In this document: positions 1-64,000 of the stretch, in pieces
Numbering within the stretch: position 1 is the first letter of the stretch
Layout: each line of letters starts with the position of its first letter
Assembly (NCBI GenBank): GCA_017889635.1
Contig: JAGGAC010000026.1
Location: 16,145 to 80,144, forward strand
Origin: Bacillota bacterium
GTDB taxonomy: Bacteria; Bacillota; Negativicutes; Sporomusales; CTSoil-080
Length of the DNA stretch: 64,000 bases
Direction of reading: 5' to 3'
Program-made: the position numbers and the translations under genes
The notes under the pieces: model-generated
Told to the model about the DNA's origin: nothing
The model's input: only the letters and a program-made list of their open reading frames with translations
Database searches by the model: none

Positions 1-50
1 TCTTGATTAGTTTTTCCTTGGTTTGCAAATTGTATACTATTTCCATATGA

Positions 51-94
51 ATGAGGACTGCCCGTAGCTTTGAATAAGCAACTGGCAGTCCTCA
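51..94 (-). terminator. Intrinsic terminator at end of AGE/DJ-1/TPP/GH13 operon
   Basis: Inverted repeat ATGAGGACTGCC...GGCAGTCCTCAT just past the GH13 stop codon. Confidence 0.6.
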
Positions 95-100
95 TTTTAT

Positions 101-2527
101 TTAGCTCACCATTTTAAAGGCCACAACACCATTTGAAGGAATTACCATGTTGATATGCCCGCCGGAAGAAGAAAGCAAGCCGCCCATATTACCAATATCA
201 AAGCCATTATAAACTCCGGAATCACTGTTAAATACCTCCCGCCAATTCCCATCCGGCAGACTATCGCTATATATATCATAGCCGGCTGAAAATGGCGCAT
301 CATTTAAACTGGCACAAACCAGAAATTGCTGCTGACCGTACCAGCGCCTAAAGGCAATAATTCTATTGGCATTATGAACATGAATAACCGCTTTGTTGGG
401 AGAACGAAACGCAGCGTTTTCCTTGCTTAACTTAATAAGATCCTGATAGTACCGGTATAAAAAACGGCCATTTCCTCGTCGTTCTGCTTCAAAATTTTCT
501 TTGTTAAAGCTAAAATCATTATAGCGGTAGTCTTTCTGGAAGCCCACCTCCTCACCCATGAAAAACATCGGTATTCCCGCTGACAACAAAGTAAGACCGC
601 TGGCCACCCGGCACCGATTTTCGGCATAACGACGGGTTTCTCCACGCAGCGGCGCACGATTTACCGCCACCTCAATAGTTCGGCCTGACGAAGGTGAGTT
701 ACCGGCCTCGTCGTGTGATTCATGGTACACCACAGTATGTTCACCAGCATAATTAAAAGCTCCGGCGAAATAGTCCATCGCCAGCGGTCGGTTATCACCT
801 AAGCCGGCTACCTTCATCAGCCTGGCATACTCGCTGCCGCGCTCTCCGTCACCAATAAGATGGTGATAATAATTCGAATACCATACAGCATCAAACCCCA
901 GGCCGCCTTCAGAAGTTGGCTGAGTAACGCCCTGCCAGCCTGAATGATCTTCAGCGATCAGCATTATTTTAGGTTTTATCAGCCGCAAGGTCCGCGAAAA
1001 TTCTCTGAGGAACTTCGTCCCAAAGGCTCGTACATCTTCAAGCGGTCTGCCATCAACATGCAACTTGGGATAAAGATGCATTGAGCCAGTCTGGTCAACC
1101 CGCAGACCGTCAACATGGAATTCCTGCACCAATTGAGCTGCACTGCTGATAAACATTTTTCTGACCATCTCATCCCAAAACCTTGGCGAATATCCGGTAG
1201 ACTCATTATCGACATAACCGCCGTCAGGGCTAGGGTAATTAGACGGCTGCCCCTCATACCAAAAATAGATATTTTTATCATCCCTGGTCGAATCATAATG
1301 CCACTCAGCCCGTTCGCCATGATGGGCATAGTGGTTATAAACTACATCCAGCAATACAACTATTCCTCTTTGATGGCACTCCCGCACAAAATGTTTAAAC
1401 TGATCTCGCCCGCCGCCGGCAAACTCCACCGCGAGGTAATGCGAAGTCGCATATCCCCAGCTGGCCCAGCCTTCAAATTCACTCATCGGCATTAACTCAA
1501 TGGCATTTACCCCAAGCTCAACAAGGTAATCAATCATCTCCATTGCTTCTTTCAGTGATCCAGGAACAGGGCCAAACTGGTCATATTTGTCGTAGCCCAG
1601 CCCGCCAATATGCATTTCATATATAATTAAATCTTCCACTCTAGTTGGAATAGGGCGAGTTTGATTGAATTCATTCTGCCAAAAATCGTCTGAACTTAAC
1701 CATCTTGTCTGAGGGAAGGGTTCGTCAAACAACTCGGTAACTCGTTCCGGATCAATTACCACCGAACAACTCAGCATTCCCATCAAATCATGATAAGTTC
1801 CGTCCCACTGTTCTGTTTTTGGATTTTTACGGCCTTTGCCAATTTGGCATCTCGAATATAGATCGGTTCGATAGACTATGCTGCCATCCTCCTGGGTGAT
1901 TCGAAACATATACGGTGTATGGTCAAACGCCGCAAAGTTTCGGAGTTCAGGTGAGCTTCTAAGATCGCTATACCAAATGCCGGTGCTTTCATCCTTGTTT
2001 AACTTAAACTGACCTGGAGCGCTGATCATACCGGTGCCGTCATCCGCTATATATCCGCTGTCAGAGTTTCCCCTGACCATTTCCACCGCCTGGGCGTTCG
2101 GCGCCCACACCGAAAACATAATTGACGGATCAGCTGCATCAGCTAAATAATACTTGTTAGCCCCCAGCCGTCGACAATTTGTCAGAAAATATTCCTCGTT
2201 TTGTTCCCCTTGCCTCAAAACAAATTTCCGGTGTCGTAAATCCACGTTCTTATCATTTACTTCAGTAGGTATCCCCCATTGGTTAGGAATGTCCGGCCCA
2301 TCAAGCAGCACCCCCCACCTAAAAGTTTTGCCAGCCTCTGAGTCATTCAAGTTTACCCTGGCCGTAAAACTAGGACTGCCGGTATACGAACGCTCTTCAG
2401 TCATCGTTACGGTTGTCCATGTATCAGAGTAGTTTCCCGATTCATCCCAGCTGCCTGTTAATCTCACATTTCTAAAAAGTTCTCCATTTAAACCTACATG
2501 ATAGTTAAAAATAACACCAGCCACCAA
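101..2527 (-). CDS. GH13 alpha-amylase family protein (GlgB/TreZ-like) with extra N-terminal domain
   Basis: GH13 regions DVVYNH, GLRVD, IAEDHS, ESHDE; FSVWAPNA and IYEMHIG motifs; TTG start after GGAGGTG RBS. Confidence 0.85.
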   Translation of the reverse strand: MVAGVIFNYHVGLNGELFRNVRLTGSWDESGNYSDTWTTVTMTEERSYTGSPSFTARVNLNDSEAGKTFRWGVLLDGPDIPNQWGIPTEVNDKNVDLRHRKFVLRQGEQNEEYFLTNCRRLGANKYYLADAADPSIMFSVWAPNAQAVEMVRGNSDSGYIADDGTGMISAPGQFKLNKDESTGIWYSDLRSSPELRNFAAFDHTPYMFRITQEDGSIVYRTDLYSRCQIGKGRKNPKTEQWDGTYHDLMGMLSCSVVIDPERVTELFDEPFPQTRWLSSDDFWQNEFNQTRPIPTRVEDLIIYEMHIGGLGYDKYDQFGPVPGSLKEAMEMIDYLVELGVNAIELMPMSEFEGWASWGYATSHYLAVEFAGGGRDQFKHFVRECHQRGIVVLLDVVYNHYAHHGERAEWHYDSTRDDKNIYFWYEGQPSNYPSPDGGYVDNESTGYSPRFWDEMVRKMFISSAAQLVQEFHVDGLRVDQTGSMHLYPKLHVDGRPLEDVRAFGTKFLREFSRTLRLIKPKIMLIAEDHSGWQGVTQPTSEGGLGFDAVWYSNYYHHLIGDGERGSEYARLMKVAGLGDNRPLAMDYFAGAFNYAGEHTVVYHESHDEAGNSPSSGRTIEVAVNRAPLRGETRRYAENRCRVASGLTLLSAGIPMFFMGEEVGFQKDYRYNDFSFNKENFEAERRGNGRFLYRYYQDLIKLSKENAAFRSPNKAVIHVHNANRIIAFRRWYGQQQFLVCASLNDAPFSAGYDIYSDSLPDGNWREVFNSDSGVYNGFDIGNMGGLLSSSGGHINMVIPSNGVVAFKMVS

Positions 2528-2564
2528 ATCTGCACCTCCGATTAATCTTATTAATCTATCTAAA

Positions 2565-3896
2565 TTAGTTAAAATCCCCCTTAGATTCCTGGATATCAGC
2601 AGCCCTTAGTGCGGCCATAATTTTTTTGCGCCGCGCTTGATCTTCAACGCCCTCCGCGATAGCGCGCTGGGTACGGCCTGAATAATCCTCAATGTCGGTA
2701 TCCGCTCCATTGTCCAGAAACCATCGTATCTGAGCAAGATATCCCTCTAATTGGTCAGGAGCAACGGTAGTAGCGCGTAGTACGGTGTCATGAAGAGCTG
2801 TTAAACCATTAGCTGTAGGCTGCTCATTCAAGGCAGCAGTAAGTGCCTGTGAACTCATGTGCCGCCCAATCTCTTGAAGAATTTTCAAGTGATTGAAGAC
2901 AGCAGCACGAATGATTGCGTGAACTCCCATTGGGTGACGCTCGCGGACAATGGGATCGGCCCCTTTTTCAAGCAGATACTTGACAAGCATAATTCGAAGT
3001 TCCGCCACGTTTTGGTTGGGTGGAATTCCATTATTTCCTGTGACTGCTACTATCAGTGGCGGTTGCTGCAACGGTCCGCCCAGCCGATTCAAATCGATAT
3101 TTTTCGTTTCAACAAAGCTTTTAATTTCTTCAAGTAGATTTTTAAAGTTTCCCGTTTCTTTAGCTGCCCGCGCAAGTACCTCCTCCATCATACCGATAAG
3201 AGTATCGCTTAACTGCTGGTCAGCGGCCTGGTCCGGCAAATATACTGGTGCGATCCGCCCCAAAAGAACCTTATAGTAAGCAGCTTTCGCCGCCTTGGAA
3301 CTGTCATAAGATTTAATCACCTCAAGCATCGGTTCATTTTGAAACTGACCGGCAAGTTCGCTCCCGCCCAAACCTCGCACAGTGGTAGCAGCTGTGTTTG
3401 CGCCGGATTTCAGCGCGAATTCAGCTAAAGCCAAATGTCCGTAGAATACTGCTTGAAGAAACAAAGTATGGCCGTTAAGCTCCCAAATCCGGTCAAGATG
3501 GTCCGGACATTTAGTCAAAAGCAGTTTAGCGGTCTGAACATTTCCTGATTGACCTGCGAAATGAATCGGAAGAGCCCCTGATTTTCGATGCGCGAGATCT
3601 GAACTGGCCTGACGAAAAGGACCATTTATAAGCAAATCAACAGCATAAGCCTGTCCTCTAACCGCTGCCGCAAGAAGCGGCGTCCAGCCGTCCTCATCAT
3701 ATTGGTCAGGATTGCCACCATAATCTAGCCAAGCGCCGAGTCCTCTTATATCACCATCTCTAGCCATTCCAACTATCCGACCTATATCCGGTTCACCGGC
3801 ACATTGATCACCACATTGGATATTCAACGCATAATCTTTTGTATAAGAGTTTCTGTTTCGCCGGCATCCAGCAGCATCATAAATTTGAATATCCAC
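2565..3896 (-). CDS. Ankyrin repeat protein
   Basis: Repeats GWTPLLAAA, GALPIHFAG, GHTLFLQAV, QPPLIVAV, GLTALHDTV; GTG start after GGAGG RBS. Confidence 0.8.
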   Translation of the reverse strand: MDIQIYDAAGCRRNRNSYTKDYALNIQCGDQCAGEPDIGRIVGMARDGDIRGLGAWLDYGGNPDQYDEDGWTPLLAAAVRGQAYAVDLLINGPFRQASSDLAHRKSGALPIHFAGQSGNVQTAKLLLTKCPDHLDRIWELNGHTLFLQAVFYGHLALAEFALKSGANTAATTVRGLGGSELAGQFQNEPMLEVIKSYDSSKAAKAAYYKVLLGRIAPVYLPDQAADQQLSDTLIGMMEEVLARAAKETGNFKNLLEEIKSFVETKNIDLNRLGGPLQQPPLIVAVTGNNGIPPNQNVAELRIMLVKYLLEKGADPIVRERHPMGVHAIIRAAVFNHLKILQEIGRHMSSQALTAALNEQPTANGLTALHDTVLRATTVAPDQLEGYLAQIRWFLDNGADTDIEDYSGRTQRAIAEGVEDQARRKKIMAALRAADIQESKGDFN

Positions 3897-3937
3897 TTCT
3901 CTTACCTCCGTATAGGGAATTGAGGTTTAAAACGACA

Positions 3938-5611
3938 CTAGCTTTTAGTTTGATTGACTAATAGATCAATTAAAAACGGTCCTTGATGATTAAACATTTT
4001 TTCGATAGCGGGTCTTATGTCAGCAGGTTTTTCAACTCGGACGCCAGTAACACCCAATGCCTCAGACAGTTGTACATAATTTATCTCAGGAGTTTTGATA
4101 TAAAAGGATTCCGGGAAATTACGCCCCGTGATTTGGTGCTCCTGCCAATACTGGCGAAGATTATTTTGCAGTATTCTATACCCCTGGTTGTTACATACAA
4201 CAAACTTTGCTCCGATGTTGTAATGAGCAGCCGTCCACAAAGCCTGGATTGTATACATGCTGCCCCCATCGCCGCCAAAGCCAATCACCGTAGCTTCAGG
4301 CGCGGCAATTTTAAGACCTATTGCCCCCGGAATGCCGACTCCCAAGGAAGTCCATCTGGTTTGAAAAAAGCATCCAGGCTTTGTGCTAAGAATGTAACGG
4401 TTCAATTCGACGGAACAAGTTTCGGCTTCATCAAAAATAATCGTATTCGGCGGCATATGTTCAGCAAATTCCCGCATAAACCGACCAGGTATCACTGGAA
4501 TAGAATCCCAAGACTCAATATCCGCTTTTATTTCCAAATCAAGCTGGGATCTTTTTTCGTCAGCCAACATTTTATTACGCTCTAGAACAGTTTCTTTTTG
4601 CTCTGAAGTTTGAATACGTTCAACAATGCTGTTGAGTTTCTTAAACGTTAACTTAGGATCACTTACAATGCCAATATCCACTGGGAAGTTCTTGGCTATT
4701 TCATAAGCGTTCAAGTCAATATGAATAAGTGGTTTACCATGAGGGAAAATATCCGCCAACAATGGGAATACCTCCGGGAATAAATAAGTGCCGCTGACAA
4801 AAATCACATCCGCCTTTGCCATAGCTGCTTTTGAATATTTGCCTGACATATGATTCAATAGCCCGCGATAATTTGGATTCGCTCCGCTAATATTCATTTC
4901 AGAGCCTTCCGCAGCCCAAACTTCTGCCGCAACAAGCTTTACTAACTGAGCCAATTCGTCTTGAGCTCCAGAATAGGCAATTCCATCGCCAATAATAAAA
5001 ACTGGATGTCTGGCATCAATAAGCATTTTAGCAACCCTTTCCAGTTGAGAATCATCCGGCGCTGTACGGGTATCAAGTATTGTCGAAGGAACAATCTCTT
5101 CTTCGCTTTGCATGTCCAGTATATCCATTGGCAAACAGACAAAAACCGGTCCCATTGGCGGAGTCGAAGCAACTTTTACAGCCCTTCGAATTACTCTGAG
5201 CAGCGAAGAGGAATCCACTACCCGTGTCGCCCATTTCGTCACCGGCTTAGCCATAGCCACAATATCGGCTGCCATATGTGCTTCCATTGCGTCGTATTTT
5301 ATGCCAGCTTCACCAGCAAGTACAATAAGTGGGGCATGTCCCCGCATCGCCTGGTACAACATGCCAATGCCGTTTCCCAGACCAACCCCGGAATGAAGCT
5401 GAATAACAGCCGGTTTTTTTGTTTTTCTGGCAAAACCGTCGGCAATTGCCACAGCTGTAGCTTCCTCCAGAGCCAGGATATATTGGAACTCTGGATAGTA
5501 GTCCCCTACCGCATCAAGCAGCCCCTGCTCCACCGATCCCGGATTGCCGAACATATATTTTATTCCATCAGCCAGTAATTGCTCTATGACCGCATGTCTT
5601 CCGGTTCTAAT
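3938..5611 (-). CDS. Thiamine pyrophosphate-binding enzyme (benzoylformate decarboxylase/acetolactate synthase-like); probable ATT start at 5611 (first ATG at 5554)
   Basis: MFGNPGS, GPVFVCLP and TPP motif GDGGSMY...NN; family-type N-terminal segment TGRHAVIEQLLADGIKY is in frame upstream of the ATG. Confidence 0.85.
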   Translation of the reverse strand: MRTGRHAVIEQLLADGIKYMFGNPGSVEQGLLDAVGDYYPEFQYILALEEATAVAIADGFARKTKKPAVIQLHSGVGLGNGIGMLYQAMRGHAPLIVLAGEAGIKYDAMEAHMAADIVAMAKPVTKWATRVVDSSSLLRVIRRAVKVASTPPMGPVFVCLPMDILDMQSEEEIVPSTILDTRTAPDDSQLERVAKMLIDARHPVFIIGDGIAYSGAQDELAQLVKLVAAEVWAAEGSEMNISGANPNYRGLLNHMSGKYSKAAMAKADVIFVSGTYLFPEVFPLLADIFPHGKPLIHIDLNAYEIAKNFPVDIGIVSDPKLTFKKLNSIVERIQTSEQKETVLERNKMLADEKRSQLDLEIKADIESWDSIPVIPGRFMREFAEHMPPNTIIFDEAETCSVELNRYILSTKPGCFFQTRWTSLGVGIPGAIGLKIAAPEATVIGFGGDGGSMYTIQALWTAAHYNIGAKFVVCNNQGYRILQNNLRQYWQEHQITGRNFPESFYIKTPEINYVQLSEALGVTGVRVEKPADIRPAIEKMFNHQGPFLIDLLVNQTKS

Positions 5612-5627
5612 AACCCTTCATCCTTTC

Positions 5628-6377
5628 CTACCAGCCATATTTCCGTAGTCCATTTTCAAGGACTTCGACCAGTTTTTGTCCGCAAAGATACGAACACGCC
5701 GTAGAACGGGCCGAAATAAATGGATAATCTACAATAACCGAAGTTCTTTGCCCGACATTACCATGGTACTGACCGTTTGGCCCAACGGCGTCTCGCAAGA
5801 TGTATTCCAGCGGATAAGGCGGCGGCCCGATGACAAAATCAGTCCCTAAAAACAAATTAAAGTCCCGAGCAAAAGCCAGGCAGGTAACCCCATAGCATTC
5901 AACGGCAATAGGCTTGTCCTTTTTGTAAAAGGCTAATATCATATCATGTACCCGTCGGTTATTTACCATATCGACAATTGGTCCGCTTCCGCCTACTATA
6001 AGCAGCGCATCATATCTATCCAAGCCGCGTTCTGCTTTCTCCAGAAGACTATAATAGCTTTCCATCTCTTTTAAATAGTTAGGCGAACTAAGGTAAGGGC
6101 GTTCGGGAAACATTTTTTCGATGTTCTCAGGATTATTTAACCTCCCGGACGAGTCAATGTCCCTGGTCTTTTTCGCCATTTCCTCCGACACCACCGTCCG
6201 TCCCAGCGGCGGATCAACGAAACTTGCGTCCATGCTTGGCGGCAGAGCATGAGGAATTTTCCCCTTGGGCGTGGCAAATACCGTGGTATAGCCTGCTTGA
6301 TCAAACGTTTCCAGCGGACCGACGAGTTCTTCGCCCCAGTAGCCATACTCTGATAAAACCGCAAGAATTTTTTTCAT
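5628..6377 (-). CDS. Type 1 glutamine amidotransferase-like (DJ-1/PfpI) protein, probably with an internal in-frame deletion
   Basis: SEYGYWGEE, GGSGP and nucleophile-elbow ECYG; ATG at 6377 with GGAGGGAG RBS. Confidence 0.8.
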   Translation of the reverse strand: MKKILAVLSEYGYWGEELVGPLETFDQAGYTTVFATPKGKIPHALPPSMDASFVDPPLGRTVVSEEMAKKTRDIDSSGRLNNPENIEKMFPERPYLSSPNYLKEMESYYSLLEKAERGLDRYDALLIVGGSGPIVDMVNNRRVHDMILAFYKKDKPIAVECYGVTCLAFARDFNLFLGTDFVIGPPPYPLEYILRDAVGPNGQYHGNVGQRTSVIVDYPFISARSTACSYLCGQKLVEVLENGLRKYGW

Positions 6378-6408
6378 AAGCTCCCTCCACACTGAACATA
6401 ATTGTCAA

Positions 6409-7044
6409 TCATAGAGATTCCCCGTTTTCAACCTTCAATATTTGTTCAACAATTTTGTCAACGAAAAGCGCTGTCTCATGATAGGTACGACCGGTCACCA
6501 AATCTTTATCGACTACTACACCAGAAGGATCATCACTAAACACGCCGCCGGCATTTATTATATCTGCAAGAACTACGTTATTGCAGATAACCTTTCGGTT
6601 CCGCAAAAGCTCCGGATTAGGCGTGATAATCCACAGGCCATGGCATAACGCTCCTTTTATAATCCGTTGGCTTTTCATTGCTCGGGCGTAAAAATCTACC
6701 GCTGGAGCGGTCTTTACCATATCAGCTGTGATTGGCTTCTTGTCAGGCGGTTCAAAATGTCTTAACCGTACACTAGTATAGTTCGCTGACATAATTACAG
6801 CCGCATAGTCCTCAAGTTTAACCTTATCGAAGTCGATACTCACATCTAAAGTTTCCGGTGTTTTTCCTGCTTCACTCACCGTGCTGATAAAAGTCATTTT
6901 GGCGTTCCCCCATAATCTGGACATAAAGTCTACAACCATCCCATACTGATTAAATTTTTCACGATATACTGCAATTTCTTCTGGGATATACTGACTTTCC
7001 ACAAGAATTGCAACCTTTTTATTTTGTAATTTATCGTTATTCAC
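6409..7044 (-). CDS. DJ-1/PfpI family protein
   Basis: KKVAILVE, LCHG elbow and VVVDKDLVTGR motifs. Confidence 0.85.
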   Translation of the reverse strand: MNNDKLQNKKVAILVESQYIPEEIAVYREKFNQYGMVVDFMSRLWGNAKMTFISTVSEAGKTPETLDVSIDFDKVKLEDYAAVIMSANYTSVRLRHFEPPDKKPITADMVKTAPAVDFYARAMKSQRIIKGALCHGLWIITPNPELLRNRKVICNNVVLADIINAGGVFSDDPSGVVVDKDLVTGRTYHETALFVDKIVEQILKVENGESL

Positions 7045-7069
7045 TTCGCCACCACTTCCCTCACTCTAG

Positions 7070-9097
7070 TCATTTACTGCAGCGCGGGCAAAATTGAACA
7101 TTAATTGTTTTGCCAAGATCTTCTTTTCTAAGCTGAATCTGAAAATTATCTTTATCAAAATTCGTTCGCGGAACACCGTTTATAGTTATACTTACAATCT
7201 CAACATCATTCGGTTTGAAAAAATCAGGCAGCACATTAATTGACAGTAAAGAGCTATTTACCGATGGTATGAAATACATGGAAAAGGTTTTTTCGCCTGG
7301 CGGACGATTTCCAACATAAGAACTTAAATAAATGTGCGCTAAATAGTTAAGTTCAAAGGCATGGTAGCCAGCCTTAGCATGGCTGCCCTTATTGGCGTAC
7401 TCGCCTTGGATTATCGGAACGCCGTTGTCATTGACCCGGAAATAAATTCCCCTATGCTCCCGGTCCAGAAAATATACATTCCAAAACGCCATCATTTCTC
7501 TGGCCAATTTCAGGTATCTGCCATCCTTAGCATCAGCGCCATGCAGTATCAGGTATGCCAGAATCGCCTGTTCCTGCTGCCAAAAATCTTTAGTATTGCT
7601 CCAGGCAAACTCTAGCGGCATACCATTGCCAGGTTCCCGCTCCACAGTATCAAATAAGCCGCCATGAATAACGTCCACGCCATGTGTCGCGATCTTATCC
7701 CCGATATTTTGGGCAAGCTCAATATAACGCTTGGCCTGAGATGCGTATTTTCCGGCTTTATCTTTATCACCGGCTTCAAGGTATTCCCTTTCCCGGCACA
7801 ATAAATAATAAGCGCACCGTGTTAAGTTCCAGGCAATTTTAAGATTATGCCCAACAACCGCCCGGTTCTGCTGCCAGGAATAGCTATGATCAGGTTTCCA
7901 GTCATCCATAAACCGTTCATTGACATAAGGATTTCCACCGTCAGGAAACTTTTCTACAATAAATCCCAGCGTCATCTCCAACATGTCCCGGCATTTATCT
8001 CTTATGCGAATCAAATTGCCGCTGTTATCGCCAATCGGCAACGGATCAAGAGCCGAAAGAAGGTTGACAAGATAGGCCGGAATGTGATCGCCGATCGAAT
8101 TCCAGTTCTTGCGCAGTTTATTTTTACCTAAAGCCTCAGAATCAGGGCGCATTGTCACATAGTCGATATGGGAAAAGTAGCCGCCATTCCCTGGAAAGCC
8201 TTTAACCTTGGCCTTTTCATCATCTAAGTAGAAATCATTGAAGGCATTAATGGTACGCTCGATATCTTTTAAAACTTCCCACTCCTGGGTAATACGATAA
8301 TACTGTGCCAAACCTGCCAGGGCATAAATTTGTTCGTACAAAGGAATAGAGTTTAAGTCATCAGGATTTTGCGACGGAATAACCAGTTTGGAACTGGTTT
8401 TAAGTTTTCGCCACCCATGAGCCCAAATACATTGCGTTCCGTCATGGGTAAGACTCCGAAACGTCTGACGCTGATACTCAACACCAGCCTTAGCCGCAAG
8501 GTAATATCTGCGGCTGCCGGTCAATAGATAAGCTGACGACAGTCCGTAAATCAAACGCGAAAGCGTGGCGCATTCCTGAATATTATCATCTGTTTCTCCG
8601 CCAAGAATATTAAGATTAGTGCGATATAATTCAGCAAAATCATCGGTAGCATAGTTGCGTCTAGTACCAAAGATATCATCCAGCCATTCGTCAGCCAACA
8701 ACCTAATCTGGTTAAGCCACCAATGGGTTTCTTCAAACGCCAAAATATCCGGGACTGAGTTTAAAATATGTATAATACTGGCATCAAAACTTGACGCTGA
8801 TTCTACCTCCTGATAAATCCCCTCAACCGCTAGCAGCCAACCGATACTAATATTCTTTTTTATTTTTTTGCAGATATCCGAACAAGAATCATTAACTGGC
8901 TCAGGCAGTCGGTTTCGCTCCAATGTGTCAAGGTTCTCTACTACCTTAAACTCTGTATTAGCGCGCACTCTGACTTTAAAGCTGTCACCGCTGCGACACT
9001 GAAGCGTAAACGAGTTACCATCAGCATCAATCGCGGTTACGTCGCCCATGATGCTGACTTGCTGAATAAACTGTTTCATTACTGCCATTTCCTCCAT
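7070..9097 (-). CDS. AGE family (N-acylglucosamine 2-epimerase-like) epimerase/isomerase with N-terminal extension
   Basis: SRLIYG, KNWNSIGDH, GHNLKIAW, KDFWQQEQA, KGSH..GYH motifs of the (alpha/alpha)6 AGE superfamily; start may be ATG at 9088 or 9079. Confidence 0.8.
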   Translation of the reverse strand: MEEMAVMKQFIQQVSIMGDVTAIDADGNSFTLQCRSGDSFKVRVRANTEFKVVENLDTLERNRLPEPVNDSCSDICKKIKKNISIGWLLAVEGIYQEVESASSFDASIIHILNSVPDILAFEETHWWLNQIRLLADEWLDDIFGTRRNYATDDFAELYRTNLNILGGETDDNIQECATLSRLIYGLSSAYLLTGSRRYYLAAKAGVEYQRQTFRSLTHDGTQCIWAHGWRKLKTSSKLVIPSQNPDDLNSIPLYEQIYALAGLAQYYRITQEWEVLKDIERTINAFNDFYLDDEKAKVKGFPGNGGYFSHIDYVTMRPDSEALGKNKLRKNWNSIGDHIPAYLVNLLSALDPLPIGDNSGNLIRIRDKCRDMLEMTLGFIVEKFPDGGNPYVNERFMDDWKPDHSYSWQQNRAVVGHNLKIAWNLTRCAYYLLCREREYLEAGDKDKAGKYASQAKRYIELAQNIGDKIATHGVDVIHGGLFDTVEREPGNGMPLEFAWSNTKDFWQQEQAILAYLILHGADAKDGRYLKLAREMMAFWNVYFLDREHRGIYFRVNDNGVPIIQGEYANKGSHAKAGYHAFELNYLAHIYLSSYVGNRPPGEKTFSMYFIPSVNSSLLSINVLPDFFKPNDVEIVSITINGVPRTNFDKDNFQIQLRKEDLGKTINVQFCPRCSK

Positions 9098-9213
9098 TCA
9101 AATTGCGCTCTTCTCACCACAAAATTTCATTCACTTCATACAACACGTTACTTATTATTTCTCAATATACTAGTTACTATGTCCCGCCTACCGCTAAGCA
9201 GCTTGCAAAACAA

Positions 9214-9258
9214 AAACCTGCTCACCAGGCTTAACTTCAGCCAAAATGAGCAGGTTGA
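9214..9258 (-). terminator. Intrinsic terminator after DJ-1/PfpI gene
   Basis: AACCTGCTCA...TGAGCAGGTT stem followed by T-run on minus strand. Confidence 0.55.
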
Positions 9259-9333
9259 TTACTTATGGTATTTATTCTTCAAACCATTATCGAGCAGTAT
9301 CAGCCATGAGGCCAATATAAATGCTTTGTTATC

Positions 9334-9930
9334 TCAAACTATAACATCATACTCCATCCGTTTTGCTGTCGCAACGGCCACTTCACTGCCAAGCAATTGT
9401 TTTATAATATAGAGCGACACATTAATCCCGGCAGAAATGCCTGCTGCAGTAATTATTGAGCCTTCGTCAACATATTTACAATTTTTAACGACTTTAACGG
9501 CAGGAAATTCACGTTCAAGACGGTCAATATCAAGCCAATGTGTGGTGGCATGTTTGCCATCAATGAGACCTGCCTTTGCCAACAAAAATGCGCCTGTACA
9601 CACTGAAACAATAAGCTTTGTGTCAGCCTTACGGCTGCGAATCCACTGGATTACGTGTTCGTTATGTATCTCAATTTCTTCTGCTCCATAGCCGCCGGGA
9701 ATAATAAGAATATCAAAATCAGGCGAATTATTAAAACTATAATGCGGCTGGACCAATAACCCGTTTCGCGCCTTTACTACTGTTCCATACTGTGAAATTG
9801 TCTGAACTAAAAATGGTTTGTCTTGTCTATCAGGAAAAGAAGTCAGGGAAAAAACTTCAAACGGTCCTGCGAAATCTAATACTTCCACCTCATCAAATAA
9901 AAGTATCCCCACTCGCCAAAACCTATCCAT
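9334..9930 (-). CDS. DJ-1/PfpI family protein (isonitrile hydratase/AraC-GATase1-like)
   Basis: EVLDFAGPFEVF, IPGGYG, SVCTGA, ATTHW, TAAGISAG motifs; RBS-supported ATG at 9930. Confidence 0.85.
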   Translation of the reverse strand: MDRFWRVGILLFDEVEVLDFAGPFEVFSLTSFPDRQDKPFLVQTISQYGTVVKARNGLLVQPHYSFNNSPDFDILIIPGGYGAEEIEIHNEHVIQWIRSRKADTKLIVSVCTGAFLLAKAGLIDGKHATTHWLDIDRLEREFPAVKVVKNCKYVDEGSIITAAGISAGINVSLYIIKQLLGSEVAVATAKRMEYDVIV

Positions 9931-9968
9931 CTCATCCTCCACTTACTATTCGTCAGTTAAATAGTCTC

Positions 9969-11072
9969 TCATTCGCCGCTTGAGACCATTTGCCGCTTGA
10001 AAATACAGATCGTACCGCCAGGATTGTAACACTTATTACAGAAAACGCATTTTGCGGGGTCCAATTCTCCACGCTGCCAGCGGTTAATAAGATCAGTTTC
10101 ACGAATCAGCGAGCGGCTAAGCGCAATATATTCAATAGCGGTTTGATTAATAATCTCTGTCAGTTGATTAAATTCTCGGTTACCGCCCACCAAAATAACC
10201 GGAACCGTTAATTCTTGTGCCAATTCATCTGCATACGGTCTAAAATACGACTCTTGACCCCGCCTTATTAATCTTGACGGTCCCTTGTTCATCCGTGATG
10301 AGCGACTGCCGCCGCTTACCTCAATAGCGCTTATTCCAAGTTCCGCTAAGGTTTTACAAACATATTTGCATTCTTCAAAAGTCATACCTTGATCCATAAA
10401 ATCTTCACAATTAATTTTAATCAGGATTGGATATTCCGGACCTACCTTTTCCCTGACTGCCTTATATGTTTCCACAACCATTCTAGCCCTGTTTTCAATA
10501 CTGCCGCCATAACAGTCTGTTCGCTGATTATAATAAGGATTTAGAAATTTGCTTAACAAGTAGCCATGGGCGCTATGCAGCTGAACACCATCGAAACCAG
10601 CCTTTTTAGCCCGAAGTGCAGCATCAGCGAACGCAGTTTGTACAAACAAAATCTCCTCAGTTGTCATTTCTTGGGGAGTAGTATTGTAACCCGTATCAAG
10701 TACTTTGCTTGGCCCCCACATTACCTTGCCGCCGGCTAACTCAGGTGAAGCTTGGGAACCAAGACAGGCAAGCTGCATAATTATATTGCCGCCATAACTA
10801 TGAACGACATCCACAAGCTTCTTATATTCGTCAATATAGGAATCATCATAAAGAGCCATTTGTCCCTGATAAAGCTGTTCTAACTTAGTTACAGCCGTAA
10901 GTCCGGTGATAATTGTCCCCACTCCTCCTCTCGCCAAATTTTCATAAACCTGAACTAACTCCTGAGTCATGCGCCCGTCTTCACCAGCTACGCCATCATA
11001 AGTAGCCGAGCGAAAAAATCTGTTTTTTAGCTTCATACCAGCAAATTGTGTTTGGTCAAATAACGATTTCAT
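9969..11072 (-). CDS. NADH:flavin oxidoreductase (Old Yellow Enzyme family)
   Basis: KNRFFRSAT, AGFDGVQLHSAHGYLL, RTDxYGGS; C-terminal CxxCxxC. Confidence 0.9.
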   Translation of the reverse strand: MKSLFDQTQFAGMKLKNRFFRSATYDGVAGEDGRMTQELVQVYENLARGGVGTIITGLTAVTKLEQLYQGQMALYDDSYIDEYKKLVDVVHSYGGNIIMQLACLGSQASPELAGGKVMWGPSKVLDTGYNTTPQEMTTEEILFVQTAFADAALRAKKAGFDGVQLHSAHGYLLSKFLNPYYNQRTDCYGGSIENRARMVVETYKAVREKVGPEYPILIKINCEDFMDQGMTFEECKYVCKTLAELGISAIEVSGGSRSSRMNKGPSRLIRRGQESYFRPYADELAQELTVPVILVGGNREFNQLTEIINQTAIEYIALSRSLIRETDLINRWQRGELDPAKCVFCNKCYNPGGTICIFKRQMVSSGE

Positions 11073-11138
11073 TGCTTCACCCTTTACAAATTTTTATATT
11101 TCAGCCTGCAAAAATATGCTATCATGTTGAAAAAACGT

Positions 11139-11903
11139 TTATTTATTAGTTTTTTTATCCGCTTCGATCAATAGACGAACTGCTTCCACAGCAACTTCAA
11201 TTGCGGCGCTTGGATCATGAATATGGTCATTAGGCAAGCCTGCCTTTTCCCGTTCCTGATTCCACACAACGGATAGTACGCACCCCGCTCTGGCCCTAAG
11301 AACACTAGCCACAATATAGAGCGCTGCTGACTCCATTTCCGAAGCCAAACATCCCGCTTTAATCCAGGCGTCCCATTTATAGTTTAGCTCGGCGCCAACT
11401 GGCATACGATTAGGATTGTGCTGTCCGTAGAATGAATCTTTGCACTGAACAACGCCGGTATGAAAACTCTTGCCCAAATTAGCAGCAGCATTCACCAGGG
11501 CAGTGGTAACACTAAAATCAGCAACAGCCGGATATTCGATTGGAGCATACTCTTTCGAGGTCCCCTCCATACGTACTGCAGCAGTCGCCACCACCACATC
11601 ACCGCTCAGCACCTGTTCCTGCATACCGCCGCAGGTACCAATTCTGATAAAGGTTCGAACCCCGGTCATATATAGTTCCTCAACAGCAATCGCCGCCGAC
11701 GGGCCGCCAATACCGGTAGAAGTAACCAACACCCGCTCTCCATTTAACAAACCTGCATATGTAGTGTATTCCCTGTTGGTTTTTACAGGTGATGGATTTT
11801 CTAACAACCGGGCGATTTTTTCCACCCGGCCTGGATCACCGGGAAGTATGGCATATTTTGCCCCCTGCTCCAGAGTCAAACCAATATGATAAAGTTCTTT
11901 CAT
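11139..11903 (-). CDS. udp: Uridine phosphorylase
   Basis: [32 protein letters not shown] motifs. Confidence 0.9.
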
Positions 11904-11969
11904 CCAAATACCTCCCTGTATTCACCCCAATTTAGCACTTTCTTTAGCGCCGCATTTTATTGGTAGTAT

Positions 11970-12620
11970 TTACGCGCCCTGAATAATAGCTATACTTGCA
12001 CTGGTGCCTAATCTGTCGGCACCGGCTTCCAGCATTGCCACTGCGCGCGCATAATCGCTGATTCCTCCGGAAGCCTTTATTTTTATTCGGTCCCCGACGC
12101 ATTCTTTCAGCAGCCTAATATCCTCCAGCGTAGCTCCGCTGCCGGAAAATCCAGTGGATGTTTTGACAAAATCAGCACCAGCCGCAATTGCAGTCAGACA
12201 AGCCTGCCGTTTTTCGTCATCATTCAGGAGGCAGGTTTCCAGGATTACTTTGACAAGCGCCTTCCCTTTTACAGCCTGCACCACGCTGGCGATATCCTGC
12301 TCAACACACTCCCAGTTGCCGGACTTAAGTGCGCCAACATTAATCACCATATCCACTTCGGCCGCACCATTCGCTATCGCCTCAACTGCTTCAGCACACT
12401 TAATATTAGTGGTATTCGCCCCAAGCGGAAATCCGATCACGGTGCATACCAGTACCCCGGTGCCTTCTAAACAAGCGGTAGCAGACTGAACCTGACATGG
12501 ATTAACGCAGACCGACTTGAACTTATGTTCCTTGGCCTCATTGCAAAGAGCTATAATTTGCTCTTTAGTCGCTTGTGGTTTAAGCAACGTATGGTCAATT
12601 TTGAGAGCAATTTGCCGCAT
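11970..12620 (-). CDS. deoC: Deoxyribose-phosphate aldolase
   Basis: [30 protein letters not shown]; true start at ATG 12620. Confidence 0.95.
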
Positions 12621-12753
12621 ATACTTCACCTTCCTGCTTGTTATCAATAGTATGGCACAGTATGAAAACCTAATCTCATTAATATACACAAAAAAATTAT
12701 ACCAATAGTTAACCATTACTTGTTTATTTTCATCAGTCTTAATCCAAGAATAT

Positions 12754-13587
12754 TCACCTGCTGTTAGACGTAATAATGTCAGCACGACTTATAAACGGAT
12801 GATGATACCTTAATCGTCCTGCGGTCCGCCCAAACTCAATGCTCTCTTCTGGACAGAAATGTAAACATGCCAAACATTCCTGGCAATGCGACTTCCATTC
12901 CGGTCGACCATTGACTAAGCGAATATTATCAACAGGGCAAATCTTTTCACAAATTCCACATGATGTACAACCAGCAGAACTTGAAAATTTGCGGTCATTT
13001 TTAGGCAGCAGACTTTTTCGCCAAAAGCTGTTAATTGCCGAACAAGGCAGCCAAAAATATTCCGTTTCGATTGTCCGTATTTTTATCCGGATTATTTCTG
13101 CCAGTGCCTTAAGTCTATTATCGGCGTTTGTTAATATTATGTCCTGCTTATGCTGCGGTGGAAGGTTGGAAAGAGGAATATAGTTTGAAATCATCTCAAC
13201 ATGAAATCCGGCAGTTAATTTCTTTCCTTTATTGACTAATAATTTATTCAACTGATTAAACGCACTGCTAAAATAGTGGTTTCCACAGGTTACAATAGCA
13301 AATACGTACCCCACTGATTTCATGTCCAGTTTACTAATAAATTCGGCTACTATTGGCGGCATACCAAAATAATGCATAGGAAATACAAAGCCGATACTCT
13401 CAGCATCAGTAGTTACAGTTTCTTCTTTATTAGCCGAAGCTATCGAAATCAGGGGGCAATTAGGCAAGCTTTGGCTAATTGTCTTGGCAGCATATAATGA
13501 GTTTCCGGTTGCGGAAAAGTAGTAGATAATTTGTTTTGCAGCAGAATCCTTTAATTTTATTCCTTGCTCATTCATCAGCTGACACAT
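12754..13587 (-). CDS. EFR1 family flavodoxin-ferredoxin protein
   Basis: YYFSATGNS flavodoxin motif plus two CxxCxxCxxxCP 4Fe-4S motifs. Confidence 0.85.
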
Positions 13588-13738
13588 TCCTTTCTTAACT
13601 CAAAACAAAATAAATTATTGTCAAGAGGCTTACCAGCACTCTAATGAACCTTTTTTACAACTAACTATACCTTATGGTTATTTCATATATTTGTCAATGC
13701 TATAGCCTTTAGATCTATCTCAGTCAACCAATATTAGT

Positions 13739-13790
13739 TAAAAACCCGTTTAAAACTTATCGTTTTAAACGGGTTTTTACTGCATTTTTT
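13739..13790 (-). terminator. Intrinsic terminator after GerMN gene
   Basis: AAAAACCCGTTTAAAAC / GTTTTAAACGGGTTTTT inverted repeat. Confidence 0.65.
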
Positions 13791-14387
13791 CTAGCGCTTA
13801 ATCAGATTCTCTGACCGAGCAAGGGGTTGACTAGTATCAAGATGTCCTGTAATGGTATCGATTTTTTTGCCATTAACCATAATCTGTACTTTTTCAACCT
13901 CTGGAAATTCTGTCAGAGTATCAACTATTGCTGCAACAAGCATCATCTCAGCAGTTGATCCGCCATGATTACTTTTTATTAAATCGTCACTAAAATCGGC
14001 GTAGGCAATGTGATTTTTTACTTTTACGCCTAGCACCTTAGTGCCAGCAGGTACTACCGATACTAGCTGTGAACTCTGCGGACCTGCAACCAAATTCTCA
14101 AGGGCTGTTTGAAGCGGATGCTCGGTTTTGGGTACAGATTGAGTCTCTGGAACTAAGTACATAGCATCTTCAGTTGCATGATAGGTTGTAACTTGCATCA
14201 TTTCCTGAGCTTTTGGGGAATTTTTCGGAGCTGGAGCAGGCAATTCCTGCTGATTTTGCTTCACATTGACGTCAACATTCGGCGCTGCTGTATCATTACC
14301 GTCGCTTTTGGGAGGTGGTGCACCACAACCAGCTGCCAACCCAAGCATCACAACAAGTACAGCACAGATAACATATCTCGGAAACAT
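13791..14387 (-). CDS. GerMN domain lipoprotein
   Basis: Lipobox LAAGC; GGSTAE, IVDTLTEFPEVEKVQIMVNG GerMN pattern. Confidence 0.85.
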   Translation of the reverse strand: MFPRYVICAVLVVMLGLAAGCGAPPPKSDGNDTAAPNVDVNVKQNQQELPAPAPKNSPKAQEMMQVTTYHATEDAMYLVPETQSVPKTEHPLQTALENLVAGPQSSQLVSVVPAGTKVLGVKVKNHIAYADFSDDLIKSNHGGSTAEMMLVAAIVDTLTEFPEVEKVQIMVNGKKIDTITGHLDTSQPLARSENLIKR

Positions 14388-15481
14388 TAATTTATACCTC
14401 CTAGTTTAGCGGCTTGAACAAAGAAATTGTTTACTCCGTTGACAATGCCTTGAGCAAGCTTTTGCTGGAATTGAGGCGTATTAAGCAGTTTTTCCTCACT
14501 AGGGTTTGACAGAAAAGCCAATTCGACAAGTACAGCGGGCATAGCAGTATTTTTGAGCACATAGAAGTTAGCCGGGTAAATGCCCCGATCACTTAGACCA
14601 CTCGCTTTGACCATGCCATCTTGGAGATTCTGAGCCAGCAGTTTGCCATAGATTGTATTTTTATAGAAATACGATCCTATACCGCCGACTTGGGAATTTT
14701 GAAACGAATTGGCATGGATAGATAAAAATATATCAGCATTATTTCTATTGCCAACCTCGGCTCGGGCGCTTAATTCTTCTGTGGCGCTGTCATTCGGTGC
14801 GTAAACATCACGATCATTTACCCGAGTCATATATACTTTTGCTCCAGCTTTCTCTAGGAGTGCCTTTACTTCCATCGCTACAGCTAAAGTCACAGCTTTT
14901 TCCTGAACACCATTCGGCCCAATAGCCCCGCTATCAGTGCCGCCATGCCCTGGATCGACAGCAATCACCTTGCCTTTCAAGCTGGGAGTAAAGTTGAAGT
15001 TTGGAACTGACAGGGGCTTGTCAATATCAATAACAACCCGGAAAGGTCGATTTGTCGCTGTGTCCTCCGGCAATGTATATACCTTACACTCAGTATCATC
15101 AATTGCTTCCGGCAAATTAATTACTAGCCGACAGTCAGACTTGTCCAACGACGAAATACTTAGATCACTGGCAATTTTTCCGTCAAGAACAATATTGTTT
15201 GCAACATTTCCTAACTCAGCCCCTTTAATATCGACAATAAGCTGGGGGGTTGGCGAACTACTTAACGACTTGGAAACCTGTACCGGGCCAGTAACTTCAA
15301 CTACTAACCGCAGACTCTTTTCCCCGGTAACTCCGTCAGTACGAACAGCATGCCTAACACTAGATAAACGAGTTAATGAGTCTTGCTTAGAAGCTCCGGC
15401 ATCAACCGGAACAGCTAATGCAAGCTGCGATATGATTATAATCTGTAACATCAGCACTGATAGCATCTTTTTCAGCGGCAT
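14387..15481 (-). CDS. N-acetylmuramoyl-L-alanine amidase (AMIN + Amidase_3)
   Basis: Signal peptide; DPGHGG, SIHAN, VLVELAFLSN motifs. Confidence 0.9.
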   Translation of the reverse strand: MPLKKMLSVLMLQIIIISQLALAVPVDAGASKQDSLTRLSSVRHAVRTDGVTGEKSLRLVVEVTGPVQVSKSLSSSPTPQLIVDIKGAELGNVANNIVLDGKIASDLSISSLDKSDCRLVINLPEAIDDTECKVYTLPEDTATNRPFRVVIDIDKPLSVPNFNFTPSLKGKVIAVDPGHGGTDSGAIGPNGVQEKAVTLAVAMEVKALLEKAGAKVYMTRVNDRDVYAPNDSATEELSARAEVGNRNNADIFLSIHANSFQNSQVGGIGSYFYKNTIYGKLLAQNLQDGMVKASGLSDRGIYPANFYVLKNTAMPAVLVELAFLSNPSEEKLLNTPQFQQKLAQGIVNGVNNFFVQAAKLGGIN

Positions 15482-15555
15482 AAGCAGTTCCTCCTAAAAA
15501 TTTTTGCAACAATTAAATAATAATTGAGGGCTGATTTTTTTTGTTATTAAAAGTC

Positions 15556-15600
15556 ATTATAGCATCCTATCATTACAATTTTGTTACAATTTTTTTTACA
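15556..15600 (-). promoter_or_regulatory. WalR-like direct repeat TGTAAC-N5-TGTAAT, 10 bp upstream of TATAAT (amidase operon)
   Basis: Half-sites at 15583-15588 and 15572-15577; -10 at 15556-15561; third half-site TGTAAA at 15595-15600. Confidence 0.7.
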
Positions 15601-15635
15601 GGCATTGCCATATATGTATAAATAAATTAATATAG

Positions 15636-15657
15636 TAAATAGTATTATTACTATTTA
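15636..15657. promoter_or_regulatory. Zur-box-like palindrome
   Basis: TAAATAGTA-TTAT-TACTATTTA directly before the RBS of the Fur-family gene. Confidence 0.6.
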
Positions 15658-15673
15658 GGATGGTGTGTAAGTA

Positions 15674-16096
15674 ATGGAAAAATTATTGAATGCGCTCCGG
15701 GCTAAGGGTTACAAAATGACACCACAGCGCCGAGCCGTCGCAGCCGCTTTAATCAAGTGCGGAAAATTTGCCACAGCCCAGCAATTGCTGTTACAAGTCA
15801 AGCAAACAACACCCGATGTCAGTCTAGATACAATCTATCGCAACCTCAGTCTTTTTGTAAAATTGGGCTTGGTAACCGAAATCCATCTTCCTGGCCGGGA
15901 AGGTAATATATTTGAAGTAACTACTAATCAACACCATCATCATTTAGTTTGTATTAACTGTGGTAAAACCGAGTGTTTGGATTACTGCCCAATCAGCAGC
16001 CACGATCTCGAGAAAGCTCGGGAACGGGACTTTCAAATTATATCGCATGCTTTAGAATTCTATGGTTACTGCCGCACATGCCGGACGGCAGGATAA
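15674..16096 (+). CDS. Fur family transcriptional regulator (Zur-like)
   Basis: TPQRRAV, SLDTIYRNL, HHHHLVCINCG, C-terminal CRTC; next to a Zn-binding lipoprotein. Confidence 0.85.
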   Translation: MEKLLNALRAKGYKMTPQRRAVAAALIKCGKFATAQQLLLQVKQTTPDVSLDTIYRNLSLFVKLGLVTEIHLPGREGNIFEVTTNQHHHHLVCINCGKTECLDYCPISSHDLEKARERDFQIISHALEFYGYCRTCRTAG

Positions 16097-16129
16097 CCAA
16101 CTAACTAACAACCAAGGAGAGATATTATT

Positions 16130-17074
16130 ATGAAACTTAACGTAAAATCCATACTTATCCTGGCATTATCGTTATTATTGCCTATTTCACTGGCAGGGTG
16201 CGCCAATACTGCCAATACAGCTAAGTCGGCTGGAAAACTAAAGGTTGTAACTTCGATTTATCCGGTATATGAGTTCACCAAACAAGTAGGCGGCGATAAA
16301 GTTGACGTCAGCATGCTGGTGCCGCAAGGAGCCGAACCGCATGATTGGGAGCCGACAGCCACCCAACTCATCCAGATCAAATCCGCTAAACTCTTTTTGT
16401 ATCACGGAGCCGGCATGGAAAATCTCGATAAAATATTGAATCAAGATACACTAGGAACTGCCAAGGCGGTAGCGGTAAGCCAAAATATACAACCCCTAAA
16501 TGAGGAACATACTGGTGAGAATGAAGCTGATCATAGTGCCGGTCATAACCACCCGGACGCTCATATGTGGCTTGATCCCTTATCCGCCCAACAGGAAGTA
16601 TTAAATATTGCGCAGGCTCTTCAGGCTGTTGATCCTGAAAACAGCGACTACTATAAACAAAATGCTGAAAAATATAACAAAGAGTTAGCACAGCTTGACC
16701 AAGAATACCAAAGAACACTCAATAATCTTCCCAGGCGGGACATCATTACCAGTCATGCAGCCTTTAGTTATCTTACTAAGCGTTATAACTTGACCCAAGT
16801 AGCTATTATGGGACTAGCTCCCGACAGCGAACCGACCCCCGAAAAACTGGCTAATATAATCGACTTCTGCAAAAAACACAAGGTTAAATATATCTTCTTT
16901 GAAACGCTGGTTAGTCCAAAACTGTCCGAAACTGTAGCCCGGGAAACAGGGGCAAAACTACTTGTGCTTAATCCGCTTGAAAGCCTGACAGTCGACGAAA
17001 CAAATCAAGGTAAAAACTATATCACGGTTATGCAGGATAATCTAGCTAATCTAAAAATAGCACTTAGCGAATAG
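16130..17074 (+). CDS. Zn/Mn ABC transporter substrate-binding lipoprotein (ZnuA/AdcA-like)
   Basis: Lipobox LAGC; EPHDWEP, His-rich loop, DAHMWLDP, TSHAAFSY. Confidence 0.9.
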   Translation: MKLNVKSILILALSLLLPISLAGCANTANTAKSAGKLKVVTSIYPVYEFTKQVGGDKVDVSMLVPQGAEPHDWEPTATQLIQIKSAKLFLYHGAGMENLDKILNQDTLGTAKAVAVSQNIQPLNEEHTGENEADHSAGHNHPDAHMWLDPLSAQQEVLNIAQALQAVDPENSDYYKQNAEKYNKELAQLDQEYQRTLNNLPRRDIITSHAAFSYLTKRYNLTQVAIMGLAPDSEPTPEKLANIIDFCKKHKVKYIFFETLVSPKLSETVARETGAKLLVLNPLESLTVDETNQGKNYITVMQDNLANLKIALSE

Positions 17075-17076
17075 TA

Positions 17077-17136
17077 GTATAATAAAAAGAGGTAAAGCTG
17101 GTTCAGTACAAATCAGCTCTACCTCTTTTTATTATA
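17077..17136. terminator. Bidirectional terminator between convergent genes
   Basis: TATAATAAAAAGAGGTA...TACCTCTTTTTATTATA inverted repeat. Confidence 0.65.
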
Positions 17137-17153
17137 AAAGAAATTTCAAAGTC

Positions 17154-18449
17154 CTATTCCACGCTTACTCCTATTGCTTTATCTAAACGGGCCCGGCTGA
17201 CATTATAGTCATACAGCGCTTGGATATTGTTGGTTTTCGCAGTATTTAGGGCCAACTCGGCGTCAATAACATCAAGGTTGATTCCTATGCCGCTATTATA
17301 GCGTTTAAGGGCCACCGTAAAGTTAGTCTGAGCTTCCTCCACTGCCACCTTGCTTGTTTCAATACGCTTTTCAGCTTCTTTCAGGCTTAAATAAGCCTGA
17401 CTGGCTTCGAGCGTAATATTATCCCCAATTTCCTTTACCTGTTCCCTGGCTTTAATTAACGCATACTTAGCTTTCTCTATTTTAGCCGAACCTACCCCGG
17501 AATCCAATATATTCCACTCAGCTATCAACGCGGCAGTCCAGTGACTATAGTCTGTTCCTGGATACTCTATATTATTCCAGACATTTGTTCCGACCAAATT
17601 GACAGTTGGCCGCTTTTCCCCTTTGGCAATTTTCATTTGAGTTTCGGCAATTGCTAAGTTAGTTTTTACCTGATCTACTTCAAGCCGATGCTTTAACGCA
17701 TAATTAATGCTATCATCCATCGTCAGCGGATACTTATCGTATTTTAATTCCGCCTTCAATTTCAGTTCGCCGCGCAGGGGAAGTCCCATCACATGATTGA
17801 GCCGGTACACAGCCATCTCATAATTATTCTGAGCCTTTATCAAATTATCCTCAACATTAGCCACCTGAACCTTAGTCCTAAGTACATCGGCCTTAGCAAC
17901 AACCCCAACCTCAAATTGCCGTTCAACATTTCTCTGGTGGTTCGTGAGAGCATCCACCGATTGTTGGGTTACATTAACCATATTTCTGGTGGCAAGCACT
18001 TGATAAAAATCTGTTGTCGCCTCTAATTTTATGTCTTGTTTACTTGTTTGGAAACTTAAATTAGCTACTTTCGACCCCAGCTTTTGCGCCTCGACTGCGT
18101 TTTCCAGTTTACCTCCGCTGTAGAGCGGCACCGCCAACGTCAGTTTGTGACTAAAGTAATTATACGGCGACACCGCAGCCAGGGATGCCACATAGGTTGG
18201 CGGCTCGGTGGAACGCATATTGGTATTAGTATAAGTAAGCGAAAAGCCTTTATTGCCTTTGGATTCTTCTACTTCCCATAACGCTTTTTCTTTATCAGCT
18301 GCCGCCATTTTTACCCCATGGCTGTTTTTTAGCGCTAAATTAACACTATCCTCAAGTGTTAATTCGAGGGGATTTGCTAGTACCGGCTGCGTCACCATAA
18401 GTAAAGCAGAAATTATAAGCATTTTAGTAGTATAACGTGATCGTTTCAC
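17154..18449 (-). CDS. TolC family outer membrane efflux protein
   Basis: Signal peptide, LTLEDSVNLALKN, PLYSGG, two OEP repeats. Confidence 0.9.
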   Translation of the reverse strand: MKRSRYTTKMLIISALLMVTQPVLANPLELTLEDSVNLALKNSHGVKMAAADKEKALWEVEESKGNKGFSLTYTNTNMRSTEPPTYVASLAAVSPYNYFSHKLTLAVPLYSGGKLENAVEAQKLGSKVANLSFQTSKQDIKLEATTDFYQVLATRNMVNVTQQSVDALTNHQRNVERQFEVGVVAKADVLRTKVQVANVEDNLIKAQNNYEMAVYRLNHVMGLPLRGELKLKAELKYDKYPLTMDDSINYALKHRLEVDQVKTNLAIAETQMKIAKGEKRPTVNLVGTNVWNNIEYPGTDYSHWTAALIAEWNILDSGVGSAKIEKAKYALIKAREQVKEIGDNITLEASQAYLSLKEAEKRIETSKVAVEEAQTNFTVALKRYNSGIGINLDVIDAELALNTAKTNNIQALYDYNVSRARLDKAIGVSVE

Positions 18450-18514
18450 AAAACTGACCCCCTATAGCATTTTTCAGCTTAATATTCTCATCAACTATAT
18501 TTCTGCCATAGCTA

Positions 18515-21500
18515 TTACATCTTTCGAGTGTTTGTACTTACTGTTGACTTATCTTGATCCAGTGAAACTTTGTACCAGGCAGCATACATTGTCGGAAGAA
18601 CTAACAGGGTCAAGACTGTTGCTCCAAAAAGCCCGGCAGCAATTGCTACCGCCATAGGTCCCCAGAAAACGCTTGATACAAGGGGAATCATCCCCAGGAT
18701 AGCCGCAGCAGCGGTCAGCATAATCGGCCGGAATCTAATAACAGCCGCGTTTATTATTGCATCCCAAAGTGCTTCGCCGGCAGCAATCTGCTGTTCGATC
18801 TGGTCAATAAGAATAACTGAGTTCCTCATGATGATACCCATCAAAGCAAGTATGCCGAGTTGTACCACAAACCCCATGGGACTCCCGGTTAAGAGAAGCC
18901 CCAGGCTGACGCCAATAATGCCAAGCGGCGCAGTCAGCAAAGTCAGAATCATTTTCGGGATACTCTGTAGTTGGAACATAAGCAAGGTAAGAATAGCCAA
19001 AATCATCATCGGAATCGGCGCCATTAAAAAGGTTCCCGCCTTCTTACTCATCTCCAAAGGCCCGTCGATATCGATACTGTATCCTGCCGGCAGATTGTCA
19101 CGTACTTCCTTAAGTTTGTCATAAACTTTCTGCGCAGCATCATTCCCCATCGTTCCCTGAGTTACATTAGCCTGAATCGTAATCGTCGGCTTCAAATTCC
19201 GGCGCCAAATTAAACCTTCTTCAGCATCATAGCTTATTTTAGCAATCTGACCGAGTGGAACATACTTACCATTGCCAATCGAAATATTTATATCTTTTAT
19301 TTGATTTAAGTCTTTCTTGTTCTCATCGGCAAGACGAAAAACGATACTGACGGTTTTATCTTTTTCACGATACTCAGTTATCGGCGCTCCAGTTAAATAG
19401 GTCTGAAGACTCATCGCCAGACTCTGACTGTCAAGGCCAAGTGCCCTGGCCTTATCCTGATCGATATTTAGACGCATTACCTTGCTTTTCTCGTTCCAGT
19501 CGAAATTGATATCTTTAATTATCTCTTCCTTAGCCATAATATCCTCGACCTGTCCAGCAATTTCCCGAACCTTATCATGATCATGACCAGTAATTCTAAG
19601 TGCAACCGGGTATGGATTTGGCGGCCCCATTTGGATTACTGAAGTATTCGCGCGAACATTAGGAAAGTCTTCAGCAAACAAAGCCTGGACCTTTTTCTCC
19701 AGTTCTTTACGGGCCGTAAAATCTTTGGCGACAATAACAACCTGGGCATAACTAGTATCAGGAAGAGAAGGCGTTGCAGTCAACACAAAGCGGGGTGCGC
19801 TCTGGCCAACATAATAAGTGTAACTGACCATATTGGGATCATCGGCAATAAGCTGGGCAAACCTTTGTACTTCCTGTTCGGTTGCCGCTTGCGACGAGCC
19901 TTGCGGCAACCGCATGTCAACCATAAGTTCCGGACGAGTCGACGCTGGGAAAAATTCTTGTTTGACCAGTCCCAGGAGAGCCACTGAGCCGATAAAGCTG
20001 ACGCCAGTTATCCCGAGCACTAATTTCCTGTGACTAAGACACCATACCAATACACTTTTAAACAATCGATAAAACTTTTTGTCATAAATATCTGCTTCCT
20101 GTCCATGCTCGCCTGCTGGTTTTACTTTTACCAATAGATAACCAATAAGCGGAGTAACTGTGCCGGCAACGCCCCATGATATCAGCAAAGCGATTGTTAC
20201 AACCGTAAAAATACTGCCCACAAACTCGGCGGCACTTCCGGGAGAAAATCCTACCGGGATAAAGCCGGCGCAGGTAACAAGTGCTCCGGTCAGACGAGGA
20301 TAGGCCGTGGCGGTGTAAGCGAAGCAGGCGGCGTCAAACCTGGTCCACCCCTGTTCAAGTTTGACATTCATCGTTTCCACAACGATAATAGCATCATCCA
20401 CCAACAGCCCAAGAGCAATGATGAGTGCGCCCAACGAAATCTTCTGGAGATCAATACCGAATATATTCATTGCAATAAATACCCCGCAAATAACCAGGGG
20501 TATACAAAGCGCAACAACTATCCCAGATCTAACACCAAGACTTATGAAGCTAACGATAAGAACAATAAGAATCGCTTCAGCCAAAGATTCAACAAATTCG
20601 TTAATCGACGCTTTAACGACCTTGGGCTGATTGGCCACCGTATTTAGCTCCATTCCCAGCGGTAAACTTTTCTTGACCTCGGTCACTGTTTTTTCGAGGT
20701 TTTCCCCCATCGAAAGTACGTTACCGCCCTTTTCCATTGAAACAGCCAATCCGATGGCCGGCTGACCATTATAAAACATTTTTGGTTCCGCCGGCTCAAC
20801 ATAACTACGTTCTACTTTTGCAATATCACCCAGCCGAAAAGACTTACCGCCAGCACGAATAGGCAGACTTCGTAAAGCTTCGATATCTTCGAACATGCCG
20901 CTAACCCTTATGTATACATCATCAGATGTGGTCTCAAGCATGCCCGAAGGCGCCATAGCATTCTGGGCCTGCACGGCACTCACAATTAGGCCTGGATCAA
21001 TGCCTAACTGTGCCAGTTTGCTGCTTTCCATTTTAACATATATTTTTTCAGGCTGCACTCCAACCAGGTCGACTTTTTTTACATTAGGCACACTGAGCAA
21101 TGTTCGGCGGATTTTCTCAGCATTTTCCCGCATCTCTTCATAACTATAACCATCGCCAGTCATAGCATAAATAGTGCCAAACACGTCATCAAAACGGTCA
21201 TTAAAGTACGGACCGACAACACCTTGGGGCAGCGTTCCTTTTATATCGTTAACCATGTTACGTACTTCCAGCCAGGTAGGTCTAACCGAGGCTTCTGAAA
21301 TTGTATCTTTGAGGTTAACATAGATAACCGCCTGCCCGGTACTGGAGAAACTTTTTACATAGTCAATCCCGGGGGTATCCTGAAGCTTTCTTTCAATCTT
21401 ATCGGTAACCTGTTCCTCCACCTGACGGGCGGTGGCGCCAGGCCAGGCAACACTTACAACCATCTGCCTGATTGTAAAATCCGGGTCCTCCAGCCGTCCA

Positions 21501-21562
21501 AGCTTTTGATAGGAAAATATCCCGCCGAGAAATATAACCAGTATAAAGTAATATATCAGTTG
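18515..21562 (-). CDS. RND efflux transporter permease (AcrB family); native start deleted, first in-frame ATG at 21463
   Basis: GLLVDDAI and RFRPIMLT motifs; TM1 (QLIYYFILVIFLGG...EDPDF) is in frame upstream of 21463 but preceded by a stop codon. Confidence 0.85.
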   Translation of the reverse strand, partial: QLIYYFILVIFLGGIFSYQKLGRLEDPDFTIRQMVVSVAWPGATARQVEEQVTDKIERKLQDTPGIDYVKSFSSTGQAVIYVNLKDTISEASVRPTWLEVRNMVNDIKGTLPQGVVGPYFNDRFDDVFGTIYAMTGDGYSYEEMRENAEKIRRTLLSVPNVKKVDLVGVQPEKIYVKMESSKLAQLGIDPGLIVSAVQAQNAMAPSGMLETTSDDVYIRVSGMFEDIEALRSLPIRAGGKSFRLGDIAKVERSYVEPAEPKMFYNGQPAIGLAVSMEKGGNVLSMGENLEKTVTEVKKSLPLGMELNTVANQPKVVKASINEFVESLAEAILIVLIVSFISLGVRSGIVVALCIPLVICGVFIAMNIFGIDLQKISLGALIIALGLLVDDAIIVVETMNVKLEQGWTRFDAACFAYTATAYPRLTGALVTCAGFIPVGFSPGSAAEFVGSIFTVVTIALLISWGVAGTVTPLIGYLLVKVKPAGEHGQEADIYDKKFYRLFKSVLVWCLSHRKLVLGITGVSFIGSVALLGLVKQEFFPASTRPELMVDMRLPQGSSQAATEQEVQRFAQLIADDPNMVSYTYYVGQSAPRFVLTATPSLPDTSYAQVVIVAKDFTARKELEKKVQALFAEDFPNVRANTSVIQMGPPNPYPVALRITGHDHDKVREIAGQVEDIMAKEEIIKDINFDWNEKSKVMRLNIDQDKARALGLDSQSLAMSLQTYLTGAPITEYREKDKTVSIVFRLADENKKDLNQIKDINISIGNGKYVPLGQIAKISYDAEEGLIWRRNLKPTITIQANVTQGTMGNDAAQKVYDKLKEVRDNLPAGYSIDIDGPLEMSKKAGTFLMAPIPMMILAILTLLMFQLQSIPKMILTLLTAPLGIIGVSLGLLLTGSPMGFVVQLGILALMGIIMRNSVILIDQIEQQIAAGEALWDAIINAAVIRFRPIMLTAAAAILGMIPLVSSVFWGPMAVAIAAGLFGATVLTLLVLPTMYAAWYKVSLDQDKSTVSTNTRKM

Positions 21563-22592
21563 AATTTAAGCCTTCGAGTACCTGAACCTGATTGTTTCCA
21601 TACTGTCCAAGTTTGACAGGCCGCAAATTGACTATGTCGCCGCTCACCACCCATACATTAGGCACATCATCAGTTTGGTAAATTGCTGATAACGGAATAT
21701 ATATCGCAGGCTTAGTACCAGATGCATCTACAGCAACCGTTGCTGTCATACCAAGTTTTAATTCTGGTGGCGAATTTAAAAGGCTAATCCTGGCCTTATA
21801 GGTTCGGGTTACTTTGTCGGCCACCGGAGCTATTTCCCGGACCTTACCGTCAACAATTGTCCCCGGCAGCGCCCAAAAGGTAACTTTAATCTGCGAAGCT
21901 TTGCGCAATTCCTCCACTTTGTTTTCTGGAATGCTTATTTCTACTTCCTGTTCGCCGCTCTTAATCAGCGTAATAACCTTTTGTCCTACGCCAACTACCT
22001 GGCCAACCTCAACATCGATACCAGCAACCACACCGTCGCAATCGGCATAAAGTGAACTGTAGTCTAATTGGTTTGATCCCTGAGCATACTGAGCTGAAGC
22101 CTGCCGTGCTGCGGCAACGGCAGCGTCATAAGCACTTTGCTGCTGTTCATATGCGGCTCGGCTAACAATTCCGTCATCATATAGCTGGCGGTAACGGCTA
22201 AGATTATTTTCCGCAAGCTTTAACTGGGACTGAGAAGAATAAACCTGTGCTGAACTAATATTAACATTTTGCTGAATATCCTTAGCATCAATCTGCATCA
22301 GAACATCTCCGGCATGAACAATACTCCCAAGCTCGACGTTGCGTTTAATGATTTTTCCGCCTACCTGAAAAGCCAACTGACTTTCATATCGGCCCCGTAC
22401 CTCGCCGGAATATGTATTAGTTTGATTCATAGCGCCAACACCAATCGTACTGGTACGAACCAACGGTACATCCACATCCACCGCCTTGGTCGATGAACTT
22501 GATCCGATAATCAGCCCTGCCGCTACACACAGTAATACCACCAGAGCTGCCAACCCATAATACATTTTCTTTTTCTCGAGCCTTTTTTGCAA
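21399..22592 (-). CDS. RND efflux periplasmic adaptor (MFP); C-terminus replaced by out-of-frame tail downstream of about 21553
   Basis: LAFQVGGKI and LKLGMTA MFP motifs; sequence diverges after GLNSTDI. Confidence 0.85.
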   Translation of the reverse strand: MQKRLEKKKMYYGLAALVVLLCVAAGLIIGSSSSTKAVDVDVPLVRTSTIGVGAMNQTNTYSGEVRGRYESQLAFQVGGKIIKRNVELGSIVHAGDVLMQIDAKDIQQNVNISSAQVYSSQSQLKLAENNLSRYRQLYDDGIVSRAAYEQQQSAYDAAVAAARQASAQYAQGSNQLDYSSLYADCDGVVAGIDVEVGQVVGVGQKVITLIKSGEQEVEISIPENKVEELRKASQIKVTFWALPGTIVDGKVREIAPVADKVTRTYKARISLLNSPPELKLGMTATVAVDASGTKPAIYIPLSAIYQTDDVPNVWVVSGDIVNLRPVKLGQYGNNQVQVLEGLNSTDILLYTGYISRRDIFLSKAWTAGGPGFYNQADGCKCCLAWRHRPSGGGTGYR

Positions 22593-22745
22593 CTATCCCA
22601 CTCCCACTGCCAAATTTCTTTTTAAAATATACCAACCTAAATGCCCCCTGATATTGACGACTATTGGTTAGATACCCCCTCCTTTAAGCCCGAATCCGCG
22701 GTAAAACATTAAACATAAAAGTAAAATAGCAAAGCTCTATATTTT

Positions 22746-22767
22746 TTGACTGACTTCAGTCAGTCAA
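22746..22767. promoter_or_regulatory. Putative TetR operator
   Basis: Palindrome TTGACTGAC-TTCA-GTCAGTCAA upstream of the RND operon. Confidence 0.7.
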
Positions 22768-22798
22768 TGGCATAAAAAAGCTAGCCTTTTTACCATGC

Positions 22799-23416
22799 TT
22801 ACACGCTTAAAACTAGTTTTCCCTCGGTCATGCCCAATGCTTTCTCCAGAAGAGATACGGCAATATTGGCCCGGCACCTCATTTGCTCCGGCGAATATTT
22901 TTTACATACTGCTTCATGAAGACAACCAACTATTGCCATAATAAAATCCACAGTATCACTAAGATAGGGAACTTTGAAATAGCCCTGCTCAATCCCTTCT
23001 TCAATAATCCTGAGCAAAATCGGTGTAAACGCCTTTGTCCCTTGCCGACGAACCTTATCTAAAATGTGCAGGTGTTCATCATTAAATAAATACTCAAACA
23101 GCAAGCCTTCGTTGGTATGAATGCCTTCAAATGCTTTACTTATTACCCAGGAAATTTTTTCTGGAGGCTGCACCAATTCATTAGCACTCAGCACTTCAAT
23201 CTCAGCAATAACCTTAGCCAGATACCGAACTACGATAGCTTCCAGAACCTCTTCCTTAGACTTGAAATAATAATAAAAGGTCCCCTGAGCAACACCGATT
23301 TCCTTTACAATATCGCTAATCGCGGTCTGGTGGTAACCCCGTTCGTTAAATAAGAACTCGGCAGTATCTAATATTTCGGCGATTCTGGTTTGTGGATCTT
23401 TTGTTATCCTGCTCAT
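22799..23416 (-). CDS. TetR/AcrR family transcriptional regulator
   Basis: HTH ...GVAQGTFYYYFKSKEE. Confidence 0.9.
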   Translation of the reverse strand: MSRITKDPQTRIAEILDTAEFLFNERGYHQTAISDIVKEIGVAQGTFYYYFKSKEEVLEAIVVRYLAKVIAEIEVLSANELVQPPEKISWVISKAFEGIHTNEGLLFEYLFNDEHLHILDKVRRQGTKAFTPILLRIIEEGIEQGYFKVPYLSDTVDFIMAIVGCLHEAVCKKYSPEQMRCRANIAVSLLEKALGMTEGKLVLSV

Positions 23417-23434
23417 ACTTTTTCACCTCAGTAA

Positions 23435-23481
23435 CTGACTGACTTCAATCATATTATAGTTATATTGGTCATTGCTGTCAA
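23435..23481 (-). promoter_or_regulatory. sigma-70 promoter of tetR with operator-like site
   Basis: TTGACA-17bp-TATAAT followed by CTGACTGACTTCAATCA (plus strand). Confidence 0.7.
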
Positions 23482-23542
23482 TATCACCTCATGCACTTAG
23501 TTGTAGACTACCTAAGTGCATGAGTGGTAAGATTTCAGTCCG

Positions 23543-24565
23543 TTAACATTGACTTGTATTTAAAATGCAGAAAAATGCCCCATCAAAATTTAAGCAAGCA
23601 TTACATGAACTGCATTTAGCTTTATTTCTATTTCCTTGTTCCCAGCGTTGAATAAGATCAGGCTCAGCAATCAATGGCCGGGCTAATGAAAAATACTCAA
23701 TTGACGTCTTAGTCAGCGTTTCAGTCATCGCCGCAAACTCCCGATTGCCGCCAGCTAATATAATAGGAACTTTGTTGTGCGCGGCAATTTCGGCAACATG
23801 CTCCTTAAACCAATTATCTTTAATTGATTGCGGATACCAGTCACAGCTAATTTCAATCGCGTCTATTCCTAATTGAGACAATTTACCACATAAATATGAG
23901 CAATCTTGAAAAGTAATTCCTCGTCTCGCATCTTCCATACAACTCAGCTTTATAAGAACAGGATATTCATAACCAACCTTTTTCCGCACAGTATTATAGG
24001 TTTCGAAAATCATCTTTGCTCGATTTTCAATACTGCCGCCATATTCATCATTCCGACGATTATAATATGGCGATACAAACTGACCTAACAAACAACTGTG
24101 TGTCCCCTGTAATTCTATACCATCAAATCCCGCCTCTTTAGCCCGCTGCGCGGCATCTCCAAATGCCTTTTGCATAAGTTGAATGTCTTCTTGGGTCATT
24201 TCCTTGGGTTTAATCTTAGTCCTCACATTTTGCACCGCACTTGGTCCCCAAATTACATGCTCGTCTTTAAACATGAATGAACCTCGATACCCAATTTGAA
24301 GCACAATTTTAGTATCATATTCGTGCACCATACTCGTAATCTTTTTATATTGGCTTAAAAAAGATTCCTCATAAACTTCCAATCCTAGAACATCTGTAAA
24401 ACCAGTAATAATAGTACCAACGCCACCGCGGGCCAAATTTTGATAAACCATAAACATCTCGTCAACAAGGTCTTTACTGCCACGGTTTTCAAAAGTCGCC
24501 GCTCGAAAAAGGCGGTTTTTTAGGCAAATGCTTCCCAGTCTTGTTTTATCAAATAAAGCTTTCAT
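23543..24565 (-). CDS. NADH:flavin oxidoreductase (OYE family) with atypical active site
   Basis: KNRLFRAAT, AGFDGIELQGTHSC, RNDEYGGS; C-terminal CxxCxxC. Confidence 0.85.
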   Translation of the reverse strand: MKALFDKTRLGSICLKNRLFRAATFENRGSKDLVDEMFMVYQNLARGGVGTIITGFTDVLGLEVYEESFLSQYKKITSMVHEYDTKIVLQIGYRGSFMFKDEHVIWGPSAVQNVRTKIKPKEMTQEDIQLMQKAFGDAAQRAKEAGFDGIELQGTHSCLLGQFVSPYYNRRNDEYGGSIENRAKMIFETYNTVRKKVGYEYPVLIKLSCMEDARRGITFQDCSYLCGKLSQLGIDAIEISCDWYPQSIKDNWFKEHVAEIAAHNKVPIILAGGNREFAAMTETLTKTSIEYFSLARPLIAEPDLIQRWEQGNRNKAKCSSCNACLNFDGAFFCILNTSQC

Positions 24566-24609
24566 TTTATTAGCCCCTTCATTCTATCTTCACGCCGACA
24601 AATTAACTA

Positions 24610-25476
24610 TTAAACAATCTGTGTATGCTTCCAACGATTATGCAGCCAAAACCATTCATTGGGAAATTGGCGAATATGATTTTCAATAATAGTTGTAAGC
24701 TGTTGGGTAATAGTAAATACATCCGCATCGCGATTAGCCGTTTTTTCCACAAATATCGGCTTACTCAAGACAGCTGTATGACCGCCATCTTCTTTTCTAG
24801 TAATAAAAGCCGGTACAATCGGCGTACCTTTCATCCTTGCCATTGCTGCCGCCCCTGTCGCCGTAGAAGCCGGAACTCCGAAAAATTTAACAAATGTCCC
24901 TTCATTACCAGCATCCTGATCCATTAATAACCCAAGTATCTTTCCTTCTCCCAACAACCGAATCATCTCACGGATCTCATTTTTGTAAACCACATGCATC
25001 CCTGACAACATGCGATATTCATTAATAAACCGATTCATTGCTGTATTCGTCTGCTTTTGAGCTACCCCGACCACTGGAAAACCATTAAGAGACAGTGCCG
25101 GTCCCAATAATTCCCAATTACCACTATGAGCTGTTGCAATTACAACTCCCTTGCCATAAGCCAAGGCCTCATGTAAATACTCCCGCCCCTTAATTGTAAC
25201 CAACTGATTAATATTGCTTTTGTTTAAAAGCGGAAACCGTAGTACTTCTATCAGCATATTCCCAAAACGTGTAGTACTGCTTTTCACAATATCGCTTGCA
25301 AGTTCTCTATCCACACCAAAACTGCGCATAATATTTCCAACAGCTAATTTCTTGCGCCTTTTCGGTACGAGAAGCCAACCAAGGCTACCGATCGCTTTCC
25401 CGCTATAATACCTTGCTTTTAGCGGTAATATACAAAAAAACCGGCTAATTAGTTTCATTATGTAATAGACTACCAT
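24610..25476 (-). CDS. Lipid A biosynthesis acyltransferase (LpxL/HtrB family)
   Basis: AHSGNWE, LLMDQD, WFWLHNRWK motifs. Confidence 0.9.
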   Translation of the reverse strand: MVVYYIMKLISRFFCILPLKARYYSGKAIGSLGWLLVPKRRKKLAVGNIMRSFGVDRELASDIVKSSTTRFGNMLIEVLRFPLLNKSNINQLVTIKGREYLHEALAYGKGVVIATAHSGNWELLGPALSLNGFPVVGVAQKQTNTAMNRFINEYRMLSGMHVVYKNEIREMIRLLGEGKILGLLMDQDAGNEGTFVKFFGVPASTATGAAAMARMKGTPIVPAFITRKEDGGHTAVLSKPIFVEKTANRDADVFTITQQLTTIIENHIRQFPNEWFWLHNRWKHTQIV

Positions 25477-25524
25477 TCGCAACTTCCTTTACCATCGAAT
25501 TCAAACAGTCTTGCCGAAAAACAA

Positions 25525-26412
25525 CTAGGCCTGACTTTCCATATATGGCGTATTCCAACGTTTTTGAAACCACAGCCAATCTTCCGGATGTTCCATAATG
25601 GCCGCTTCAACAATCTTTGTCATTCGCGCTGTATTCTCATAAAGCGCTTGCTTCGGATCGTCATGACGCTCATAGCTAAATGGACGTTCGATAACGATAC
25701 GGTAACCGCCTTTAGAACGGTGAAAAATAAAACCCGGTACAATAATCGAATCAAATTTTTCGGAAAAAACCGCCGGACCGACAGGTGTAGACGCCTTTTT
25801 TCCTAAAAAGTCTATAAATACCCCATCTTTTCCCCCGTCTTGGTCAGCCAAAAACCCTAATACTTTACCTTTTTTTAAAGCTCTGGCTGCTTTAATCATT
25901 TCAGTTGTTCCGCGGCTAAAAACTTCCACTCCCATCCTTTCGCGATATTCATTTAAAAACCGACTATACTGAGCATTTGGCTGTTGTTTAACAATAGTTG
26001 TTATTGGAAAACCAGCTAAGGCCAAGCCGGCTGCTAGCCATTCCCAATTGCCAATATGTGCGGTAAGGAAAACTACCCCTTTTCCGGATGCTACAGCCTG
26101 TTTAAGATTATCCAAACCATCAATTGAAATATATTTCTTGATTTTTTGTGGAGTCAACCTTGGCGTATACATGACTTCGACTAACATTTGGCCTAAATTA
26201 TAAAACAACCGCCGAATAACCTTTTCCGCATCCTCATATGATATTTTCAAGCCGCGCATAGCTTGGTCAATTCCGCGCTTTCGCTGGCGCGCCGCCACTA
26301 AATAATATATATACCCTAAGCTGCGTCCAAATTTAACCACTAAAGAATACGGCAATAAACAAATAATAAAACTAAATCCCTTTAATAAACGATACTGTAA
26401 ATTATTAAACAT
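25525..26412 (-). CDS. Lipid A biosynthesis acyltransferase (LpxL/HtrB family)
   Basis: AHIGNWE, FLADQD, WLWFQKRW motifs. Confidence 0.9.
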   Translation of the reverse strand: MFNNLQYRLLKGFSFIICLLPYSLVVKFGRSLGYIYYLVAARQRKRGIDQAMRGLKISYEDAEKVIRRLFYNLGQMLVEVMYTPRLTPQKIKKYISIDGLDNLKQAVASGKGVVFLTAHIGNWEWLAAGLALAGFPITTIVKQQPNAQYSRFLNEYRERMGVEVFSRGTTEMIKAARALKKGKVLGFLADQDGGKDGVFIDFLGKKASTPVGPAVFSEKFDSIIVPGFIFHRSKGGYRIVIERPFSYERHDDPKQALYENTARMTKIVEAAIMEHPEDWLWFQKRWNTPYMESQA

Positions 26413-26428
26413 TCTACTCACCCCTACA

Positions 26429-26462
26429 CCGATTATTGACTGACGCGTCAGTCAATAATCGG
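26429..26462. repeat. Perfect 34-bp palindrome containing TetR-operator half sites
   Basis: CCGATTATTGACTGACG|CGTCAGTCAATAATCGG. Confidence 0.75.
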
Positions 26463-26500
26463 AAATACAATTTTATCGCAGCTCTAAGATCTCTCGACCG

Positions 26501-26547
26501 CTGACTGACTTCAATCATATTGTAGTTTTTTTGGTCAATATTGTCAA
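26501..26547 (-). promoter_or_regulatory. sigma-70 promoter of the acyltransferase pair, near-copy of the tetR promoter
   Basis: TTGACA-17bp-TACAAT followed by CTGACTGACTTCAATCAT. Confidence 0.7.
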
Positions 26548-26697
26548 TAATTCATAGACGAAAAAAGGCATAGACATATTCCTATCTATACCTTTTTTCG
26601 ATGTATGCTTGCCACAAAACTATTTTTTCATTTCCAAGACCATTTTCCCCCACTGTTGAATACAGTACTATAACTTATTAAACCATTAATTTAAAAC

Positions 26698-27045
26698 TCA
26701 TTTCTTTGATTCGGATGAAAAAATAACCGAGTCGTTAATTAACTGGCTTCCCGGCCAAGGAACATGGCGAAATATTTCGTCTATTGAATTATCATCTCGC
26801 ACTCTGTCCTTACTTAGCACTTTACGATAATGGATATATGGTCCTTTTTTGCCGCACTCAGGACAATATGTATTGTTTGCTCGGTGTTTGTTAGCTTTCC
26901 ATGAGAACAAATTAAAATGCAGCCCGCAGTTTTGACAAATGAAACCATTGACAAAAACGCCCTCACGTTCTTCCTCGCCAACACCAATACTAACAGGCTT
27001 GTTTCTTACAATCGGTACCGGTTGCCTAATAAATTCACTGTCCAT
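26698..27045 (-). CDS. Hypothetical zinc-ribbon protein
   Basis: CQNC...CPEC pair; strong AAGGAGG RBS. Confidence 0.6.
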   Translation of the reverse strand: MDSEFIRQPVPIVRNKPVSIGVGEEEREGVFVNGFICQNCGLHFNLFSWKANKHRANNTYCPECGKKGPYIHYRKVLSKDRVRDDNSIDEIFRHVPWPGSQLINDSVIFSSESKK

Positions 27046-27237
27046 AAACTATGCCTCCTTAATATATAATAGAAAGTAGTATGTTTATTGGACCTCTAAC
27101 TTTATCCAACCATCCTATTTTTATCGTCAAGTCTATAACTATATTACTATTTTATTTCGGCAATACTTGTTTTGTCCCTGCCAGCAAAGTTCCTTTATGC
27201 GGCATATATTGGCTCAAATAATCCAATAAGAACTAGA

Positions 27238-27285
27238 AAGTTAAGGACCTGACTTCGCTTAAATACGAAGTCAGGTCCTTAACTT
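27238..27285. terminator. 20-bp perfect hairpin, probable terminator
   Basis: AAGTTAAGGACCTGACTTCG-8nt-CGAAGTCAGGTCCTTAACTT. Confidence 0.55.
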
Positions 27286-27317
27286 ATTATTAACCCTATT
27301 AACTTTATTCAAGCAAC

Positions 27318-27518
27318 CTAGACTGCTGGCTTACTGGAACTGACAGCATCTGCGCCTAATGTATTCTTCTTCAGTATATTCCTAACCCCCGTGCCTTTCT
27401 CATACTTCCTGTGATATTTTACGGCCTCAAAGCGCTTTACGATTTCACGAACTTGCCAAAGAGGACTAGCCCAATATCCGCCACCCAAATCTACTACCGA
27501 TAACCGTTGTTCCTGCAT
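27318..27518 (-). CDS. Small hypothetical protein (66 aa)
   Basis: AAAGGAG RBS before ATG; followed by a hairpin. Confidence 0.45.
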   Translation of the reverse strand: MQEQRLSVVDLGGGYWASPLWQVREIVKRFEAVKYHRKYEKGTGVRNILKKNTLGADAVSSSKPAV

Positions 27519-27753
27519 AACTTCCGTCTCCTTTATTATTAGTCAGCCAACTTGCATACAGCTAGTTCTCGATCAGCAACAGGCACTGAATAAACCAAAC
27601 GAAACTATCATTTTTTACTTTTTTCGACACATTTTTACATATTTATAATTATAAATTTCCCTGTCACAAATTGCTATTATCTCCGTCGCCCAAAATACAC
27701 ACAAAAAAAAGCCGCATGTACTATCCTTGAAAGATAATAACCGGCTTCAGACT

Positions 27754-30324
27754 TTATTGATTGATTACCATGTTTAATTTATTTAATTTTACAGCTGCCG
27801 CTAGGGCTAGTCGCGACTCATATTGGTCAATATCCACACCTAATATTTTCTCAATACGCTGTTTGCGAAAAACAATGGTTTTATGATGAAGATACAGTTT
27901 GTCCGCCGCTTCTTTCAAGTTAGAACTTTGAAGAATCTCTTCAAGAGTACTTAAAAAATCAGTTCCCTTACGTTGATCATAATCGATCAAATTGCCAACT
28001 TTTTCGCGAACAAACTCATTTGCCTGCTCTTTCCCGCCTATATTAGCCAGTAACTGAAAAATTCCCAAGTTGCGGTAATGGTTCACGCACCCACTGCTTT
28101 GGTCCTGACACTGCGATGAAACAAGGGCACTCCATGCCTGCCGATAACCTAGCCTCACGCCATGCAAACCGCTGTGCTTATTACTTACACCAATTATTAC
28201 CGTCAAATTAGAGGCATACTCTTTTATCTTTTCTTTTATTGCCCCAGCTATTTGAAGACTAGTTTCATACCCATCATCCACTTCTTTAATCTGGCATAGA
28301 ATGCCAATGCCATCGCGACAATCCCACACCAAATAATCGGAGTCACTACTCAGTAAATCAATAATATCATCTTTTAATTGAATATCTATAATACTGTCAT
28401 CGTGCTCCTCAACTAGCGTACTGTTTTTCTTAATTGCAACTAGACAACAAAACAAAGGCAATGCAAAATCTATCCCGAAAGAATTCGCTGTTGATAAAGC
28501 ATGGTTGTCAACGGTAGCGTTACCAGCAAGTATATCATTAATGAAATCGCTTTTACGACGCAGTTCATAGGTAAACCTAAGTAGCCGCTCAGCCTTCCAG
28601 CGTTCCGTTATGTCAATTGCTACAAGGGCTACGGTCTTTTTTCCCTGAGCCTGATAAGTCATTGGTGCCATCCGGCCTTCAATGACTATCCTTTTTTCGA
28701 AAATTTCTACTTCGCGAATCATAACCTGTGGCATCCCGGATAATATAGTCTGCCGTACTTGCTCCAGCATTGCATCAGCGTCTTTCTTCGAGAATGCGTC
28801 ATACACTGTTAACCCACAAAACTCCGGAGTAGGCCAGGTTACCTTTTCTTTATTACTATTACCAAATATTTCGACATATCGGCCATCTTCATCAATAATA
28901 AGACTAACATCAGGTACGGCCTGAACAAAGTCTGTTAACTTAGTTTTGTTTGCCCGGAGGGCCGCTTCAGTCTTCAGGTGCTCATAATTTGCCTGCATCA
29001 ACGCCTGATTAGTACTAATTAACTCGGCTTTCTGTGCTTCAAGCTCTTCCAGCAGTTCCCGGTTTTCAACCGCAACCCGGCCAGTGTGTGACAGTTGACT
29101 ACCAATTACCAAACAAGCGACCGACAAATTATTATATCGACTGTCACCAATATCAGTCACACCGTGTTCACCAAAACAGCAAAAACCAACTAGCGGCTTT
29201 CCTGACAATACTTCTTTCATACCGGCTATTTCAGCTACCGCCTTATTGTCAATTAGTCTTTGACGCAGCGCACAGTAAAAGACCAGCCCCAAAGCAGGGT
29301 CAGTAATTCCACCGCGGATTCTTGCTAAACGTATGCCGCCCCCACCGGCGAGCGCCATTTTATCAGGATCTGCATCCATTTTGGTTATTACACTTCCCAT
29401 AGATATGGGTTTCTCTAAGCGAATTCCGCCTCGTTCCGTAAAATAGCTGGCGACATTTACATTATATTGCCCGGTTGCATCAGCTACACCAATAGTAGTA
29501 CCTGTTGCAATGCTCAAATGCTGCCCTGCTAATTCTTTCTCAGTAAATCCCAGCAACTTACAGTACGCTTCAGCTGCTACAGTATCGTCCAGCATTAAAA
29601 TCTCATTTCCGTCAACAGCAGTCACGGTTGCAGTTATTTTAGTAGGATATAAGCCGTGCATCAAACTAATGCCAAACTGAAGTTCCGTCTCAAAGATTGC
29701 CAGCAACATACTATCATTATAAACTTCTTGTCCACAAAGAATATAATTTTTCTCCATCCGCCAATCATCAGCTGCCGCTCCGCCAACAATCTGAAATTCC
29801 CCATAAGATTCTGCTTTAATTGCTTCAATAATTTCAAAACTGCAACTATCATTTTCTAAGGTATTGCCTGGCGAAAAAAGCATCGCAAAAGCAGTTCGGC
29901 CTTGCCTGCGCATTTCCCAGGTATATTGCGAGTCATGAAAAAAAGGCCTTAAAGACGGAGCATTGATTGTTTGCGCCACAGCCTGCCGCCAATCCTGTGA
30001 TACACCGTTCCCAATGCCGCAATGCACTCGTAAAAAAGGCGATGCTATAGCCACCACCGTAACTGTTCCATTAACAAATTCATCACAAATTTCCCCAGCA
30101 GTCGTCACCCCAAATACAGATGACTCGCCCACCACACTGTGAATACCTGTAAGCACCTCGTTTAAATCATAACTTACCGAACAAAAAACCATCACTGCCG
30201 ATATACTATGTAGATGAATACTTGCCAACGCCATTTCAGCTGCCTTCGCTCCTGCCACGAACGCCGACTCATCTTTAGCCATACCATAACCTACTTCAAT
30301 TGCTGGTCGATTATTCGGTTTCAT
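27754..30324 (-). CDS. FIST-N/FIST-C + PAS + PucR/CdaR-type HTH transcriptional regulator
   Basis: GVTTAGEI, GGAAADD, GFCCFGE FIST motifs; IDEDGRYVEI PAS; AADKLYLHHKTIVFRKQRIE PucR C-terminal HTH; ATG 30324 with GGAGGAG. Confidence 0.8.
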   Translation of the reverse strand: MKPNNRPAIEVGYGMAKDESAFVAGAKAAEMALASIHLHSISAVMVFCSVSYDLNEVLTGIHSVVGESSVFGVTTAGEICDEFVNGTVTVVAIASPFLRVHCGIGNGVSQDWRQAVAQTINAPSLRPFFHDSQYTWEMRRQGRTAFAMLFSPGNTLENDSCSFEIIEAIKAESYGEFQIVGGAAADDWRMEKNYILCGQEVYNDSMLLAIFETELQFGISLMHGLYPTKITATVTAVDGNEILMLDDTVAAEAYCKLLGFTEKELAGQHLSIATGTTIGVADATGQYNVNVASYFTERGGIRLEKPISMGSVITKMDADPDKMALAGGGGIRLARIRGGITDPALGLVFYCALRQRLIDNKAVAEIAGMKEVLSGKPLVGFCCFGEHGVTDIGDSRYNNLSVACLVIGSQLSHTGRVAVENRELLEELEAQKAELISTNQALMQANYEHLKTEAALRANKTKLTDFVQAVPDVSLIIDEDGRYVEIFGNSNKEKVTWPTPEFCGLTVYDAFSKKDADAMLEQVRQTILSGMPQVMIREVEIFEKRIVIEGRMAPMTYQAQGKKTVALVAIDITERWKAERLLRFTYELRRKSDFINDILAGNATVDNHALSTANSFGIDFALPLFCCLVAIKKNSTLVEEHDDSIIDIQLKDDIIDLLSSDSDYLVWDCRDGIGILCQIKEVDDGYETSLQIAGAIKEKIKEYASNLTVIIGVSNKHSGLHGVRLGYRQAWSALVSSQCQDQSSGCVNHYRNLGIFQLLANIGGKEQANEFVREKVGNLIDYDQRKGTDFLSTLEEILQSSNLKEAADKLYLHHKTIVFRKQRIEKILGVDIDQYESRLALAAAVKLNKLNMVINQ

Positions 30325-30574
30325 ATACTCCTCCAGTGCGTACTGTAAAACTACACCGAACACAGTGCACATCTTCTTTTACGAGCTTTTTCTACTTAAT
30401 ATGTCAGCATTACGTATTATTCGACACCAGTTTACACTATTACCCAATTTCAGTCAATGTATTTTTGTTAATTCGCACGCATTTCTTCGACATTTATCAT
30501 TAATATTTCAAACCATTTTCAAATATTAATGATCGATATAAAATTATAAATTATTAAGGGGAAGGTGTCGTTTT

Positions 30575-31192
30575 ATGAAAAAAGTTTGTCTTTTGGCATT
30601 TTTGCTGCTTTTCCTAACTTCGGCAGTTTGCGCTGCCAGCCCTTTGGCAGACTGCTCCTTAGGAGAAATAGCCTTTAACCTGGATTTGGGCGTTCCTAGT
30701 ATCTCCGACAATAGTACGAAAGTTGACGGAAAACATAGTCTCGGCTATGGGGTCACTGCAGGAGTTGGCTTTGGCTTTGCCGGCCACTATTCGTACGATA
30801 ACTTTGAAACAAAATCGCCGCTCCACGCGAGCAGTGAAATCAAGGCTCAACAAATTTGCCTAGTAAATAATTTATTTGATTTAGTTGGAAATATTTCAAT
30901 TTTTGGCGGGGTTTCACAAACTCAGGTTGTAGGTAGTTCTAAACATAATGGTTTGGTTGTTGGCGTTGCTGGCAGCGTTCCACTTGGCTTTAATACTAAG
31001 GCTTATGCTGTTTTAACCGGCGGCACCCGCATTAGCGGCTATGAAGCCGGCCTCAGTTATGAATTTACCGACCATGCCGATCTCACGCTTGGCTATCGCG
31101 ATACTAAATACAAGGACTTAACTTTTAACGATGGCAGCTCTAGCGATGCTACTGTGAAAGGTTTGGTCGGCGGCGTCAGCTTCAAATTTTAA
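30575..31192 (+). CDS. Small outer-membrane beta-barrel protein
   Basis: Signal peptide, amphipathic strands, C-terminal VSFKF. Confidence 0.7.
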   Translation: MKKVCLLAFLLLFLTSAVCAASPLADCSLGEIAFNLDLGVPSISDNSTKVDGKHSLGYGVTAGVGFGFAGHYSYDNFETKSPLHASSEIKAQQICLVNNLFDLVGNISIFGGVSQTQVVGSSKHNGLVVGVAGSVPLGFNTKAYAVLTGGTRISGYEAGLSYEFTDHADLTLGYRDTKYKDLTFNDGSSSDATVKGLVGGVSFKF

Positions 31193-31298
31193 CTAGTCTT
31201 TATCCCCATAACCCTAAATAAAGACTGTGCTTAAACACAGCCCTCCATAAAAAAAATTGCTTAAAACAATACGTTTTAAGCAATTTTTTATTTATATT

Positions 31299-31799
31299 TC
31301 AATCAATATATGTTGCCATAATTTCACCATAATACATAATATGATAATCGCCATTAGGGTAGCAGGAGGCTTGATATTCTGCTTCCAGCTGCGCTGGAGC
31401 CATTGCTTGCTTAAAAATCACCTTGCACTCATAATGCAGTCCGCAGTCAGCAATAACTGGCGTAGCAATCTTTTTCCCAGGATTGGTTGATAATCCAGCA
31501 GCCTTAAATTTGTCCACAGACCTCCCGGATTTAGCACCACACAAGGCCAGCTCTTGTTTCATATCATTAAATGGTATACTGACCGTAAACTCGTTACTCT
31601 TCTCGATTATTCCATAAGTATACCGAGACGGTCTTACCATCGCCATAAATACCGGTTTTCGCCAAATAAAACCAATACTCCCCCATCCGATAGTCATGGT
31701 ATTTAGTTTGTCGCCATCCCTCGTAGTTAGAAACGCACCTTTATTTAACTGTTCAATTGCTTTTGCGGCATATTCATTATAAGCGACCTCAGTACTCAT
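31299..31799 (-). CDS. Flavin reductase family protein
   Basis: NTMTIGWG, VRPSRYT, CGAKSGR, YHxMYYGEI. Confidence 0.85.
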   Translation of the reverse strand: MSTEVAYNEYAAKAIEQLNKGAFLTTRDGDKLNTMTIGWGSIGFIWRKPVFMAMVRPSRYTYGIIEKSNEFTVSIPFNDMKQELALCGAKSGRSVDKFKAAGLSTNPGKKIATPVIADCGLHYECKVIFKQAMAPAQLEAEYQASCYPNGDYHIMYYGEIMATYID

Positions 31800-31835
31800 C
31801 CATATCATCTCCTTAGAAAATATATCGAACTATAC

Positions 31836-32279
31836 TTATTTTACCACTAAAACTGGGCATTTAGCATAGTAAAGTACATAACTGCTTACACTTCCTAATA
31901 ATATCTCCCTAATAACCCCTAAACCTCGGCTGCCCATTACAATCAAATCATAACTCCTTTCAGCGCAAAAATCCACGATTACCTCGGTTGGCAAACCAAC
32001 TTCCACAAAACTTTGCACTGCCACCTGCGCCGGTATTTGTTTTAAAGTCTCGTTAACAACCGCCAGACCAGCGTCCTTTATATCTTCGACAACTTTTTCT
32101 GGAATATAAATGCCGCTACCAACATCACCAAAGGCCGATATTTTTGAAAATAGATTAACTACATTCAAAACGCTTACTGACGCATCACTAAGCTCAGCCA
32201 AATAGCCAGCATGGGCTGCAGCCCGCAAAGAATTTGGCGAGCCATCTGTCGGCACCAAAATATTTTTAAACTCAGGCAT
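31836..32279 (-). CDS. Universal stress protein
   Basis: ILVPTDGS, DLIVMGSRG, LLGSVS, CPVLVV. Confidence 0.9.
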   Translation of the reverse strand: MPEFKNILVPTDGSPNSLRAAAHAGYLAELSDASVSVLNVVNLFSKISAFGDVGSGIYIPEKVVEDIKDAGLAVVNETLKQIPAQVAVQSFVEVGLPTEVIVDFCAERSYDLIVMGSRGLGVIREILLGSVSSYVLYYAKCPVLVVK

Positions 32280-32299
32280 TTTTATCCCTCCCACTTATT

Positions 32300-33880
32300 T
32301 TAAGCCGACTTCGGCTTTGGATTTACACTTGGTGACCGCCTACGAATGAAAAGCGCTAGGAGACCACCGAAAAAACACAGGATTGCAACCGTAAAAAATA
32401 CATCCTGGAACGACATAATAGCAGCCTGCTTAGCAACCATCGAACTCAGCATTGCTTTAAAAACTGCATATTGCGCTGGCAACAGTCCCCGGCCAGTGAG
32501 CCATCCCTGTACTGCCACCGCAATCTCTGAGCTTGTCATACCTTGGTTTCCCCATAGAGTTTGAAACAACTGAAATATTTCCTGCGAAGAGTGGTTAGCA
32601 GCTGTTAAGTATTCTTTTAATACCGCCGTATGGTATATTTCGCGGCGCGTTAACAGTGTTTCAGCAAAAACAACCCCGATACTGCCACCAATAATTTTAG
32701 CTAAATTAAATATTCCTGATCCAACCCCGATTTTATCTTTCGGCAACGAGGACACAGCACAATTAGTCAACGGCGACATGGTTAGCCCCAGCCCCATTCC
32801 AAATAACGACAGTCGGAATAAAAAATCATGTGTTGCATAATTTAAATTTATTGTATCAAGGGAGTACAACGCAGCGGCAATAAGCATAATCCCCGTAAAT
32901 GCTGGGGCACTTGACCCAAAGCGGTCGGCTAACCGCCCTCCAATTGGTGAAAAAAATACCATAGTGGCAGTCATTGGGAGCATCATCAAACCCGCGGTTG
33001 TCGAATTATACCCCAAATATGATTTTAAGAAAAACGGTAATAAATATGACCCACCGTAAAAAGCAACAAAAGATATAAACCCGATCACATTGGCAATTGC
33101 AAAATTTCGATTGCCAAACAGCCGCATGTCGATCATAGGGTTATTCACCCTGAATTCAACTGCTAAAAATAGGATAAATGCGGCGACAGCCAAATAAAAC
33201 AACGTTACGATATAAAACGAATCCCAGCCTTCCTTCTGGCCCTGGTTAAGAGCTACTAGAAGCGAACTAATACCGATAATTAATAGCGTTGCTCCCGGAT
33301 AGTCTACTGTAACTTTGTCTTTACTTCCTGAAGCTGGAATGATAAGCAGCGCTAAGAAAATGCTGATTATACAGACCGGCCCAATCGAAAAGAAGACTGA
33401 GCGCCAGTCAAACTTTTCGATTAAATATCCCCCGAGTGTAGGTCCCATTGCACTGCCGGCAGCAGCCATCGCGCTCCACACGCCGAGTGCCTGCCCCCGT
33501 TCATGAGGATCAAAAGTTTCGGCAACAACAGTCATCGCATTAGGCAACAACATTCCAGCTCCCACCCCCTGAAGAATCCGGAAAATTATCATTGTCGCTG
33601 ATGATGCTGCCACCCCACAGAGCAAAGAGGCGACGGTAAATAAAATCAACCCCAGTATATACACCTTTTTCGCACCAAACAGATCGCCGAGCTTACCGGT
33701 TAAGGGTAGCGTCGAGCCATATGGCAGCATATATCCCAGCGACACCCAAACAATCGAATCCATATTGAAATTTAGTGCCGCCATAATGTTTGGAAGCGCA
33801 ATGTTAACACAGCTACTGACATATGAGCTAAGTACCGTTCCAATACAAACAGCACTTAATATCGCATATTTTTTAAACAT
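32300..33880 (-). CDS. DHA2 family MFS efflux transporter (EmrB-like)
   Basis: NIALPNIM, GKLGDLFG, GPTLGG; about 14 TM segments. Confidence 0.9.
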   Translation of the reverse strand: MFKKYAILSAVCIGTVLSSYVSSCVNIALPNIMAALNFNMDSIVWVSLGYMLPYGSTLPLTGKLGDLFGAKKVYILGLILFTVASLLCGVAASSATMIIFRILQGVGAGMLLPNAMTVVAETFDPHERGQALGVWSAMAAAGSAMGPTLGGYLIEKFDWRSVFFSIGPVCIISIFLALLIIPASGSKDKVTVDYPGATLLIIGISSLLVALNQGQKEGWDSFYIVTLFYLAVAAFILFLAVEFRVNNPMIDMRLFGNRNFAIANVIGFISFVAFYGGSYLLPFFLKSYLGYNSTTAGLMMLPMTATMVFFSPIGGRLADRFGSSAPAFTGIMLIAAALYSLDTINLNYATHDFLFRLSLFGMGLGLTMSPLTNCAVSSLPKDKIGVGSGIFNLAKIIGGSIGVVFAETLLTRREIYHTAVLKEYLTAANHSSQEIFQLFQTLWGNQGMTSSEIAVAVQGWLTGRGLLPAQYAVFKAMLSSMVAKQAAIMSFQDVFFTVAILCFFGGLLALFIRRRSPSVNPKPKSA

Positions 33881-33937
33881 AAAATTAGAACCTTCCATAC
33901 GGATTTCTTTTAGTAATTTTTACTTACGACCAACACT

Positions 33938-34975
33938 TTACCTAGTTGAAATTTTTATTATTGCTGACATTCCCGGTTTTAGTACCAACTCGGATTCCTC
34001 AGGTTTAATTTTAATTGGCAGTCGCTGAGTAACCTTAGTAAAATTTGCCGAACTATTCTCAGTTGCAAGTAAGGCAAACTGCGACCCGGTTGCCGGGCCA
34101 ACCTCACTCACCTGTCCGGTAAAGGTCGTACCAGGATAAGCATCAACCGTAAATTTGACCTGTTGACCGATTTTAACCCGTCCAATATAGGTTTCTTCAA
34201 TATTTGCGCCAATCCAAACGTCAGCCGGATTTGTTATACTAAACAGTTGTTGACCAGCGGCAATAACTTCACCGACCTCAGCCGACTTTATAGCAACCAC
34301 CCCGGAAACCGGTGCCTTCACGAACGCATCCGCCAATTGAAGTTCCACAAGTTCAAGCGCCGCCTTGGCTTTTTGAACCTGAGCCTGAGCCATCTGAATA
34401 TCCTCCTGGCGTGAGCCTTCGGCACTAAGGCTTAATGCTTCGGCAGCCGAAGCATATTTTGCTTTAGCGATATCATAGGCAGTACTACTGGCATCATTCT
34501 GATGTGCTGATATTACCCCATCCTTAAATAACGCTTCATCCCGTTCACTATTCTTTCGGGCATTTTCCATACTAGCCTTCGCCTCTAAAACCCCTGCATT
34601 AGCCTGAGCGATCTCCTGATGCCGCTTTCCGGCAATTGTTGCCGCAAGATTAGCCTCGGCAACCGCCAGGCTAGCTTTCGCCTGATTTACTTGTGCCGCA
34701 AGTTCCTCTTTTTCAATTACAGCAATTACCTGGCCAGCCTCGACATTATCGCCTTCATTAACCAAGACTTTCTCTATCCTGCCACTTGCTTTAGCGCTTA
34801 CCGCAACAATCGTACCTTTTACTCTGGCATCATCGGTTGACACTGTCTGACTGGCATAAATCCACCACCATATTCCACCAGCCACGAAAATCGCCACTAA
34901 TAGTATTGCAATCATCGCCACATGGCGGTTATTTAGCTTTGGAGTAACCTTATTCACAAAAATTCCCTGCCTCAT
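33938..34975 (-). CDS. EmrA/HlyD family membrane fusion protein
   Basis: STDDARV, ATGSQFALL, NFTKVTQRLPIKI. Confidence 0.9.
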   Translation of the reverse strand: MRQGIFVNKVTPKLNNRHVAMIAILLVAIFVAGGIWWWIYASQTVSTDDARVKGTIVAVSAKASGRIEKVLVNEGDNVEAGQVIAVIEKEELAAQVNQAKASLAVAEANLAATIAGKRHQEIAQANAGVLEAKASMENARKNSERDEALFKDGVISAHQNDASSTAYDIAKAKYASAAEALSLSAEGSRQEDIQMAQAQVQKAKAALELVELQLADAFVKAPVSGVVAIKSAEVGEVIAAGQQLFSITNPADVWIGANIEETYIGRVKIGQQVKFTVDAYPGTTFTGQVSEVGPATGSQFALLATENSSANFTKVTQRLPIKIKPEESELVLKPGMSAIIKISTR

Positions 34976-35036
34976 TTTATAAATTCTTATTCTGCTAAAA
35001 TAAAAAATAACCTACTCGGCAAAAGCAGTTAAAATG

Positions 35037-35396
35037 CTAATTTCCTAGTAGATCGGTACGTAATATTTTTATCTTCCTTTCCAACTTTTTCAATCGATCC
35101 TCCAGCAACACTTCCAGCTCCGGCACCCTAGTAATACCTGCTTCAGTAATAGTATAAATCCTTTTGCTGCGAGTCTCCGAACTAGCCCATTCGCCAACAA
35201 TATAGGACTTCTCTTCCAGCCTTCGAAGTAGCGGATACAAAGCATTGGTATTTGGAGTATAGGCGCCTTCTGTACGCCGGTTAATTTCTGTCACCATTCT
35301 ATTACCATGAGCCGGACCATGCTTAAGTATTTTTAGAATGTATAAACCAAGAGTCAGTCTCATATAACTTTCATAATCCTCTACCTTTTTTGCCAC
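35037..35396 (-). CDS. PadR family transcriptional regulator
   Basis: HGNRM, LYPLLRRLEE, KRIYTITEAG; GTG start at 35396 has an RBS; palindrome TTGATA-N4-TATCAA at 35444-35459. Confidence 0.85.
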   Translation of the reverse strand: MAKKVEDYESYMRLTLGLYILKILKHGPAHGNRMVTEINRRTEGAYTPNTNALYPLLRRLEEKSYIVGEWASSETRSKRIYTITEAGITRVPELEVLLEDRLKKLERKIKILRTDLLGN

Positions 35397-35569
35397 GCTC
35401 TCCCTCCTCACTCTACCGTAAGCCATACTTATTATTTTTACTATTGATAATTATATCAAGATTTTGTATTTGAATCAACGCATGAAAACCCCTGCTGTAC
35501 ACCAAACGAGACCCGAATAAAGGAAAAAGTCGCTCAGAGCGACCGAAAACTTACTTTCTTATAGTAAAC

Positions 35570-36358
35570 TTAACTACTGGCGCTGGTATATGACTTGAGA
35601 GCATAATGCCAAAATCTGCGAGACAACCATAAGAATATCCCGGCAACAACAATTGACATCATTGTTACCACGGCGTTCCAAGCGCCTAATAGAGCGGCAG
35701 CCGGTGCATTAGTAATGAAAGCCACTGGCAACACATATGTAAGTACAAGTCTTAGCCAGCCTCGATACATCGAAACCGGAAATCGGGCAGTTTCAAAAAA
35801 AGAATTGAATATGAACGAAAGATCATCCATCCGGATAACCCAAAAAGCCGTCGTCATTAGCAGCATCCACAGTGAATAGACGAGCACCAGCGAGGCAGCA
35901 AAACTAATGACAAACACCGCACAATCTGCTGACGACGGAATATAACTCTTTGCTGCCAAACCGTAAATTATTAACCCCAACCCAAACACGACGTCTAACA
36001 GCCGCCAGAATACCAAATGACGAAAGCTGACAAAAAACATACTGTCCACAGGCTTGGTAAGAACATAATCCAAAGTTCCCCTACGAACATGTTCTAAGAG
36101 ACGGGTCATGTTGGGACGCAAGGCAAATTCGACAAAGCCCTGCAGCATATTGAAAATTCCAAGCAGCACCAGAACCTCCGAATAAGCCCAGCCGCCCAAC
36201 TCATTGGTTTGATAAAAAAATATCTTAACAGTCAGTATTGCAACCCCGATCCCGATAAAACTAACCAGCAAATTGCCGATAAACTCACCGCGATATTCCA
36301 ATTCTTCAACTAAACAAGTCCTGAAGAATTCACGAAAAATCCGCCAGTGTCGCCGCAT
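35570..36358 (-). CDS. ABC-2 family permease
   Basis: RRGTLDYVLTKP, FPVSMY, C-terminal YTSASS. Confidence 0.85.
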   Translation of the reverse strand: MRRHWRIFREFFRTCLVEELEYRGEFIGNLLVSFIGIGVAILTVKIFFYQTNELGGWAYSEVLVLLGIFNMLQGFVEFALRPNMTRLLEHVRRGTLDYVLTKPVDSMFFVSFRHLVFWRLLDVVFGLGLIIYGLAAKSYIPSSADCAVFVISFAASLVLVYSLWMLLMTTAFWVIRMDDLSFIFNSFFETARFPVSMYRGWLRLVLTYVLPVAFITNAPAAALLGAWNAVVTMMSIVVAGIFLWLSRRFWHYALKSYTSASS

Positions 36359-36359
36359 A

Positions 36360-37102
36360 TTATCCCCCCATAGCCTGATTTTTCTTCAGCCCAGAATAGT
36401 AGTCCAAATGAAAGCTCCTAAAAAACCGGTTCTGATATCGGCCTCCTTAGCAGCCCCGGTAACTAAATCAATCGGAAATCCGACCATATAGCGAAACGGC
36501 AGGTAAATGCTAACTTCTTGCAGTAATGGCGGCAATAAAGCTAATGGCGCAATACGGCCCGACATAAACAGCGAAACTGCTTCAAACATGCTGTAAATGG
36601 CGGTAACCTTGGTAATCCAAAATCCGAAAAGGCCAAACATATAACTAATAGTAAAACGAATGACTGCCCCCAGAAAAAGCGCAAAGATAAACAGCAGCCA
36701 TTGAGGTCCACTTAAATTAAGCTTTAGCGCTGGAACAACCATCGCCAGTAGAAGCCACACCGGAATCAGCGCCACAATAAATAGTGCTTTATAGACAAGG
36801 TTTTCGGCAATAGCCCAATGAATGGGATGGAAAGGCCGGACAATACTGTACGAAAATGTCCCGTCGCGAATCTGACGGTCAAGTTCCCATACATCCCAAG
36901 CACTTGTAGCACGCTCAACAAAAATAAGCGTGGCAAAATAGAGAATGAAATAATCGGTCTGAGTTTCATAAATATTTATCCATACAAGCATGATAATTAG
37001 TGGTTGAACCATCGTGCCAATTAGCCAAACCAAGGTTGCGAGCTGGTAGGCAAACATTTCAATATACTTCATCCGGAGGAGAACAAGGTATTTACTTAAC
37101 AT
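36360..37102 (-). CDS. ABC-2 family permease, C-terminus frameshifted (ORF stops at 36386)
   Basis: IRDGTFS..RPFHP, GRIAPL; terminal GLKKNQAMGG* lies in another frame ending at 36360. Confidence 0.75.
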
Positions 37103-38072
37103 GCGCATCCTCCTGAAAAGCTAAAGAAATAACTTCTTCCATCGGCGGATCCTGGATATTTAAGTCATTCACCGAGAACTCGCGTAACAAATTTGCCGCA
37201 ACTTCCGAAACACGGTCTCTGGCAATGCGTAGTGTAACCTTCCCCTCTTCGCAGACGACTAATTCGCCGAAATTCTCCCACGCTACAATAGGCATCGAAG
37301 AAAGACTAACCTCGACAATTTTGTAGGGCGCTAATCGTTCGGTTAATACCTTCAGATCGCCATCATACATCAACTTTCCATGATTAATGATCATTACCCG
37401 CTCACATAACGCCGTGACATCACCCATATAATGCGAAGTCAATAATACCGTTGTTCCTGTTTCGCGATTATACTTAGCAATAAACCGCCGCACCTTTTCC
37501 TGGGTATTGACGTCCAATCCGATGGTCGGCTCATCCAAAAATAAAATCATCGGGCGATGCAGTAGTGCTGCGGCCAACTCACATTTCATCCGTTGTCCCA
37601 GCGATAATGTACGGGTCGGTTTGGTCAAGAGCGATTCTAATTCCAGAAGTTCGACCAGTTCGTCCAGGGTTCGGCGAAAGGCGTTCTCTTCCAGTTCATA
37701 AATAGCTTTGTTGACCAAAAAAGTTTCCATCGGTGGAATATCCCAAATCAGTTGACTTTTTTGCCCCATAACCAAACTGATCTTTTTTTTAAACTCAACT
37801 TTTTGCTCAAAAGGAACAAAGCCATCTACACGAATTTTTCCTGCCGAGGGGTAAAGCAGCCCCGCCAACATTTTAATAGTAGTGGTTTTCCCAGCGCCGT
37901 TAGGCCCCAGAAAACCAACTATTTCCCCCGACTGAATGGTAAAGGAAACATCTTTGACGGCTTCTACATTTCGGTATTCACGCTTAAATATACTGCGGGC
38001 TGCCGCAAGCCATCCCGCCTGACGTATATGTACTTGAAAATTTTTGTTCAATTGTTCAACTTGGATCGACAT
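37092..38072 (-). CDS. ABC transporter ATP-binding protein
   Basis: GPNGAGKTT, LSLGQRM, LFLDEPTIGLD. Confidence 0.95.
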   Translation of the reverse strand: MSIQVEQLNKNFQVHIRQAGWLAAARSIFKREYRNVEAVKDVSFTIQSGEIVGFLGPNGAGKTTTIKMLAGLLYPSAGKIRVDGFVPFEQKVEFKKKISLVMGQKSQLIWDIPPMETFLVNKAIYELEENAFRRTLDELVELLELESLLTKPTRTLSLGQRMKCELAAALLHRPMILFLDEPTIGLDVNTQEKVRRFIAKYNRETGTTVLLTSHYMGDVTALCERVMIINHGKLMYDGDLKVLTERLAPYKIVEVSLSSMPIVAWENFGELVVCEEGKVTLRIARDRVSEVAANLLREFSVNDLNIQDPPMEEVISLAFQEDAHVK

Positions 38073-38289
38073 TCAGCCCTCCAGCCCTTATTTTTTGTAA
38101 GCTCAACCCCTGCGCAAAATCACAGCAGCGTTTGTCCAACACGACATATATCGGACTTCTGACCTAATATATTATTCACTTTTAATTATATTACATTTCG
38201 CCCCATTTCCCTATTCCATCCTGCTTAATTAACAAATTGGACAGTCGAACGCATTGCACATTGTGCCCGAATTTTTGCCAATAAAAGAA

Positions 38290-38330
38290 ATACCGTTGCC
38301 TGTCAAAAAGCGCTCGACAGGCAACGGTTT
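38290..38330 (-). terminator. Intrinsic terminator
   Basis: ACCGTTGCCTGTC...GACAGGCAACGGT. Confidence 0.6.
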
Positions 38331-38355
38331 AGAGGGATGTTTATACAGGTTATTA

Positions 38356-38631
38356 TTATTTGATTTTAAAATAGGCCTTCATTGGTTTAATGTTTAGACC
38401 CAGATGTATTAGACCGGCAATAATAAATATATAGCCCGCCAATTCATGCACTCCCTTGGGATAGACAGATTGAGCCGGACGCGCTGGAACGCTGGTATCA
38501 ACACTATTATTAACTGCTGACTTTTCTATCGCGGGTGGCTTACCTCCGCCATGATACAGCGCCATTTGCAACCCTGTTATAGAAACAAGCAAAAAGGTCA
38601 CTAACAGGACAATTGACGTAATTCGCCGCAT
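38356..38631 (-). CDS. DUF4405-like small membrane protein
   Basis: LVSITGL TM, HELAG, HLGLN pattern. Confidence 0.7.
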   Translation of the reverse strand: MRRITSIVLLVTFLLVSITGLQMALYHGGGKPPAIEKSAVNNSVDTSVPARPAQSVYPKGVHELAGYIFIIAGLIHLGLNIKPMKAYFKIK

Positions 38632-38690
38632 AGCTTTCCTTCCTCCTTAAACATATTTTGTCTTGAACTAATAGAATATGTTTCACTCTA

Positions 38691-38723
38691 AGTATATCCC
38701 GCCAAAGTTACATTAATGTTACG
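38691..38723 (-). promoter_or_regulatory. WalR-like direct repeat CGTAAC-N5-TGTAAC, 10 bp upstream of TATACT
   Basis: Half-sites 38718-38723 and 38707-38712; -10 at 38691-38696. Confidence 0.7.
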
Positions 38724-38724
38724 G

Positions 38725-39945
38725 CTAAGAACCTGCTTTTACTCGGTAACAGATATACAGGCCAACCAGCCATACAGGAGCAACATATAGGGAATAACGC
38801 ATATCAGGAATAAACGCCATAATTACAACCAACGCTGCCAGAAAAGCTAAACAAAAGTACGAACTAATGGGATAAAATGGCATTTTAAATTCAAGCCCCT
38901 TATACTCACGAGCTTTATGCGCCCGAAACTTCAACTGTACAACTAATATTATCGCCCAATTGATAATAATAGCAATTGTCGCTAACGCCATAAAATAGAA
39001 AAAAACCTTTTCCGGATCAAGATAGCTGATTAGTACCGCGACTAGGGTAAGCGCCGAAGAAGCCAGCACCGCTGGTACCGGTACACCATGCGAATTAAGC
39101 TTGCCAAAGATTTTAGGAGCATTACCTTGCACCGCCAGGCCATAAAGCATCTTCCAGGGAAATATCGCCAAAATAACTGTCATCGCACCAACATAAAAAA
39201 TCAGTATTCGCCACATTACCTGATTAATCGCCTGCGGGATAGATTTTTTTGGGTTTTCGGCTTCTCCGGCAGTGATACCGACAAGCTCAACCCCGCCAAA
39301 TGCAAACATTACAATAACCAGCGACATAAACCAGTCATAGATTCCTTTGGGGAAAAAGCCGCCATGCTCCCACAGGTTACTAATTCCGATAGGTTGTCCA
39401 CCATGGCCAACACCGAAAACAATTATAAATACGCCGAAAATAATCATGCCAATAATTGCTAACACCTTGATAATTGCAAACCAAAACTCAAATTCACCAT
39501 ACGCTTTTACATGAATAAGATTAATTATGGTTATAATTCCCAAACAAACCAGTGCTGAAATCCAGGTTGGAACATCTCCTAGCCAATAATTTATGTAAGT
39601 GCCAACAACTGATAATTCAGCCATACCAACAACTACATAATTAAACCAATAGTTCCACCCAGCCATAAACCCCGGCAGTTTACCCCAGTACTCATAAGCA
39701 TAATGACTGAAGGAACCTGATACAGGATTATCAACCGACATTTCCCCCAGCGCCCGCATTATAAAGAAAATAACAATGCCGCCAATTAAATATGACAAAG
39801 TAATAGCTGGCCCCGCCATTTTTACAACAGTGGCTGAACCATAAAACAACCCTGTTCCAATTGCGCCACCTAGGGCGATCATTTGAATATGACGGTTTTT
39901 TAGTCCACGCTGTACATGCTGCTCAGGATTATTATCATTACTCAT
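38725..39945 (-). CDS. Amino acid permease (AroP/ProY/LysP family), probably with an in-frame internal deletion
   Basis: RHIQMIALGGAIGTGLF, YGEFEFWFAIIKV, GEAENP; IFPW joined directly to KMLYGL. Confidence 0.85.
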   Translation of the reverse strand: MSNDNNPEQHVQRGLKNRHIQMIALGGAIGTGLFYGSATVVKMAGPAITLSYLIGGIVIFFIMRALGEMSVDNPVSGSFSHYAYEYWGKLPGFMAGWNYWFNYVVVGMAELSVVGTYINYWLGDVPTWISALVCLGIITIINLIHVKAYGEFEFWFAIIKVLAIIGMIIFGVFIIVFGVGHGGQPIGISNLWEHGGFFPKGIYDWFMSLVIVMFAFGGVELVGITAGEAENPKKSIPQAINQVMWRILIFYVGAMTVILAIFPWKMLYGLAVQGNAPKIFGKLNSHGVPVPAVLASSALTLVAVLISYLDPEKVFFYFMALATIAIIINWAIILVVQLKFRAHKAREYKGLEFKMPFYPISSYFCLAFLAALVVIMAFIPDMRYSLYVAPVWLVGLYICYRVKAGS

Positions 39946-40139
39946 ACTTTCCTCCTCAGCCATAAATCATCGTTTGATTCTCCATAATTCTCATCTTTAT
40001 ATTTTGATTATTAAGAAATTAGTTTGTCTTTACCTACATAATCATAGGATAACCGAGATTAATTGTCAACGATTCCATTAATTTCTACCTGTTCTTTATA
40101 TAACTTTAGGCCTTTGCAAATATACATTATTTTCACCTT

Positions 40140-40172
40140 CGTAACATTCTTGTAACATTATAATATTATACT
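40140..40172 (+). promoter_or_regulatory. WalR-like direct repeat CGTAAC-N5-TGTAAC, 10 bp upstream of TATACT
   Basis: Half-sites 40140-40145 and 40151-40156; -10 at 40167-40172. Confidence 0.7.
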
Positions 40173-40224
40173 AATAATATTAGTAGCATTTACTTGTTAC
40201 AAATTATAAAGGAGGATTCTTACT

Positions 40225-40593
40225 ATGAAAAAGACATTAACTGTACTACTTGCTTTATTTGTTGTCGGCCTTGCACCAACTGTAAGTGCTAATGCTGTAA
40301 ATCCAGACTTAGCTGCTCCACAATATCAAATGTATGCTGCTCCAAACGAACCGGTACCACCTGCTCCACACAAAAAGAAGAAACCTCGCCCTCAACCTGC
40401 ACCGCATAAACTTGCACCGCAGCAACCTGCACCACATAAACCTGCACCGCAGCAACCTGCACCACAGCAACCTGCACCGCATAAACTTGCACCGCAACAA
40501 CCTGCACCGCAGCAACCTGCACCGCAGCAACCTGCACCGCATAAAAAACCTATACAGCATAAACCCGGTCAACCGGACCAGCCACAACCTTAA
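40225..40593 (+). CDS. Secreted Pro/Gln/His-rich repeat protein
   Basis: GGAGG RBS, Sec signal peptide (..TVSA), ten QPAP(H/Q)-type pentapeptides. Confidence 0.8.
   Translation: MKKTLTVLLALFVVGLAPTVSANAVNPDLAAPQYQMYAAPNEPVPPAPHKKKKPRPQPAPHKLAPQQPAPHKPAPQQPAPQQPAPHKLAPQQPAPQQPAPQQPAPHKKPIQHKPGQPDQPQP
40393..40542 (+). repeat. 15-bp tandem repeat x10 (coding)
   Basis: Units such as CAACCTGCACCGCAG/CAT and AAACTTGCACCGCAG. Confidence 0.9.
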
Positions 40594-40610
40594 CCAATGC
40601 GGCCAGGGTA

Positions 40611-40652
40611 AAAAATAAAAGCTTCCTTTATGCAGGAAGCTTTTATTTTTTT
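40611..40652. terminator. Bidirectional terminator
   Basis: AAAAATAAAAGCTTCCT-6nt-AGGAAGCTTTTATTTTT. Confidence 0.7.
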
Positions 40653-40674
40653 ACCTTCTAGACTCCGACTTAAA

Positions 40675-42465
40675 TCAACCAACGCAGCGATGCAAGATTT
40701 TCATAATCATTTCAACCCGATTGAATGGAGTTATAAAATAAAAGCCATCAACACCAGACTTTACCTCACAAGCAATCTTTACCGCCAAATCGACGCCTTG
40801 CTCTTCAGCCTCTTCTTTAGTCATATTAGGGTCAAACATCTTGATATATTCTGCAGGGACATTGATGCCAGGCACTTCATTATTAATAAACTGAGCATTT
40901 CTATAGCTTACCAGCGGCATAATACCGCCCAAAATCTTAGCTTGCGAACTTTTCCTTACCTTAGGCAAATAGGCTATTGTTTCGGCATCAAATATCGGCT
41001 GAGTAAGAAAGAACCCAGCTCCCTTTTCAGTTTTTGCTAACATCCGTGATAATTCCACATCCTTATTCAGGACATTAAGATTCAAAGCGCCGCCAATACA
41101 AAACTGATCATCAACAAAGATTTCTTTATTCATTTCTGTTATGAATTCAATTAGTTTTGTGGAATTCAAGTTAAAAACACTTTTAATTTCACTAGTGCTG
41201 GCATTTGGAATAGCATCACCTGTTACCGCCAGAACATTTCTGATTTCTTCAATATGCCCCGCTAAAAGTATAGATTTCAAAGCATTTATATTTCTGTCCC
41301 GGCAGCAAATATGCGGCATTGTTTCAATGCCTACTTCCCGTTTTATCTTGGCGGCAAGCATAACCGAGTCCACCCTAGCTCTAGCCAACGGAGAATCAGC
41401 AATAGTAATTAGATCAACTCCATGTTCCTTACAAATAAACGCATTATGAACGATTTTATCAATATTTATATCAAATGGCGGATCTAATTCTACCGCTATA
41501 GTAAATTGGCCATTTTTTAATTTATCAAAAAAGTTGTTTTTCGTTTTTCTTACTGCACGTAATTCTTTTCTTTCACCCTTAGCAACTGAGGAAGGCTTTA
41601 ACGGTTGTAATTGCACTTTTTCAGCCAGTTTTTTAATATGGCTGGGAGTAGTTCCACAACAGCCGCCAATAATATTTGCCCCCAGACCAGGCATATTGCT
41701 CAATACACTCGCAAAATAATCGGGATTATTATTATAAACCATTCTTTCATTAACAATCTCCGGATACCCAGCATTCGGGAAAATTGACAGCACATCTTGT
41801 GAAAAATCTAAATTACTTATAAGTTTTGCTAAATGAGTTGGACCTACACCACAATTAAACCCATAGGCGTCAATAGTAGTAACCTTTCTTATCTGGTCTC
41901 GGATCCTTTCAAGGCTTATTCCCTTTCTGGTAAAGCCCTCAGAAGTCATAACAAACTGGGTCAAAATAAAAGCGTCAGCCGCTTTATCTTTAATGTAACT
42001 GGCAATCTCAGACAAGTAATCCAGTCGGCTAAAGGTTTCAAAAATAAAAATGTTAGCTCCAACATTCAAAAATGTGTCAACAATAAACATGTACTCATCT
42101 AAAATCCGCGTCTTATCCAATATCGTACCATCAGCTGTCATTTCAGGTATAGGTCCAATACTTGCGGCAATAAATACTTTATTCCCCAATGCAGCCTTTT
42201 GAGCAAGCGCATATCCCTTCTCCAGTATTGTTTTTACTTCCTGGCGCGTTTTATTTAGAACAATAGAATTAGCAGAAAATGTATTGGTTCTGATTAGCTG
42301 TGCTCCAGCTTCGATATACTCAGCATGAATTTTTTCTATTATTAGCGGATTAGTAATATTGGCCAATTCAGGAAATGTATCATTATTACTAATTATTTGC
42401 GAATAATAGGTTCCCATCGCACCATCGGCAATCAAAACATTGTTCTTTAAGTAATCTTTAATCAT
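40675..42465 (-). CDS. Bifunctional homocysteine S-methyltransferase / 5,10-methylene-THF reductase (YitJ-like)
   Basis: DGAMGT, GGCCGTTP, ELDPP, PHICCRDRN, FLTQP; ATG at 42465 with GGAGG RBS. Confidence 0.9.
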   Translation of the reverse strand: MIKDYLKNNVLIADGAMGTYYSQIISNNDTFPELANITNPLIIEKIHAEYIEAGAQLIRTNTFSANSIVLNKTRQEVKTILEKGYALAQKAALGNKVFIAASIGPIPEMTADGTILDKTRILDEYMFIVDTFLNVGANIFIFETFSRLDYLSEIASYIKDKAADAFILTQFVMTSEGFTRKGISLERIRDQIRKVTTIDAYGFNCGVGPTHLAKLISNLDFSQDVLSIFPNAGYPEIVNERMVYNNNPDYFASVLSNMPGLGANIIGGCCGTTPSHIKKLAEKVQLQPLKPSSVAKGERKELRAVRKTKNNFFDKLKNGQFTIAVELDPPFDINIDKIVHNAFICKEHGVDLITIADSPLARARVDSVMLAAKIKREVGIETMPHICCRDRNINALKSILLAGHIEEIRNVLAVTGDAIPNASTSEIKSVFNLNSTKLIEFITEMNKEIFVDDQFCIGGALNLNVLNKDVELSRMLAKTEKGAGFFLTQPIFDAETIAYLPKVRKSSQAKILGGIMPLVSYRNAQFINNEVPGINVPAEYIKMFDPNMTKEEAEEQGVDLAVKIACEVKSGVDGFYFITPFNRVEMIMKILHRCVG

Positions 42466-42639
42466 TATTTTCCTCCGTCTATGCTGGAACTCCAAATCAC
42501 CGTTCGGCAAACTGGGAGTAAAACCGCTATTTTATTTATCCAATTATGCACATAGTGCTAAAATCCTTCTCATGTTCCGAAGATATTCATCAGCCATATC
42601 CTACCTGCTTACCAAACATATCTATAAAAGTTAATTTAT

Positions 42640-42672
42640 TGTAACAACATTGTAACAATCATCTTTTATAAT
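42640..42672 (+). promoter_or_regulatory. WalR-like direct repeat TGTAAC-N5-TGTAAC, 10 bp upstream of TATAAT
   Basis: Half-sites 42640-42645 and 42651-42656; -10 at 42667-42672. Confidence 0.75.
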
Positions 42673-42697
42673 TAGATCAAATAAAGGAGGTTAGTAC

Positions 42698-42916
42698 ATG
42701 AAAAAGACATTAGTCGCAGTACTTGGCTTATTTGTTTTGAGCATTGGCTCAACAGTAAGCGCTCACAGCCAACTCGAGATTGCACAACAACCACCAGTGC
42801 AGACCGCTTATGCAGCGCCAGGTCATCAACCTGAGCCCCAGCCTGCTCCTCAGCCTGCTCCTCACAAAAAGAAAGCAAAACCAGCTCCGCATCAAGGCGA
42901 ACAACCCAGACCATAA
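42698..42916 (+). CDS. Small secreted Pro-rich protein, paralog of 40225..40593
   Basis: AAGGAGG RBS; MKKTL..TVSA signal; shared YAAP and PAPHKKK. Confidence 0.8.
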   Translation: MKKTLVAVLGLFVLSIGSTVSAHSQLEIAQQPPVQTAYAAPGHQPEPQPAPQPAPHKKKAKPAPHQGEQPRP

Positions 42917-43086
42917 TAGGTACTGCTAAAATTTAAAAATTATTATCCCCAGACATTAAAAACTACTGATTTCCGATCTGCCTTTTGGCAGGCGAACAGT
43001 AACAGAAACTATTTGAAAAGGCACAGTGCTTTGTTGAAGTGTTCAACAGTTGCTCTCTGCCTTTTATATATTTTATCGTTATCACA

Positions 43087-43133
43087 TAAAGCCGCAACCA
43101 ACTCATAATATTGAAGTCAGTTGCGGCTTTATT
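43087..43133 (-). terminator. Intrinsic terminator after iorB
   Basis: ATAAAGCCGCAAC...GTTGCGGCTTTAT. Confidence 0.6.
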
Positions 43134-43187
43134 GTTCATTTCTTTAACTTCAGATTACACCAATTCCATACCTAACAATAATCAGAA

Positions 43188-43766
43188 TTAATCAACAAGT
43201 GCAAGACCAGCATTAAAGGCTTTGATATTGATGTCCGCCATACCTGTTTTGACATTTTGACGGATTGCTTCTTCCCAGTTGATATCAGTCAACTTCATTC
43301 CTTTTACCAGCGCCCCAAAAAGAACAATATTCATCGTCCGGCCGTTGCCGACTTCTTTGGCAACTTCCGCAGCTTTGATAACAGTTGTAGGCACTTTGCT
43401 CTTGATTATCTCCAACACGCCTTCAGGATAATCGTTTTTGCCCATTAGAATCGGGGCAGAAGGAATTCTGTAGTCATTGACTACGGCCTTACCTTTTGGA
43501 CTCAGATATTCCAACCAGCGCAGCGCTTCCATAGTTTCAAAGGAAACCAGTATATCAGCCTGTCCTTTGTCAATAATCGGCGAATATACCTTCTTACCGT
43601 ATCTTACCTGATTACTAACACTGCCACCGCGTTGAGCCATGCCATGCACTTCTGACATTTTTACATCATACCCGGCATCCATTAGTCCAGTGGATAAAAT
43701 TTTACCTACCAGTATGGTACCTTGTCCGCCTACGCCAACTAATAATATATTTTTTACATCGGACAT
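43188..43766 (-). CDS. iorB: Indolepyruvate:ferredoxin oxidoreductase beta subunit
   Basis: GVGGQG, SEVHGMAQRGGSV. Confidence 0.9.
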   Translation of the reverse strand: MSDVKNILLVGVGGQGTILVGKILSTGLMDAGYDVKMSEVHGMAQRGGSVSNQVRYGKKVYSPIIDKGQADILVSFETMEALRWLEYLSPKGKAVVNDYRIPSAPILMGKNDYPEGVLEIIKSKVPTTVIKAAEVAKEVGNGRTMNIVLFGALVKGMKLTDINWEEAIRQNVKTGMADINIKAFNAGLALVD

Positions 43767-43767
43767 G

Positions 43768-45546
43768 TTATTCACCCACCCTCTTGATTGCTTTCACTGG
43801 GCAAACCTGCTTACAAACTTCACAGCCTACACACTGACTCTCGTCAATCTTGACTTTTTTGGTGCCTTTGTTAAACTGCAGCGCCGGGCAGCCGGTTTTA
43901 ATACAAGCCTTACAGCCAATACACTTGTCAGTTTCAACTACGCATTTACCAAAGTAATTGCCGAATTCTTTTTTGTCAGCTTCAGACTGTTTCTTAAGTA
44001 CACAAGGCCACCTGGTAATAATTACTGAAGGTTCATCCAGTTCCAATGCCCAAGTGAAGGCTTCTTTCAATTCTTTCAAGTTAAGTGGGTTTACGGTCCG
44101 TACATGCTTAATACCGAGTGCTTTTACTAACGGCTCGATTTCAATGATCGTGGTTGGCATTCCTTGGAGAGTAAAACCGGAACCAGGATTTTCCTGATGG
44201 CCGGTCATGCCGGTAATCCGGTTGTCAAGAATACATGTAATAGTATTACTGCGGTTGTATACAACATGCATTAAGCTATTAATGCCAGTATGGAAAAAAG
44301 TCGAATCCCCGATAGTAGAAATAGTCCGCATGTTTTCATTAAACCGGTTGAATATCTTCTGCGCACCATGACCCATGCTGATACTGGCGCCCATGTCGAT
44401 GGTAGAATCTTTAGCATTCAATGGGTCAGACCCACCTAAAGAGTAGCAGCCAATATCCCCGGTAATCATGACATTTTTAAGTTTCGCGAGTTCATAGAAG
44501 AAACCACGATGAGGACAACCAGCGCACAACGTTGGTGGGCGGTTAGGCACAACCGAAAGATCATAGTCAATTACTGGACGTGTCTCGCCAAGTAAAGCTT
44601 TGCCAACAATATCAGGCGTCAATTCCCAAATGTTTGTGATTTTTTCCTTGCCGATACAGTGAATTCCAGCTGCTTTAATCTGCTCTTCCATAAATGGTTC
44701 AAGTTCTTCAACAACATATAAGGTTTCAACTTCTGCGGCAAACGCTTTTATTTTTGCCATTGGCAACGGATAGGAAAAACCGATTTTTAGATATGATGCG
44801 TTTTCGCCGAATACTTCCTTAGCATATTGATAGGCAACACCGGCGGCAATAACACCAACCTTTTTATTGTTCCATTCAATGTAGTTAAGCTCAGTTTCAT
44901 TAGAAAAAGCTTCTAACTTTTTAAGCCGCTCTTCAACTTTAACATGAAGGTGGCGGGCATTAGCTGGCACCAAGTCGTATTTTTGAAGATTTTTCACATA
45001 CGGCTTTTTAGTCGGTTTAACTGCTTCACCGATTTCGACCAAGCTTTTGCTATGACAAACCCGGGTAGTCATCCGGAACAAAATCGGAGTATCAAACTTT
45101 TCGCTAATTTCCATAGCAGTCTTGACCATGTCTTTACATTCCTGGCTGTTAGCAGGCTCCAGCATAGCGATTTTAGCAAATTTCGCATAGTTGCGGTTAT
45201 CCTGTTCGTTCTGTGACGAATGCAGTCCCGGATCGTCGGCAGATACCAGCATCATGCCGCCATTTACTCCAGAATATGCAAAGCTGAACAGTGGGTCGGC
45301 CGCAACATTCACTCCAACCATCTTCGCGGCAAACAGAGTTCGGGCCCCTGCTACTGAAGCACCTATTACACATTCAAAGGCTACTTTTTCGTTGGGAGCC
45401 CACTCAGCAATGACTTCATCTTTGTACTCAGCAAGGTTTTCCAATATCTCAGTGCTGGGAGTGCCTGGATAAGCTGAAGCATAGGAAATGCCTGCTTCCA
45501 AGGCTCCCAAGGCTACCGCTTCGTTACCGGTTAATAGTTTCTTCAT
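43768..45546 (-). CDS. iorA: Indolepyruvate:ferredoxin oxidoreductase alpha subunit
   Basis: GNEAVA, YPGTPSTE, SSQNEQDNR, RPPTLCAGCPHR, GDSTFFH, C-terminal 2x4Fe-4S. Confidence 0.93.
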   Translation of the reverse strand: MKKLLTGNEAVALGALEAGISYASAYPGTPSTEILENLAEYKDEVIAEWAPNEKVAFECVIGASVAGARTLFAAKMVGVNVAADPLFSFAYSGVNGGMMLVSADDPGLHSSQNEQDNRNYAKFAKIAMLEPANSQECKDMVKTAMEISEKFDTPILFRMTTRVCHSKSLVEIGEAVKPTKKPYVKNLQKYDLVPANARHLHVKVEERLKKLEAFSNETELNYIEWNNKKVGVIAAGVAYQYAKEVFGENASYLKIGFSYPLPMAKIKAFAAEVETLYVVEELEPFMEEQIKAAGIHCIGKEKITNIWELTPDIVGKALLGETRPVIDYDLSVVPNRPPTLCAGCPHRGFFYELAKLKNVMITGDIGCYSLGGSDPLNAKDSTIDMGASISMGHGAQKIFNRFNENMRTISTIGDSTFFHTGINSLMHVVYNRSNTITCILDNRITGMTGHQENPGSGFTLQGMPTTIIEIEPLVKALGIKHVRTVNPLNLKELKEAFTWALELDEPSVIITRWPCVLKKQSEADKKEFGNYFGKCVVETDKCIGCKACIKTGCPALQFNKGTKKVKIDESQCVGCEVCKQVCPVKAIKRVGE

Positions 45547-45577
45547 GCCCAAACCTCCTGTTTTTTATAATTTAAAT

Positions 45578-46234
45578 TTATGCGGTTTGTCTTCTTCTTG
45601 CATAAGAAAGAAGGACACCCAGCGCAATAGATAGGTAAGCTGCTGCTAATACCCGATATTCCGGCGGCAACATAAAGACAATAGTATGAGCCGGAATCCA
45701 AAAAAACGGTTGAATTTTGAGAACAATAAAGTTGATAAACGCCTGCCAGTCAATATGGACTAAAACCTCCGCCAAGGCAGGTGCGGCTTTGTCGGTCTCT
45801 CTCATATCGATATAAGTGTCACTCACCCGGTGAGCCGCTGAAAACATTGGCCCAAAGGTCAGATTCATAAAGGCACTAGTATAGAACGCTCCTAAGAGCA
45901 GACTCAAAAAACCTTCGCCGACAAACAGCATGCCAGCTTTTGCCGCCCCAGCAACACCATTTGAAAAAACTTGAAACATTAGCGCAACAAGCATACCGAT
46001 AATGCCCCATATAAAGGACTTATAGATCATACCGGCAGGCTTTTTCCACGCACCGGATACAATACGGATAGCGAGAAGTTCGCCCATGGTTGCCAGTATC
46101 AAAAATTTAATAAAGGCCATTATATAGGGGTGAGCCGCAGTCATTTGAATAAATACCTCGTGTGTTACAGGAACGATAAGTAAGGCTGATATCACGCAAA
46201 GCACGATTGCCCATATAAAATCTCCTTGTTTCAA
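45578..46234 (-). CDS. Uncharacterised membrane protein (Mpv17/PMP22-like)
   Basis: Multiple TMs; FWIPAHTIVF..PPEYRVL pattern. Confidence 0.65.
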   Translation of the reverse strand: MKQGDFIWAIVLCVISALLIVPVTHEVFIQMTAAHPYIMAFIKFLILATMGELLAIRIVSGAWKKPAGMIYKSFIWGIIGMLVALMFQVFSNGVAGAAKAGMLFVGEGFLSLLLGAFYTSAFMNLTFGPMFSAAHRVSDTYIDMRETDKAAPALAEVLVHIDWQAFINFIVLKIQPFFWIPAHTIVFMLPPEYRVLAAAYLSIALGVLLSYARRRQTA

Positions 46235-46273
46235 TTGGTCCCCTCCGTTTTACAATATTATAAACTTTCTATT

Positions 46274-47182
46274 TTAACCCTTAACCCTGCTGAGGGCCAC
46301 GCAGGCTAAGGCAATTGAATTAAGCTTAGCTTCAGGAGAATCAGAACGAGATACCATAACAATCGGATTAGTTGCGCCCAAAATTATTCCGGCATTTTTC
46401 GCCTTAGCGTAATGAATCATTAATTTACCAAAAATATTTCCGGCTTCAATAGTTGGTACCAAGAAAATATCGACATCGCCAGCAACTTTGCTGTTAATAC
46501 CTTTATGCTTTGCTGCTTCAGCGCTTGAAGCAACATCCATAGCGATCGGTCCTTCAATCACACTGGACGGAAATTCCCCTGCGGCAGCCATATCCACCAA
46601 AGCTTTGGCATCGACAGTCGCTGGCATTTTCGGATTTACTTGCTCATTTGCTGTTAACACTGCAACCTTTGGTGTAGCAATACCCATATTTTGCAGGGCT
46701 TCAATGGCGTTAAGCAGGATACCTTTTTTGGCAGCTAGATCTGGCGCAATGTTCATTCCACCATCAGTTTTAAAAATAATTTTTTTCTCGCCAGGAATTT
46801 CAAATGCTGCAAAATGGGAAAGCGTTCTTCCTGAGCGCAAACCATACTCGGCGTTAAGCGCAGCTCTGAGAAAGTTACTGCTGTTTATCAGGCCTTTCAT
46901 GTAGATTTGTGCTTCACCACTACTTACTTTCTTCACAGCAATGAGCGCTGCCTGATCATCATCAGTTTCATGAATAATCTCCGTGTCAGCCGCCAGACCA
47001 ACTTTAGCCGCCAGCGGCTTAATTTTTTCAGCGTCACCTACAAGAATAGCTCTTGCTAAACCTGCATCCTCAGCGGCTTTAATGGCCAAGAGTACATCTT
47101 CATCCTGCGCCACAGCCACACTAATTGTTACTTTGCCAAGCTTTTTAGCTTTGTCTACAACTTCATTAAAATTCTTCAACAT
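46274..47182 (-). CDS. ptb: Phosphate acyltransferase (phosphate butyryltransferase family)
   Basis: MKGL, TDGGMNIAP, EGPIAMD, P-IEAGN, SRSDS. Confidence 0.85.
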   Translation of the reverse strand: MLKNFNEVVDKAKKLGKVTISVAVAQDEDVLLAIKAAEDAGLARAILVGDAEKIKPLAAKVGLAADTEIIHETDDDQAALIAVKKVSSGEAQIYMKGLINSSNFLRAALNAEYGLRSGRTLSHFAAFEIPGEKKIIFKTDGGMNIAPDLAAKKGILLNAIEALQNMGIATPKVAVLTANEQVNPKMPATVDAKALVDMAAAGEFPSSVIEGPIAMDVASSAEAAKHKGINSKVAGDVDIFLVPTIEAGNIFGKLMIHYAKAKNAGIILGATNPIVMVSRSDSPEAKLNSIALACVALSRVKG

Positions 47183-47201
47183 AATTGTTACCTCCGTTTA
47201 A

Positions 47202-48266
47202 TTATTGATATATCTTGGCATCCTCTTCACCTCTGAGCACTCTTAGTGCCCCGGCAGCTAAAGACTCCAGTTCTTCCTCCCCTGGGACAACAACCACAGG
47301 AGCAATAAATTTTGTCTTTTCAGTAATGCCTTTAACAACTCTCTCAGAATATGCAATTCCACCGGTCAAAATTATCCGGTCGACATCGCCATTTACTACA
47401 GTAGCAAGTGCTCCAATGTCCTTCGCAATTTGATAAATCATTGCTTTTAGAATGAGTTCAGCCTTTTTGTCGCCTTCAGTAACCATTTTTTCGACAGTAC
47501 GAATATCCTTAGTTCCCAGATAGGCATAAAAGCCACCTGATCCAAATAATCTCTTTTTAAGCTCTTCATAAGTATACTTACCGGAAAAACATAGCTTGAG
47601 CAGTTGACTTGCAGGCAGTCCACCACAACGATCAGGCGCAAAAGGGCCTTCTTCTTTGCCATCGCTGATATCAACCATTCTACCGTCGCGATGTACCGAT
47701 AGAGATATTCCTGTTCCCAAATGTGCCACAACAAGTTTAGCTTCAATATAGCTTTTCCCTATCTCAATAGCCACTTTACGAGCAACAGCTTTCATGTTAA
47801 GCGCATGGCACATACTTCCGCGTACAATATCCGGCGAACCTGATATCCTGGCTACCGAATCAAGTTCATCAACCGCTACTGGGTCAACGATAAACGCTGG
47901 TATCCCCAGCGGCTTAGCCAATCTGTCTGCAATAACTGCACCAAGATTAGAAGCATGTTCGCCACGTTCGGCTGTTCTAAGGTTACTCAGCATTAATTCA
48001 TTAACTGCATATGTACCGCCCGCAATTGGTTTTAAGAGTCCACCCCGGCCAACTACAGCACCTAACGTGCTGAGTTCAATACCAGCCTCAGCTAAAGCCT
48101 CCAGGATAAGATCCAGACGATATTTATACTGATCAAACACTCGCGTAAATCCCTGCAATTCAGTCCCCTGATGTTCCACATTCCTCTTCAGAAGCACCTC
48201 TTCGCTGTCAAAAACTGCAAATTTCGTTGATGTAGCTCCAGGATTAACTGCAAGTACCCTTTTCAT
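47202..48266 (-). CDS. buk: Butyrate/branched-chain carboxylate kinase
   Basis: NPGATSTK, GRGGLL, HASNLG, HALNMKA, PGEEE. Confidence 0.92.
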   Translation of the reverse strand: MKRVLAVNPGATSTKFAVFDSEEVLLKRNVEHQGTELQGFTRVFDQYKYRLDLILEALAEAGIELSTLGAVVGRGGLLKPIAGGTYAVNELMLSNLRTAERGEHASNLGAVIADRLAKPLGIPAFIVDPVAVDELDSVARISGSPDIVRGSMCHALNMKAVARKVAIEIGKSYIEAKLVVAHLGTGISLSVHRDGRMVDISDGKEEGPFAPDRCGGLPASQLLKLCFSGKYTYEELKKRLFGSGGFYAYLGTKDIRTVEKMVTEGDKKAELILKAMIYQIAKDIGALATVVNGDVDRIILTGGIAYSERVVKGITEKTKFIAPVVVVPGEEELESLAAGALRVLRGEEDAKIYQ

Positions 48267-48368
48267 AACTCCTCCCAACATAACCTTAGCCTCAAGAGCG
48301 CAATTTCTTTATAATCTGCATCATTCTCTCCTGTTAACAGCTGGTTAAATTAATTTACATATGTTAAT

Positions 48369-48399
48369 AGAATAAACCCTCCAGTAGCCGGAGGGTCAA
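48369..48399 (-). promoter_or_regulatory. MerR-type promoter (19-bp spacer with dyad)
   Basis: TTGACC-19bp-TATTCT with ACCCTCC-N7-GGAGGGT dyad (48376-48396). Confidence 0.75.
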
Positions 48400-49220
48400 C
48401 TACTTTGTTTTTTTATCGGAATTTGTATTTCAGTAAGATGGCTATTTTTATCCATCGAAATCAACTCATCAATTATTGTTCGTTCCAACGCTTCACCAGC
48501 AACCTGATAATTGCTTGCCCTAATATACTCCATCACTTTCTTATAGTACTCATTTGAGCCACTATGGCTACCGTGGTAATAGATACAAGCATAATCGCCA
48601 CCAGTAATTTTTTGGGTCGACTGTATGTTATCAACATTTTCCTCAAGCAAGAAATAAACCGAATCATATTCATCAAACTTCCACTTGTTTAAATTCTCTT
48701 CTGAAATAGTAAATCCTACTTTTCCAATGAATAATGGAATTCTAGTCATTTTTTCAAGTTTCCGCACAGAAAACTCTAACTCGGATATTGATCCCATTTT
48801 TTCTTTAAGACTCAAAACCGTTCTTTCGGGAATGTTTTTTATAATTACCTGGCCAATATTAGGAATGGTTAGAGCTTCTTCTATCTCTTTAACCCGATTG
48901 GCAAAACGATGACTAACTACCATCAATTCAGCAATTTTATTAAGTGTTGCCTCACGCTCCAGCTTTAAAAGTTCTAAAAAATGATTGATATCCCGATTCT
49001 CAATATGTACTCTGATATCCTTTAAAGCTATACCTAAAGATTTCAGGTAATTAATCATGTCAAGCTGTTCAAATTGTTCGGTTGAATAATATCGATACTT
49101 TGTATATTTATCAACTTCGATCGGTTTTAACAGTCCTATTTCATCATAATATCTTAGTGTCTTTATCGGCACATTAAACAGCATTGACATCTCACCAATG
49201 GTAAACCTGTTCTTCATCAA
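48396..49220 (-). CDS. MerR family regulator with GyrI-like effector domain (BmrR-like)
   Basis: FTIGEMS..TLRYYDEIGLLKP..YRYY; C-terminal GDYAC...TEIQIPI. Confidence 0.9.
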   Translation of the reverse strand: MMKNRFTIGEMSMLFNVPIKTLRYYDEIGLLKPIEVDKYTKYRYYSTEQFEQLDMINYLKSLGIALKDIRVHIENRDINHFLELLKLEREATLNKIAELMVVSHRFANRVKEIEEALTIPNIGQVIIKNIPERTVLSLKEKMGSISELEFSVRKLEKMTRIPLFIGKVGFTISEENLNKWKFDEYDSVYFLLEENVDNIQSTQKITGGDYACIYYHGSHSGSNEYYKKVMEYIRASNYQVAGEALERTIIDELISMDKNSHLTEIQIPIKKQSS

Positions 49221-49420
49221 TCCCCCACCGTTCGCACAAGCATACGACTTTTTTCTTCATAATAGCCTCTCATTCCTTCTGGTAAGTATAGGTTATTTGC
49301 CAGAAGACTAAAAGCTCATTCTGCCAACTCCGGCAAAATGAGCTTTTAACTTACTTATCAACAAACTTAAGTCTTTTAATATAAGCTACTCAAACTCACG
49401 AATTAATAAACTTTTTCGCC

Positions 49421-50677
49421 TTACTTGTTACCAGAACAAAATACTTTCGGTGGATTCAAGAATACGGTACATCCAACTCCAACCACTGCTATAAGGGCAA
49501 CAATTATTATCGACACCTGATAAGCCCCTGTTGTATGAAGAGCAACCGATCCAGCAACAACCCCAGCTGTTCCACCTAATATGCCAAGTCCCATCCACAT
49601 ACCACCAAGTTTACCAACAATATGAGCTGGATAGTGCATCGCGCAAAACGCTTGAACGTTCGGATTAACCCAGCCCTGAAAGAATCCGGCTATAAATAGA
49701 AAAGGAACCAGAACTACCGGATTGCCATGGACAAACGGAAATTTAATCGAAAGGCAAAAAATACCAGCCATTATAAACCCAATCATGACGACCGGCTTGA
49801 CTACACCTTTAAATATTTTCTGCATTGCCAAACTGCCGACTACCGAACCAATCATAAACGCGATCTGAACAACCATCATATATTTTCCGGCAGCCACCGG
49901 CCCATACCCGATACCGATCGGCGGATTAATCGCAAGATATGCCGGAGTCAAATCGTTAAAGGCCTGCATTATCCACGACAAGAAGAAAATACAAAGTATT
50001 CCAATATAGGTAACCGGTTGTTTTAACGCCAATTTAAAATCACTGCTACTGGACAAGTCACAAGCTGCTACGCTGCTATCTTCAGCTGGCGGCTTAGGAC
50101 CAAAAGCAACCACCATTGACAACAAAAGGCCAATAACCGGAGCAACCGCCAACCAGGCCATCGCCGTTGTCCAACTGCCTGTTGCCTCAAAAACCGCCGG
50201 AACAGTGCCAAAACCGATAGCAATCCCCAGCGACACAGACAAACCCTGGATTCCCAATACCAAGCCACGCTCAGCCTCCGGAAACCAAACCGCCGCAACC
50301 GCTGACCCGACCCCCATTATCGCTCCGGCACCAACCCCTTCAATAATTCTAAGAGCTACAAGCGCTGGAAAGCTATCAGAAAACGTTGGGATAAGAATGT
50401 CACCCAAAAACATTAACACACATGAAGCAATAAACACCGGCACCGCTCCGACCCGGTCCACAAAAGCGCCGCCAGCAACTGCCCCAACAGTTACAAATAG
50501 TGTAAACGCGCCCATAAAAGCCCCTGTAGCTTCTCCAAGGCTTAGCCCCAACTGACTGGCAATGACACCTATCAAAGGCGCAAACGAGATAAGAATTATT
50601 CCCTCGGTTACTGTAATGAACCAAAGAGCCAATAAAACAAACCATCGAAACTTTGGATAATAAGAAGCTGCACTCAT
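49421..50677 (-). CDS. MFS transporter
   Basis: About 12 TMs; GAFVDRVG motif A; WFPEAERG. Confidence 0.85.
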   Translation of the reverse strand: MSAASYYPKFRWFVLLALWFITVTEGIILISFAPLIGVIASQLGLSLGEATGAFMGAFTLFVTVGAVAGGAFVDRVGAVPVFIASCVLMFLGDILIPTFSDSFPALVALRIIEGVGAGAIMGVGSAVAAVWFPEAERGLVLGIQGLSVSLGIAIGFGTVPAVFEATGSWTTAMAWLAVAPVIGLLLSMVVAFGPKPPAEDSSVAACDLSSSSDFKLALKQPVTYIGILCIFFLSWIMQAFNDLTPAYLAINPPIGIGYGPVAAGKYMMVVQIAFMIGSVVGSLAMQKIFKGVVKPVVMIGFIMAGIFCLSIKFPFVHGNPVVLVPFLFIAGFFQGWVNPNVQAFCAMHYPAHIVGKLGGMWMGLGILGGTAGVVAGSVALHTTGAYQVSIIIVALIAVVGVGCTVFLNPPKVFCSGNK

Positions 50678-51278
50678 ATTATTTCTCCTCTCGTTTAGTT
50701 ACTAGCAATAATCAACCAAGTTCAACTCTTTTAAATCAATCTAATATTCGCAATATTATTATTGCACTTCTGATAAGCGAATTTCAACTACATTATTCTG
50801 TGGATAATCAGATTCTGAACGATCTAAGGGGAAACGCCAGCCAGCGACAGAAATTGGTTTATTTAGATTGTTCACTGACTTTCCTTAAAATCATGCTCGC
50901 ATAATATCGGCATAAAGGCAAATACACTTGGAAGAATGCTCAATCATTATCCATTTATTATATGTACCAAAATCATCACCCTTCGGCGGTAGCGCCCGGC
51001 ATTGGCCTTTTTTTCACATTCAAACTAAAAAAATACCCCGCTGCGCTATTGACTGAATCTTTCTACATAAAGACATTTTTATTATACCATTCAACTTTTT
51101 TTTGATAAAATAGAAAGAGCAGGTTGCACAATCGCAATAATGCATTAATTACAAAAAGCAAAATCTTTCATGGCGCAAAACCAAAGTGCGTAGCTTACTA
51201 AATTATTTGCTCCAGGCACTTCTTGTTGTGTATAATATACTAAGCAAATAACCTGGGACATTGCCTGAAGGAGGACAA

Positions 51279-52190
51279 ATGGACACCCGACAACTACGTT
51301 CCTTCATTGCTGTAGCCCAACATCTAAACTTTACTGAAGCAGCAAAACATCTGCATCTCGCCCAATCTTCCCTCAGTCGGCAAATAGCGGAACTAGAAAA
51401 AGAGCTCGGCGTTACGCTATTTTATCGTACCAACCGTGCTGTTCAGCTAACATCTGCCGGCACTTTAATGCTTAAAGAAGCTACCGCCCTCATTAGCAGA
51501 ATTGACGAATTAACCGAACAAACCCGTAAAGCAAATTCCGGTTTAATCGGCAGCCTGAAAATTGGCTGTCAGGGCGTAGAAAAATATTTTTTCCCCCAAC
51601 TAGCAAAACACTTTCGCCAAGCTTACGCTAACATTAATGTAACTATTGATTGGCTAAGTATAAAAGCGCTAACTTTAGCATTAATTCACGAACATATTGA
51701 TGTTGGTTTTACCCTGGAACTAGAGGTTCAAAATAACCCTGATCTAATATCAAAAGTGATATATACCGATCCCTTGGTAGTAATGATGCCTTACGACCAT
51801 CCATTAGCTAAGAATAGCAGTATCAGCCTAGCCAGTTTAGCAAAAGAGCCCTTTTTAATTCTTTCGCGTCAAGAATGTCCCAGTGGGTTTCAAAACACAG
51901 TCCGGCTATGTATTGACAACGGCTTTTCCCCTGACATTGTAAGTGAGCCTTCTTCATTGGAAGCACTTATGTTATTAGTAGAGTCGGGACTTGGTATTTC
52001 GCTAATTTCACAGCATATAGAAGCTTACGGTAATTCCAACCTACGATTTATCCCCCTCACCGAGAAAGAAGCAACAATCAATATAGTTGTCTGTTGGCAT
52101 AGAAAAAACACAAATCCGATAATCCCTATATTTATCAATGAACTTGATCAACTACTATTATCATATAACAAACCAGCTACTTCACAGTAA
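51279..52190 (+). CDS. LysR family transcriptional regulator
   Basis: LNFTEAAKHLHLAQSSLSRQIAELEKELG HTH; divergent from the MFS gene. Confidence 0.92.
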   Translation: MDTRQLRSFIAVAQHLNFTEAAKHLHLAQSSLSRQIAELEKELGVTLFYRTNRAVQLTSAGTLMLKEATALISRIDELTEQTRKANSGLIGSLKIGCQGVEKYFFPQLAKHFRQAYANINVTIDWLSIKALTLALIHEHIDVGFTLELEVQNNPDLISKVIYTDPLVVMMPYDHPLAKNSSISLASLAKEPFLILSRQECPSGFQNTVRLCIDNGFSPDIVSEPSSLEALMLLVESGLGISLISQHIEAYGNSNLRFIPLTEKEATINIVVCWHRKNTNPIIPIFINELDQLLLSYNKPATSQ

Positions 52191-52257
52191 CTGGTTTTTG
52201 TTGTGGCTTATGAGTTAAAGATATAAATAAATTACTATCTTGATTTATAAGACAGGC

Positions 52258-52312
52258 CGTAACAAAACAGTAATAAATCTGATAAAATGTTGTTACATGC
52301 TCTTGGTATAAT
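52258..52312 (+). promoter_or_regulatory. Four WalR-like half-sites at 11-bp period, last one 10 bp upstream of TATAAT
   Basis: CGTAAC(52258), AGTAAT(52269), TGATAA(52280), TGTTAC(52291); TATAAT at 52307-52312. Confidence 0.6.
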
Positions 52313-52344
52313 ATTATTAATTAGCTGTTTAAGGAGGTTTTCTT

Positions 52345-53637
52345 GTGAAATTGTCTCAACGGTGTCGCATCACCTTAATTTCTAGCTTAGTCATTGCAGC
52401 TTTATGCCACCCTGTGTTTGCAGGCCCAATTGAACTCACTTTAGACGATAGTATTAAATTAGCACTTAAAAATAATTACGATACTAAAATTGCAGAGGCC
52501 AACAGGGAACAGTATGCCTGGGCCATAAAACAAGCTAAGGCAAATAAAGGAGCTGCACTAACCTACGCTCATACCAGCGAACGTTATAATACCCCTCCTA
52601 CTATATACACGCCCAACTATACATATACCAACACTTTTGACAATCAGCTGTCCCTCACTTTCCCAGTATACTCCGGCGGTAAATTAGAAAGTAAAATTGA
52701 CCAGGCCAAACTTGATCTCACTGTTGCTGATCTTGATCTCGCTACCGCGAAACAGCAACTAAAACTAAATGTAGTAACCTACTACTTTAATGTCCTCGAG
52801 TACCGCAACGAAGTCCGAAATTGTCAAGAAACGGTTAATAATTACACAGAACACCTAAACCTGGTTAACAATAAATATCGTCTAGGTATGGTGGCAAAAA
52901 CCGATGTTTTATCAAGCCAGGTCAATCTGGCTGACGGCCAAGACAGTCTGATTAAAGCTCAAAATAACTATAATAACGCAGTAGCCACTCTCAATAATGC
53001 GCTTGGTCTTCCTCATGGTTCAGAGTTATCCCTAAAAGATGACTTTAAATATGTAAAAAATACACAGACCCTTGAAGAATGCCTTAATTACGCCGAAAAC
53101 CACCGACCGGAAATAGCCCAGTATAAAGCAAAAGTTGCCAGTGCTGAAGCCGATATCAAAATTGCCAAAAGCGGCTATCGTCCAACAGTTGATCTCACCG
53201 CCCAACAAGACTGGAATGATAGCCATCTACCTGGAACAGAAAACAGTAATTGGCTGGTAAAATTGACTGCATCTTTTAATTTATTTGATTCAGGCTTAAC
53301 CGACTCCCAAATTCACCAAGCTGACTACAGTTTGACCAAAGTTCGCCACCAAGCTAACCAAAAACGCGATTCAATTTTACTGGATGTACGTCAGTACTAT
53401 TTAAGTATGTATGAAGCCGAAAAAAGAATTGAAACAAGCAAAGTTTCTGTTAATCAAGCTTCCGAAAACCTGATGATTGAGAAAGCCAAATATAATCTCG
53501 GAGCTGGTACAAATATCGATGTCCTTGACGCTGTATTATCACTTGATAAAGCCAAGAAAAATTATACTCTGGCGTTATATGACTATAACACCGCTAAAGC
53601 CTCACTAGAACAAGCTATGGGGATACCAGTTAAATAA
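52345..53637 (+). CDS. TolC family outer membrane protein
   Basis: Signal peptide, LTLDDSIKLALKNN, PVYSGG; paralog of 17154..18449. Confidence 0.9.
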   Translation: MKLSQRCRITLISSLVIAALCHPVFAGPIELTLDDSIKLALKNNYDTKIAEANREQYAWAIKQAKANKGAALTYAHTSERYNTPPTIYTPNYTYTNTFDNQLSLTFPVYSGGKLESKIDQAKLDLTVADLDLATAKQQLKLNVVTYYFNVLEYRNEVRNCQETVNNYTEHLNLVNNKYRLGMVAKTDVLSSQVNLADGQDSLIKAQNNYNNAVATLNNALGLPHGSELSLKDDFKYVKNTQTLEECLNYAENHRPEIAQYKAKVASAEADIKIAKSGYRPTVDLTAQQDWNDSHLPGTENSNWLVKLTASFNLFDSGLTDSQIHQADYSLTKVRHQANQKRDSILLDVRQYYLSMYEAEKRIETSKVSVNQASENLMIEKAKYNLGAGTNIDVLDAVLSLDKAKKNYTLALYDYNTAKASLEQAMGIPVK

Positions 53638-53648
53638 ACCAATCTTCT

Positions 53649-53689
53649 CAAGAGAACCGCTTAAACCAATGAGTTTAGGTGGTTCTCTT
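53649..53689. terminator. Bidirectional terminator
   Basis: AAGAGAACCGCTTAAAC...GTTTAGGTGGTTCTCTT. Confidence 0.55.
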
Positions 53690-53706
53690 ATGTTAAATCC
53701 ATAAAT

Positions 53707-54027
53707 TCATAAACTGCTTTTAGCAATAATGCGTTTTATCTCTTCAATCTCTTTTTTCAGTTCTTTAAATTGCGTTTTAATTTCCTGTTCTTTTTGTTCA
53801 TTCTCCAACTCTTCTTGGCGAGCGTCTATAAGCGCCCGCTGGGCGGCAACAACTACGAGCACCTGACCTAAAAAACCAAAGAAAGCACTAATAACAAGTT
53901 GCTCCGTAATCTTAAGTGGTTGAGTTGCTATAACAAAACCAATTAAAAACTCTAACGTAACAATTTCATCAGGACTTAATTGAAACAGTAATGCGTCATC
54001 CAAAACCACCACCCCAGTCATTGCCAT
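53707..54027 (-). CDS. Hypothetical protein (hydrophobic N-half, coiled-coil C-terminus)
   Basis: 106-aa ORF filling the gap, protein-like composition; RBS weak. Confidence 0.55.
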   Translation of the reverse strand: MAMTGVVVLDDALLFQLSPDEIVTLEFLIGFVIATQPLKITEQLVISAFFGFLGQVLVVVAAQRALIDARQEELENEQKEQEIKTQFKELKKEIEEIKRIIAKSSL

Positions 54028-54141
54028 TTACGATAAAATATGTTTTATATTAATTGTCTATGATACACACTACCGCAAAATGAAATAAACGACCGGGAAA
54101 AAATCTCCCGGTCGTATACTTACAACGCCTTTTAGTAGCGC

Positions 54142-55218
54142 TTATGCAAGTAATTCAGCTTCTTCATTTACTTCTACTTTGGCTTCAGTATTTTTTTGCG
54201 GCACTGGTTTTCCGACTGACATAAGCTCACGGATTTTCGCTTCGATTTCTCTTGCGACTTCAGGCTGTTCCTTTAGTACCTCTTTTGCATTCTCCCGCCC
54301 CTGTCCCAATCGGTTTTGGCCGTACGAATACCACGCACCGCTCTTATTTATGACCTCTAGCTCAACGCCCATATCAACCAAAATCCCCTCATGGGAAATT
54401 CCCTGGCCATACATGATGTCGAATTCAGCCTGTCTAAACGGGGGAGCTACTTTATTCTTGACTACTTTCACTTTGGTACGCGAACCGACCACATCATTAC
54501 CCTGTTTTAAAGTTTCTCCTTTACGGACTTCAATTCGTACCGAAGCGTAAAATTTCAGCGCCCGACCACCGGTTGTAGTCTCAGGATTGCCAAACATAAC
54601 CCCCACTTTTTCTCGCAGCTGGTTAATAAAAATAGTAATGGTACGGGACTTGCTGATTATTGCCGTCAATTTGCGCATCGCCTGTGACATAAGTCTGGCC
54701 TGCAAACCAACATGCGAATCCCCCATTTCACCTTCAAGCTCAGCCTTCGGTACCAGTGCAGCAACAGAATCAACAACAATAACATCAACAGCATTACTCC
54801 GCACTAAAGCCTCCGCTATTTCAAGCGCCTGCTCTCCACTATCCGGCTGAGAAACAAGCATTTCATCAATATTAACGCCAAGCGCTCTTGCATATACCGG
54901 ATCCAGCGCATGTTCAGCGTCAATAAAAGCTGCTACACCACCGGTCTTTTGTACTTCAGCAATTATATGCAGCGCAACAGTTGTTTTACCAGATGATTCC
55001 GGGCCATATATTTCAACAACCCTCCCGCGCGGAACACCACCAACCCCAAGCGCGACATCTAACGATAACGCCCCCGTTGGAATTACATCAACCTGCATAT
55101 TGGCAACAGCCTCGCCCAGCCTCATAATCGAACCTTTGCCAAAATCCTTCTCAATTTGCTTCAATGTATTTTCAAGCGCCTTTACTCTGTCAATTGCTTC
55201 GCCATTTTTCTCAGCCAT
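54142..55218 (-). CDS. recA: Recombinase A
   Basis: [26 protein letters not shown]; ATG at 55218 with RBS. Confidence 0.98.
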
Positions 55219-55234
55219 AGCTATTCCCTCCACA

Positions 55235-55275
55235 GAACTAATGTTCAGTTATATTTTATCACCGAACATTAGTTC
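55235..55275. promoter_or_regulatory. Two Gram-positive LexA (Cheo) boxes
   Basis: GAAC-TAAT-GTTC (55235-55246) and GAAC-ATTA-GTTC (55264-55275) upstream of recA. Confidence 0.85.
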
Positions 55276-55304
55276 TGTAAATAGCTTTTAAATAATTTTT
55301 GATA

Positions 55305-55781
55305 TTATTGCTTTTGTTTTTTTACAGCCTGATAATTATTATATCTTTCCTTGCCTCTTTCATAAGCATTCTGTTCCTCTTCGGCGGTTATTTCCAGCGG
55401 CGGTACCCTAATAGGTTTTTTCCCTGCATTAAGTGCAATCATTGTAAAGTAACCACTGAGCGCCTTTTGGCAGGGATCATTGCTGTAGAGGTCTTCAACA
55501 AAAACTGTAACCGCGACTTCCATTGAACTACGGCCAACAAAAGTCAGATGAGCATGACAAGTCACCAAGTTTCCAACATATATTGGAAGGTGAAAAGTTA
55601 ATTCATCTACTCGGGCAGTCACAACATTGGTAAGTGCATGACGTTGGGCACAAACGAAAGCAGCATTATCCATCATCTTCATGATTTCACCGCCATGAAC
55701 ATTTCCTGCCGGATTAGCCTGATTAGGCTGCATAACCGCCGACATTACAACTTTTGAGCAAGCTACCGTCTTTCCCTCCAC
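55305..55781 (-). CDS. Acyl-CoA thioesterase (hotdog fold, YciA-like)
   Basis: ANPAGNVHGGEIMKMMD, VVTARVD, VGRSSMEV. Confidence 0.9.
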   Translation of the reverse strand: MEGKTVACSKVVMSAVMQPNQANPAGNVHGGEIMKMMDNAAFVCAQRHALTNVVTARVDELTFHLPIYVGNLVTCHAHLTFVGRSSMEVAVTVFVEDLYSNDPCQKALSGYFTMIALNAGKKPIRVPPLEITAEEEQNAYERGKERYNNYQAVKKQKQ

Positions 55782-55943
55782 AACATACCTCCTAGCTAAA
55801 TTTCCACTTTTTGGTTATTAACTGCGTTTTTAGTATATCACAGGTCCAGTCGCTAACTGTTAAAATACAATTAAGATTATTTAACTTTCGGGCTAACTTG
55901 ATCAGATTTCCTGTTGATTTTTCCCGAAACATGACTGTAACGG

Positions 55944-55973
55944 TAGCAACTTCACTTGATTACGCATAATATA
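55944..55973 (+). promoter_or_regulatory. sigmaK-like promoter TAGCA-N16-CATAATATA
   Basis: Same spacing and motif as at 63517-63546. Confidence 0.5.
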
Positions 55974-56009
55974 CACAGGAAATGAAACCGAATATAAGGA
56001 GGTATTTGT

Positions 56010-56123
56010 ATGGGTCTCGGTAGATTCGGTTGCGGTGGCGGCGGAGGCTCTATCGCTATTGTGATCATAATCATTATTCTGCTCCTATTATTCTGGGGTG
56101 AAGAAAGTTCTGTATCTATTTAA
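56010..56123 (+). CDS. 37-aa Gly-rich single-TM microprotein (YjcZ/SscA-like)
   Basis: TAAGGAGGT RBS; MGLGRFGCGGGGGSIAIVIIIIILLLLFWGEESSVSI; paralog at 63574. Confidence 0.8.
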   Translation: MGLGRFGCGGGGGSIAIVIIIIILLLLFWGEESSVSI

Positions 56124-56252
56124 GCTCAACACTTTTCACTTACAGAATACTATCTCGCCCTGCTAGCACCCCTATTATCCCCCCTATTTTATAAATGGCA
56201 ATGGTACTATCAGATAATTAGTCAAGCCCTACCAGCCAGCCAAACTTCTAAA

Positions 56253-56307
56253 TACTCCATAACTAAGCACCTATTTCTTATTGAAATAGGTGCTTAGTTA
56301 TGGAGTA
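56253..56307. repeat. 25-bp perfect inverted repeat (hairpin)
   Basis: TACTCCATAACTAAGCACCTATTTC-TTATT-GAAATAGGTGCTTAGTTATGGAGTA. Confidence 0.75.
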
Positions 56308-56676
56308 GAGCATGCATGATCACACTCCTTTACTACAACTATAGAAATAATCCATCAACTAGATATCTTTGTATCTAATAATAAGAATTTTTTACTAGCC
56401 GCCTTTTTAATACCAAATCTTAAAGATATTATGTAGATTTATCCTTGTATAATATATAACTATAAAGGAGGGAACGCCTACCAAGCAATATTACAAAGTT
56501 AATGTGCATAGAAAAAAACATGTGAAGACCCCGTGGATATTAGTAACTTCACTGTACAATTCAAGGAAAAAGCAGCTGCCGTTGAAATCCCTGGAGCTCC
56601 AATTAAGCTGGCGCAATAGTAAAGAACAGCAATCAGTAATTACAAAATAACATTGCTTAAAAGGAGCGATATTTTC

Positions 56677-57165
56677 TTGAAATGGGTTAATCACAAACTG
56701 GTTACAGGCAGTTTAATTTTTGCAGTAACCGGCAATCCGATTCTAAGCTTAGTTTCAGCAGCTGGCAGCATTGTTCCAGATGCTATAGAAAGAATGCCAA
56801 TCGGCAAACGAATGACTCATAGACAATTCTCGCATTGGTGGCTTCCATATCTGGTAGTCTTCTATTTATCATATTCCTCTGCATCACAGCATGGGGTTCT
56901 TAATATAACTGCCAAGAATATTTACGACTTAGTTTTCTATCAACATTTTTCGTCCCTAAGCGGCTTTTTAGTGATAGCTTACTTCAGTCTTGGTAGCCTG
57001 CTACACATTGCTGAAGATGCCTTCTGTGGAACAGTTCCTTGTATTACTATTCATCACCGGATTGGAATAAAATTATTTAAGGTCGGCTCACCACGGGAAT
57101 ATTTGATCGCTTTTAGTCTCAGTTTGCTGCTTTTGTCCAGTAGACTGTATTTAGGCTGGTTTTAA
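56677..57165 (+). CDS. Membrane-bound metal-dependent hydrolase (YdjM family)
   Basis: MKWVNH, PDAIE, HRQFSH, HIAED motifs; TTG start after AAGGAG. Confidence 0.8.
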   Translation: MKWVNHKLVTGSLIFAVTGNPILSLVSAAGSIVPDAIERMPIGKRMTHRQFSHWWLPYLVVFYLSYSSASQHGVLNITAKNIYDLVFYQHFSSLSGFLVIAYFSLGSLLHIAEDAFCGTVPCITIHHRIGIKLFKVGSPREYLIAFSLSLLLLSSRLYLGWF

Positions 57166-57213
57166 TAACCACCACGGCTTAATCATAATCATGATTAAGC
57201 CGTGGTGGTTATT
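57164..57213. terminator. Bidirectional terminator (23-bp stem)
   Basis: AATAACCACCACGGCTTAATCAT-4nt-ATGATTAAGCCGTGGTGGTTATT between convergent genes. Confidence 0.7.
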
Positions 57214-57214
57214 T

Positions 57215-58927
57215 TTATATTTTAAAATTTTGGATTGCCTGTTGTAATTCCTCTGCCATCTTAGCTAACGCCTGACCAGAAGCTGCAATTTGTTCCATAG
57301 ATGCGGATTGCTCTTCAGTTGCTGCTGATACCGTCTGAGTCTGGCCAGCGGTATTTTTGCTTTCGTCGTCAATTGCTTTTACAGCCCCCACAATTTGCTG
57401 GCTACCAGCAGCCATCTCCTCTATAGCAGTCGATATTTCCCGTACTTGATTGGACATTTGTCCAATCATCTGAACAATTTCACGGAAACTTGCTCCAGCC
57501 ATATTAACAACCTCGGTGCCTGTTGTAACTTCTTTTTTCCCTTCATCCATAAAGGTAACTGCATCACTAGTCTTACTTTGAACTTCACTAATTAAATTGG
57601 CAATTTGCTTTGCAGATTCTTGGGACTGTTCAGCAAGTTTGCGTACTTCATCAGCAACCACTGCAAATCCGCGCCCCTGCTCCCCAGCTCTTGCCGCTTC
57701 AATTGCAGCATTTAAGGCTAAAAGATTAGTCTGCCCAGCAATACTTGATATAACCTCAACAATTTGGCCGATCTTTTTCGATTTCTCTTCCAATTCACTA
57801 ATCACATTTGCTGTATTTGTTGTCTTCTCTTCAATAACAAGCATCTGATTTACTGCTTTTTCTATAGCTTTTTCTCCGTCATTTGCTGTCCTTGCCGTTT
57901 TTTCCGCCGCACTTGAAACTCCATTGGCATTTGACGCTACTTGCTGTATTCCGGCTGACATTTGTTCAACAGTAGCGGTTGAGGCTTCTATAGCCTTAAG
58001 CTGTTTTTCTGTTCCTTTGGCAACTTCAGTAATTGAAAAAGCAACTTGATTGGCTGCTTGTGCTGATTGCTCAGCACTTGATGCCATTTCCTCAGAAGAT
58101 GCAGCCAAATGTTCAGATGTTTGAGTCAACTGCCTAATTAAGCCTCGCATATTTTCGTTTGTTTTATCAAAGGCTTTCGCCAGATCACCAGTTTCATCCT
58201 GCGAATTAAGATGATCTGCCAATACATCAATTGAAAAATTCCCTTTAGCAATTTCACTCATATGTAGAATTGCGCCATGAATTGGTCTGGTAATCTTCCG
58301 GGTAATAATAACAGCAGTTCCTATGCCGATGACAACCGCAACTATTGTCAGTACTAGCAATACCACATAAGCACCTTTCCCTGTAACCTTAGCATCCTCA
58401 AACGCATCGTCGATTTGTTTATTACGAAATTGAATATATTCTTCTTGCTTTTTACTAATCTCCGCCGCCGTAGGCTCTAACTCACTTCTCATAACTGCAA
58501 ATAGTTCTTCGAATTTCCCTTCCCGCCTTAACGGAATAACCTTTTCCATAGCTATTTTATTGTATGCATCATCCAATGCTTTTAGCTCTTGTGCAAACTG
58601 CTTATCCTGCGGAGTAATTGCCATCTCAATTAATTCTTGAGTAATTTGATTATCTTCTTTCCCTAGCTTTTCATACTCCTCTAAATAAGAATCTTTTCCT
58701 ATAACTAAAAAACCTAGTACTTGTGCCATTTTTAAATTATTATTACTAACTAGCTTATTGGTTTTTTCCAACAAAACTAGATTTTTTTCCTGTAAATTTT
58801 CATTAATACAATTCATACTCTTAATCAAATACATTCCCACACTAGTAGAAATAACCATAATTACGAGAACAACTACAAAACCAATCGTAATTCTTGTTCC
58901 AATTCTCACGTTGCTAGCACCATCCAT
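57215..58927 (-). CDS. Methyl-accepting chemotaxis protein (4HB sensor, HAMP)
   Basis: Two TMs; [38 protein letters not shown]. Confidence 0.95.
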
Positions 58928-59365
58928 TTTTCTGTATATTTATTTTCCATCATTACACAATTAGCCATCACATTACTAACATTGGATAACTATTTATATC
59001 GTAATCACCTCAATCCCCCGCCCCTCTGCATCGTCTACAAATATATTGCCTCAGATTTACTATAATCAAGTTTACGGCTACGTGCATTTATTGTTGCATT
59101 TCCAAATTCTTTTTCCTTATTCACCTTTCATTTTTTGACATTTTATTATCTTTTTTCGATATTATTTTACATTTTCCTCTATCTTTTTCCAATTATATCT
59201 AAACTTCCATACCAAATTCTAATATTACAAGAAATATTCTAGCATCAAGATTGACAAAGATTCTAAATAGCTGCTATGTTATTTCCAATAATTTCTATAA
59301 GTTTTAGTTATCTAAGTTTGCTCACGCCAGGAATATTGATATGACCACCTTACTCCATGAATAGC

Positions 59366-59423
59366 TATAAGTAATTAGAGAAGCCATGGGCTTATAAGCC
59401 CATGACTTCTCTAATTACTTATA
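59366..59423. repeat. 58-bp near-perfect loopless palindrome
   Basis: 29-bp arms with one mismatch, centred on CTTA|TAAG. Confidence 0.75.
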
Positions 59424-59629
59424 TAAAAATCTGGTCAAACATAACAATTTTGTTTTCAGGCACACAAATTGCGTTAAATAAATGTAGATAAAAAATCCAA
59501 CAACTTATTTGTTGGCTCAATACTTAAATTTAGGCATATAAAAACGCCCTCATCCAAGTAATATTTATTCTCAAAACGGTAAAAACAGTACCATTGTGAG
59601 AATATGAAAAAAATTTAAAGGAGAGTAAA

Positions 59630-59900
59630 ACGAGTTACCTTGATACTGCCCACGAATTATACAAAACAGCAGCATTATCTCCGCAAACAAAACTTTGCTG
59701 CGTTACAAACCAGCCAAAGTATCTATCAGAATTAATTTTTCCCAGCATCATGCACGAAATGAATTACGGCTGTGGAACAACAGTCCATTTAGGTGAACTA
59801 AATCCCCAAGCAACTAGATGGCAACCTTCGCGCCCTCCAGCGCAAAGATCTCTTCATTACTCAACCTACCTATCATTATACCAGTGGAGGTTGCTGTTAA
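59630..59900 (+). pseudogene. arsM: Collapsed arsenosugar-type arsenite methyltransferase remnant
   Basis: AAAGGAGAG RBS then ACG-SYLDTAHELY...LCCV...MHEMNYGCGTTVH; C-terminal TYHYTSGGCC* in another frame; middle missing. Confidence 0.7.
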
Positions 59901-59941
59901 AATAACACCATATTTATTAGTCAGAAAGTGAGGTTTTACTA

Positions 59942-60844
59942 TTGCTAAAAATCTGGTTTTGGGCATTAAGACCTTGGTCTTATACTGCCGCATTTGTGCC
60001 TGTCGCCCTCGGTACCGTTTTAGCTGCATGGCAGGACAAATTCGATATTGGCTTGTTTCTCCTGACACTGGTGGGGGGAGTTTTTATGCAGGCAGGAACT
60101 AATTTAATAAATACCTACGGTGATTACATATCCGGAGTAGACACTCTGGATTCGGCAGTAACTTGTCCGCAATTAGTATCCGGAATATTGAAACCGTTTG
60201 AAATAAAAGCAGCCGGAATAGTTTTTTTTGCTTTTGCCTGCGCAATTGGAGGCTGGCTCACTTATCAGCGAGGCTGGCCAATCATCATTGTCGGCTTGAT
60301 AGGCCTAATAGGCGGTTATTGTTACACCGCAGGTTTTTCATATAAATACAAAGGTTTGGGTTCGATTGTGGTCTTTTTCCTGATGGGCCCACTCATGGCT
60401 TGGCCGGCATATTTTATTCAAACCGGCCAATTGAACTGGCTCCCAGTATGGGTTTCCCTTCCTGTTGGGTTTCTTGTGGCCGGTATATTGCATGCTAACG
60501 ATCTAAGGGATATGGCTTATGACCGCCAAGCAGGCATAAAGACTCTTGCATTAATTCTCGGACTGCGAAAAAGTATGACTCTTTATTACAGTTTGTATTT
60601 AGCCGCTTTCCTTTGTCTCGCCGGAATGGTGTCTGCTTCACTTTTGCCTTGGACAGCTGCTTTACCGGTAATATTAATACCAACAACATTAAAATTACTA
60701 GACCAAGCTAGGATTGCTGCCAAAGGCTCGCGTGAAGCTATGCTCGTCCTCGAAAGCGCAGCCGCCAAATTTCATTTTCAATTTGGTTTGTTGCTGATTG
60801 CCGGTGTTGCTATCCATCCCCTTGCGCAAAGGTGGCTAATGTGA
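59942..60844 (+). CDS. menA: 1,4-dihydroxy-2-naphthoate prenyltransferase (UbiA family)
   Basis: ALRPWS, NLINTYGDY..GVD, HANDLRD..D..AGIKTL. Confidence 0.85.
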   Translation: MLKIWFWALRPWSYTAAFVPVALGTVLAAWQDKFDIGLFLLTLVGGVFMQAGTNLINTYGDYISGVDTLDSAVTCPQLVSGILKPFEIKAAGIVFFAFACAIGGWLTYQRGWPIIIVGLIGLIGGYCYTAGFSYKYKGLGSIVVFFLMGPLMAWPAYFIQTGQLNWLPVWVSLPVGFLVAGILHANDLRDMAYDRQAGIKTLALILGLRKSMTLYYSLYLAAFLCLAGMVSASLLPWTAALPVILIPTTLKLLDQARIAAKGSREAMLVLESAAAKFHFQFGLLLIAGVAIHPLAQRWLM

Positions 60845-61464
60845 ATAAAAAACCTGCCACAATACAGATATTACTTTGCCTTCTATTGGCATTTTGCTTT
60901 TGGTATCTTACCTTTACTGTGAAATTATTGAATTTCTGGCTCTCTATGGCGATTGCCGCAATCATTCTGTCCACTCTGGCCTTGGCTTTCGGCGCCCATA
61001 ACTTACAAAAAAGCGAACTCACCCTCGATAACTTTTTACGCGGGCTTTTTGCTGCACTTATCCTTTACGGAATCTTTAGGGCCGGAAATATCATTTCACA
61101 AGCCCTGTTTCATTTTGCTAAACCAGAGATATCTTCAATCTATAGCATCCGTAGTGAAGGACAGGCCGCCATTATCACCTTTGTGTTGTTATTTATCACC
61201 AGTCCTGGGGAAGAATTCTTCTGGCGAGGCTTTCTACAGCGCTGGACAATGGAACGGTTTGGCCCTATAATAGGCTGGCTCACTGCCTCTATAATCTATG
61301 GCGCCGTTCATATTGCATCAGGTAATATCATGCTAGTGCTGGCAGCGCTGGTCGCTGGACTATTCTGGGGCTGGCTTTACCGTTATTCAGGCAGCTTGTT
61401 TGCATGCATAATTTCACATGCAGTTTGGACTGTGGGGATATTTGTTTTGTTTCCAATCCTATAG
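60841..61464 (+). CDS. CPBP family intramembrane metalloprotease
   Basis: EEFFWRG, YGAVH, SHAVW motifs; GTG start overlaps menA stop. Confidence 0.85.
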   Translation: MNKKPATIQILLCLLLAFCFWYLTFTVKLLNFWLSMAIAAIILSTLALAFGAHNLQKSELTLDNFLRGLFAALILYGIFRAGNIISQALFHFAKPEISSIYSIRSEGQAAIITFVLLFITSPGEEFFWRGFLQRWTMERFGPIIGWLTASIIYGAVHIASGNIMLVLAALVAGLFWGWLYRYSGSLFACIISHAVWTVGIFVLFPIL

Positions 61465-61504
61465 CCAATATAAATAATACACTTCCTTTATAAATTGCCC
61501 ACTT

Positions 61505-62512
61505 TCATTTTTCTCCTTGTACTGGAATAAATTCCATAATCAAAACCCGAATAACCGCTAATATTGGAACCGCCATAACCATGCCTAAAACACCAAACAA
61601 ATGACCAAAAAAGAGTAAGCCGATCATAACAACAACAGGATGAAGATTAACTGCCCGCCCAATCAACTTAGGGGAAATAATATTGTGATTAATCTTTAGC
61701 ATCACAACATAAAATACGACAACTTTTAGAGCAATGGCTGTTGAATGAACCAGTCCAAGGCTTGTCGCTAAAAAAGCAACAGCCACCGGCCCTACAACCG
61801 GTACAAATTCAGCGAAAGTGCCAAGTGCAGCAAATACAGCCGGAAACGGCTGCCCCATGATAGTAAAAAATATAAATCCCGCAATCCCGGAAAATAAACA
61901 TACTGATAATTGCCCTCGAATGTAGGCGCTTAATACCCTGGCAATCTCAGCACAAACTTTAGTTAATCTAACCTGTTCATATTCTGGAGCAAAACTAAAT
62001 AAACCGGCACGCAATTTTTCTCCATCTTTCAAAAAGTAAAAAACAATAAAAGGAACACCAATAAGTTCAACAACTCCAGACATTGCATGAAGTAGTGGGT
62101 AGATAGCATTCTTTAAGCCTTCTAATGCAAACCCCGCAACCTCATTTACTCCTCCATTAACATATTCAGTAAGTTCGGGTGGTAAATTTAGACGTTCCAT
62201 CAGCGCATCAATTTCAACTGGATTAATATAGTGTGGAAGCTTAGTTGCAAACTGGGCAAAACTCGGCAAAATAGAACGTACTATCCAACAAGAAAACAGC
62301 AGAAAAGCCCCTAAGAACAGTACAAGTATAAGAATTGACGCCCAGCTGGACCCTATACGTCGTTTAAGTTTTTCCACCAATGGACGAAGTAACAGGGTAA
62401 GTAAAAACGCAATAAAAAGCACAATCGCAAGCTTGGTCGCAAGCCAAAACACCAATGTTATAGCAACAGTCAGTAGCGCTAGGTATCCGTAAGTCCAATT
62501 CCATCTAATCAT
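61505..62512 (-). CDS. AI-2E family transporter
   Basis: FYFLKDG, YIRGQL, PKLIGRAVNLHP, GVLGMVMAVP. Confidence 0.9.
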   Translation of the reverse strand: MIRWNWTYGYLALLTVAITLVFWLATKLAIVLFIAFLLTLLLRPLVEKLKRRIGSSWASILILVLFLGAFLLFSCWIVRSILPSFAQFATKLPHYINPVEIDALMERLNLPPELTEYVNGGVNEVAGFALEGLKNAIYPLLHAMSGVVELIGVPFIVFYFLKDGEKLRAGLFSFAPEYEQVRLTKVCAEIARVLSAYIRGQLSVCLFSGIAGFIFFTIMGQPFPAVFAALGTFAEFVPVVGPVAVAFLATSLGLVHSTAIALKVVVFYVVMLKINHNIISPKLIGRAVNLHPVVVMIGLLFFGHLFGVLGMVMAVPILAVIRVLIMEFIPVQGEK

Positions 62513-62698
62513 TTAGCCACCCCTATTTAAAATAGTAGCCTATAAATACAAGCAAATCTTAGCCCAACAAATCCTACGTTTTGCACATCTATTTTAGCAG
62601 ATAATTCGACAATCCACAAATTCTTACAAAAAAGTGAACTCATCCATTATTAACGGACAAGTTCACTTTTTCCATTTTATCAACTTAGAAAAATAGAC

Positions 62699-63238
62699 TT
62701 AGAATTTGTAGTTAACGCCAACACCTAAACCGTCGTAAGTGGCATAACCGTCATCTTTAGTAGATTTATAGCCTACATTAAGCGAAACATTGCGATCTAG
62801 CGCATAGTTGACGCCAGCTTGCCATTCGGTAGTGTAGCTATTACCAATAATTGATGCATAGCCGTCCATTCTTGGAGCCAGCTTAGTGGTATAACCTACA
62901 CCGTAAAAAACTTTGTTCGATACATTACCATAATCGTAATCGCGATCTCCAACAATAATGCGGAAATTGGGATTAAGCTTGTAATGGGCGTAGATGTCAG
63001 TCGTATTCCAATCATCGTAATCACAAGTAGAGTTATTGTTACGTTCAATACCCAACGTAAATTTGTCAGAAACATCACCTTGTAAATAAACACTACTATT
63101 ATCGGTACTATGACTCAAACTGTAGTAGTTGTAACCAACAGCTGCTTCACCTGTCCACATGTTGGTGATTGGAGCCGCAAAGCCAACACTTGAAACCATC
63201 ATTGAGCCGGCTACAAGTGCCAAAATTGTTTTTTTCAT
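62699..63238 (-). CDS. Small outer-membrane beta-barrel protein
   Basis: Signal peptide, Tyr/Gly-rich amphipathic strands, C-terminal VNYKF. Confidence 0.75.
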   Translation of the reverse strand: MKKTILALVAGSMMVSSVGFAAPITNMWTGEAAVGYNYYSLSHSTDNSSVYLQGDVSDKFTLGIERNNNSTCDYDDWNTTDIYAHYKLNPNFRIIVGDRDYDYGNVSNKVFYGVGYTTKLAPRMDGYASIIGNSYTTEWQAGVNYALDRNVSLNVGYKSTKDDGYATYDGLGVGVNYKF

Positions 63239-63264
63239 ATTTTTTCACCCTCCTTATAGAGGAT

Positions 63265-63297
63265 ATTTTACCATCCAAATGTTACAAAACTATTACA
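63265..63297 (-). promoter_or_regulatory. WalR-like direct repeat TGTAAT-N5-TGTAAC, 10 bp upstream of TAAAAT
   Basis: Half-sites 63292-63297 and 63281-63286; extended -10 TGGTAAAAT. Confidence 0.7.
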
Positions 63298-63516
63298 ATG
63301 CTATTGCATTTTAGACTCATTAGTCATTGAATCTGCGAAGTCCGCATCTTCATATTGCCGCTAAGCCTTACAAGAAAATGTAGCTATCGTAAATGCTAGC
63401 TACGCCATAGTTTTCCATGTGTAATAGTAATAATAAGGACACCCCTCCCCATTGATTACTTTGTAACTCTACTCAATAACAAGGCTTTATTTATTTATTT
63501 CTTTTATAACCTTCAA

Positions 63517-63546
63517 TAGCAAAATGTCATCCTCCGGCATAAAATA
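63517..63546 (+). promoter_or_regulatory. sigmaK-like promoter TAGCA-N16-CATAAAATA
   Basis: Matches the motif at 55944-55973. Confidence 0.5.
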
Positions 63547-63573
63547 CCGTGTCAGATGAAAGGAGGTAGTAAT

Positions 63574-63687
63574 ATGGGAGGATTCGGTGGATTTTGTGGT
63601 GGAGGGCGTAGCCCCATAGTTGTAGTTATCATTATAATTATCCTTCTTCTCTTATTCACAGGTGAAGATAGTTCTGGCACACTTTAA
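63574..63687 (+). CDS. 37-aa Gly-rich single-TM microprotein (YjcZ/SscA-like)
   Basis: AAAGGAGGT RBS; MGGFGGFCGGGRSPIVVVIIIIILLLLFTGEDSSGTL. Confidence 0.8.
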   Translation: MGGFGGFCGGGRSPIVVVIIIIILLLLFTGEDSSGTL

Positions 63688-63771
63688 TACAGAACATAAC
63701 TCTTTTTCATTTTTAGCATATTCTCCATCTTTAGCCAGGTGCCCCTTTATTCTAATTATGCCCCCTACTAT

Positions 63772-63807
63772 AAAGAAAGACCTGGGTAATCTAGACCCAG
63801 GTCTTTC
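63772..63807 (+). terminator. Probable terminator
   Basis: AGAAAGACCTGGGT...ACCCAGGTCTTTCT. Confidence 0.55.
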
Positions 63808-63956
63808 TGCGTGTTTTCCTGGAAGCAGTATTGCTCAGCAAAATCGCAGAATATTTTATAAATCAATATAATAAATGGCAATTATATATCGGAGTTATAA
63901 ATTCTTTTTCAAACTTTTTGAGTGTATAATTTCAATTTGTGAAAGAAGGTGTTTTA

Positions 63957-64000
63957 GTGAAAAAGCAGATATTTGCTTTTGCTATTATAGGATTTTCATC
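63957..64000 (+). CDS. Start of a CDS running off the window (signal-peptide-like MKKQIFAFAIIGFS...)
   Basis: GAAAGAAGGTG RBS, GTG start, upstream TATAAT. Confidence 0.5.
   Translation, partial: MKKQIFAFAIIGFS

Follow-up and report, generated by a model that had tools for sequence, protein, structure and literature searches.

The icfG cluster of Synechocystis PCC 6803 (slr1852-slr1862) is a co-regulated operon in which the AGE-family protein Slr1855 is encoded beside the glycogen-active GlgX-type GH13 enzyme Slr1857 (PMC12329169, PMC8670252). It is tied to carbon and glucose metabolism and responds to carbon and salt conditions; as far as the accessible parts of these papers go, the regulators alone were studied, not the enzymes (PMC12329169, PMC8670252). 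Here, we analyzed a six-gene cluster in a 64,000-nucleotide stretch of DNA from a Bacillota bacterium (the window), which encodes an AGE-like protein, two DJ-1 proteins (DJ-1a and DJ-1b), a ThDP enzyme, an ankyrin-repeat protein, and a GH13 enzyme. The first-pass annotation knew of no characterised pathway that combines such genes. This held in that literature searches returned no relevant paper, but it needs qualification because the icfG cluster is related and published, with only its regulators studied. We consider it fairly probable that the cluster represents a compact form, gained by horizontal transfer, of a widespread, uncharacterised cytoplasmic module that branches off alpha-glucan (glycogen/maltodextrin) metabolism.

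Layout of the cluster and its six proteins

The first-pass annotation had placed six minus-strand genes, each preceded by a Shine-Dalgarno site, between two strong hairpins. The open-reading-frame list confirmed this arrangement, with six co-directional frames at the coordinates in Table 1, except that the ThDP frame was listed as 3938-5554. The domain calls were also correct by Pfam and NCBIfam, and folding indicated that both boundary hairpins are real. The upstream hairpin (~9215-9256) showed -25.3 kcal/mol (z -3.95) and is followed by a T run. The downstream one (~50-96) showed -29.3 kcal/mol (z -7.5), and no U run follows it on the operon strand. Over positions 1-14500, 13 terminator-like sites were counted against 14.1 expected from shuffles, indicating no excess. 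The intergenic spacers, 16-41 bases long once the starts were revised, contained no stable folds, and a consensus scan of the region separating the upstream terminator from the AGE start found no sigma-70-type promoter. The likely AGE start has GGAGG ahead of it and agrees with the homologue consensus.

Table 1. Features of the cluster and its boundaries in the window
Feature	Position	Strand	Basis
Intrinsic terminator of the upstream DJ-1 (FtrA-N-like) gene; operon 5' boundary	9214..9258	-	Fold and T run
AGE-superfamily (alpha/alpha)6-barrel protein	7070..9097, likely start ATG 9079	-	Pfam GlcNAc_2-epim and model fold
DJ-1a, PfpI/YhbO-type DJ-1 protein with Cys134-His135	6409..7044	-	Pfam DJ-1/PfpI
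DJ-1b, ThiJ_like/DJ-1D-like, Cys-Tyr motif ECYG	5628..6392, likely start ATG 6377	-	Pfam ThiJ_like and DJ-1
ThDP enzyme resembling benzoylformate decarboxylase, three domains	3938..5611	-	Pfam/NCBIfam and frame conservation
Ankyrin-repeat protein, conserved ~400 aa family	2565..3896, GTG start behind GGAGGT	-	Pfam
Cytoplasmic GH13 alpha-glucan enzyme, GlgB/TreZ-like, possibly CBM48-like N-terminal region	101..2527	-	GH13 and Alpha-amylase_C
Strong hairpin after the GH13 gene; operon 3' boundary	50..96	-	Fold

The GlcNAc_2-epim match of the AGE-like protein covered residues 380-560 only (Pfam, 27.6 bits against a cut-off of 23.4), and no NCBIfam model matched. In its predicted structure (pLDDT 77, pTM 0.83), the barrel is flanked by a beta domain at the N-terminus (~9-115) and a beta sandwich at the C-terminus (~600-675), and the top folds were glucose 2-epimerase, AGE, cellobiose 2-epimerase, and YihS (Foldseek, E 5e-12 to 2e-8). 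R181, H338, H417, and H579 were invariant across homologues. So was Lys420, three positions past His417, at a site where AGE and cellobiose 2-epimerase (CE) enzymes presumably carry Glu. Thus, the reaction may not be classical epimerisation.

In DJ-1a, Cys134 and His135 were invariant in 40 of 40 homologues, and Asn occupies the family's H155 position, as it does in 4 of the 40. The nucleophile Cys of DJ-1b was likewise invariant among homologues. However, the DJ-1b gene carries a 72-base in-frame deletion at ~5852/5853. A database protein, P0242 (273 aa), is identical to DJ-1b at 249 of 249 aligned residues and has 24 further residues absent here; what is lost is a conserved strand and, within it, a nearly invariant His. 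Since intact, otherwise identical DJ-1b is present in other assemblies, the deletion would have arisen either very recently or as an artefact of assembly. This private 24-residue loss may impair the pathway in this strain.

For the ThDP enzyme, the first ATG, GTG, or TTG lies at 5554 (ATG), but the conserved frame extends 57 bases further upstream and encodes a conserved N-terminal helix. No canonical start codon for this N-terminus was found in the upstream stretch, where the only start-like codon is ATT (5611-5609), after an in-frame TGA (5620-5618). Adding the extension increased the score from 199 to 206 bits, with the alignment beginning at residue 9 of benzoylformate decarboxylase (BFDC). 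The enzyme contains the GDG...NN motif and aligned with BFDC over its full length; it fell under every NCBIfam equivalog cut-off.

The GH13 enzyme scored 160 bits for GlgB and 157 bits for TreZ in NCBIfam, both far under the cut-offs, and its catalytic D478, E526, and D606 were invariant in 40 of 40 homologues. Its N-terminus appears CBM48-like, which we treat as a lead only. The ankyrin protein has a 43-residue N-terminal extension, and many polar residues are invariant across its family. The model (pLDDT 89) showed a generic ankyrin solenoid with residues 1-32 disordered.

Distribution of the module across bacteria

The AGE-seeded set comprised 80 loci, 51 of which had at least 8 kb on both sides and came from many phyla. 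Counting same-strand genes in these 51 loci, we observed DJ-1a in 47, GH13 in 46, DJ-1b in 37, ThDP in 28, GMC in 22, VOC in 20, and ankyrin in 4. In 71 of 76 loci, DJ-1a came directly after AGE, with no more than 400 bases from the AGE stop to its start. DJ-1a and DJ-1b were fused into one gene in 36 of 62 loci, and AGE plus DJ-1 fusions of 878 aa were also found (P0081, P0119). Longer forms carried SnoaL, 4-OT tautomerase, GMC alcohol oxidase, VOC/glyoxalase-type, and HpcH aldolase genes, all of which handle carbonyl or enol chemistry, as well as DJ-1-MBL fusions.

Among the ankyrin-seeded loci, DJ-1b lay directly upstream of the ankyrin gene in 23 of 41. The eight loci with at least 6 kb on both sides contained AGE in 6, DJ-1a in 6, DJ-1b in 6, and GH13 in 4. 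A sister ("type-2") form was also observed, consisting of a GlgX-type GH13, an AGE-STAS fusion, PP2C, DJ-1a, DJ-1b, and the ankyrin family. Elsewhere, the ankyrin family was fused to VOC, SnoaL, or ABM, in a SnoaL-ankyrin-HpcH (aldolase) arrangement, and to DJ-1. Judging from these fusions and the gene order, the ankyrin protein may act as the scaffold or regulator that the first-pass annotation proposed.

The cluster is no chance neighbourhood. These loci showed a conserved core of the AGE-like barrel, the DJ-1 pair, and GH13, with a ThDP lyase or HpcH aldolase and the ankyrin protein as frequent additions. Co-occurrence, which the first-pass annotation expected, was borne out for cyanobacteria and for many other phyla. 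The six genes do not form a fixed unit or a single fixed pathway, however: of the 51 loci, 28 had ThDP and 4 had ankyrin, and the exact set in the same form occurred in no other locus among 160. The suggested link to alpha-glucans is strong, given the frequency of GH13 (46 of 51), its invariant triad, and its seemingly CBM48-like N-terminus. The idea of a carbonyl or dicarbonyl intermediate fits the accessory genes of the longer forms.

The AGE-like gene was found in none of the 440 other genomes of the host phylum that were searched (40 relatives and 400 phylum genomes), so it was probably acquired by horizontal transfer. The cluster has a GC content of 45.3% (genome, 42.4%), which 14% of the genome's 9-kb windows equal or exceed, indicating no base-composition sign of recent transfer. 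Elsewhere in its genome, the host carries a canonical glgC/glgD/glgA locus of its own together with additional GH13 genes; thus, glycogen is available, and the GH13 of the cluster is an extra copy.

Proposed chemistry and alternative explanations

For the proposed module, both the chemistry and the order of steps are predicted from sequence. GH13, docked on the glucan via its CBM48-like N-terminus, would cut or remodel glycogen or malto-oligosaccharide. The AGE-like barrel would then shift the C2 proton of the reducing-end or released sugar through an ene-diol, yielding a 2-epimer or ketose. The cysteine nucleophiles of the DJ-1 pair, often one fused polypeptide, may act on the carbonyl or 2-oxoaldehyde-type intermediate so formed, much as a glyoxalase III/deglycase would, after which the ThDP enzyme could form or cleave a C-C bond beside that carbonyl. 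The ankyrin protein would be a fixed subunit that keeps DJ-1b, along with other small enzymes that handle carbonyls, in the complex.

Alternatively, the cluster could protect or repair: the DJ-1 pair, with VOC and MBL partners elsewhere, would detoxify sugar dicarbonyls or deglycate proteins during glycogen turnover, and the AGE-like and GH13 enzymes would merely supply or recognise sugar. The likeness of DJ-1a to YhbO/PfpI and of DJ-1b to Arabidopsis DJ-1D, the VOC/glyoxalase-type proteins and DJ-1-MBL fusions of longer forms, and the response of icfG to carbon and salt conditions described in the accessible parts of the published work (PMC12329169, PMC8670252) are consistent with this. However, such a role needs no dedicated GH13, ThDP lyase/aldolase, or three or four SnoaL proteins, and the strict adjacency of AGE and DJ-1a (71 of 76 loci), together with the AGE-DJ-1 fusions, points to substrate hand-over between the two; we regard protection as rather unlikely. 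We give still less credence to a biosynthetic role, in which the cluster would turn a glucan-derived sugar into a small signalling or antimicrobial molecule, for example, a pyranone or enolone as in the fungal anhydrofructose route. Tailoring steps are typically carried out by enzymes such as cyclase-like SnoaL proteins, 4-OT tautomerase, GMC alcohol oxidase, and BFDC-like carboligases, but the SnoaL, tautomerase, GMC, and VOC genes are absent from the window, and the query used found no GMC homologue in the genome. No exporter or resistance gene was present in this cluster or in the other loci that we inspected, and known alpha-1,4-glucan lyases belong to GH31 rather than GH13.

It also seems quite improbable that the cluster in this strain is a decaying relic of transfer with a non-functional pathway. 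The lack of hits for the AGE-like gene in the 440 other phylum genomes searched, the private DJ-1b deletion, and the ThDP gene without a canonical start would fit decay, as would the deviation of the ThDP enzyme at 20 of 163 positions conserved in at least 90% of homologues, matched by just 3 of 40 homologues. Nevertheless, all six frames are open and every Shine-Dalgarno site is kept, and the AGE-like, DJ-1a, GH13, and ankyrin proteins deviate no more than their homologues do. Moreover, the intact DJ-1b in other assemblies suggests a very recent deletion or an artefact, and ATT can act as a bacterial start codon.

Comparison with known systems

The type-2 loci share with icfG the layout of a GlgX-type GH13, an AGE-STAS fusion, and PP2C, with homology to Slr1855 and Slr1857 judged from annotation and layout; beyond this, they also contain DJ-1a, DJ-1b, and the ankyrin family. 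The window differs from icfG in lacking partner-switching genes of the STAS, kinase, and PP2C types, in having a GlgB/TreZ-like rather than a GlgX-type GH13, and in the addition of a BFDC-like ThDP enzyme. The AGE-like proteins of the window and of type-2 loci showed only 35-37% identity.

The TreY/TreZ route, which forms trehalose from malto-oligosaccharide, is similar in that an isomerising enzyme alters the reducing end of an alpha-glucan before a GH13 of the TreZ/GlgB branch cuts, and TreZ was the second-best solved relative of the window GH13 (E 7e-27). However, the isomerase here is an AGE-type barrel instead of the GH13 TreY, the 157 bits on the TreZ equivalog compare with a cut-off of 539, and that route has no DJ-1, ThDP, or ankyrin partners.

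With the AGE superfamily (N-acylglucosamine, cellobiose, and glucose 2-epimerases, mannose isomerase, and YihS), the AGE-like protein shares the (alpha/alpha)6 barrel, with a TM on target of 0.6-0.7. Its C-terminal Tyr-His aligns with the CE motif, and we take Arg181, His338, and His417 to be AGE-like motif positions. Nevertheless, it is 675 aa long against ~400, with the extra beta domains at both ends, and the sequence similarity was marginal (phmmer E 2e-3; profile search E 5e-6). Glyoxalase III/deglycase DJ-1 proteins (Hsp31, YhbO, PfpI, and Arabidopsis DJ-1D) share the DJ-1/PfpI fold and conserved nucleophile cysteine with DJ-1a and DJ-1b and were their best solved relatives. The window proteins reached 57 and 38 bits against an NCBIfam cut-off of 139, however, and are an obligate pair of paralogues tied to a sugar isomerase-like enzyme.

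BFDC was both the top family (303.7 bits) and the top structure (E 6e-60, full length) for the ThDP enzyme, although 493 bits would be needed to reach the equivalog cut-off. By alignment, the enzyme keeps the Ser, the Glu, the cofactor-activating Glu, and the first His of BFDC, in the roles that we assume for these residues. Val stands where the second catalytic His, presumably His281, aligns, and the genomic context is carbohydrate metabolism rather than mandelate degradation.

Layout and surroundings of the six-gene operon

The first-pass annotation had proposed that six minus-strand genes, each with a ribosome-binding site, form one transcription unit bounded by hairpins. An ORF listing recovered all six frames with identical coordinates, and the domain calls were upheld by Pfam and NCBIfam. 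A GGAGG-type site was present at 6/6 genes, and both flanking hairpins folded (−25.3 kcal/mol, z −3.95, and −29.3 kcal/mol, z −7.5), the former with a T run directly after it. The intergenic spacers had no stable fold, and terminator-like sites were not enriched across the region (13 observed against 14.1 expected). The stretch from the upstream terminator to the AGE gene contained no predicted sigma-70-type promoter. The AGE and DJ-1b genes probably start at the ATG codons shown in the table, which are adjusted from earlier coordinates.

Positions of the features discussed (in the window unless a locus is named)
Feature	Position	Strand	Remark
AGE-like gene	7070-9097	-	probable start ATG 9079
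DJ-1a gene	6409-7044	-	
DJ-1b gene	5628-6392	-	probable start ATG 6377
72-base in-frame deletion in DJ-1b	~5852/5853	-	removes 24 conserved residues
ThDP enzyme gene	3938-5611	-	first ATG 5554
Stretch encoding ThDP N-terminal helix	5554-5620	-	in-frame TGA 5620-5618; ATT 5611-5609
Ankyrin gene	2565-3896	-	
GH13 gene	101-2527	-	
Upstream hairpin	~9214-9258		terminator of the upstream DJ-1 gene
3' hairpin	50-96		
Upstream DJ-1 and OYE genes	9334-11072	-	
NosP-like/AdeR-like protein	27754-30372	-	872 aa
GerAB-type permease, host contig L163	5878-6937		past the window start
Third layout, Nostocaceae L033, L034, L043, L044, L045	~12000-18000		
Fusions, L132	4637-9615		
Fusions, L086	10894-13200		
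Fusions, L015	11468-15334		

On the operon strand, the 3' hairpin lacked a U run; a T run lay on the other strand. The next gene past the hairpin, gerAA, is codirectional with the operon. At the other end, the upstream genes for a DJ-1 protein and an Old Yellow Enzyme (OYE) were rejected as additional members because a terminator lies between and tblastn matched them in 0/80 AGE-seeded loci. This DJ-1 protein, the third in the window, has 202 aa and resembles the N-terminus of FtrA/GbdR; uridine phosphorylase and deoC genes follow the pair.

The neighboring genes (a CwlD-like amidase, a TolC-RND efflux system, indolepyruvate ferredoxin oxidoreductase, an EFR1 ferredoxin, and the gerA operon immediately past the 3' hairpin) indicate a spore-forming, outer-membrane-bearing, anaerobic Firmicute as the host. 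The AGE-like gene was found in 0/40 relatives from the host's family, order or class, and in 0/400 genomes sampled across the phylum. Horizontal acquisition is the simplest reading; the base composition was unremarkable and gave no transfer signal. The host genome has its own canonical glgC/glgD/glgA locus, accompanied by further GH13 genes, and glgA also occurs in a second copy. Therefore, glycogen would be available, and the operon GH13 is an extra copy. A single query against the host genome gave no homologue of the GMC oxidase, which is not proof of absence. On the host's own contig, the GerAB-type germination permease of the gerA operon was split into two overlapping ORFs (195 and 191 aa), owing to a frameshift or to an error in sequencing. 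Elsewhere in the window, one protein combined two parts, a nitric-oxide-sensor region like that of NosP and an activator C-terminus resembling AdeR.

Conserved residues of the operon enzymes

The Pfam family PF07221 matched the AGE-like protein at 27.6 bits against a gathering threshold of 23.4, a weak hit confined to residues 380-560; in a six-frame search the score was 23.1 bits, or 26.1 with neighbors in frame. The predicted structure (pTM 0.83) was an (alpha/alpha)6 barrel whose top 37 PDB matches were AGE, cellobiose 2-epimerase (CE), glucose 2-epimerase and YihS, with mannose isomerase likewise among the fold matches. R181, H338, H417 and H579 were invariant in 30/30 sequences, and Y578-H579 aligned with the C-terminal motif of CE. 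Three residues past H417, the position held an invariant Lys420 and not the Glu of the His-x-x-Glu motif, which we take to be the usual AGE-family residue there; the roles of the four invariant residues, set against the catalytic His pair and substrate-binding Arg of the superfamily, are likewise presumed. Among 7,999 scored database candidates, 4,284 were relatives; the 120 listed shared 52-91% identity over the full length and bore names from many phyla, the closest of them outside the host's lineage sharing at most 69%.

Both DJ-1a and DJ-1b carried the DJ-1/PfpI Pfam domain and the nucleophile-elbow cysteine. DJ-1a is PfpI-type, with Cys134-His135 kept in 40/40 homologues, and DJ-1b is ThiJ_like, with an invariant Cys in ECYG. 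Neither reached the cut-off of the PfpI/YhbO deglycase subfamily TIGR01382 (57.1 and 38.1 bits against 139.05). In the present assembly, DJ-1b lacked 24 residues, including the nearly invariant Val-Thr-Gly-His strand after ECYG, a segment retained by 20/20 aligned homologues; each of the 119 other relatives listed had at least 263 aa. The database protein P0242 has 273 aa and comes from other assemblies, whose contigs reach 194 kb; it was identical to DJ-1b at 249/249 aligned residues and retained the segment. Thus, the deletion appears to be either private to this assembly or strain, as a polymorphism, or an assembly artefact.

The three-domain ThDP enzyme was nearest to benzoylformate decarboxylase (BFDC; NF005485) and scored below its equivalog cut-off (303.7 bits against 493). 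Aligned with a PDB entry that is an engineered BFDC variant, it kept the Ser, the Glu, the cofactor-activating Glu and the first His, and had Val at the position of the second catalytic His; we presume the residue numbers and roles of these BFDC positions. It deviated at 20 of 163 highly conserved positions, as much as only 3/40 homologues did. Its conserved N-terminal helix was encoded 5' of the first ATG, GTG or TTG. Between the in-frame TGA and the first ATG, the sole plausible initiator was an ATT, 16 bases past the DJ-1b stop. With this extension, the BFDC match rose from 199 to 206 bits, and the alignment began at BFDC residue 9; a 538-aa call of the gene is also recorded in other assemblies. 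Since no ATG, GTG or TTG serves the helix, the gene would either start at a non-canonical codon or encode an enzyme truncated at the N-terminus.

The GH13 protein carried the family's catalytic domain (Pfam, 77.6 bits). D478, the Asp nucleophile in region II, and E526, the Glu acid/base in region III, aligned with the catalytic motifs of GlgB and TreZ, and together with D606 they were invariant in 40/40 homologues, region IV (the Asp stabilizer) being picked by eye. The protein scored well below the GlgB and TreZ equivalog cut-offs (160.4 against 741 and 157.4 against 538.8 bits) and was not GlgX-type (89.7 against 640.9 bits). As a lead from language-model features, its N-terminal 290 residues may resemble CBM48 plus GlgB_N.

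A conserved, often fused module across genomes

The first-pass annotation had mentioned a similar cluster in cyanobacteria and other phyla, and a neighborhood survey found the genes together across the best 80 of 175 AGE relatives in species-representative genomes, searched by tblastn with the window's proteins. Synteny was counted from tblastn matches because greedy ORF maps of GC-rich loci contain spurious antisense ORFs. DJ-1a began less than 400 bases past the AGE stop in 71 of the 76 loci with room. In the 51 loci with at least 8 kb on both sides, same-strand matches were found for DJ-1a (47), GH13 (46), DJ-1b (37), the ThDP enzyme (28), a GMC oxidoreductase (22), VOC (20) and ankyrin (4). 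Of the 62 loci with both DJ-1 genes, 36 had them fused into a single uninterrupted frame, 22 had them separate and adjacent, and 4 had them apart; furthermore, the database proteins P0081 and P0119 are AGE and DJ-1 fusions of 878 aa. By our own definition (a long AGE-like gene, DJ-1a directly after it, DJ-1b and GH13 on the same strand within 10 kb), the window contains all four elements in canonical order.

The survey thus shows a conserved, often fused module joining an AGE-type barrel, two DJ-1 proteins and a glucan-type GH13 that is predicted from its residues to be catalytically complete. A C-C lyase (ThDP enzyme or HpcH aldolase) and a dedicated ankyrin family recur, as judged from gene content, as its partners. 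Actinobacterial loci were compact, with AGE, fused DJ-1, ThDP and GH13. In cyanobacteria and Competibacteraceae, about 4 kb lay between the ThDP and GH13 genes and held three or four SnoaL-like genes, a 4-OT tautomerase, a GMC oxidoreductase and VOC; the GMC enzyme was nearest to alcohol, choline and pyridoxine oxidases. A third layout, seen in five Nostocaceae loci, lacked DJ-1b and the ThDP enzyme; there, AGE and DJ-1a preceded an insert of five to eight small genes of unrelated kinds, and another DJ-1a-like gene and GH13 came last.

The ankyrin protein is a member of a family of about 400 aa, not a stray. Among 8,000 scored candidates, 402 were relatives; the 119 others listed shared 51-66% identity across about 88% of the length, and the family had dozens of invariant polar residues. 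Its model (pLDDT 89) was a plain ankyrin solenoid with residues 1-32 disordered, which matched only generic ankyrin and DARPin structures. An identity as the type IV secretion protein AnkH was rejected, the NCBIfam score of 24.5 bits against 600 reflecting generic repeat similarity. In the reciprocal, ankyrin-seeded search of metagenome contigs (best 80 of 249 relatives), a DJ-1b homologue lay directly upstream of ankyrin in 23 of the 41 loci whose match had at least 45% identity and at least 1 kb upstream; the 18 exceptions included VOC-ankyrin arrangements and loci with DJ-1b downstream. Where at least 6 kb flanked both sides, AGE-like, DJ-1a and DJ-1b were each found in 6/8 loci and GH13 in 4/8. 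Complex prediction for the DJ-1b and ankyrin pair of one locus (L093) scored 0.00, which counts neither for nor against association.

Ankyrin-family fusions carried VOC, SnoaL or ABM domains, SnoaL plus HpcH aldolase (L015), or DJ-1 (L132). Four fusions were noted at loci L132, L086 and L015: DJ-1-metallo-beta-lactamase (536 aa), ankyrin-DJ-1 with a weak prenyltransferase-like N-terminus (811 aa), AGE-like-STAS (768 aa) and SnoaL-ankyrin-HpcH aldolase (1288 aa). Locus L004 seemed to encode a fusion of ankyrin with GH13, which was rejected because ankyrin matched in a different frame; the 1477-aa ORF is therefore an upstream extension in GC-rich DNA.

Proposed role and relation to the icfG cluster

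The first-pass annotation had proposed release of sugar from glycogen or maltodextrin and its conversion via a keto-sugar or dicarbonyl. The cluster itself is real, and this interpretation was partly right: a functional, glucan-linked enzyme module is likely, and the particular order of chemistry that follows has a rather low probability. In the order we propose, GH13 would free or expose a reducing sugar of glycogen or maltodextrin, the AGE-like barrel would isomerize it via an ene-diol, the DJ-1 pair would process the carbonyl product, the lyase would cut or join adjacent to the carbonyl, and the ankyrin protein would keep the small enzymes together. In its boldest form, which we consider rather unlikely, the module would be an undescribed non-phosphorolytic branch of glycogen catabolism. 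There, the AGE-like protein would isomerize a glucan-derived sugar for a DJ-1 heterodimer with a genuine metabolic role, whose substrate would be a sugar 2-oxoaldehyde or ene-diol; the ThDP lyase or HpcH aldolase would then split the product. The ankyrin subunit of about 400 aa would recruit interchangeable VOC, SnoaL, aldolase and DJ-1 partners; if true, bacteria would have in its family their first ankyrin protein that serves as a dedicated subunit of a metabolic enzyme complex.

The same genes could instead make up a dicarbonyl-protection module or a small-molecule biosynthetic cluster. The operon could also be a decaying relic in the present strain; the DJ-1b deletion and the ThDP start speak for this, and the intact P0242 of other assemblies speaks against it. 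The glucan-linked module is the reading we prefer. We know of no reaction for any module member, and for the AGE-like protein by itself the database relatives number more than 4,000, with at least 50% identity across phyla (Cyanobacteria, Proteobacteria, Actinobacteria, Myxococcota, Planctomycetota, Chloroflexota, Verrucomicrobiota and others). Thus, the module is among the larger conserved blind spots beside textbook glycogen metabolism. Solving its chemistry would supply functions for thousands of proteins annotated as 'AGE family', 'type 1 glutamine amidotransferase domain' or 'ankyrin repeat', a defined metabolic substrate for DJ-1 proteins, and a role for the enzymes in the long-known cyanobacterial icfG carbon-regulation cluster. 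The window contributes a minimal version, six genes long, from a Firmicute that forms spores, with the ankyrin protein as a recurrent component.

A literature search for the gene combination, covering main texts, found no relevant paper, and a search on slr1852-1855 gave transcriptome tables only. According to the accessible parts of two papers, slr1852-1862 of Synechocystis PCC 6803 form one operon, linked to the regulation of carbon and glucose. Besides STAS proteins, it encodes Slr1855 (annotated as N-acetylglucosamine 2-epimerase), an isoamylase (Slr1857), a phosphatase (IcfG) and a kinase (Slr1861); the studies, in those parts, cover the regulators only (PMC8670252; PMC12329169). As far as these sources extend, this icfG cluster is the sole published relative of the module.

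Among the ankyrin-seeded loci, a second type ran DJ-1b, ankyrin, HpcH aldolase, DJ-1a, a GlgX-type GH13 with CBM48 and an isoamylase C-terminus, and an AGE-like-STAS fusion, with an occasional HAMP-PP2C phosphatase or bestrophin-like protein. These type-2 loci match the icfG layout as described in the accessible sources, with orthology judged by annotation and architecture only. In contrast, the window has no partner-switching genes, its six genes and their neighbors being free of STAS, kinase and PP2C domains; its GH13 is GlgB/TreZ-like and not GlgX-type, and its AGE-like protein shares only 35-37% identity with those of type-2 loci. What is new here is a ThDP and ankyrin variant without a partner switch, in a Firmicute. 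By its gene content, the window thus appears as a sister form related to the icfG cluster, not a member of it.

Follow-up and report, generated by a model that had tools for sequence, protein, structure and literature searches.

A direct-repeat box that precedes several envelope genes in the 64-kb stretch of DNA analysed here (the window) is, with a probability of roughly three in four, the operator of one two-component system of the OmpR/PhoB family. The genes for its response regulator (RR) and histidine kinase (HK) lie outside the window, on another contig (C62) of the source genome, G000. The proposed operator has the form TGTAAC(A)-N4/5-TGTAAC(A), is located exactly 10 bp, one helical turn, upstream of a sigma-A type -10 element and replaces the -35 element. 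Most likely, this is a sensor-regulator pair common to many diderm Firmicutes and without a description in the literature searched.

Sites were read on the transcribed strand, and the box pattern was defined as (Y)GTAAY-N5-TGTAAY followed by 10 bp and a -10 hexamer. The initial annotation had reported five exact boxes of this type in the window, each 10 bp from a -10, and a degenerate array upstream of a TolC gene. All five were found in place, and every site was directed at the gene that had been named for it (Pfam: Amidase_3 then Germane, DUF4405, OEP). The sites and their genes are as follows:

15588-15556, minus strand: TGTAAC-AAAAT-TGTAAT-N10-TATAAT, putative promoter of the amidase-GerMN operon (box at 15572-15588; TATAAT at 15556-15561, preceded by TGC)
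13791-15481, minus strand: amidase-GerMN operon
14387-15481, minus strand: secreted N-acetylmuramoyl-L-alanine amidase (Pfam Amidase_3)
13791-14387, minus strand: Germane/GerMN protein (Pfam)
38723-38691, minus strand: CGTAAC-ATTAA-TGTAAC-N10-TATACT, putative promoter of the DUF4405 gene
38356-38631, minus strand: small DUF4405 membrane protein (Pfam)
40140-40172, plus strand: CGTAAC-ATTCT-TGTAAC-N10-TATACT, putative promoter of the 122-aa Pro-rich gene
40225-40593, plus strand: 122-aa secreted Pro-rich protein
42640-42672, plus strand: TGTAAC-AACAT-TGTAAC-N10-TATAAT, putative promoter of the 72-aa Pro-rich gene
42698-42916, plus strand: 72-aa secreted Pro-rich protein
52258-52312, plus strand: CGTAAC / AGTAAT / TGATAA / TGTTAC at an 11-bp period, weak candidate promoter of TolC
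52345-53637, plus strand: stand-alone TolC/OEP gene (Pfam OEP)
63297-63265, minus strand: TGTAAT-AGTTT-TGTAAC-N10-TAAAAT (TGG-TAAAAT), putative promoter of the 179-aa gene
62699-63238, minus strand: 179-aa secreted protein with weak beta-barrel matches

In NCBIfam the amidase came closest to CwlD, whose cut-off of 221.55 bits its score of 172 bits did not reach. The promoter of its operon is divergent to a Fur-family/ZnuA pair. The two Pro-rich proteins, both with signal peptides, obtained no family assignment in the Pfam search. The gene downstream of the 63265-63297 site, annotated earlier as an outer-membrane barrel, does encode a secreted protein of 179 aa, and its assignment as a barrel is based on weak matches. 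The TolC array has the four-half-site layout described, with the last half-site (TGTTAC) 10 bp from TGG-TATAAT, and scored 6.2-6.4 bits with the independent matrix introduced below.

In the window, the pattern matched five times, whereas 100 shuffles averaged 0.06 matches and none attained five; the whole genome contained 16, including the five in the window. The exact sequence TGTAAC-N5-TGTAAC occurred seven times genome-wide (reversed control, 0). Both spacings were specific: YGTAAC-Nk-YGTAAC was found 10 times at k=5, against 0-3 times at all remaining k from 0 to 15, and the distance from half-site to -10 was 10 bp in 27 cases, against 9-23 at the remaining spacings. As a class, the one-mismatch variants of the box (23 found) showed no visible enrichment. 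A matrix scan of the genome, proposed earlier as a check, was carried out with a matrix trained on 22 sites, all from genomes other than G000, and the box was enriched over the reversed-matrix control: 12 matches against 0 at a threshold of at least 20 bits, and 16 against 1 at a threshold of at least 18 bits. Although ORFs cover 86% of the genome, 11 of the 12 top matches fell between genes. With this independent matrix, the five exact window sites scored 18.2-31.2 bits (amidase-GerMN 18.2, DUF4405 21.2, 179-aa protein 21.5, 122-aa Pro-rich protein 27.5, 72-aa Pro-rich protein 31.2, the third best site of the genome). Repeats at an 11-bp period, a fixed distance to the -10 and a replaced -35, the features of class II promoters, were all found.

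G000 encodes 15 Trans_reg_C regulators, and one RR-HK pair (G000:C62:137158-139343) is flanked by the two top boxes of the genome (34.8 and 31.8 bits, both perfect). One of these boxes faces an HlyD-ABC-MacB-TolC operon, of the MacAB-TolC efflux type and divergent to the RR gene; the other faces the gene for a secreted LTXXQ-motif protein (P0001), directly 3' of the kinase gene. The C62 pair has the composition that defines membership of the family, an OmpR/PhoB-family RR with an adjacent HisKA/HATPase_c kinase. The RR (229 aa) matches Response_reg (107 bits) and Trans_reg_C (96.3 bits), and the kinase (499 aa) carries HAMP, HisKA and HATPase_c domains (Pfam) and two hydrophobic membrane segments that bracket an extracytoplasmic domain of ~145 aa. 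The nearest solved relatives of the RR DNA-binding domain include VicR, ArlR, YycF/WalR and PhoB, which is consistent with a half-site of the TGTWAH type (excerpt of PMC4168254). In P0001, LTKEQ and LTEDQ motifs were recognised by eye, and one source labels a homologue 'LTXXQ motif protein'. Its predicted model consists of two helical repeats (pLDDT 80.5). P0001 was not assigned to the Spy/CpxP/ZraP family: it gave no Pfam LTXXQ/Metal_resist match at E <=0.01, and a Foldseek search of the model against the PDB returned 0 matches at E <=0.001, with no Spy/CpxP fold match.

Orthologues of the RR (at least 59% identity) were found in 18 of 30 relatives, and all 18 have a box within the RR-HK locus (17 via the filter, G020 by eye), mostly with the same target genes on either side; none of 11 paralogue loci had a box with up to one mismatch. 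The search was extended to another 20 orthologue loci in other families of the class: a site of at least 14 bits was present beside the RR in 18 of them (reversed matrix, 0/20), and in the remaining two the box lies directly past the kinase gene, beyond the sequence that had been retrieved. The promoter layout is kept in 38 orthologous loci, and at the conserved core sites the -10 hexamer, CATAAT or CATACT, is a weakened one.

Co-occurrence was assessed in 151 genomes of the class, 52 with an RR orthologue and 99 without. The genomes with the orthologue contained 107 pattern matches against 15 for the reversed control (at least one match in 47/52), and those without it 21 against 27 (at least one match in 18/99), counts that exaggerate the significance of the co-occurrence because related genomes are not independent. 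Enrichment of the box is confined to the orthologue-bearing genomes. The proposal of the initial annotation, that an OmpR-type activator acts on envelope genes through a WalR-like repeat, is supported by the flanking boxes, by their recurrence beside the orthologues, by the co-occurrence and by the recovery of all five exact window sites with the independent matrix; binding by this regulator, activation, the transcription starts and the inducing signal are the parts that we infer.

It is unlikely that the box is bound by a different OmpR-family regulator, whether one of the WalR-like regulators L040 and L042 or the neighbouring RR2. The YycF model (NF040534) scored L040 (258.5 bits) and L042 (244.5 bits) above the C62 RR (218.2 bits), the box matches the WalR/VicR consensus TGTWAH(A)-N5 and amidases are among the classic targets of WalR, but no RR attained the cut-off of 340 bits, neither the candidate nor any of the other 14 regulators of the genome. 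Moreover, L040, the top YycF/PhoB scorer, does not track the motif: 47 genomes with L040 only had 15 matches, about the control rate, and the 12 genomes with the candidate RR but without L040 also had 15. In one family (f10), all 10 genomes are without L040, yet 9 have matches. As for RR2, the RR2-HK2 pair (OmpR family) adjoins the locus in G000, G001, G002, G023 and G021, and in G004 a 31.2-bit site is located upstream of an RR2-like gene; in G004, G005, G012, G016, G022 and G024, however, the RR-HK genes are flanked by boxes although RR2 does not adjoin them.

With the C62 pair as the regulator, the kinase would sense an envelope signal in the periplasm and phosphorylate the RR, which would occupy both direct repeats in head-to-tail orientation, between about -39 and -23 relative to the predicted transcription start, and recruit RNA polymerase in a class II mode as in PhoB and CiaR. 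The conserved core regulon would consist of the MacAB-TolC-type efflux operon and the secreted helical LTXXQ-motif protein, to which five or six window promoters would have been added in G000, TolC weakly. This content resembles an envelope-stress or detoxification response. Alternatively, the same regulator might be a repressor that occludes the promoter, with the genes off when the kinase is active. A box in this position would obstruct RNA polymerase, and many box promoters have an extended -10 (TGn), able to act without a -35, so that many might function without an activator. Repression is nevertheless judged improbable, since strict 10-bp phasing and an absent -35 match are hallmarks of activated promoters of the CiaR/PhoB type, and the weakened -10 of the core sites is as expected for activator-dependent promoters.

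The six promoters of the initial annotation are superseded by a genome-wide set of roughly 16-25 promoters in G000. Beyond the window, the regulon appears to comprise Skp/OmpH, an Omp85 paralogue, an RND pump adaptor and about ten His/Pro-rich secreted peptides, and it probably includes a small RNA (a candidate on contig C28, located behind the same box and preceded by a TolC-like four-half-site array). Pfam domains among the targets were OmpH, Omp85 with POTRA, HlyD with AcrB, and OEP, and a signal peptide was predicted by a crude rule in 18/30 first downstream ORFs, against 736/4318 crude ORFs genome-wide (17%). About ten of the target promoters are nearly identical and belong to one family of paralogous small peptide genes, both Pro-rich window genes included, so these may share the box through duplication. 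A very improbable extension of this is that a common regulator is absent, and that promoter duplication with the peptide genes and chance AT-rich matches account for the motif: the box is also found at non-homologous genes (amidase, DUF4405, 179-aa protein, Skp, Omp85, HlyD, LTXXQ protein), the reversed controls are near zero, the spacing is specific and the box is kept beside the RR across families.

Conservation of the motif upstream of orthologues, the absence of which the initial annotation had named as a refutation, was observed for four of the six window targets; the amidase is not among them. The DUF4405 orthologue of G020 (43% identity, E 4e-25) is preceded, 32 nt from its start, by a site of 23.8 bits, a 75-aa G001 peptide homologous to the 122-aa Pro-rich protein has a 19.5-bit site, and the TolC orthologue of G004 (67% identity) has an 18.2-bit site ~40 nt before its start. 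Orthologues of the 179-aa protein have an upstream site of 27.2 bits in G012 (56% identity) and one of 12.0 bits in G004, and in G001 the proximal TGTAAC + 10 bp + TACAAT alone is kept. In other genera, sites were also found at Pro/His-rich peptide genes (G001 and G004), at a secreted hydrolase gene (G004) and at an RND adaptor gene (G012). Several G000-specific targets are not conserved: in five relatives, no site of at least 11 bits was found upstream of amidase homologues (0/8 loci), and none upstream of homologues of Skp (0/8) or Omp85 (0/6). Of the suggested co-control of peptidoglycan hydrolysis, the amidase box is real, and it is the sole link, absent at the eight homologous loci.

Least probable of all is that the hexamers serve as recognition sequences for an alternative sigma factor of the ECF type. 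Some such factors have -35 elements that resemble TGTAAC, but the hexamers recur every 11 bp in two or more copies, with as many as four in front of TolC and the small RNA; the conserved downstream element is of the sigma-A type (TATAAT/CATAAT) and lies 10 bp from the proximal repeat, too near for a -35/-10 pair; and the occurrence of the motif goes along with that of a response regulator.

Among known systems, BaeSR/CpxRA of Proteobacteria offers a functional analogy in multidrug efflux, an adjacent helical periplasmic protein of the LTXXQ type and an Omp85/BamA paralogue. Genes under BaeSR control include spy, mdtA and bamK (excerpt of PMC13059784), and Acinetobacter BaeSR regulates MacAB-TolC (excerpt of PMC4498774). 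The box is unlike theirs, P0001 differs in the Pfam and fold matches noted above, and the C62 RR is not an equivalog of BaeR (194.5 bits, cut-off 380) or CpxR (151.7 bits, cut-off 341).

The WalR/VicR box is TGTWAH-N5-TGTWAH, refined for VicR to TGTWAHA-N4-TGTWAHA (excerpt of PMC4168254); the box found here falls within both forms, each of the five in the window and those of the conserved core match the N5 version, the RR DNA-binding domain is near the VicR and YycF structures and one target is a cell-wall amidase. The term 'WalR-like' used in the initial annotation therefore holds for the box consensus and not for the regulator, which on its YycF score is not a WalR/YycF equivalog. Nor is the kinase a WalK equivalog (207.6 bits with NF033092, whose cut-off is 725, and with the catalytic core alone aligned), and it shows no PAS domain (Pfam). 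The conserved WalR regulon consists of peptidoglycan hydrolases; here, the conserved targets are the MacAB-TolC-type pump and the LTXXQ-motif protein, and the lone hydrolase is the window amidase.

The pho box, too, sits 10 bp from the -10. In PhoBR promoters, as in those studied here, the -35 gives way to direct repeats with an 11-bp period, and the spacing to the core promoter is strict, as PhoB requires (excerpts of PMC10294691 and, for the consensus, PMC4168254). The PhoB model gave 212 bits with the C62 RR, below its cut-off of 296.2, and, unlike in PhoBR, there are no phosphate-uptake genes among the targets.

CiaR was not among the best NCBIfam matches of the C62 RR; the half-site is TGTAAC here and TTTAAG for CiaR, and the present organism has an outer membrane, with efflux pumps, outer-membrane factors and Pro/His-rich peptides as targets. 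The promoter layout of streptococcal CiaRH is nevertheless identical, with hexamer, N5, hexamer and 10 bp to TATAAT, and this OmpR-family system has an envelope-related regulon that includes small RNAs, like the candidate behind the box here (excerpt of PMC3091779).

The box promoters of the window were read directly on the transcribed strand: at five sites (T/C)GTAA(C/T)-N5-TGTAA(C/T) was followed by exactly 10 bp and a -10 hexamer (TATAAT, TATACT or TAAAAT), and at a sixth an array of four half-sites stood before TATAAT. All six were present as the initial annotation had described them, and Pfam matches and ORFs showed each to be directed at the gene that it had named.

Sites of the window (direct reading; bit scores from the matrix scan of the genome)
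15588-15556, minus strand: box promoter of the Amidase_3 gene, then the Germane gene (Pfam; 18.2 bits)
38723-38691, minus strand: box promoter of the 91-aa DUF4405 protein (Pfam; 21.2 bits)
40140-40172, plus strand: box promoter of Pro-rich 1 (122 aa, signal peptide; gene 40225-40593; 27.5 bits)
42640-42672, plus strand: box promoter of Pro-rich 2 (72 aa, signal peptide; gene 42698-42916; 31.2 bits)
63297-63265, minus strand: box promoter of a 179-aa secreted protein with weak beta-barrel matches alone (21.5 bits)
52258-52312, plus strand: array upstream of TolC/OEP (CGTAAC, AGTAAT, TGATAA and TGTTAC, 11-bp period, with TATAAT 10 bp from TGTTAC; 6.2-6.4 bits, not separable from background by the matrix measure)

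The pattern occurred five times in the window versus an expectation of 0.06; not one shuffle out of 100 gave as many. The intergenic region of the amidase promoter (15589-17074) is common to a divergent Fur-family gene, followed by a ZnuA gene; these are likely a Zur/zinc-uptake pair. The reverse complement of TGTAACA is TGTTACA, a change at the centre base alone, and good boxes therefore also scored on the opposite strand (e.g. window 63277-63300 and, in the source genome G000, G000:C150:10809-10845); the opposite-strand match on C150 is directed at a divergent UbiA-family gene.

In the G000 assembly (4.54 Mb, 152 contigs, 42.4% G+C; the window is C113:16145-80144), the initial pattern matched 16 times, five of them inside the window. 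Exact TGTAAC-N5-TGTAAC was found seven times versus none for the reversed control. One-mismatch variants (23 in the genome) showed no visible enrichment as a class, and the signal therefore resides in a few good sites. Both spacings were specific: YGTAAC-Nk-YGTAAC occurred 10 times at k=5 versus 0-3 times at any other value of k in the range 0-15, and the half-site stood 10 bp from a -10 hexamer in 27 cases versus 9-23 at other distances.

For matrix searches, 22 distinct sites were taken solely from the loci of relatives that encode the candidate regulator and kinase described below. The full-width matrix, spacer columns included, missed the DUF4405 and Pro-rich 1 sites at a 10-bit threshold, and the matrix was cut down to the half-site and -10 columns, a choice made after the full-width result was seen. 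The restricted matrix gave 12 matches of at least 20 bits in G000 (reversed matrix, 0) and 16 of at least 18 bits (reversed matrix, 1); the five exact window sites scored 18.2-31.2 bits. Crude ORFs cover 86% of the genome, and 11 of the 12 top matches were intergenic. The 16 best sites (at least 18 bits) are clustered, five of them falling within the window, whose 64 kb make up 1.4% of the genome.

G000 encodes 15 Trans_reg_C regulators. One of them, an OmpR/PhoB-family response regulator of 229 aa (RR), is encoded with a histidine kinase (HK) between the two best-scoring boxes of the genome. Two hydrophobic segments, one on either side of ~145 residues, give the kinase the layout of a periplasm-sensing enzyme.

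The RR-HK locus of G000 (outside the window)
C62:137158-137847: response regulator gene, followed by the gene for the 499-aa kinase (HAMP, HisKA and HATPase_c domains)
First flanking box: TGTAACACAGTTGTAAC-N10-CATAAT, divergent from the RR gene and directed at a HlyD / ABC ATPase / MacB permease / OEP operon
Second flanking box: TGTAACACAATTGTAAC-N10-CAAAAT, directly after the kinase gene and ahead of the P0001 gene
L009:11435-12214: P0001 gene (259-aa secreted tandem-repeat helical protein)

Orthologues of RR (at least 59% identity, well apart from the paralogues, which had 48% or less) were present in 18 of 30 relatives, and all 18 had a box inside the RR-HK locus (17 by filter, and G020 by eye). 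The usual layout was one box directed at a MacAB-TolC-type operon and another ahead of a P0001 homologue (37-39% identity). None of 11 paralogue loci had a box at one mismatch or fewer. At further orthologue loci from other families, outside the training set, a site of at least 14 bits lay ~100 bp from the RR gene in 18 of 20 cases (reversed matrix, 0/20); at the two misses the box stood just after the kinase gene, beyond the stretch fetched.

Across the class, an RR orthologue was found in 52 of 151 sampled genomes; in two large families, each represented by 21 genomes, none was found. The pattern YGTRAC-N5-HGTAAC-N11-A-N3-T was searched in the same 151 genomes, which were also divided by the presence of L040, another regulator of G000 and the one with the best YycF/PhoB scores.

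Pattern matches in the 151 sampled genomes
With RR orthologue (n=52): 107 matches; reversed control 15; at least one match in 47 genomes
Without RR orthologue (n=99): 21 matches; reversed control 27; at least one match in 18 genomes
L040 only (n=47): 15 matches
Candidate RR only (n=12): 15 matches
Both L040 and candidate RR (n=40): 92 matches
Neither (n=52): 6 matches

The box is therefore enriched only where RR is present, and, since related genomes are not independent, this co-occurrence is used to show a pattern, with no probability attached. L040, a rival candidate on its YycF/PhoB scores, does not follow the distribution of the box in these genomes. RR homologues at 59-62% identity were also found in other classes of the phylum, and none of 11 such loci had a TGTAAC-type site. 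An LTXXQ-RR-HK operon in three of these loci (L158, L159 and L160) is preceded by three direct GT(T/A)CAC repeats with an 11-bp period and, 10 bp after the third, by TATACT. The same geometry with another half-site outside the class would be expected of a box that follows its regulator.

These results support one OmpR/PhoB-family system, which has no established name, behind the window boxes; its binding, activation, transcription starts and inducing signal we infer. RR would act at the box, at one fixed position upstream of the -10, activating envelope genes.

The regulon had been proposed as a set of six promoters. All six were read in the window; the set is genome-wide and larger, with TolC and the amidase as its least secure members. 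Elsewhere in G000, good sites lie upstream of the following genes.

Further putative targets in G000
OmpH/Skp protein
515-aa Omp85 protein with POTRA domains
HlyD-AcrB pump
small EamA-like membrane protein
secreted proteins of 193, 127 and 540 aa

Signal peptides were flagged in 18 of 30 first downstream ORFs versus 736 of 4318 (17%) of all crude ORFs, with a rough ORF caller and a rough signal-peptide rule that missed the evident signal peptides of P0001, the amidase and the 179-aa protein (at the site of the last, a wrong small ORF was scored).

Conservation of the motif upstream of orthologues was mixed. Sites were kept ahead of orthologues of the 179-aa protein (27.2 bits in the related genome G012, 12.0 bits in G004; in G001 only the proximal half-site is left, with TACAAT 10 bp away), TolC (18.2 bits in G004), DUF4405 (23.8 bits in G020, 43% identity) and the Pro/His-rich peptides (19.5 bits in G001, 25.2 bits in G004). 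The 540-aa hydrolase had a 31.2-bit site in G004 (77% identity), and the RND adaptor a site of ~14 bits in G012 (64% identity). In five relatives, no upstream site was found at amidase (0/8), Skp (0/8) or Omp85 (0/6) homologue loci. The proposed link to peptidoglycan hydrolysis therefore rests on the 18.2-bit amidase site of G000. Overall, sequence comparison supports a putative regulon that is genome-wide and conserved in the class, with mixed conservation of its peripheral targets.

About ten paralogous genes for secreted His/Pro-rich peptides of 49-75 aa stand behind box-type promoters with a degenerate distal repeat; the proximal CGTAACA is kept, as is TACAAT at the 10-bp distance. The wider family (49-122 aa) has near-identical signal peptides and His/Pro-rich mature parts.

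Secreted peptide family in G000
Window 40225-40593 and 42698-42916
C92 (two copies), C73, C89, C51, C106, C57 and C40

Similar peptides with sites occur in G001 and G004. The peptides belong to no Pfam family; their His content might suggest metal binding, which is a guess. Long ORF-free stretches after some sites had been suspected to mark rRNA or tRNA promoters; Rfam and ARAGORN searches of eight such loci were empty, and the sites before apparently ORF-free stretches precede 49-75-aa ORFs for these peptides.

One further site would serve a small RNA.

G000:C28:11723-11851 (= L008:2424-2552), plus strand, outside the window: candidate small RNA of ~125 nt

Upstream of the candidate stand four half-sites with an 11-bp period, the fourth 10 bp from TAAAAT, and its predicted fold has -43.1 kcal/mol (z -5.5). 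It had no Rfam match, and in the related genomes G001 and G002 a homologous sequence lies behind the same promoter with its four half-sites. Pairing in its 17-bp 5' hairpin is kept by compensatory changes, with a conserved C-rich loop and then a terminator hairpin. The candidate resembles the CiaR-dependent csRNAs.

P0001 carries LTKEQ and LTEDQ motifs, and its gene is always beside the two-component system; one source calls a homologue 'LTXXQ motif protein', and only 27 relatives were found in a collection of 5.8 billion proteins. The model of P0001 is helical and confident (pLDDT 80.5). A Spy/CpxP-like fold was dropped after Foldseek gave no match against the PDB at E <=0.001 and no Pfam LTXXQ domain was found; a Spy- or CpxP-like role would be an analogy and not a result. 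In G000 the P0001 gene is closely followed by a second OmpR-family pair of the heavy-metal/RppA-like type (RR2-HK2, L009:12460-14377), which may be co-transcribed from the second flanking box. In G004, a 31.2-bit site stands ahead of an RR2-like gene (L138). The arrangement may constitute a two-step regulatory cascade.

Among the gene products of the window are two lipid A acyltransferases, two OEP proteins, beta-barrel proteins, Germane and a CwlD-like amidase, and sources assign one P0001 homologue to Methylomusa anaerophila, a member of the Negativicutes. These features fit the earlier description of a diderm Firmicute. The most far-reaching reading, held tentatively at a probability of roughly 0.45, is that the class-wide module is a diderm-Firmicute envelope-stress response, a functional counterpart of Cpx/Bae in Negativicutes. 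It would join a kinase that senses the periplasm, a regulator of the OmpR type and a periplasmic LTXXQ-motif partner encoded beside them. Acting on a single box at a constant promoter position, it would activate tripartite efflux pumps, factors of outer-membrane biogenesis (Skp, small barrel proteins and an Omp85 paralogue), a cell-wall amidase, a family of secreted His/Pro-rich peptides that had gone unnoticed, and a conserved small RNA. The module would derive from an LTXXQ-RR-HK operon that is also present in monoderm Firmicutes, there with a different repeat in the same geometry.

Negativicutes are a model for the retention and loss of the outer membrane in Firmicutes. In the openly accessible article texts that were searched, we found no paper on such a regulon in Negativicutes, nor any account of a circuit that regulates their outer membrane or their response to envelope stress. 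The analysis supplies a concrete regulator, its box and promoter geometry, ranked targets and a list of the lineages that carry the system. Its efflux pumps, Skp/Omp85 paralogues, unstudied His/Pro-rich peptides and candidate small RNA could reveal how a diderm Firmicute repairs or defends its envelope. The mechanism is of the textbook OmpR/PhoB type, and the advance is thus a new member with a well-defined regulon and no new principle.

The initial annotation had proposed an OmpR/WalR-like activator of envelope genes. The flanking boxes, synteny and co-occurrence argue for an OmpR/PhoB-family system, but WalR itself does not fit. The box agrees with the VicR/WalR consensus TGTWAH-N5-TGTWAH and with the refined VicR form TGTWAHA-N4-TGTWAHA (both from an excerpt of PMC4168254), and the nearest solved relatives of the RR DNA-binding domain include VicR, ArlR, YycF/WalR and PhoB. 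RR scored 218 bits versus the NCBIfam YycF cut-off of 340, which no regulator of the genome passes, and the kinase matched the catalytic core of WalK only (208 bits versus 725) and has no PAS domain; WalR orthology was therefore rejected and the pair is not a WalRK member. RR is likewise not orthologous to BaeR (194.5 bits versus 380) or CpxR (151.7 versus 341). An ECF sigma promoter, a Zur box and LytTR-type repeats were dropped on the direct repeat, its 11-bp period and the 10 bp to a sigma-A type -10.

The likenesses of the RR system lie in promoter layout and in regulon content. CiaR-activated promoters were sought as hexamer, N5, hexamer, 10 bp and TATAAT (excerpt of PMC3091779), which is exactly the layout of the box promoters, and the fixed spacing of the box agrees with the strict spacing that PhoB requires (excerpt of PMC10294691). 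In content, the regulon is similar to that of BaeSR, which controls spy, mdtA and bamK (excerpt of PMC13059784).
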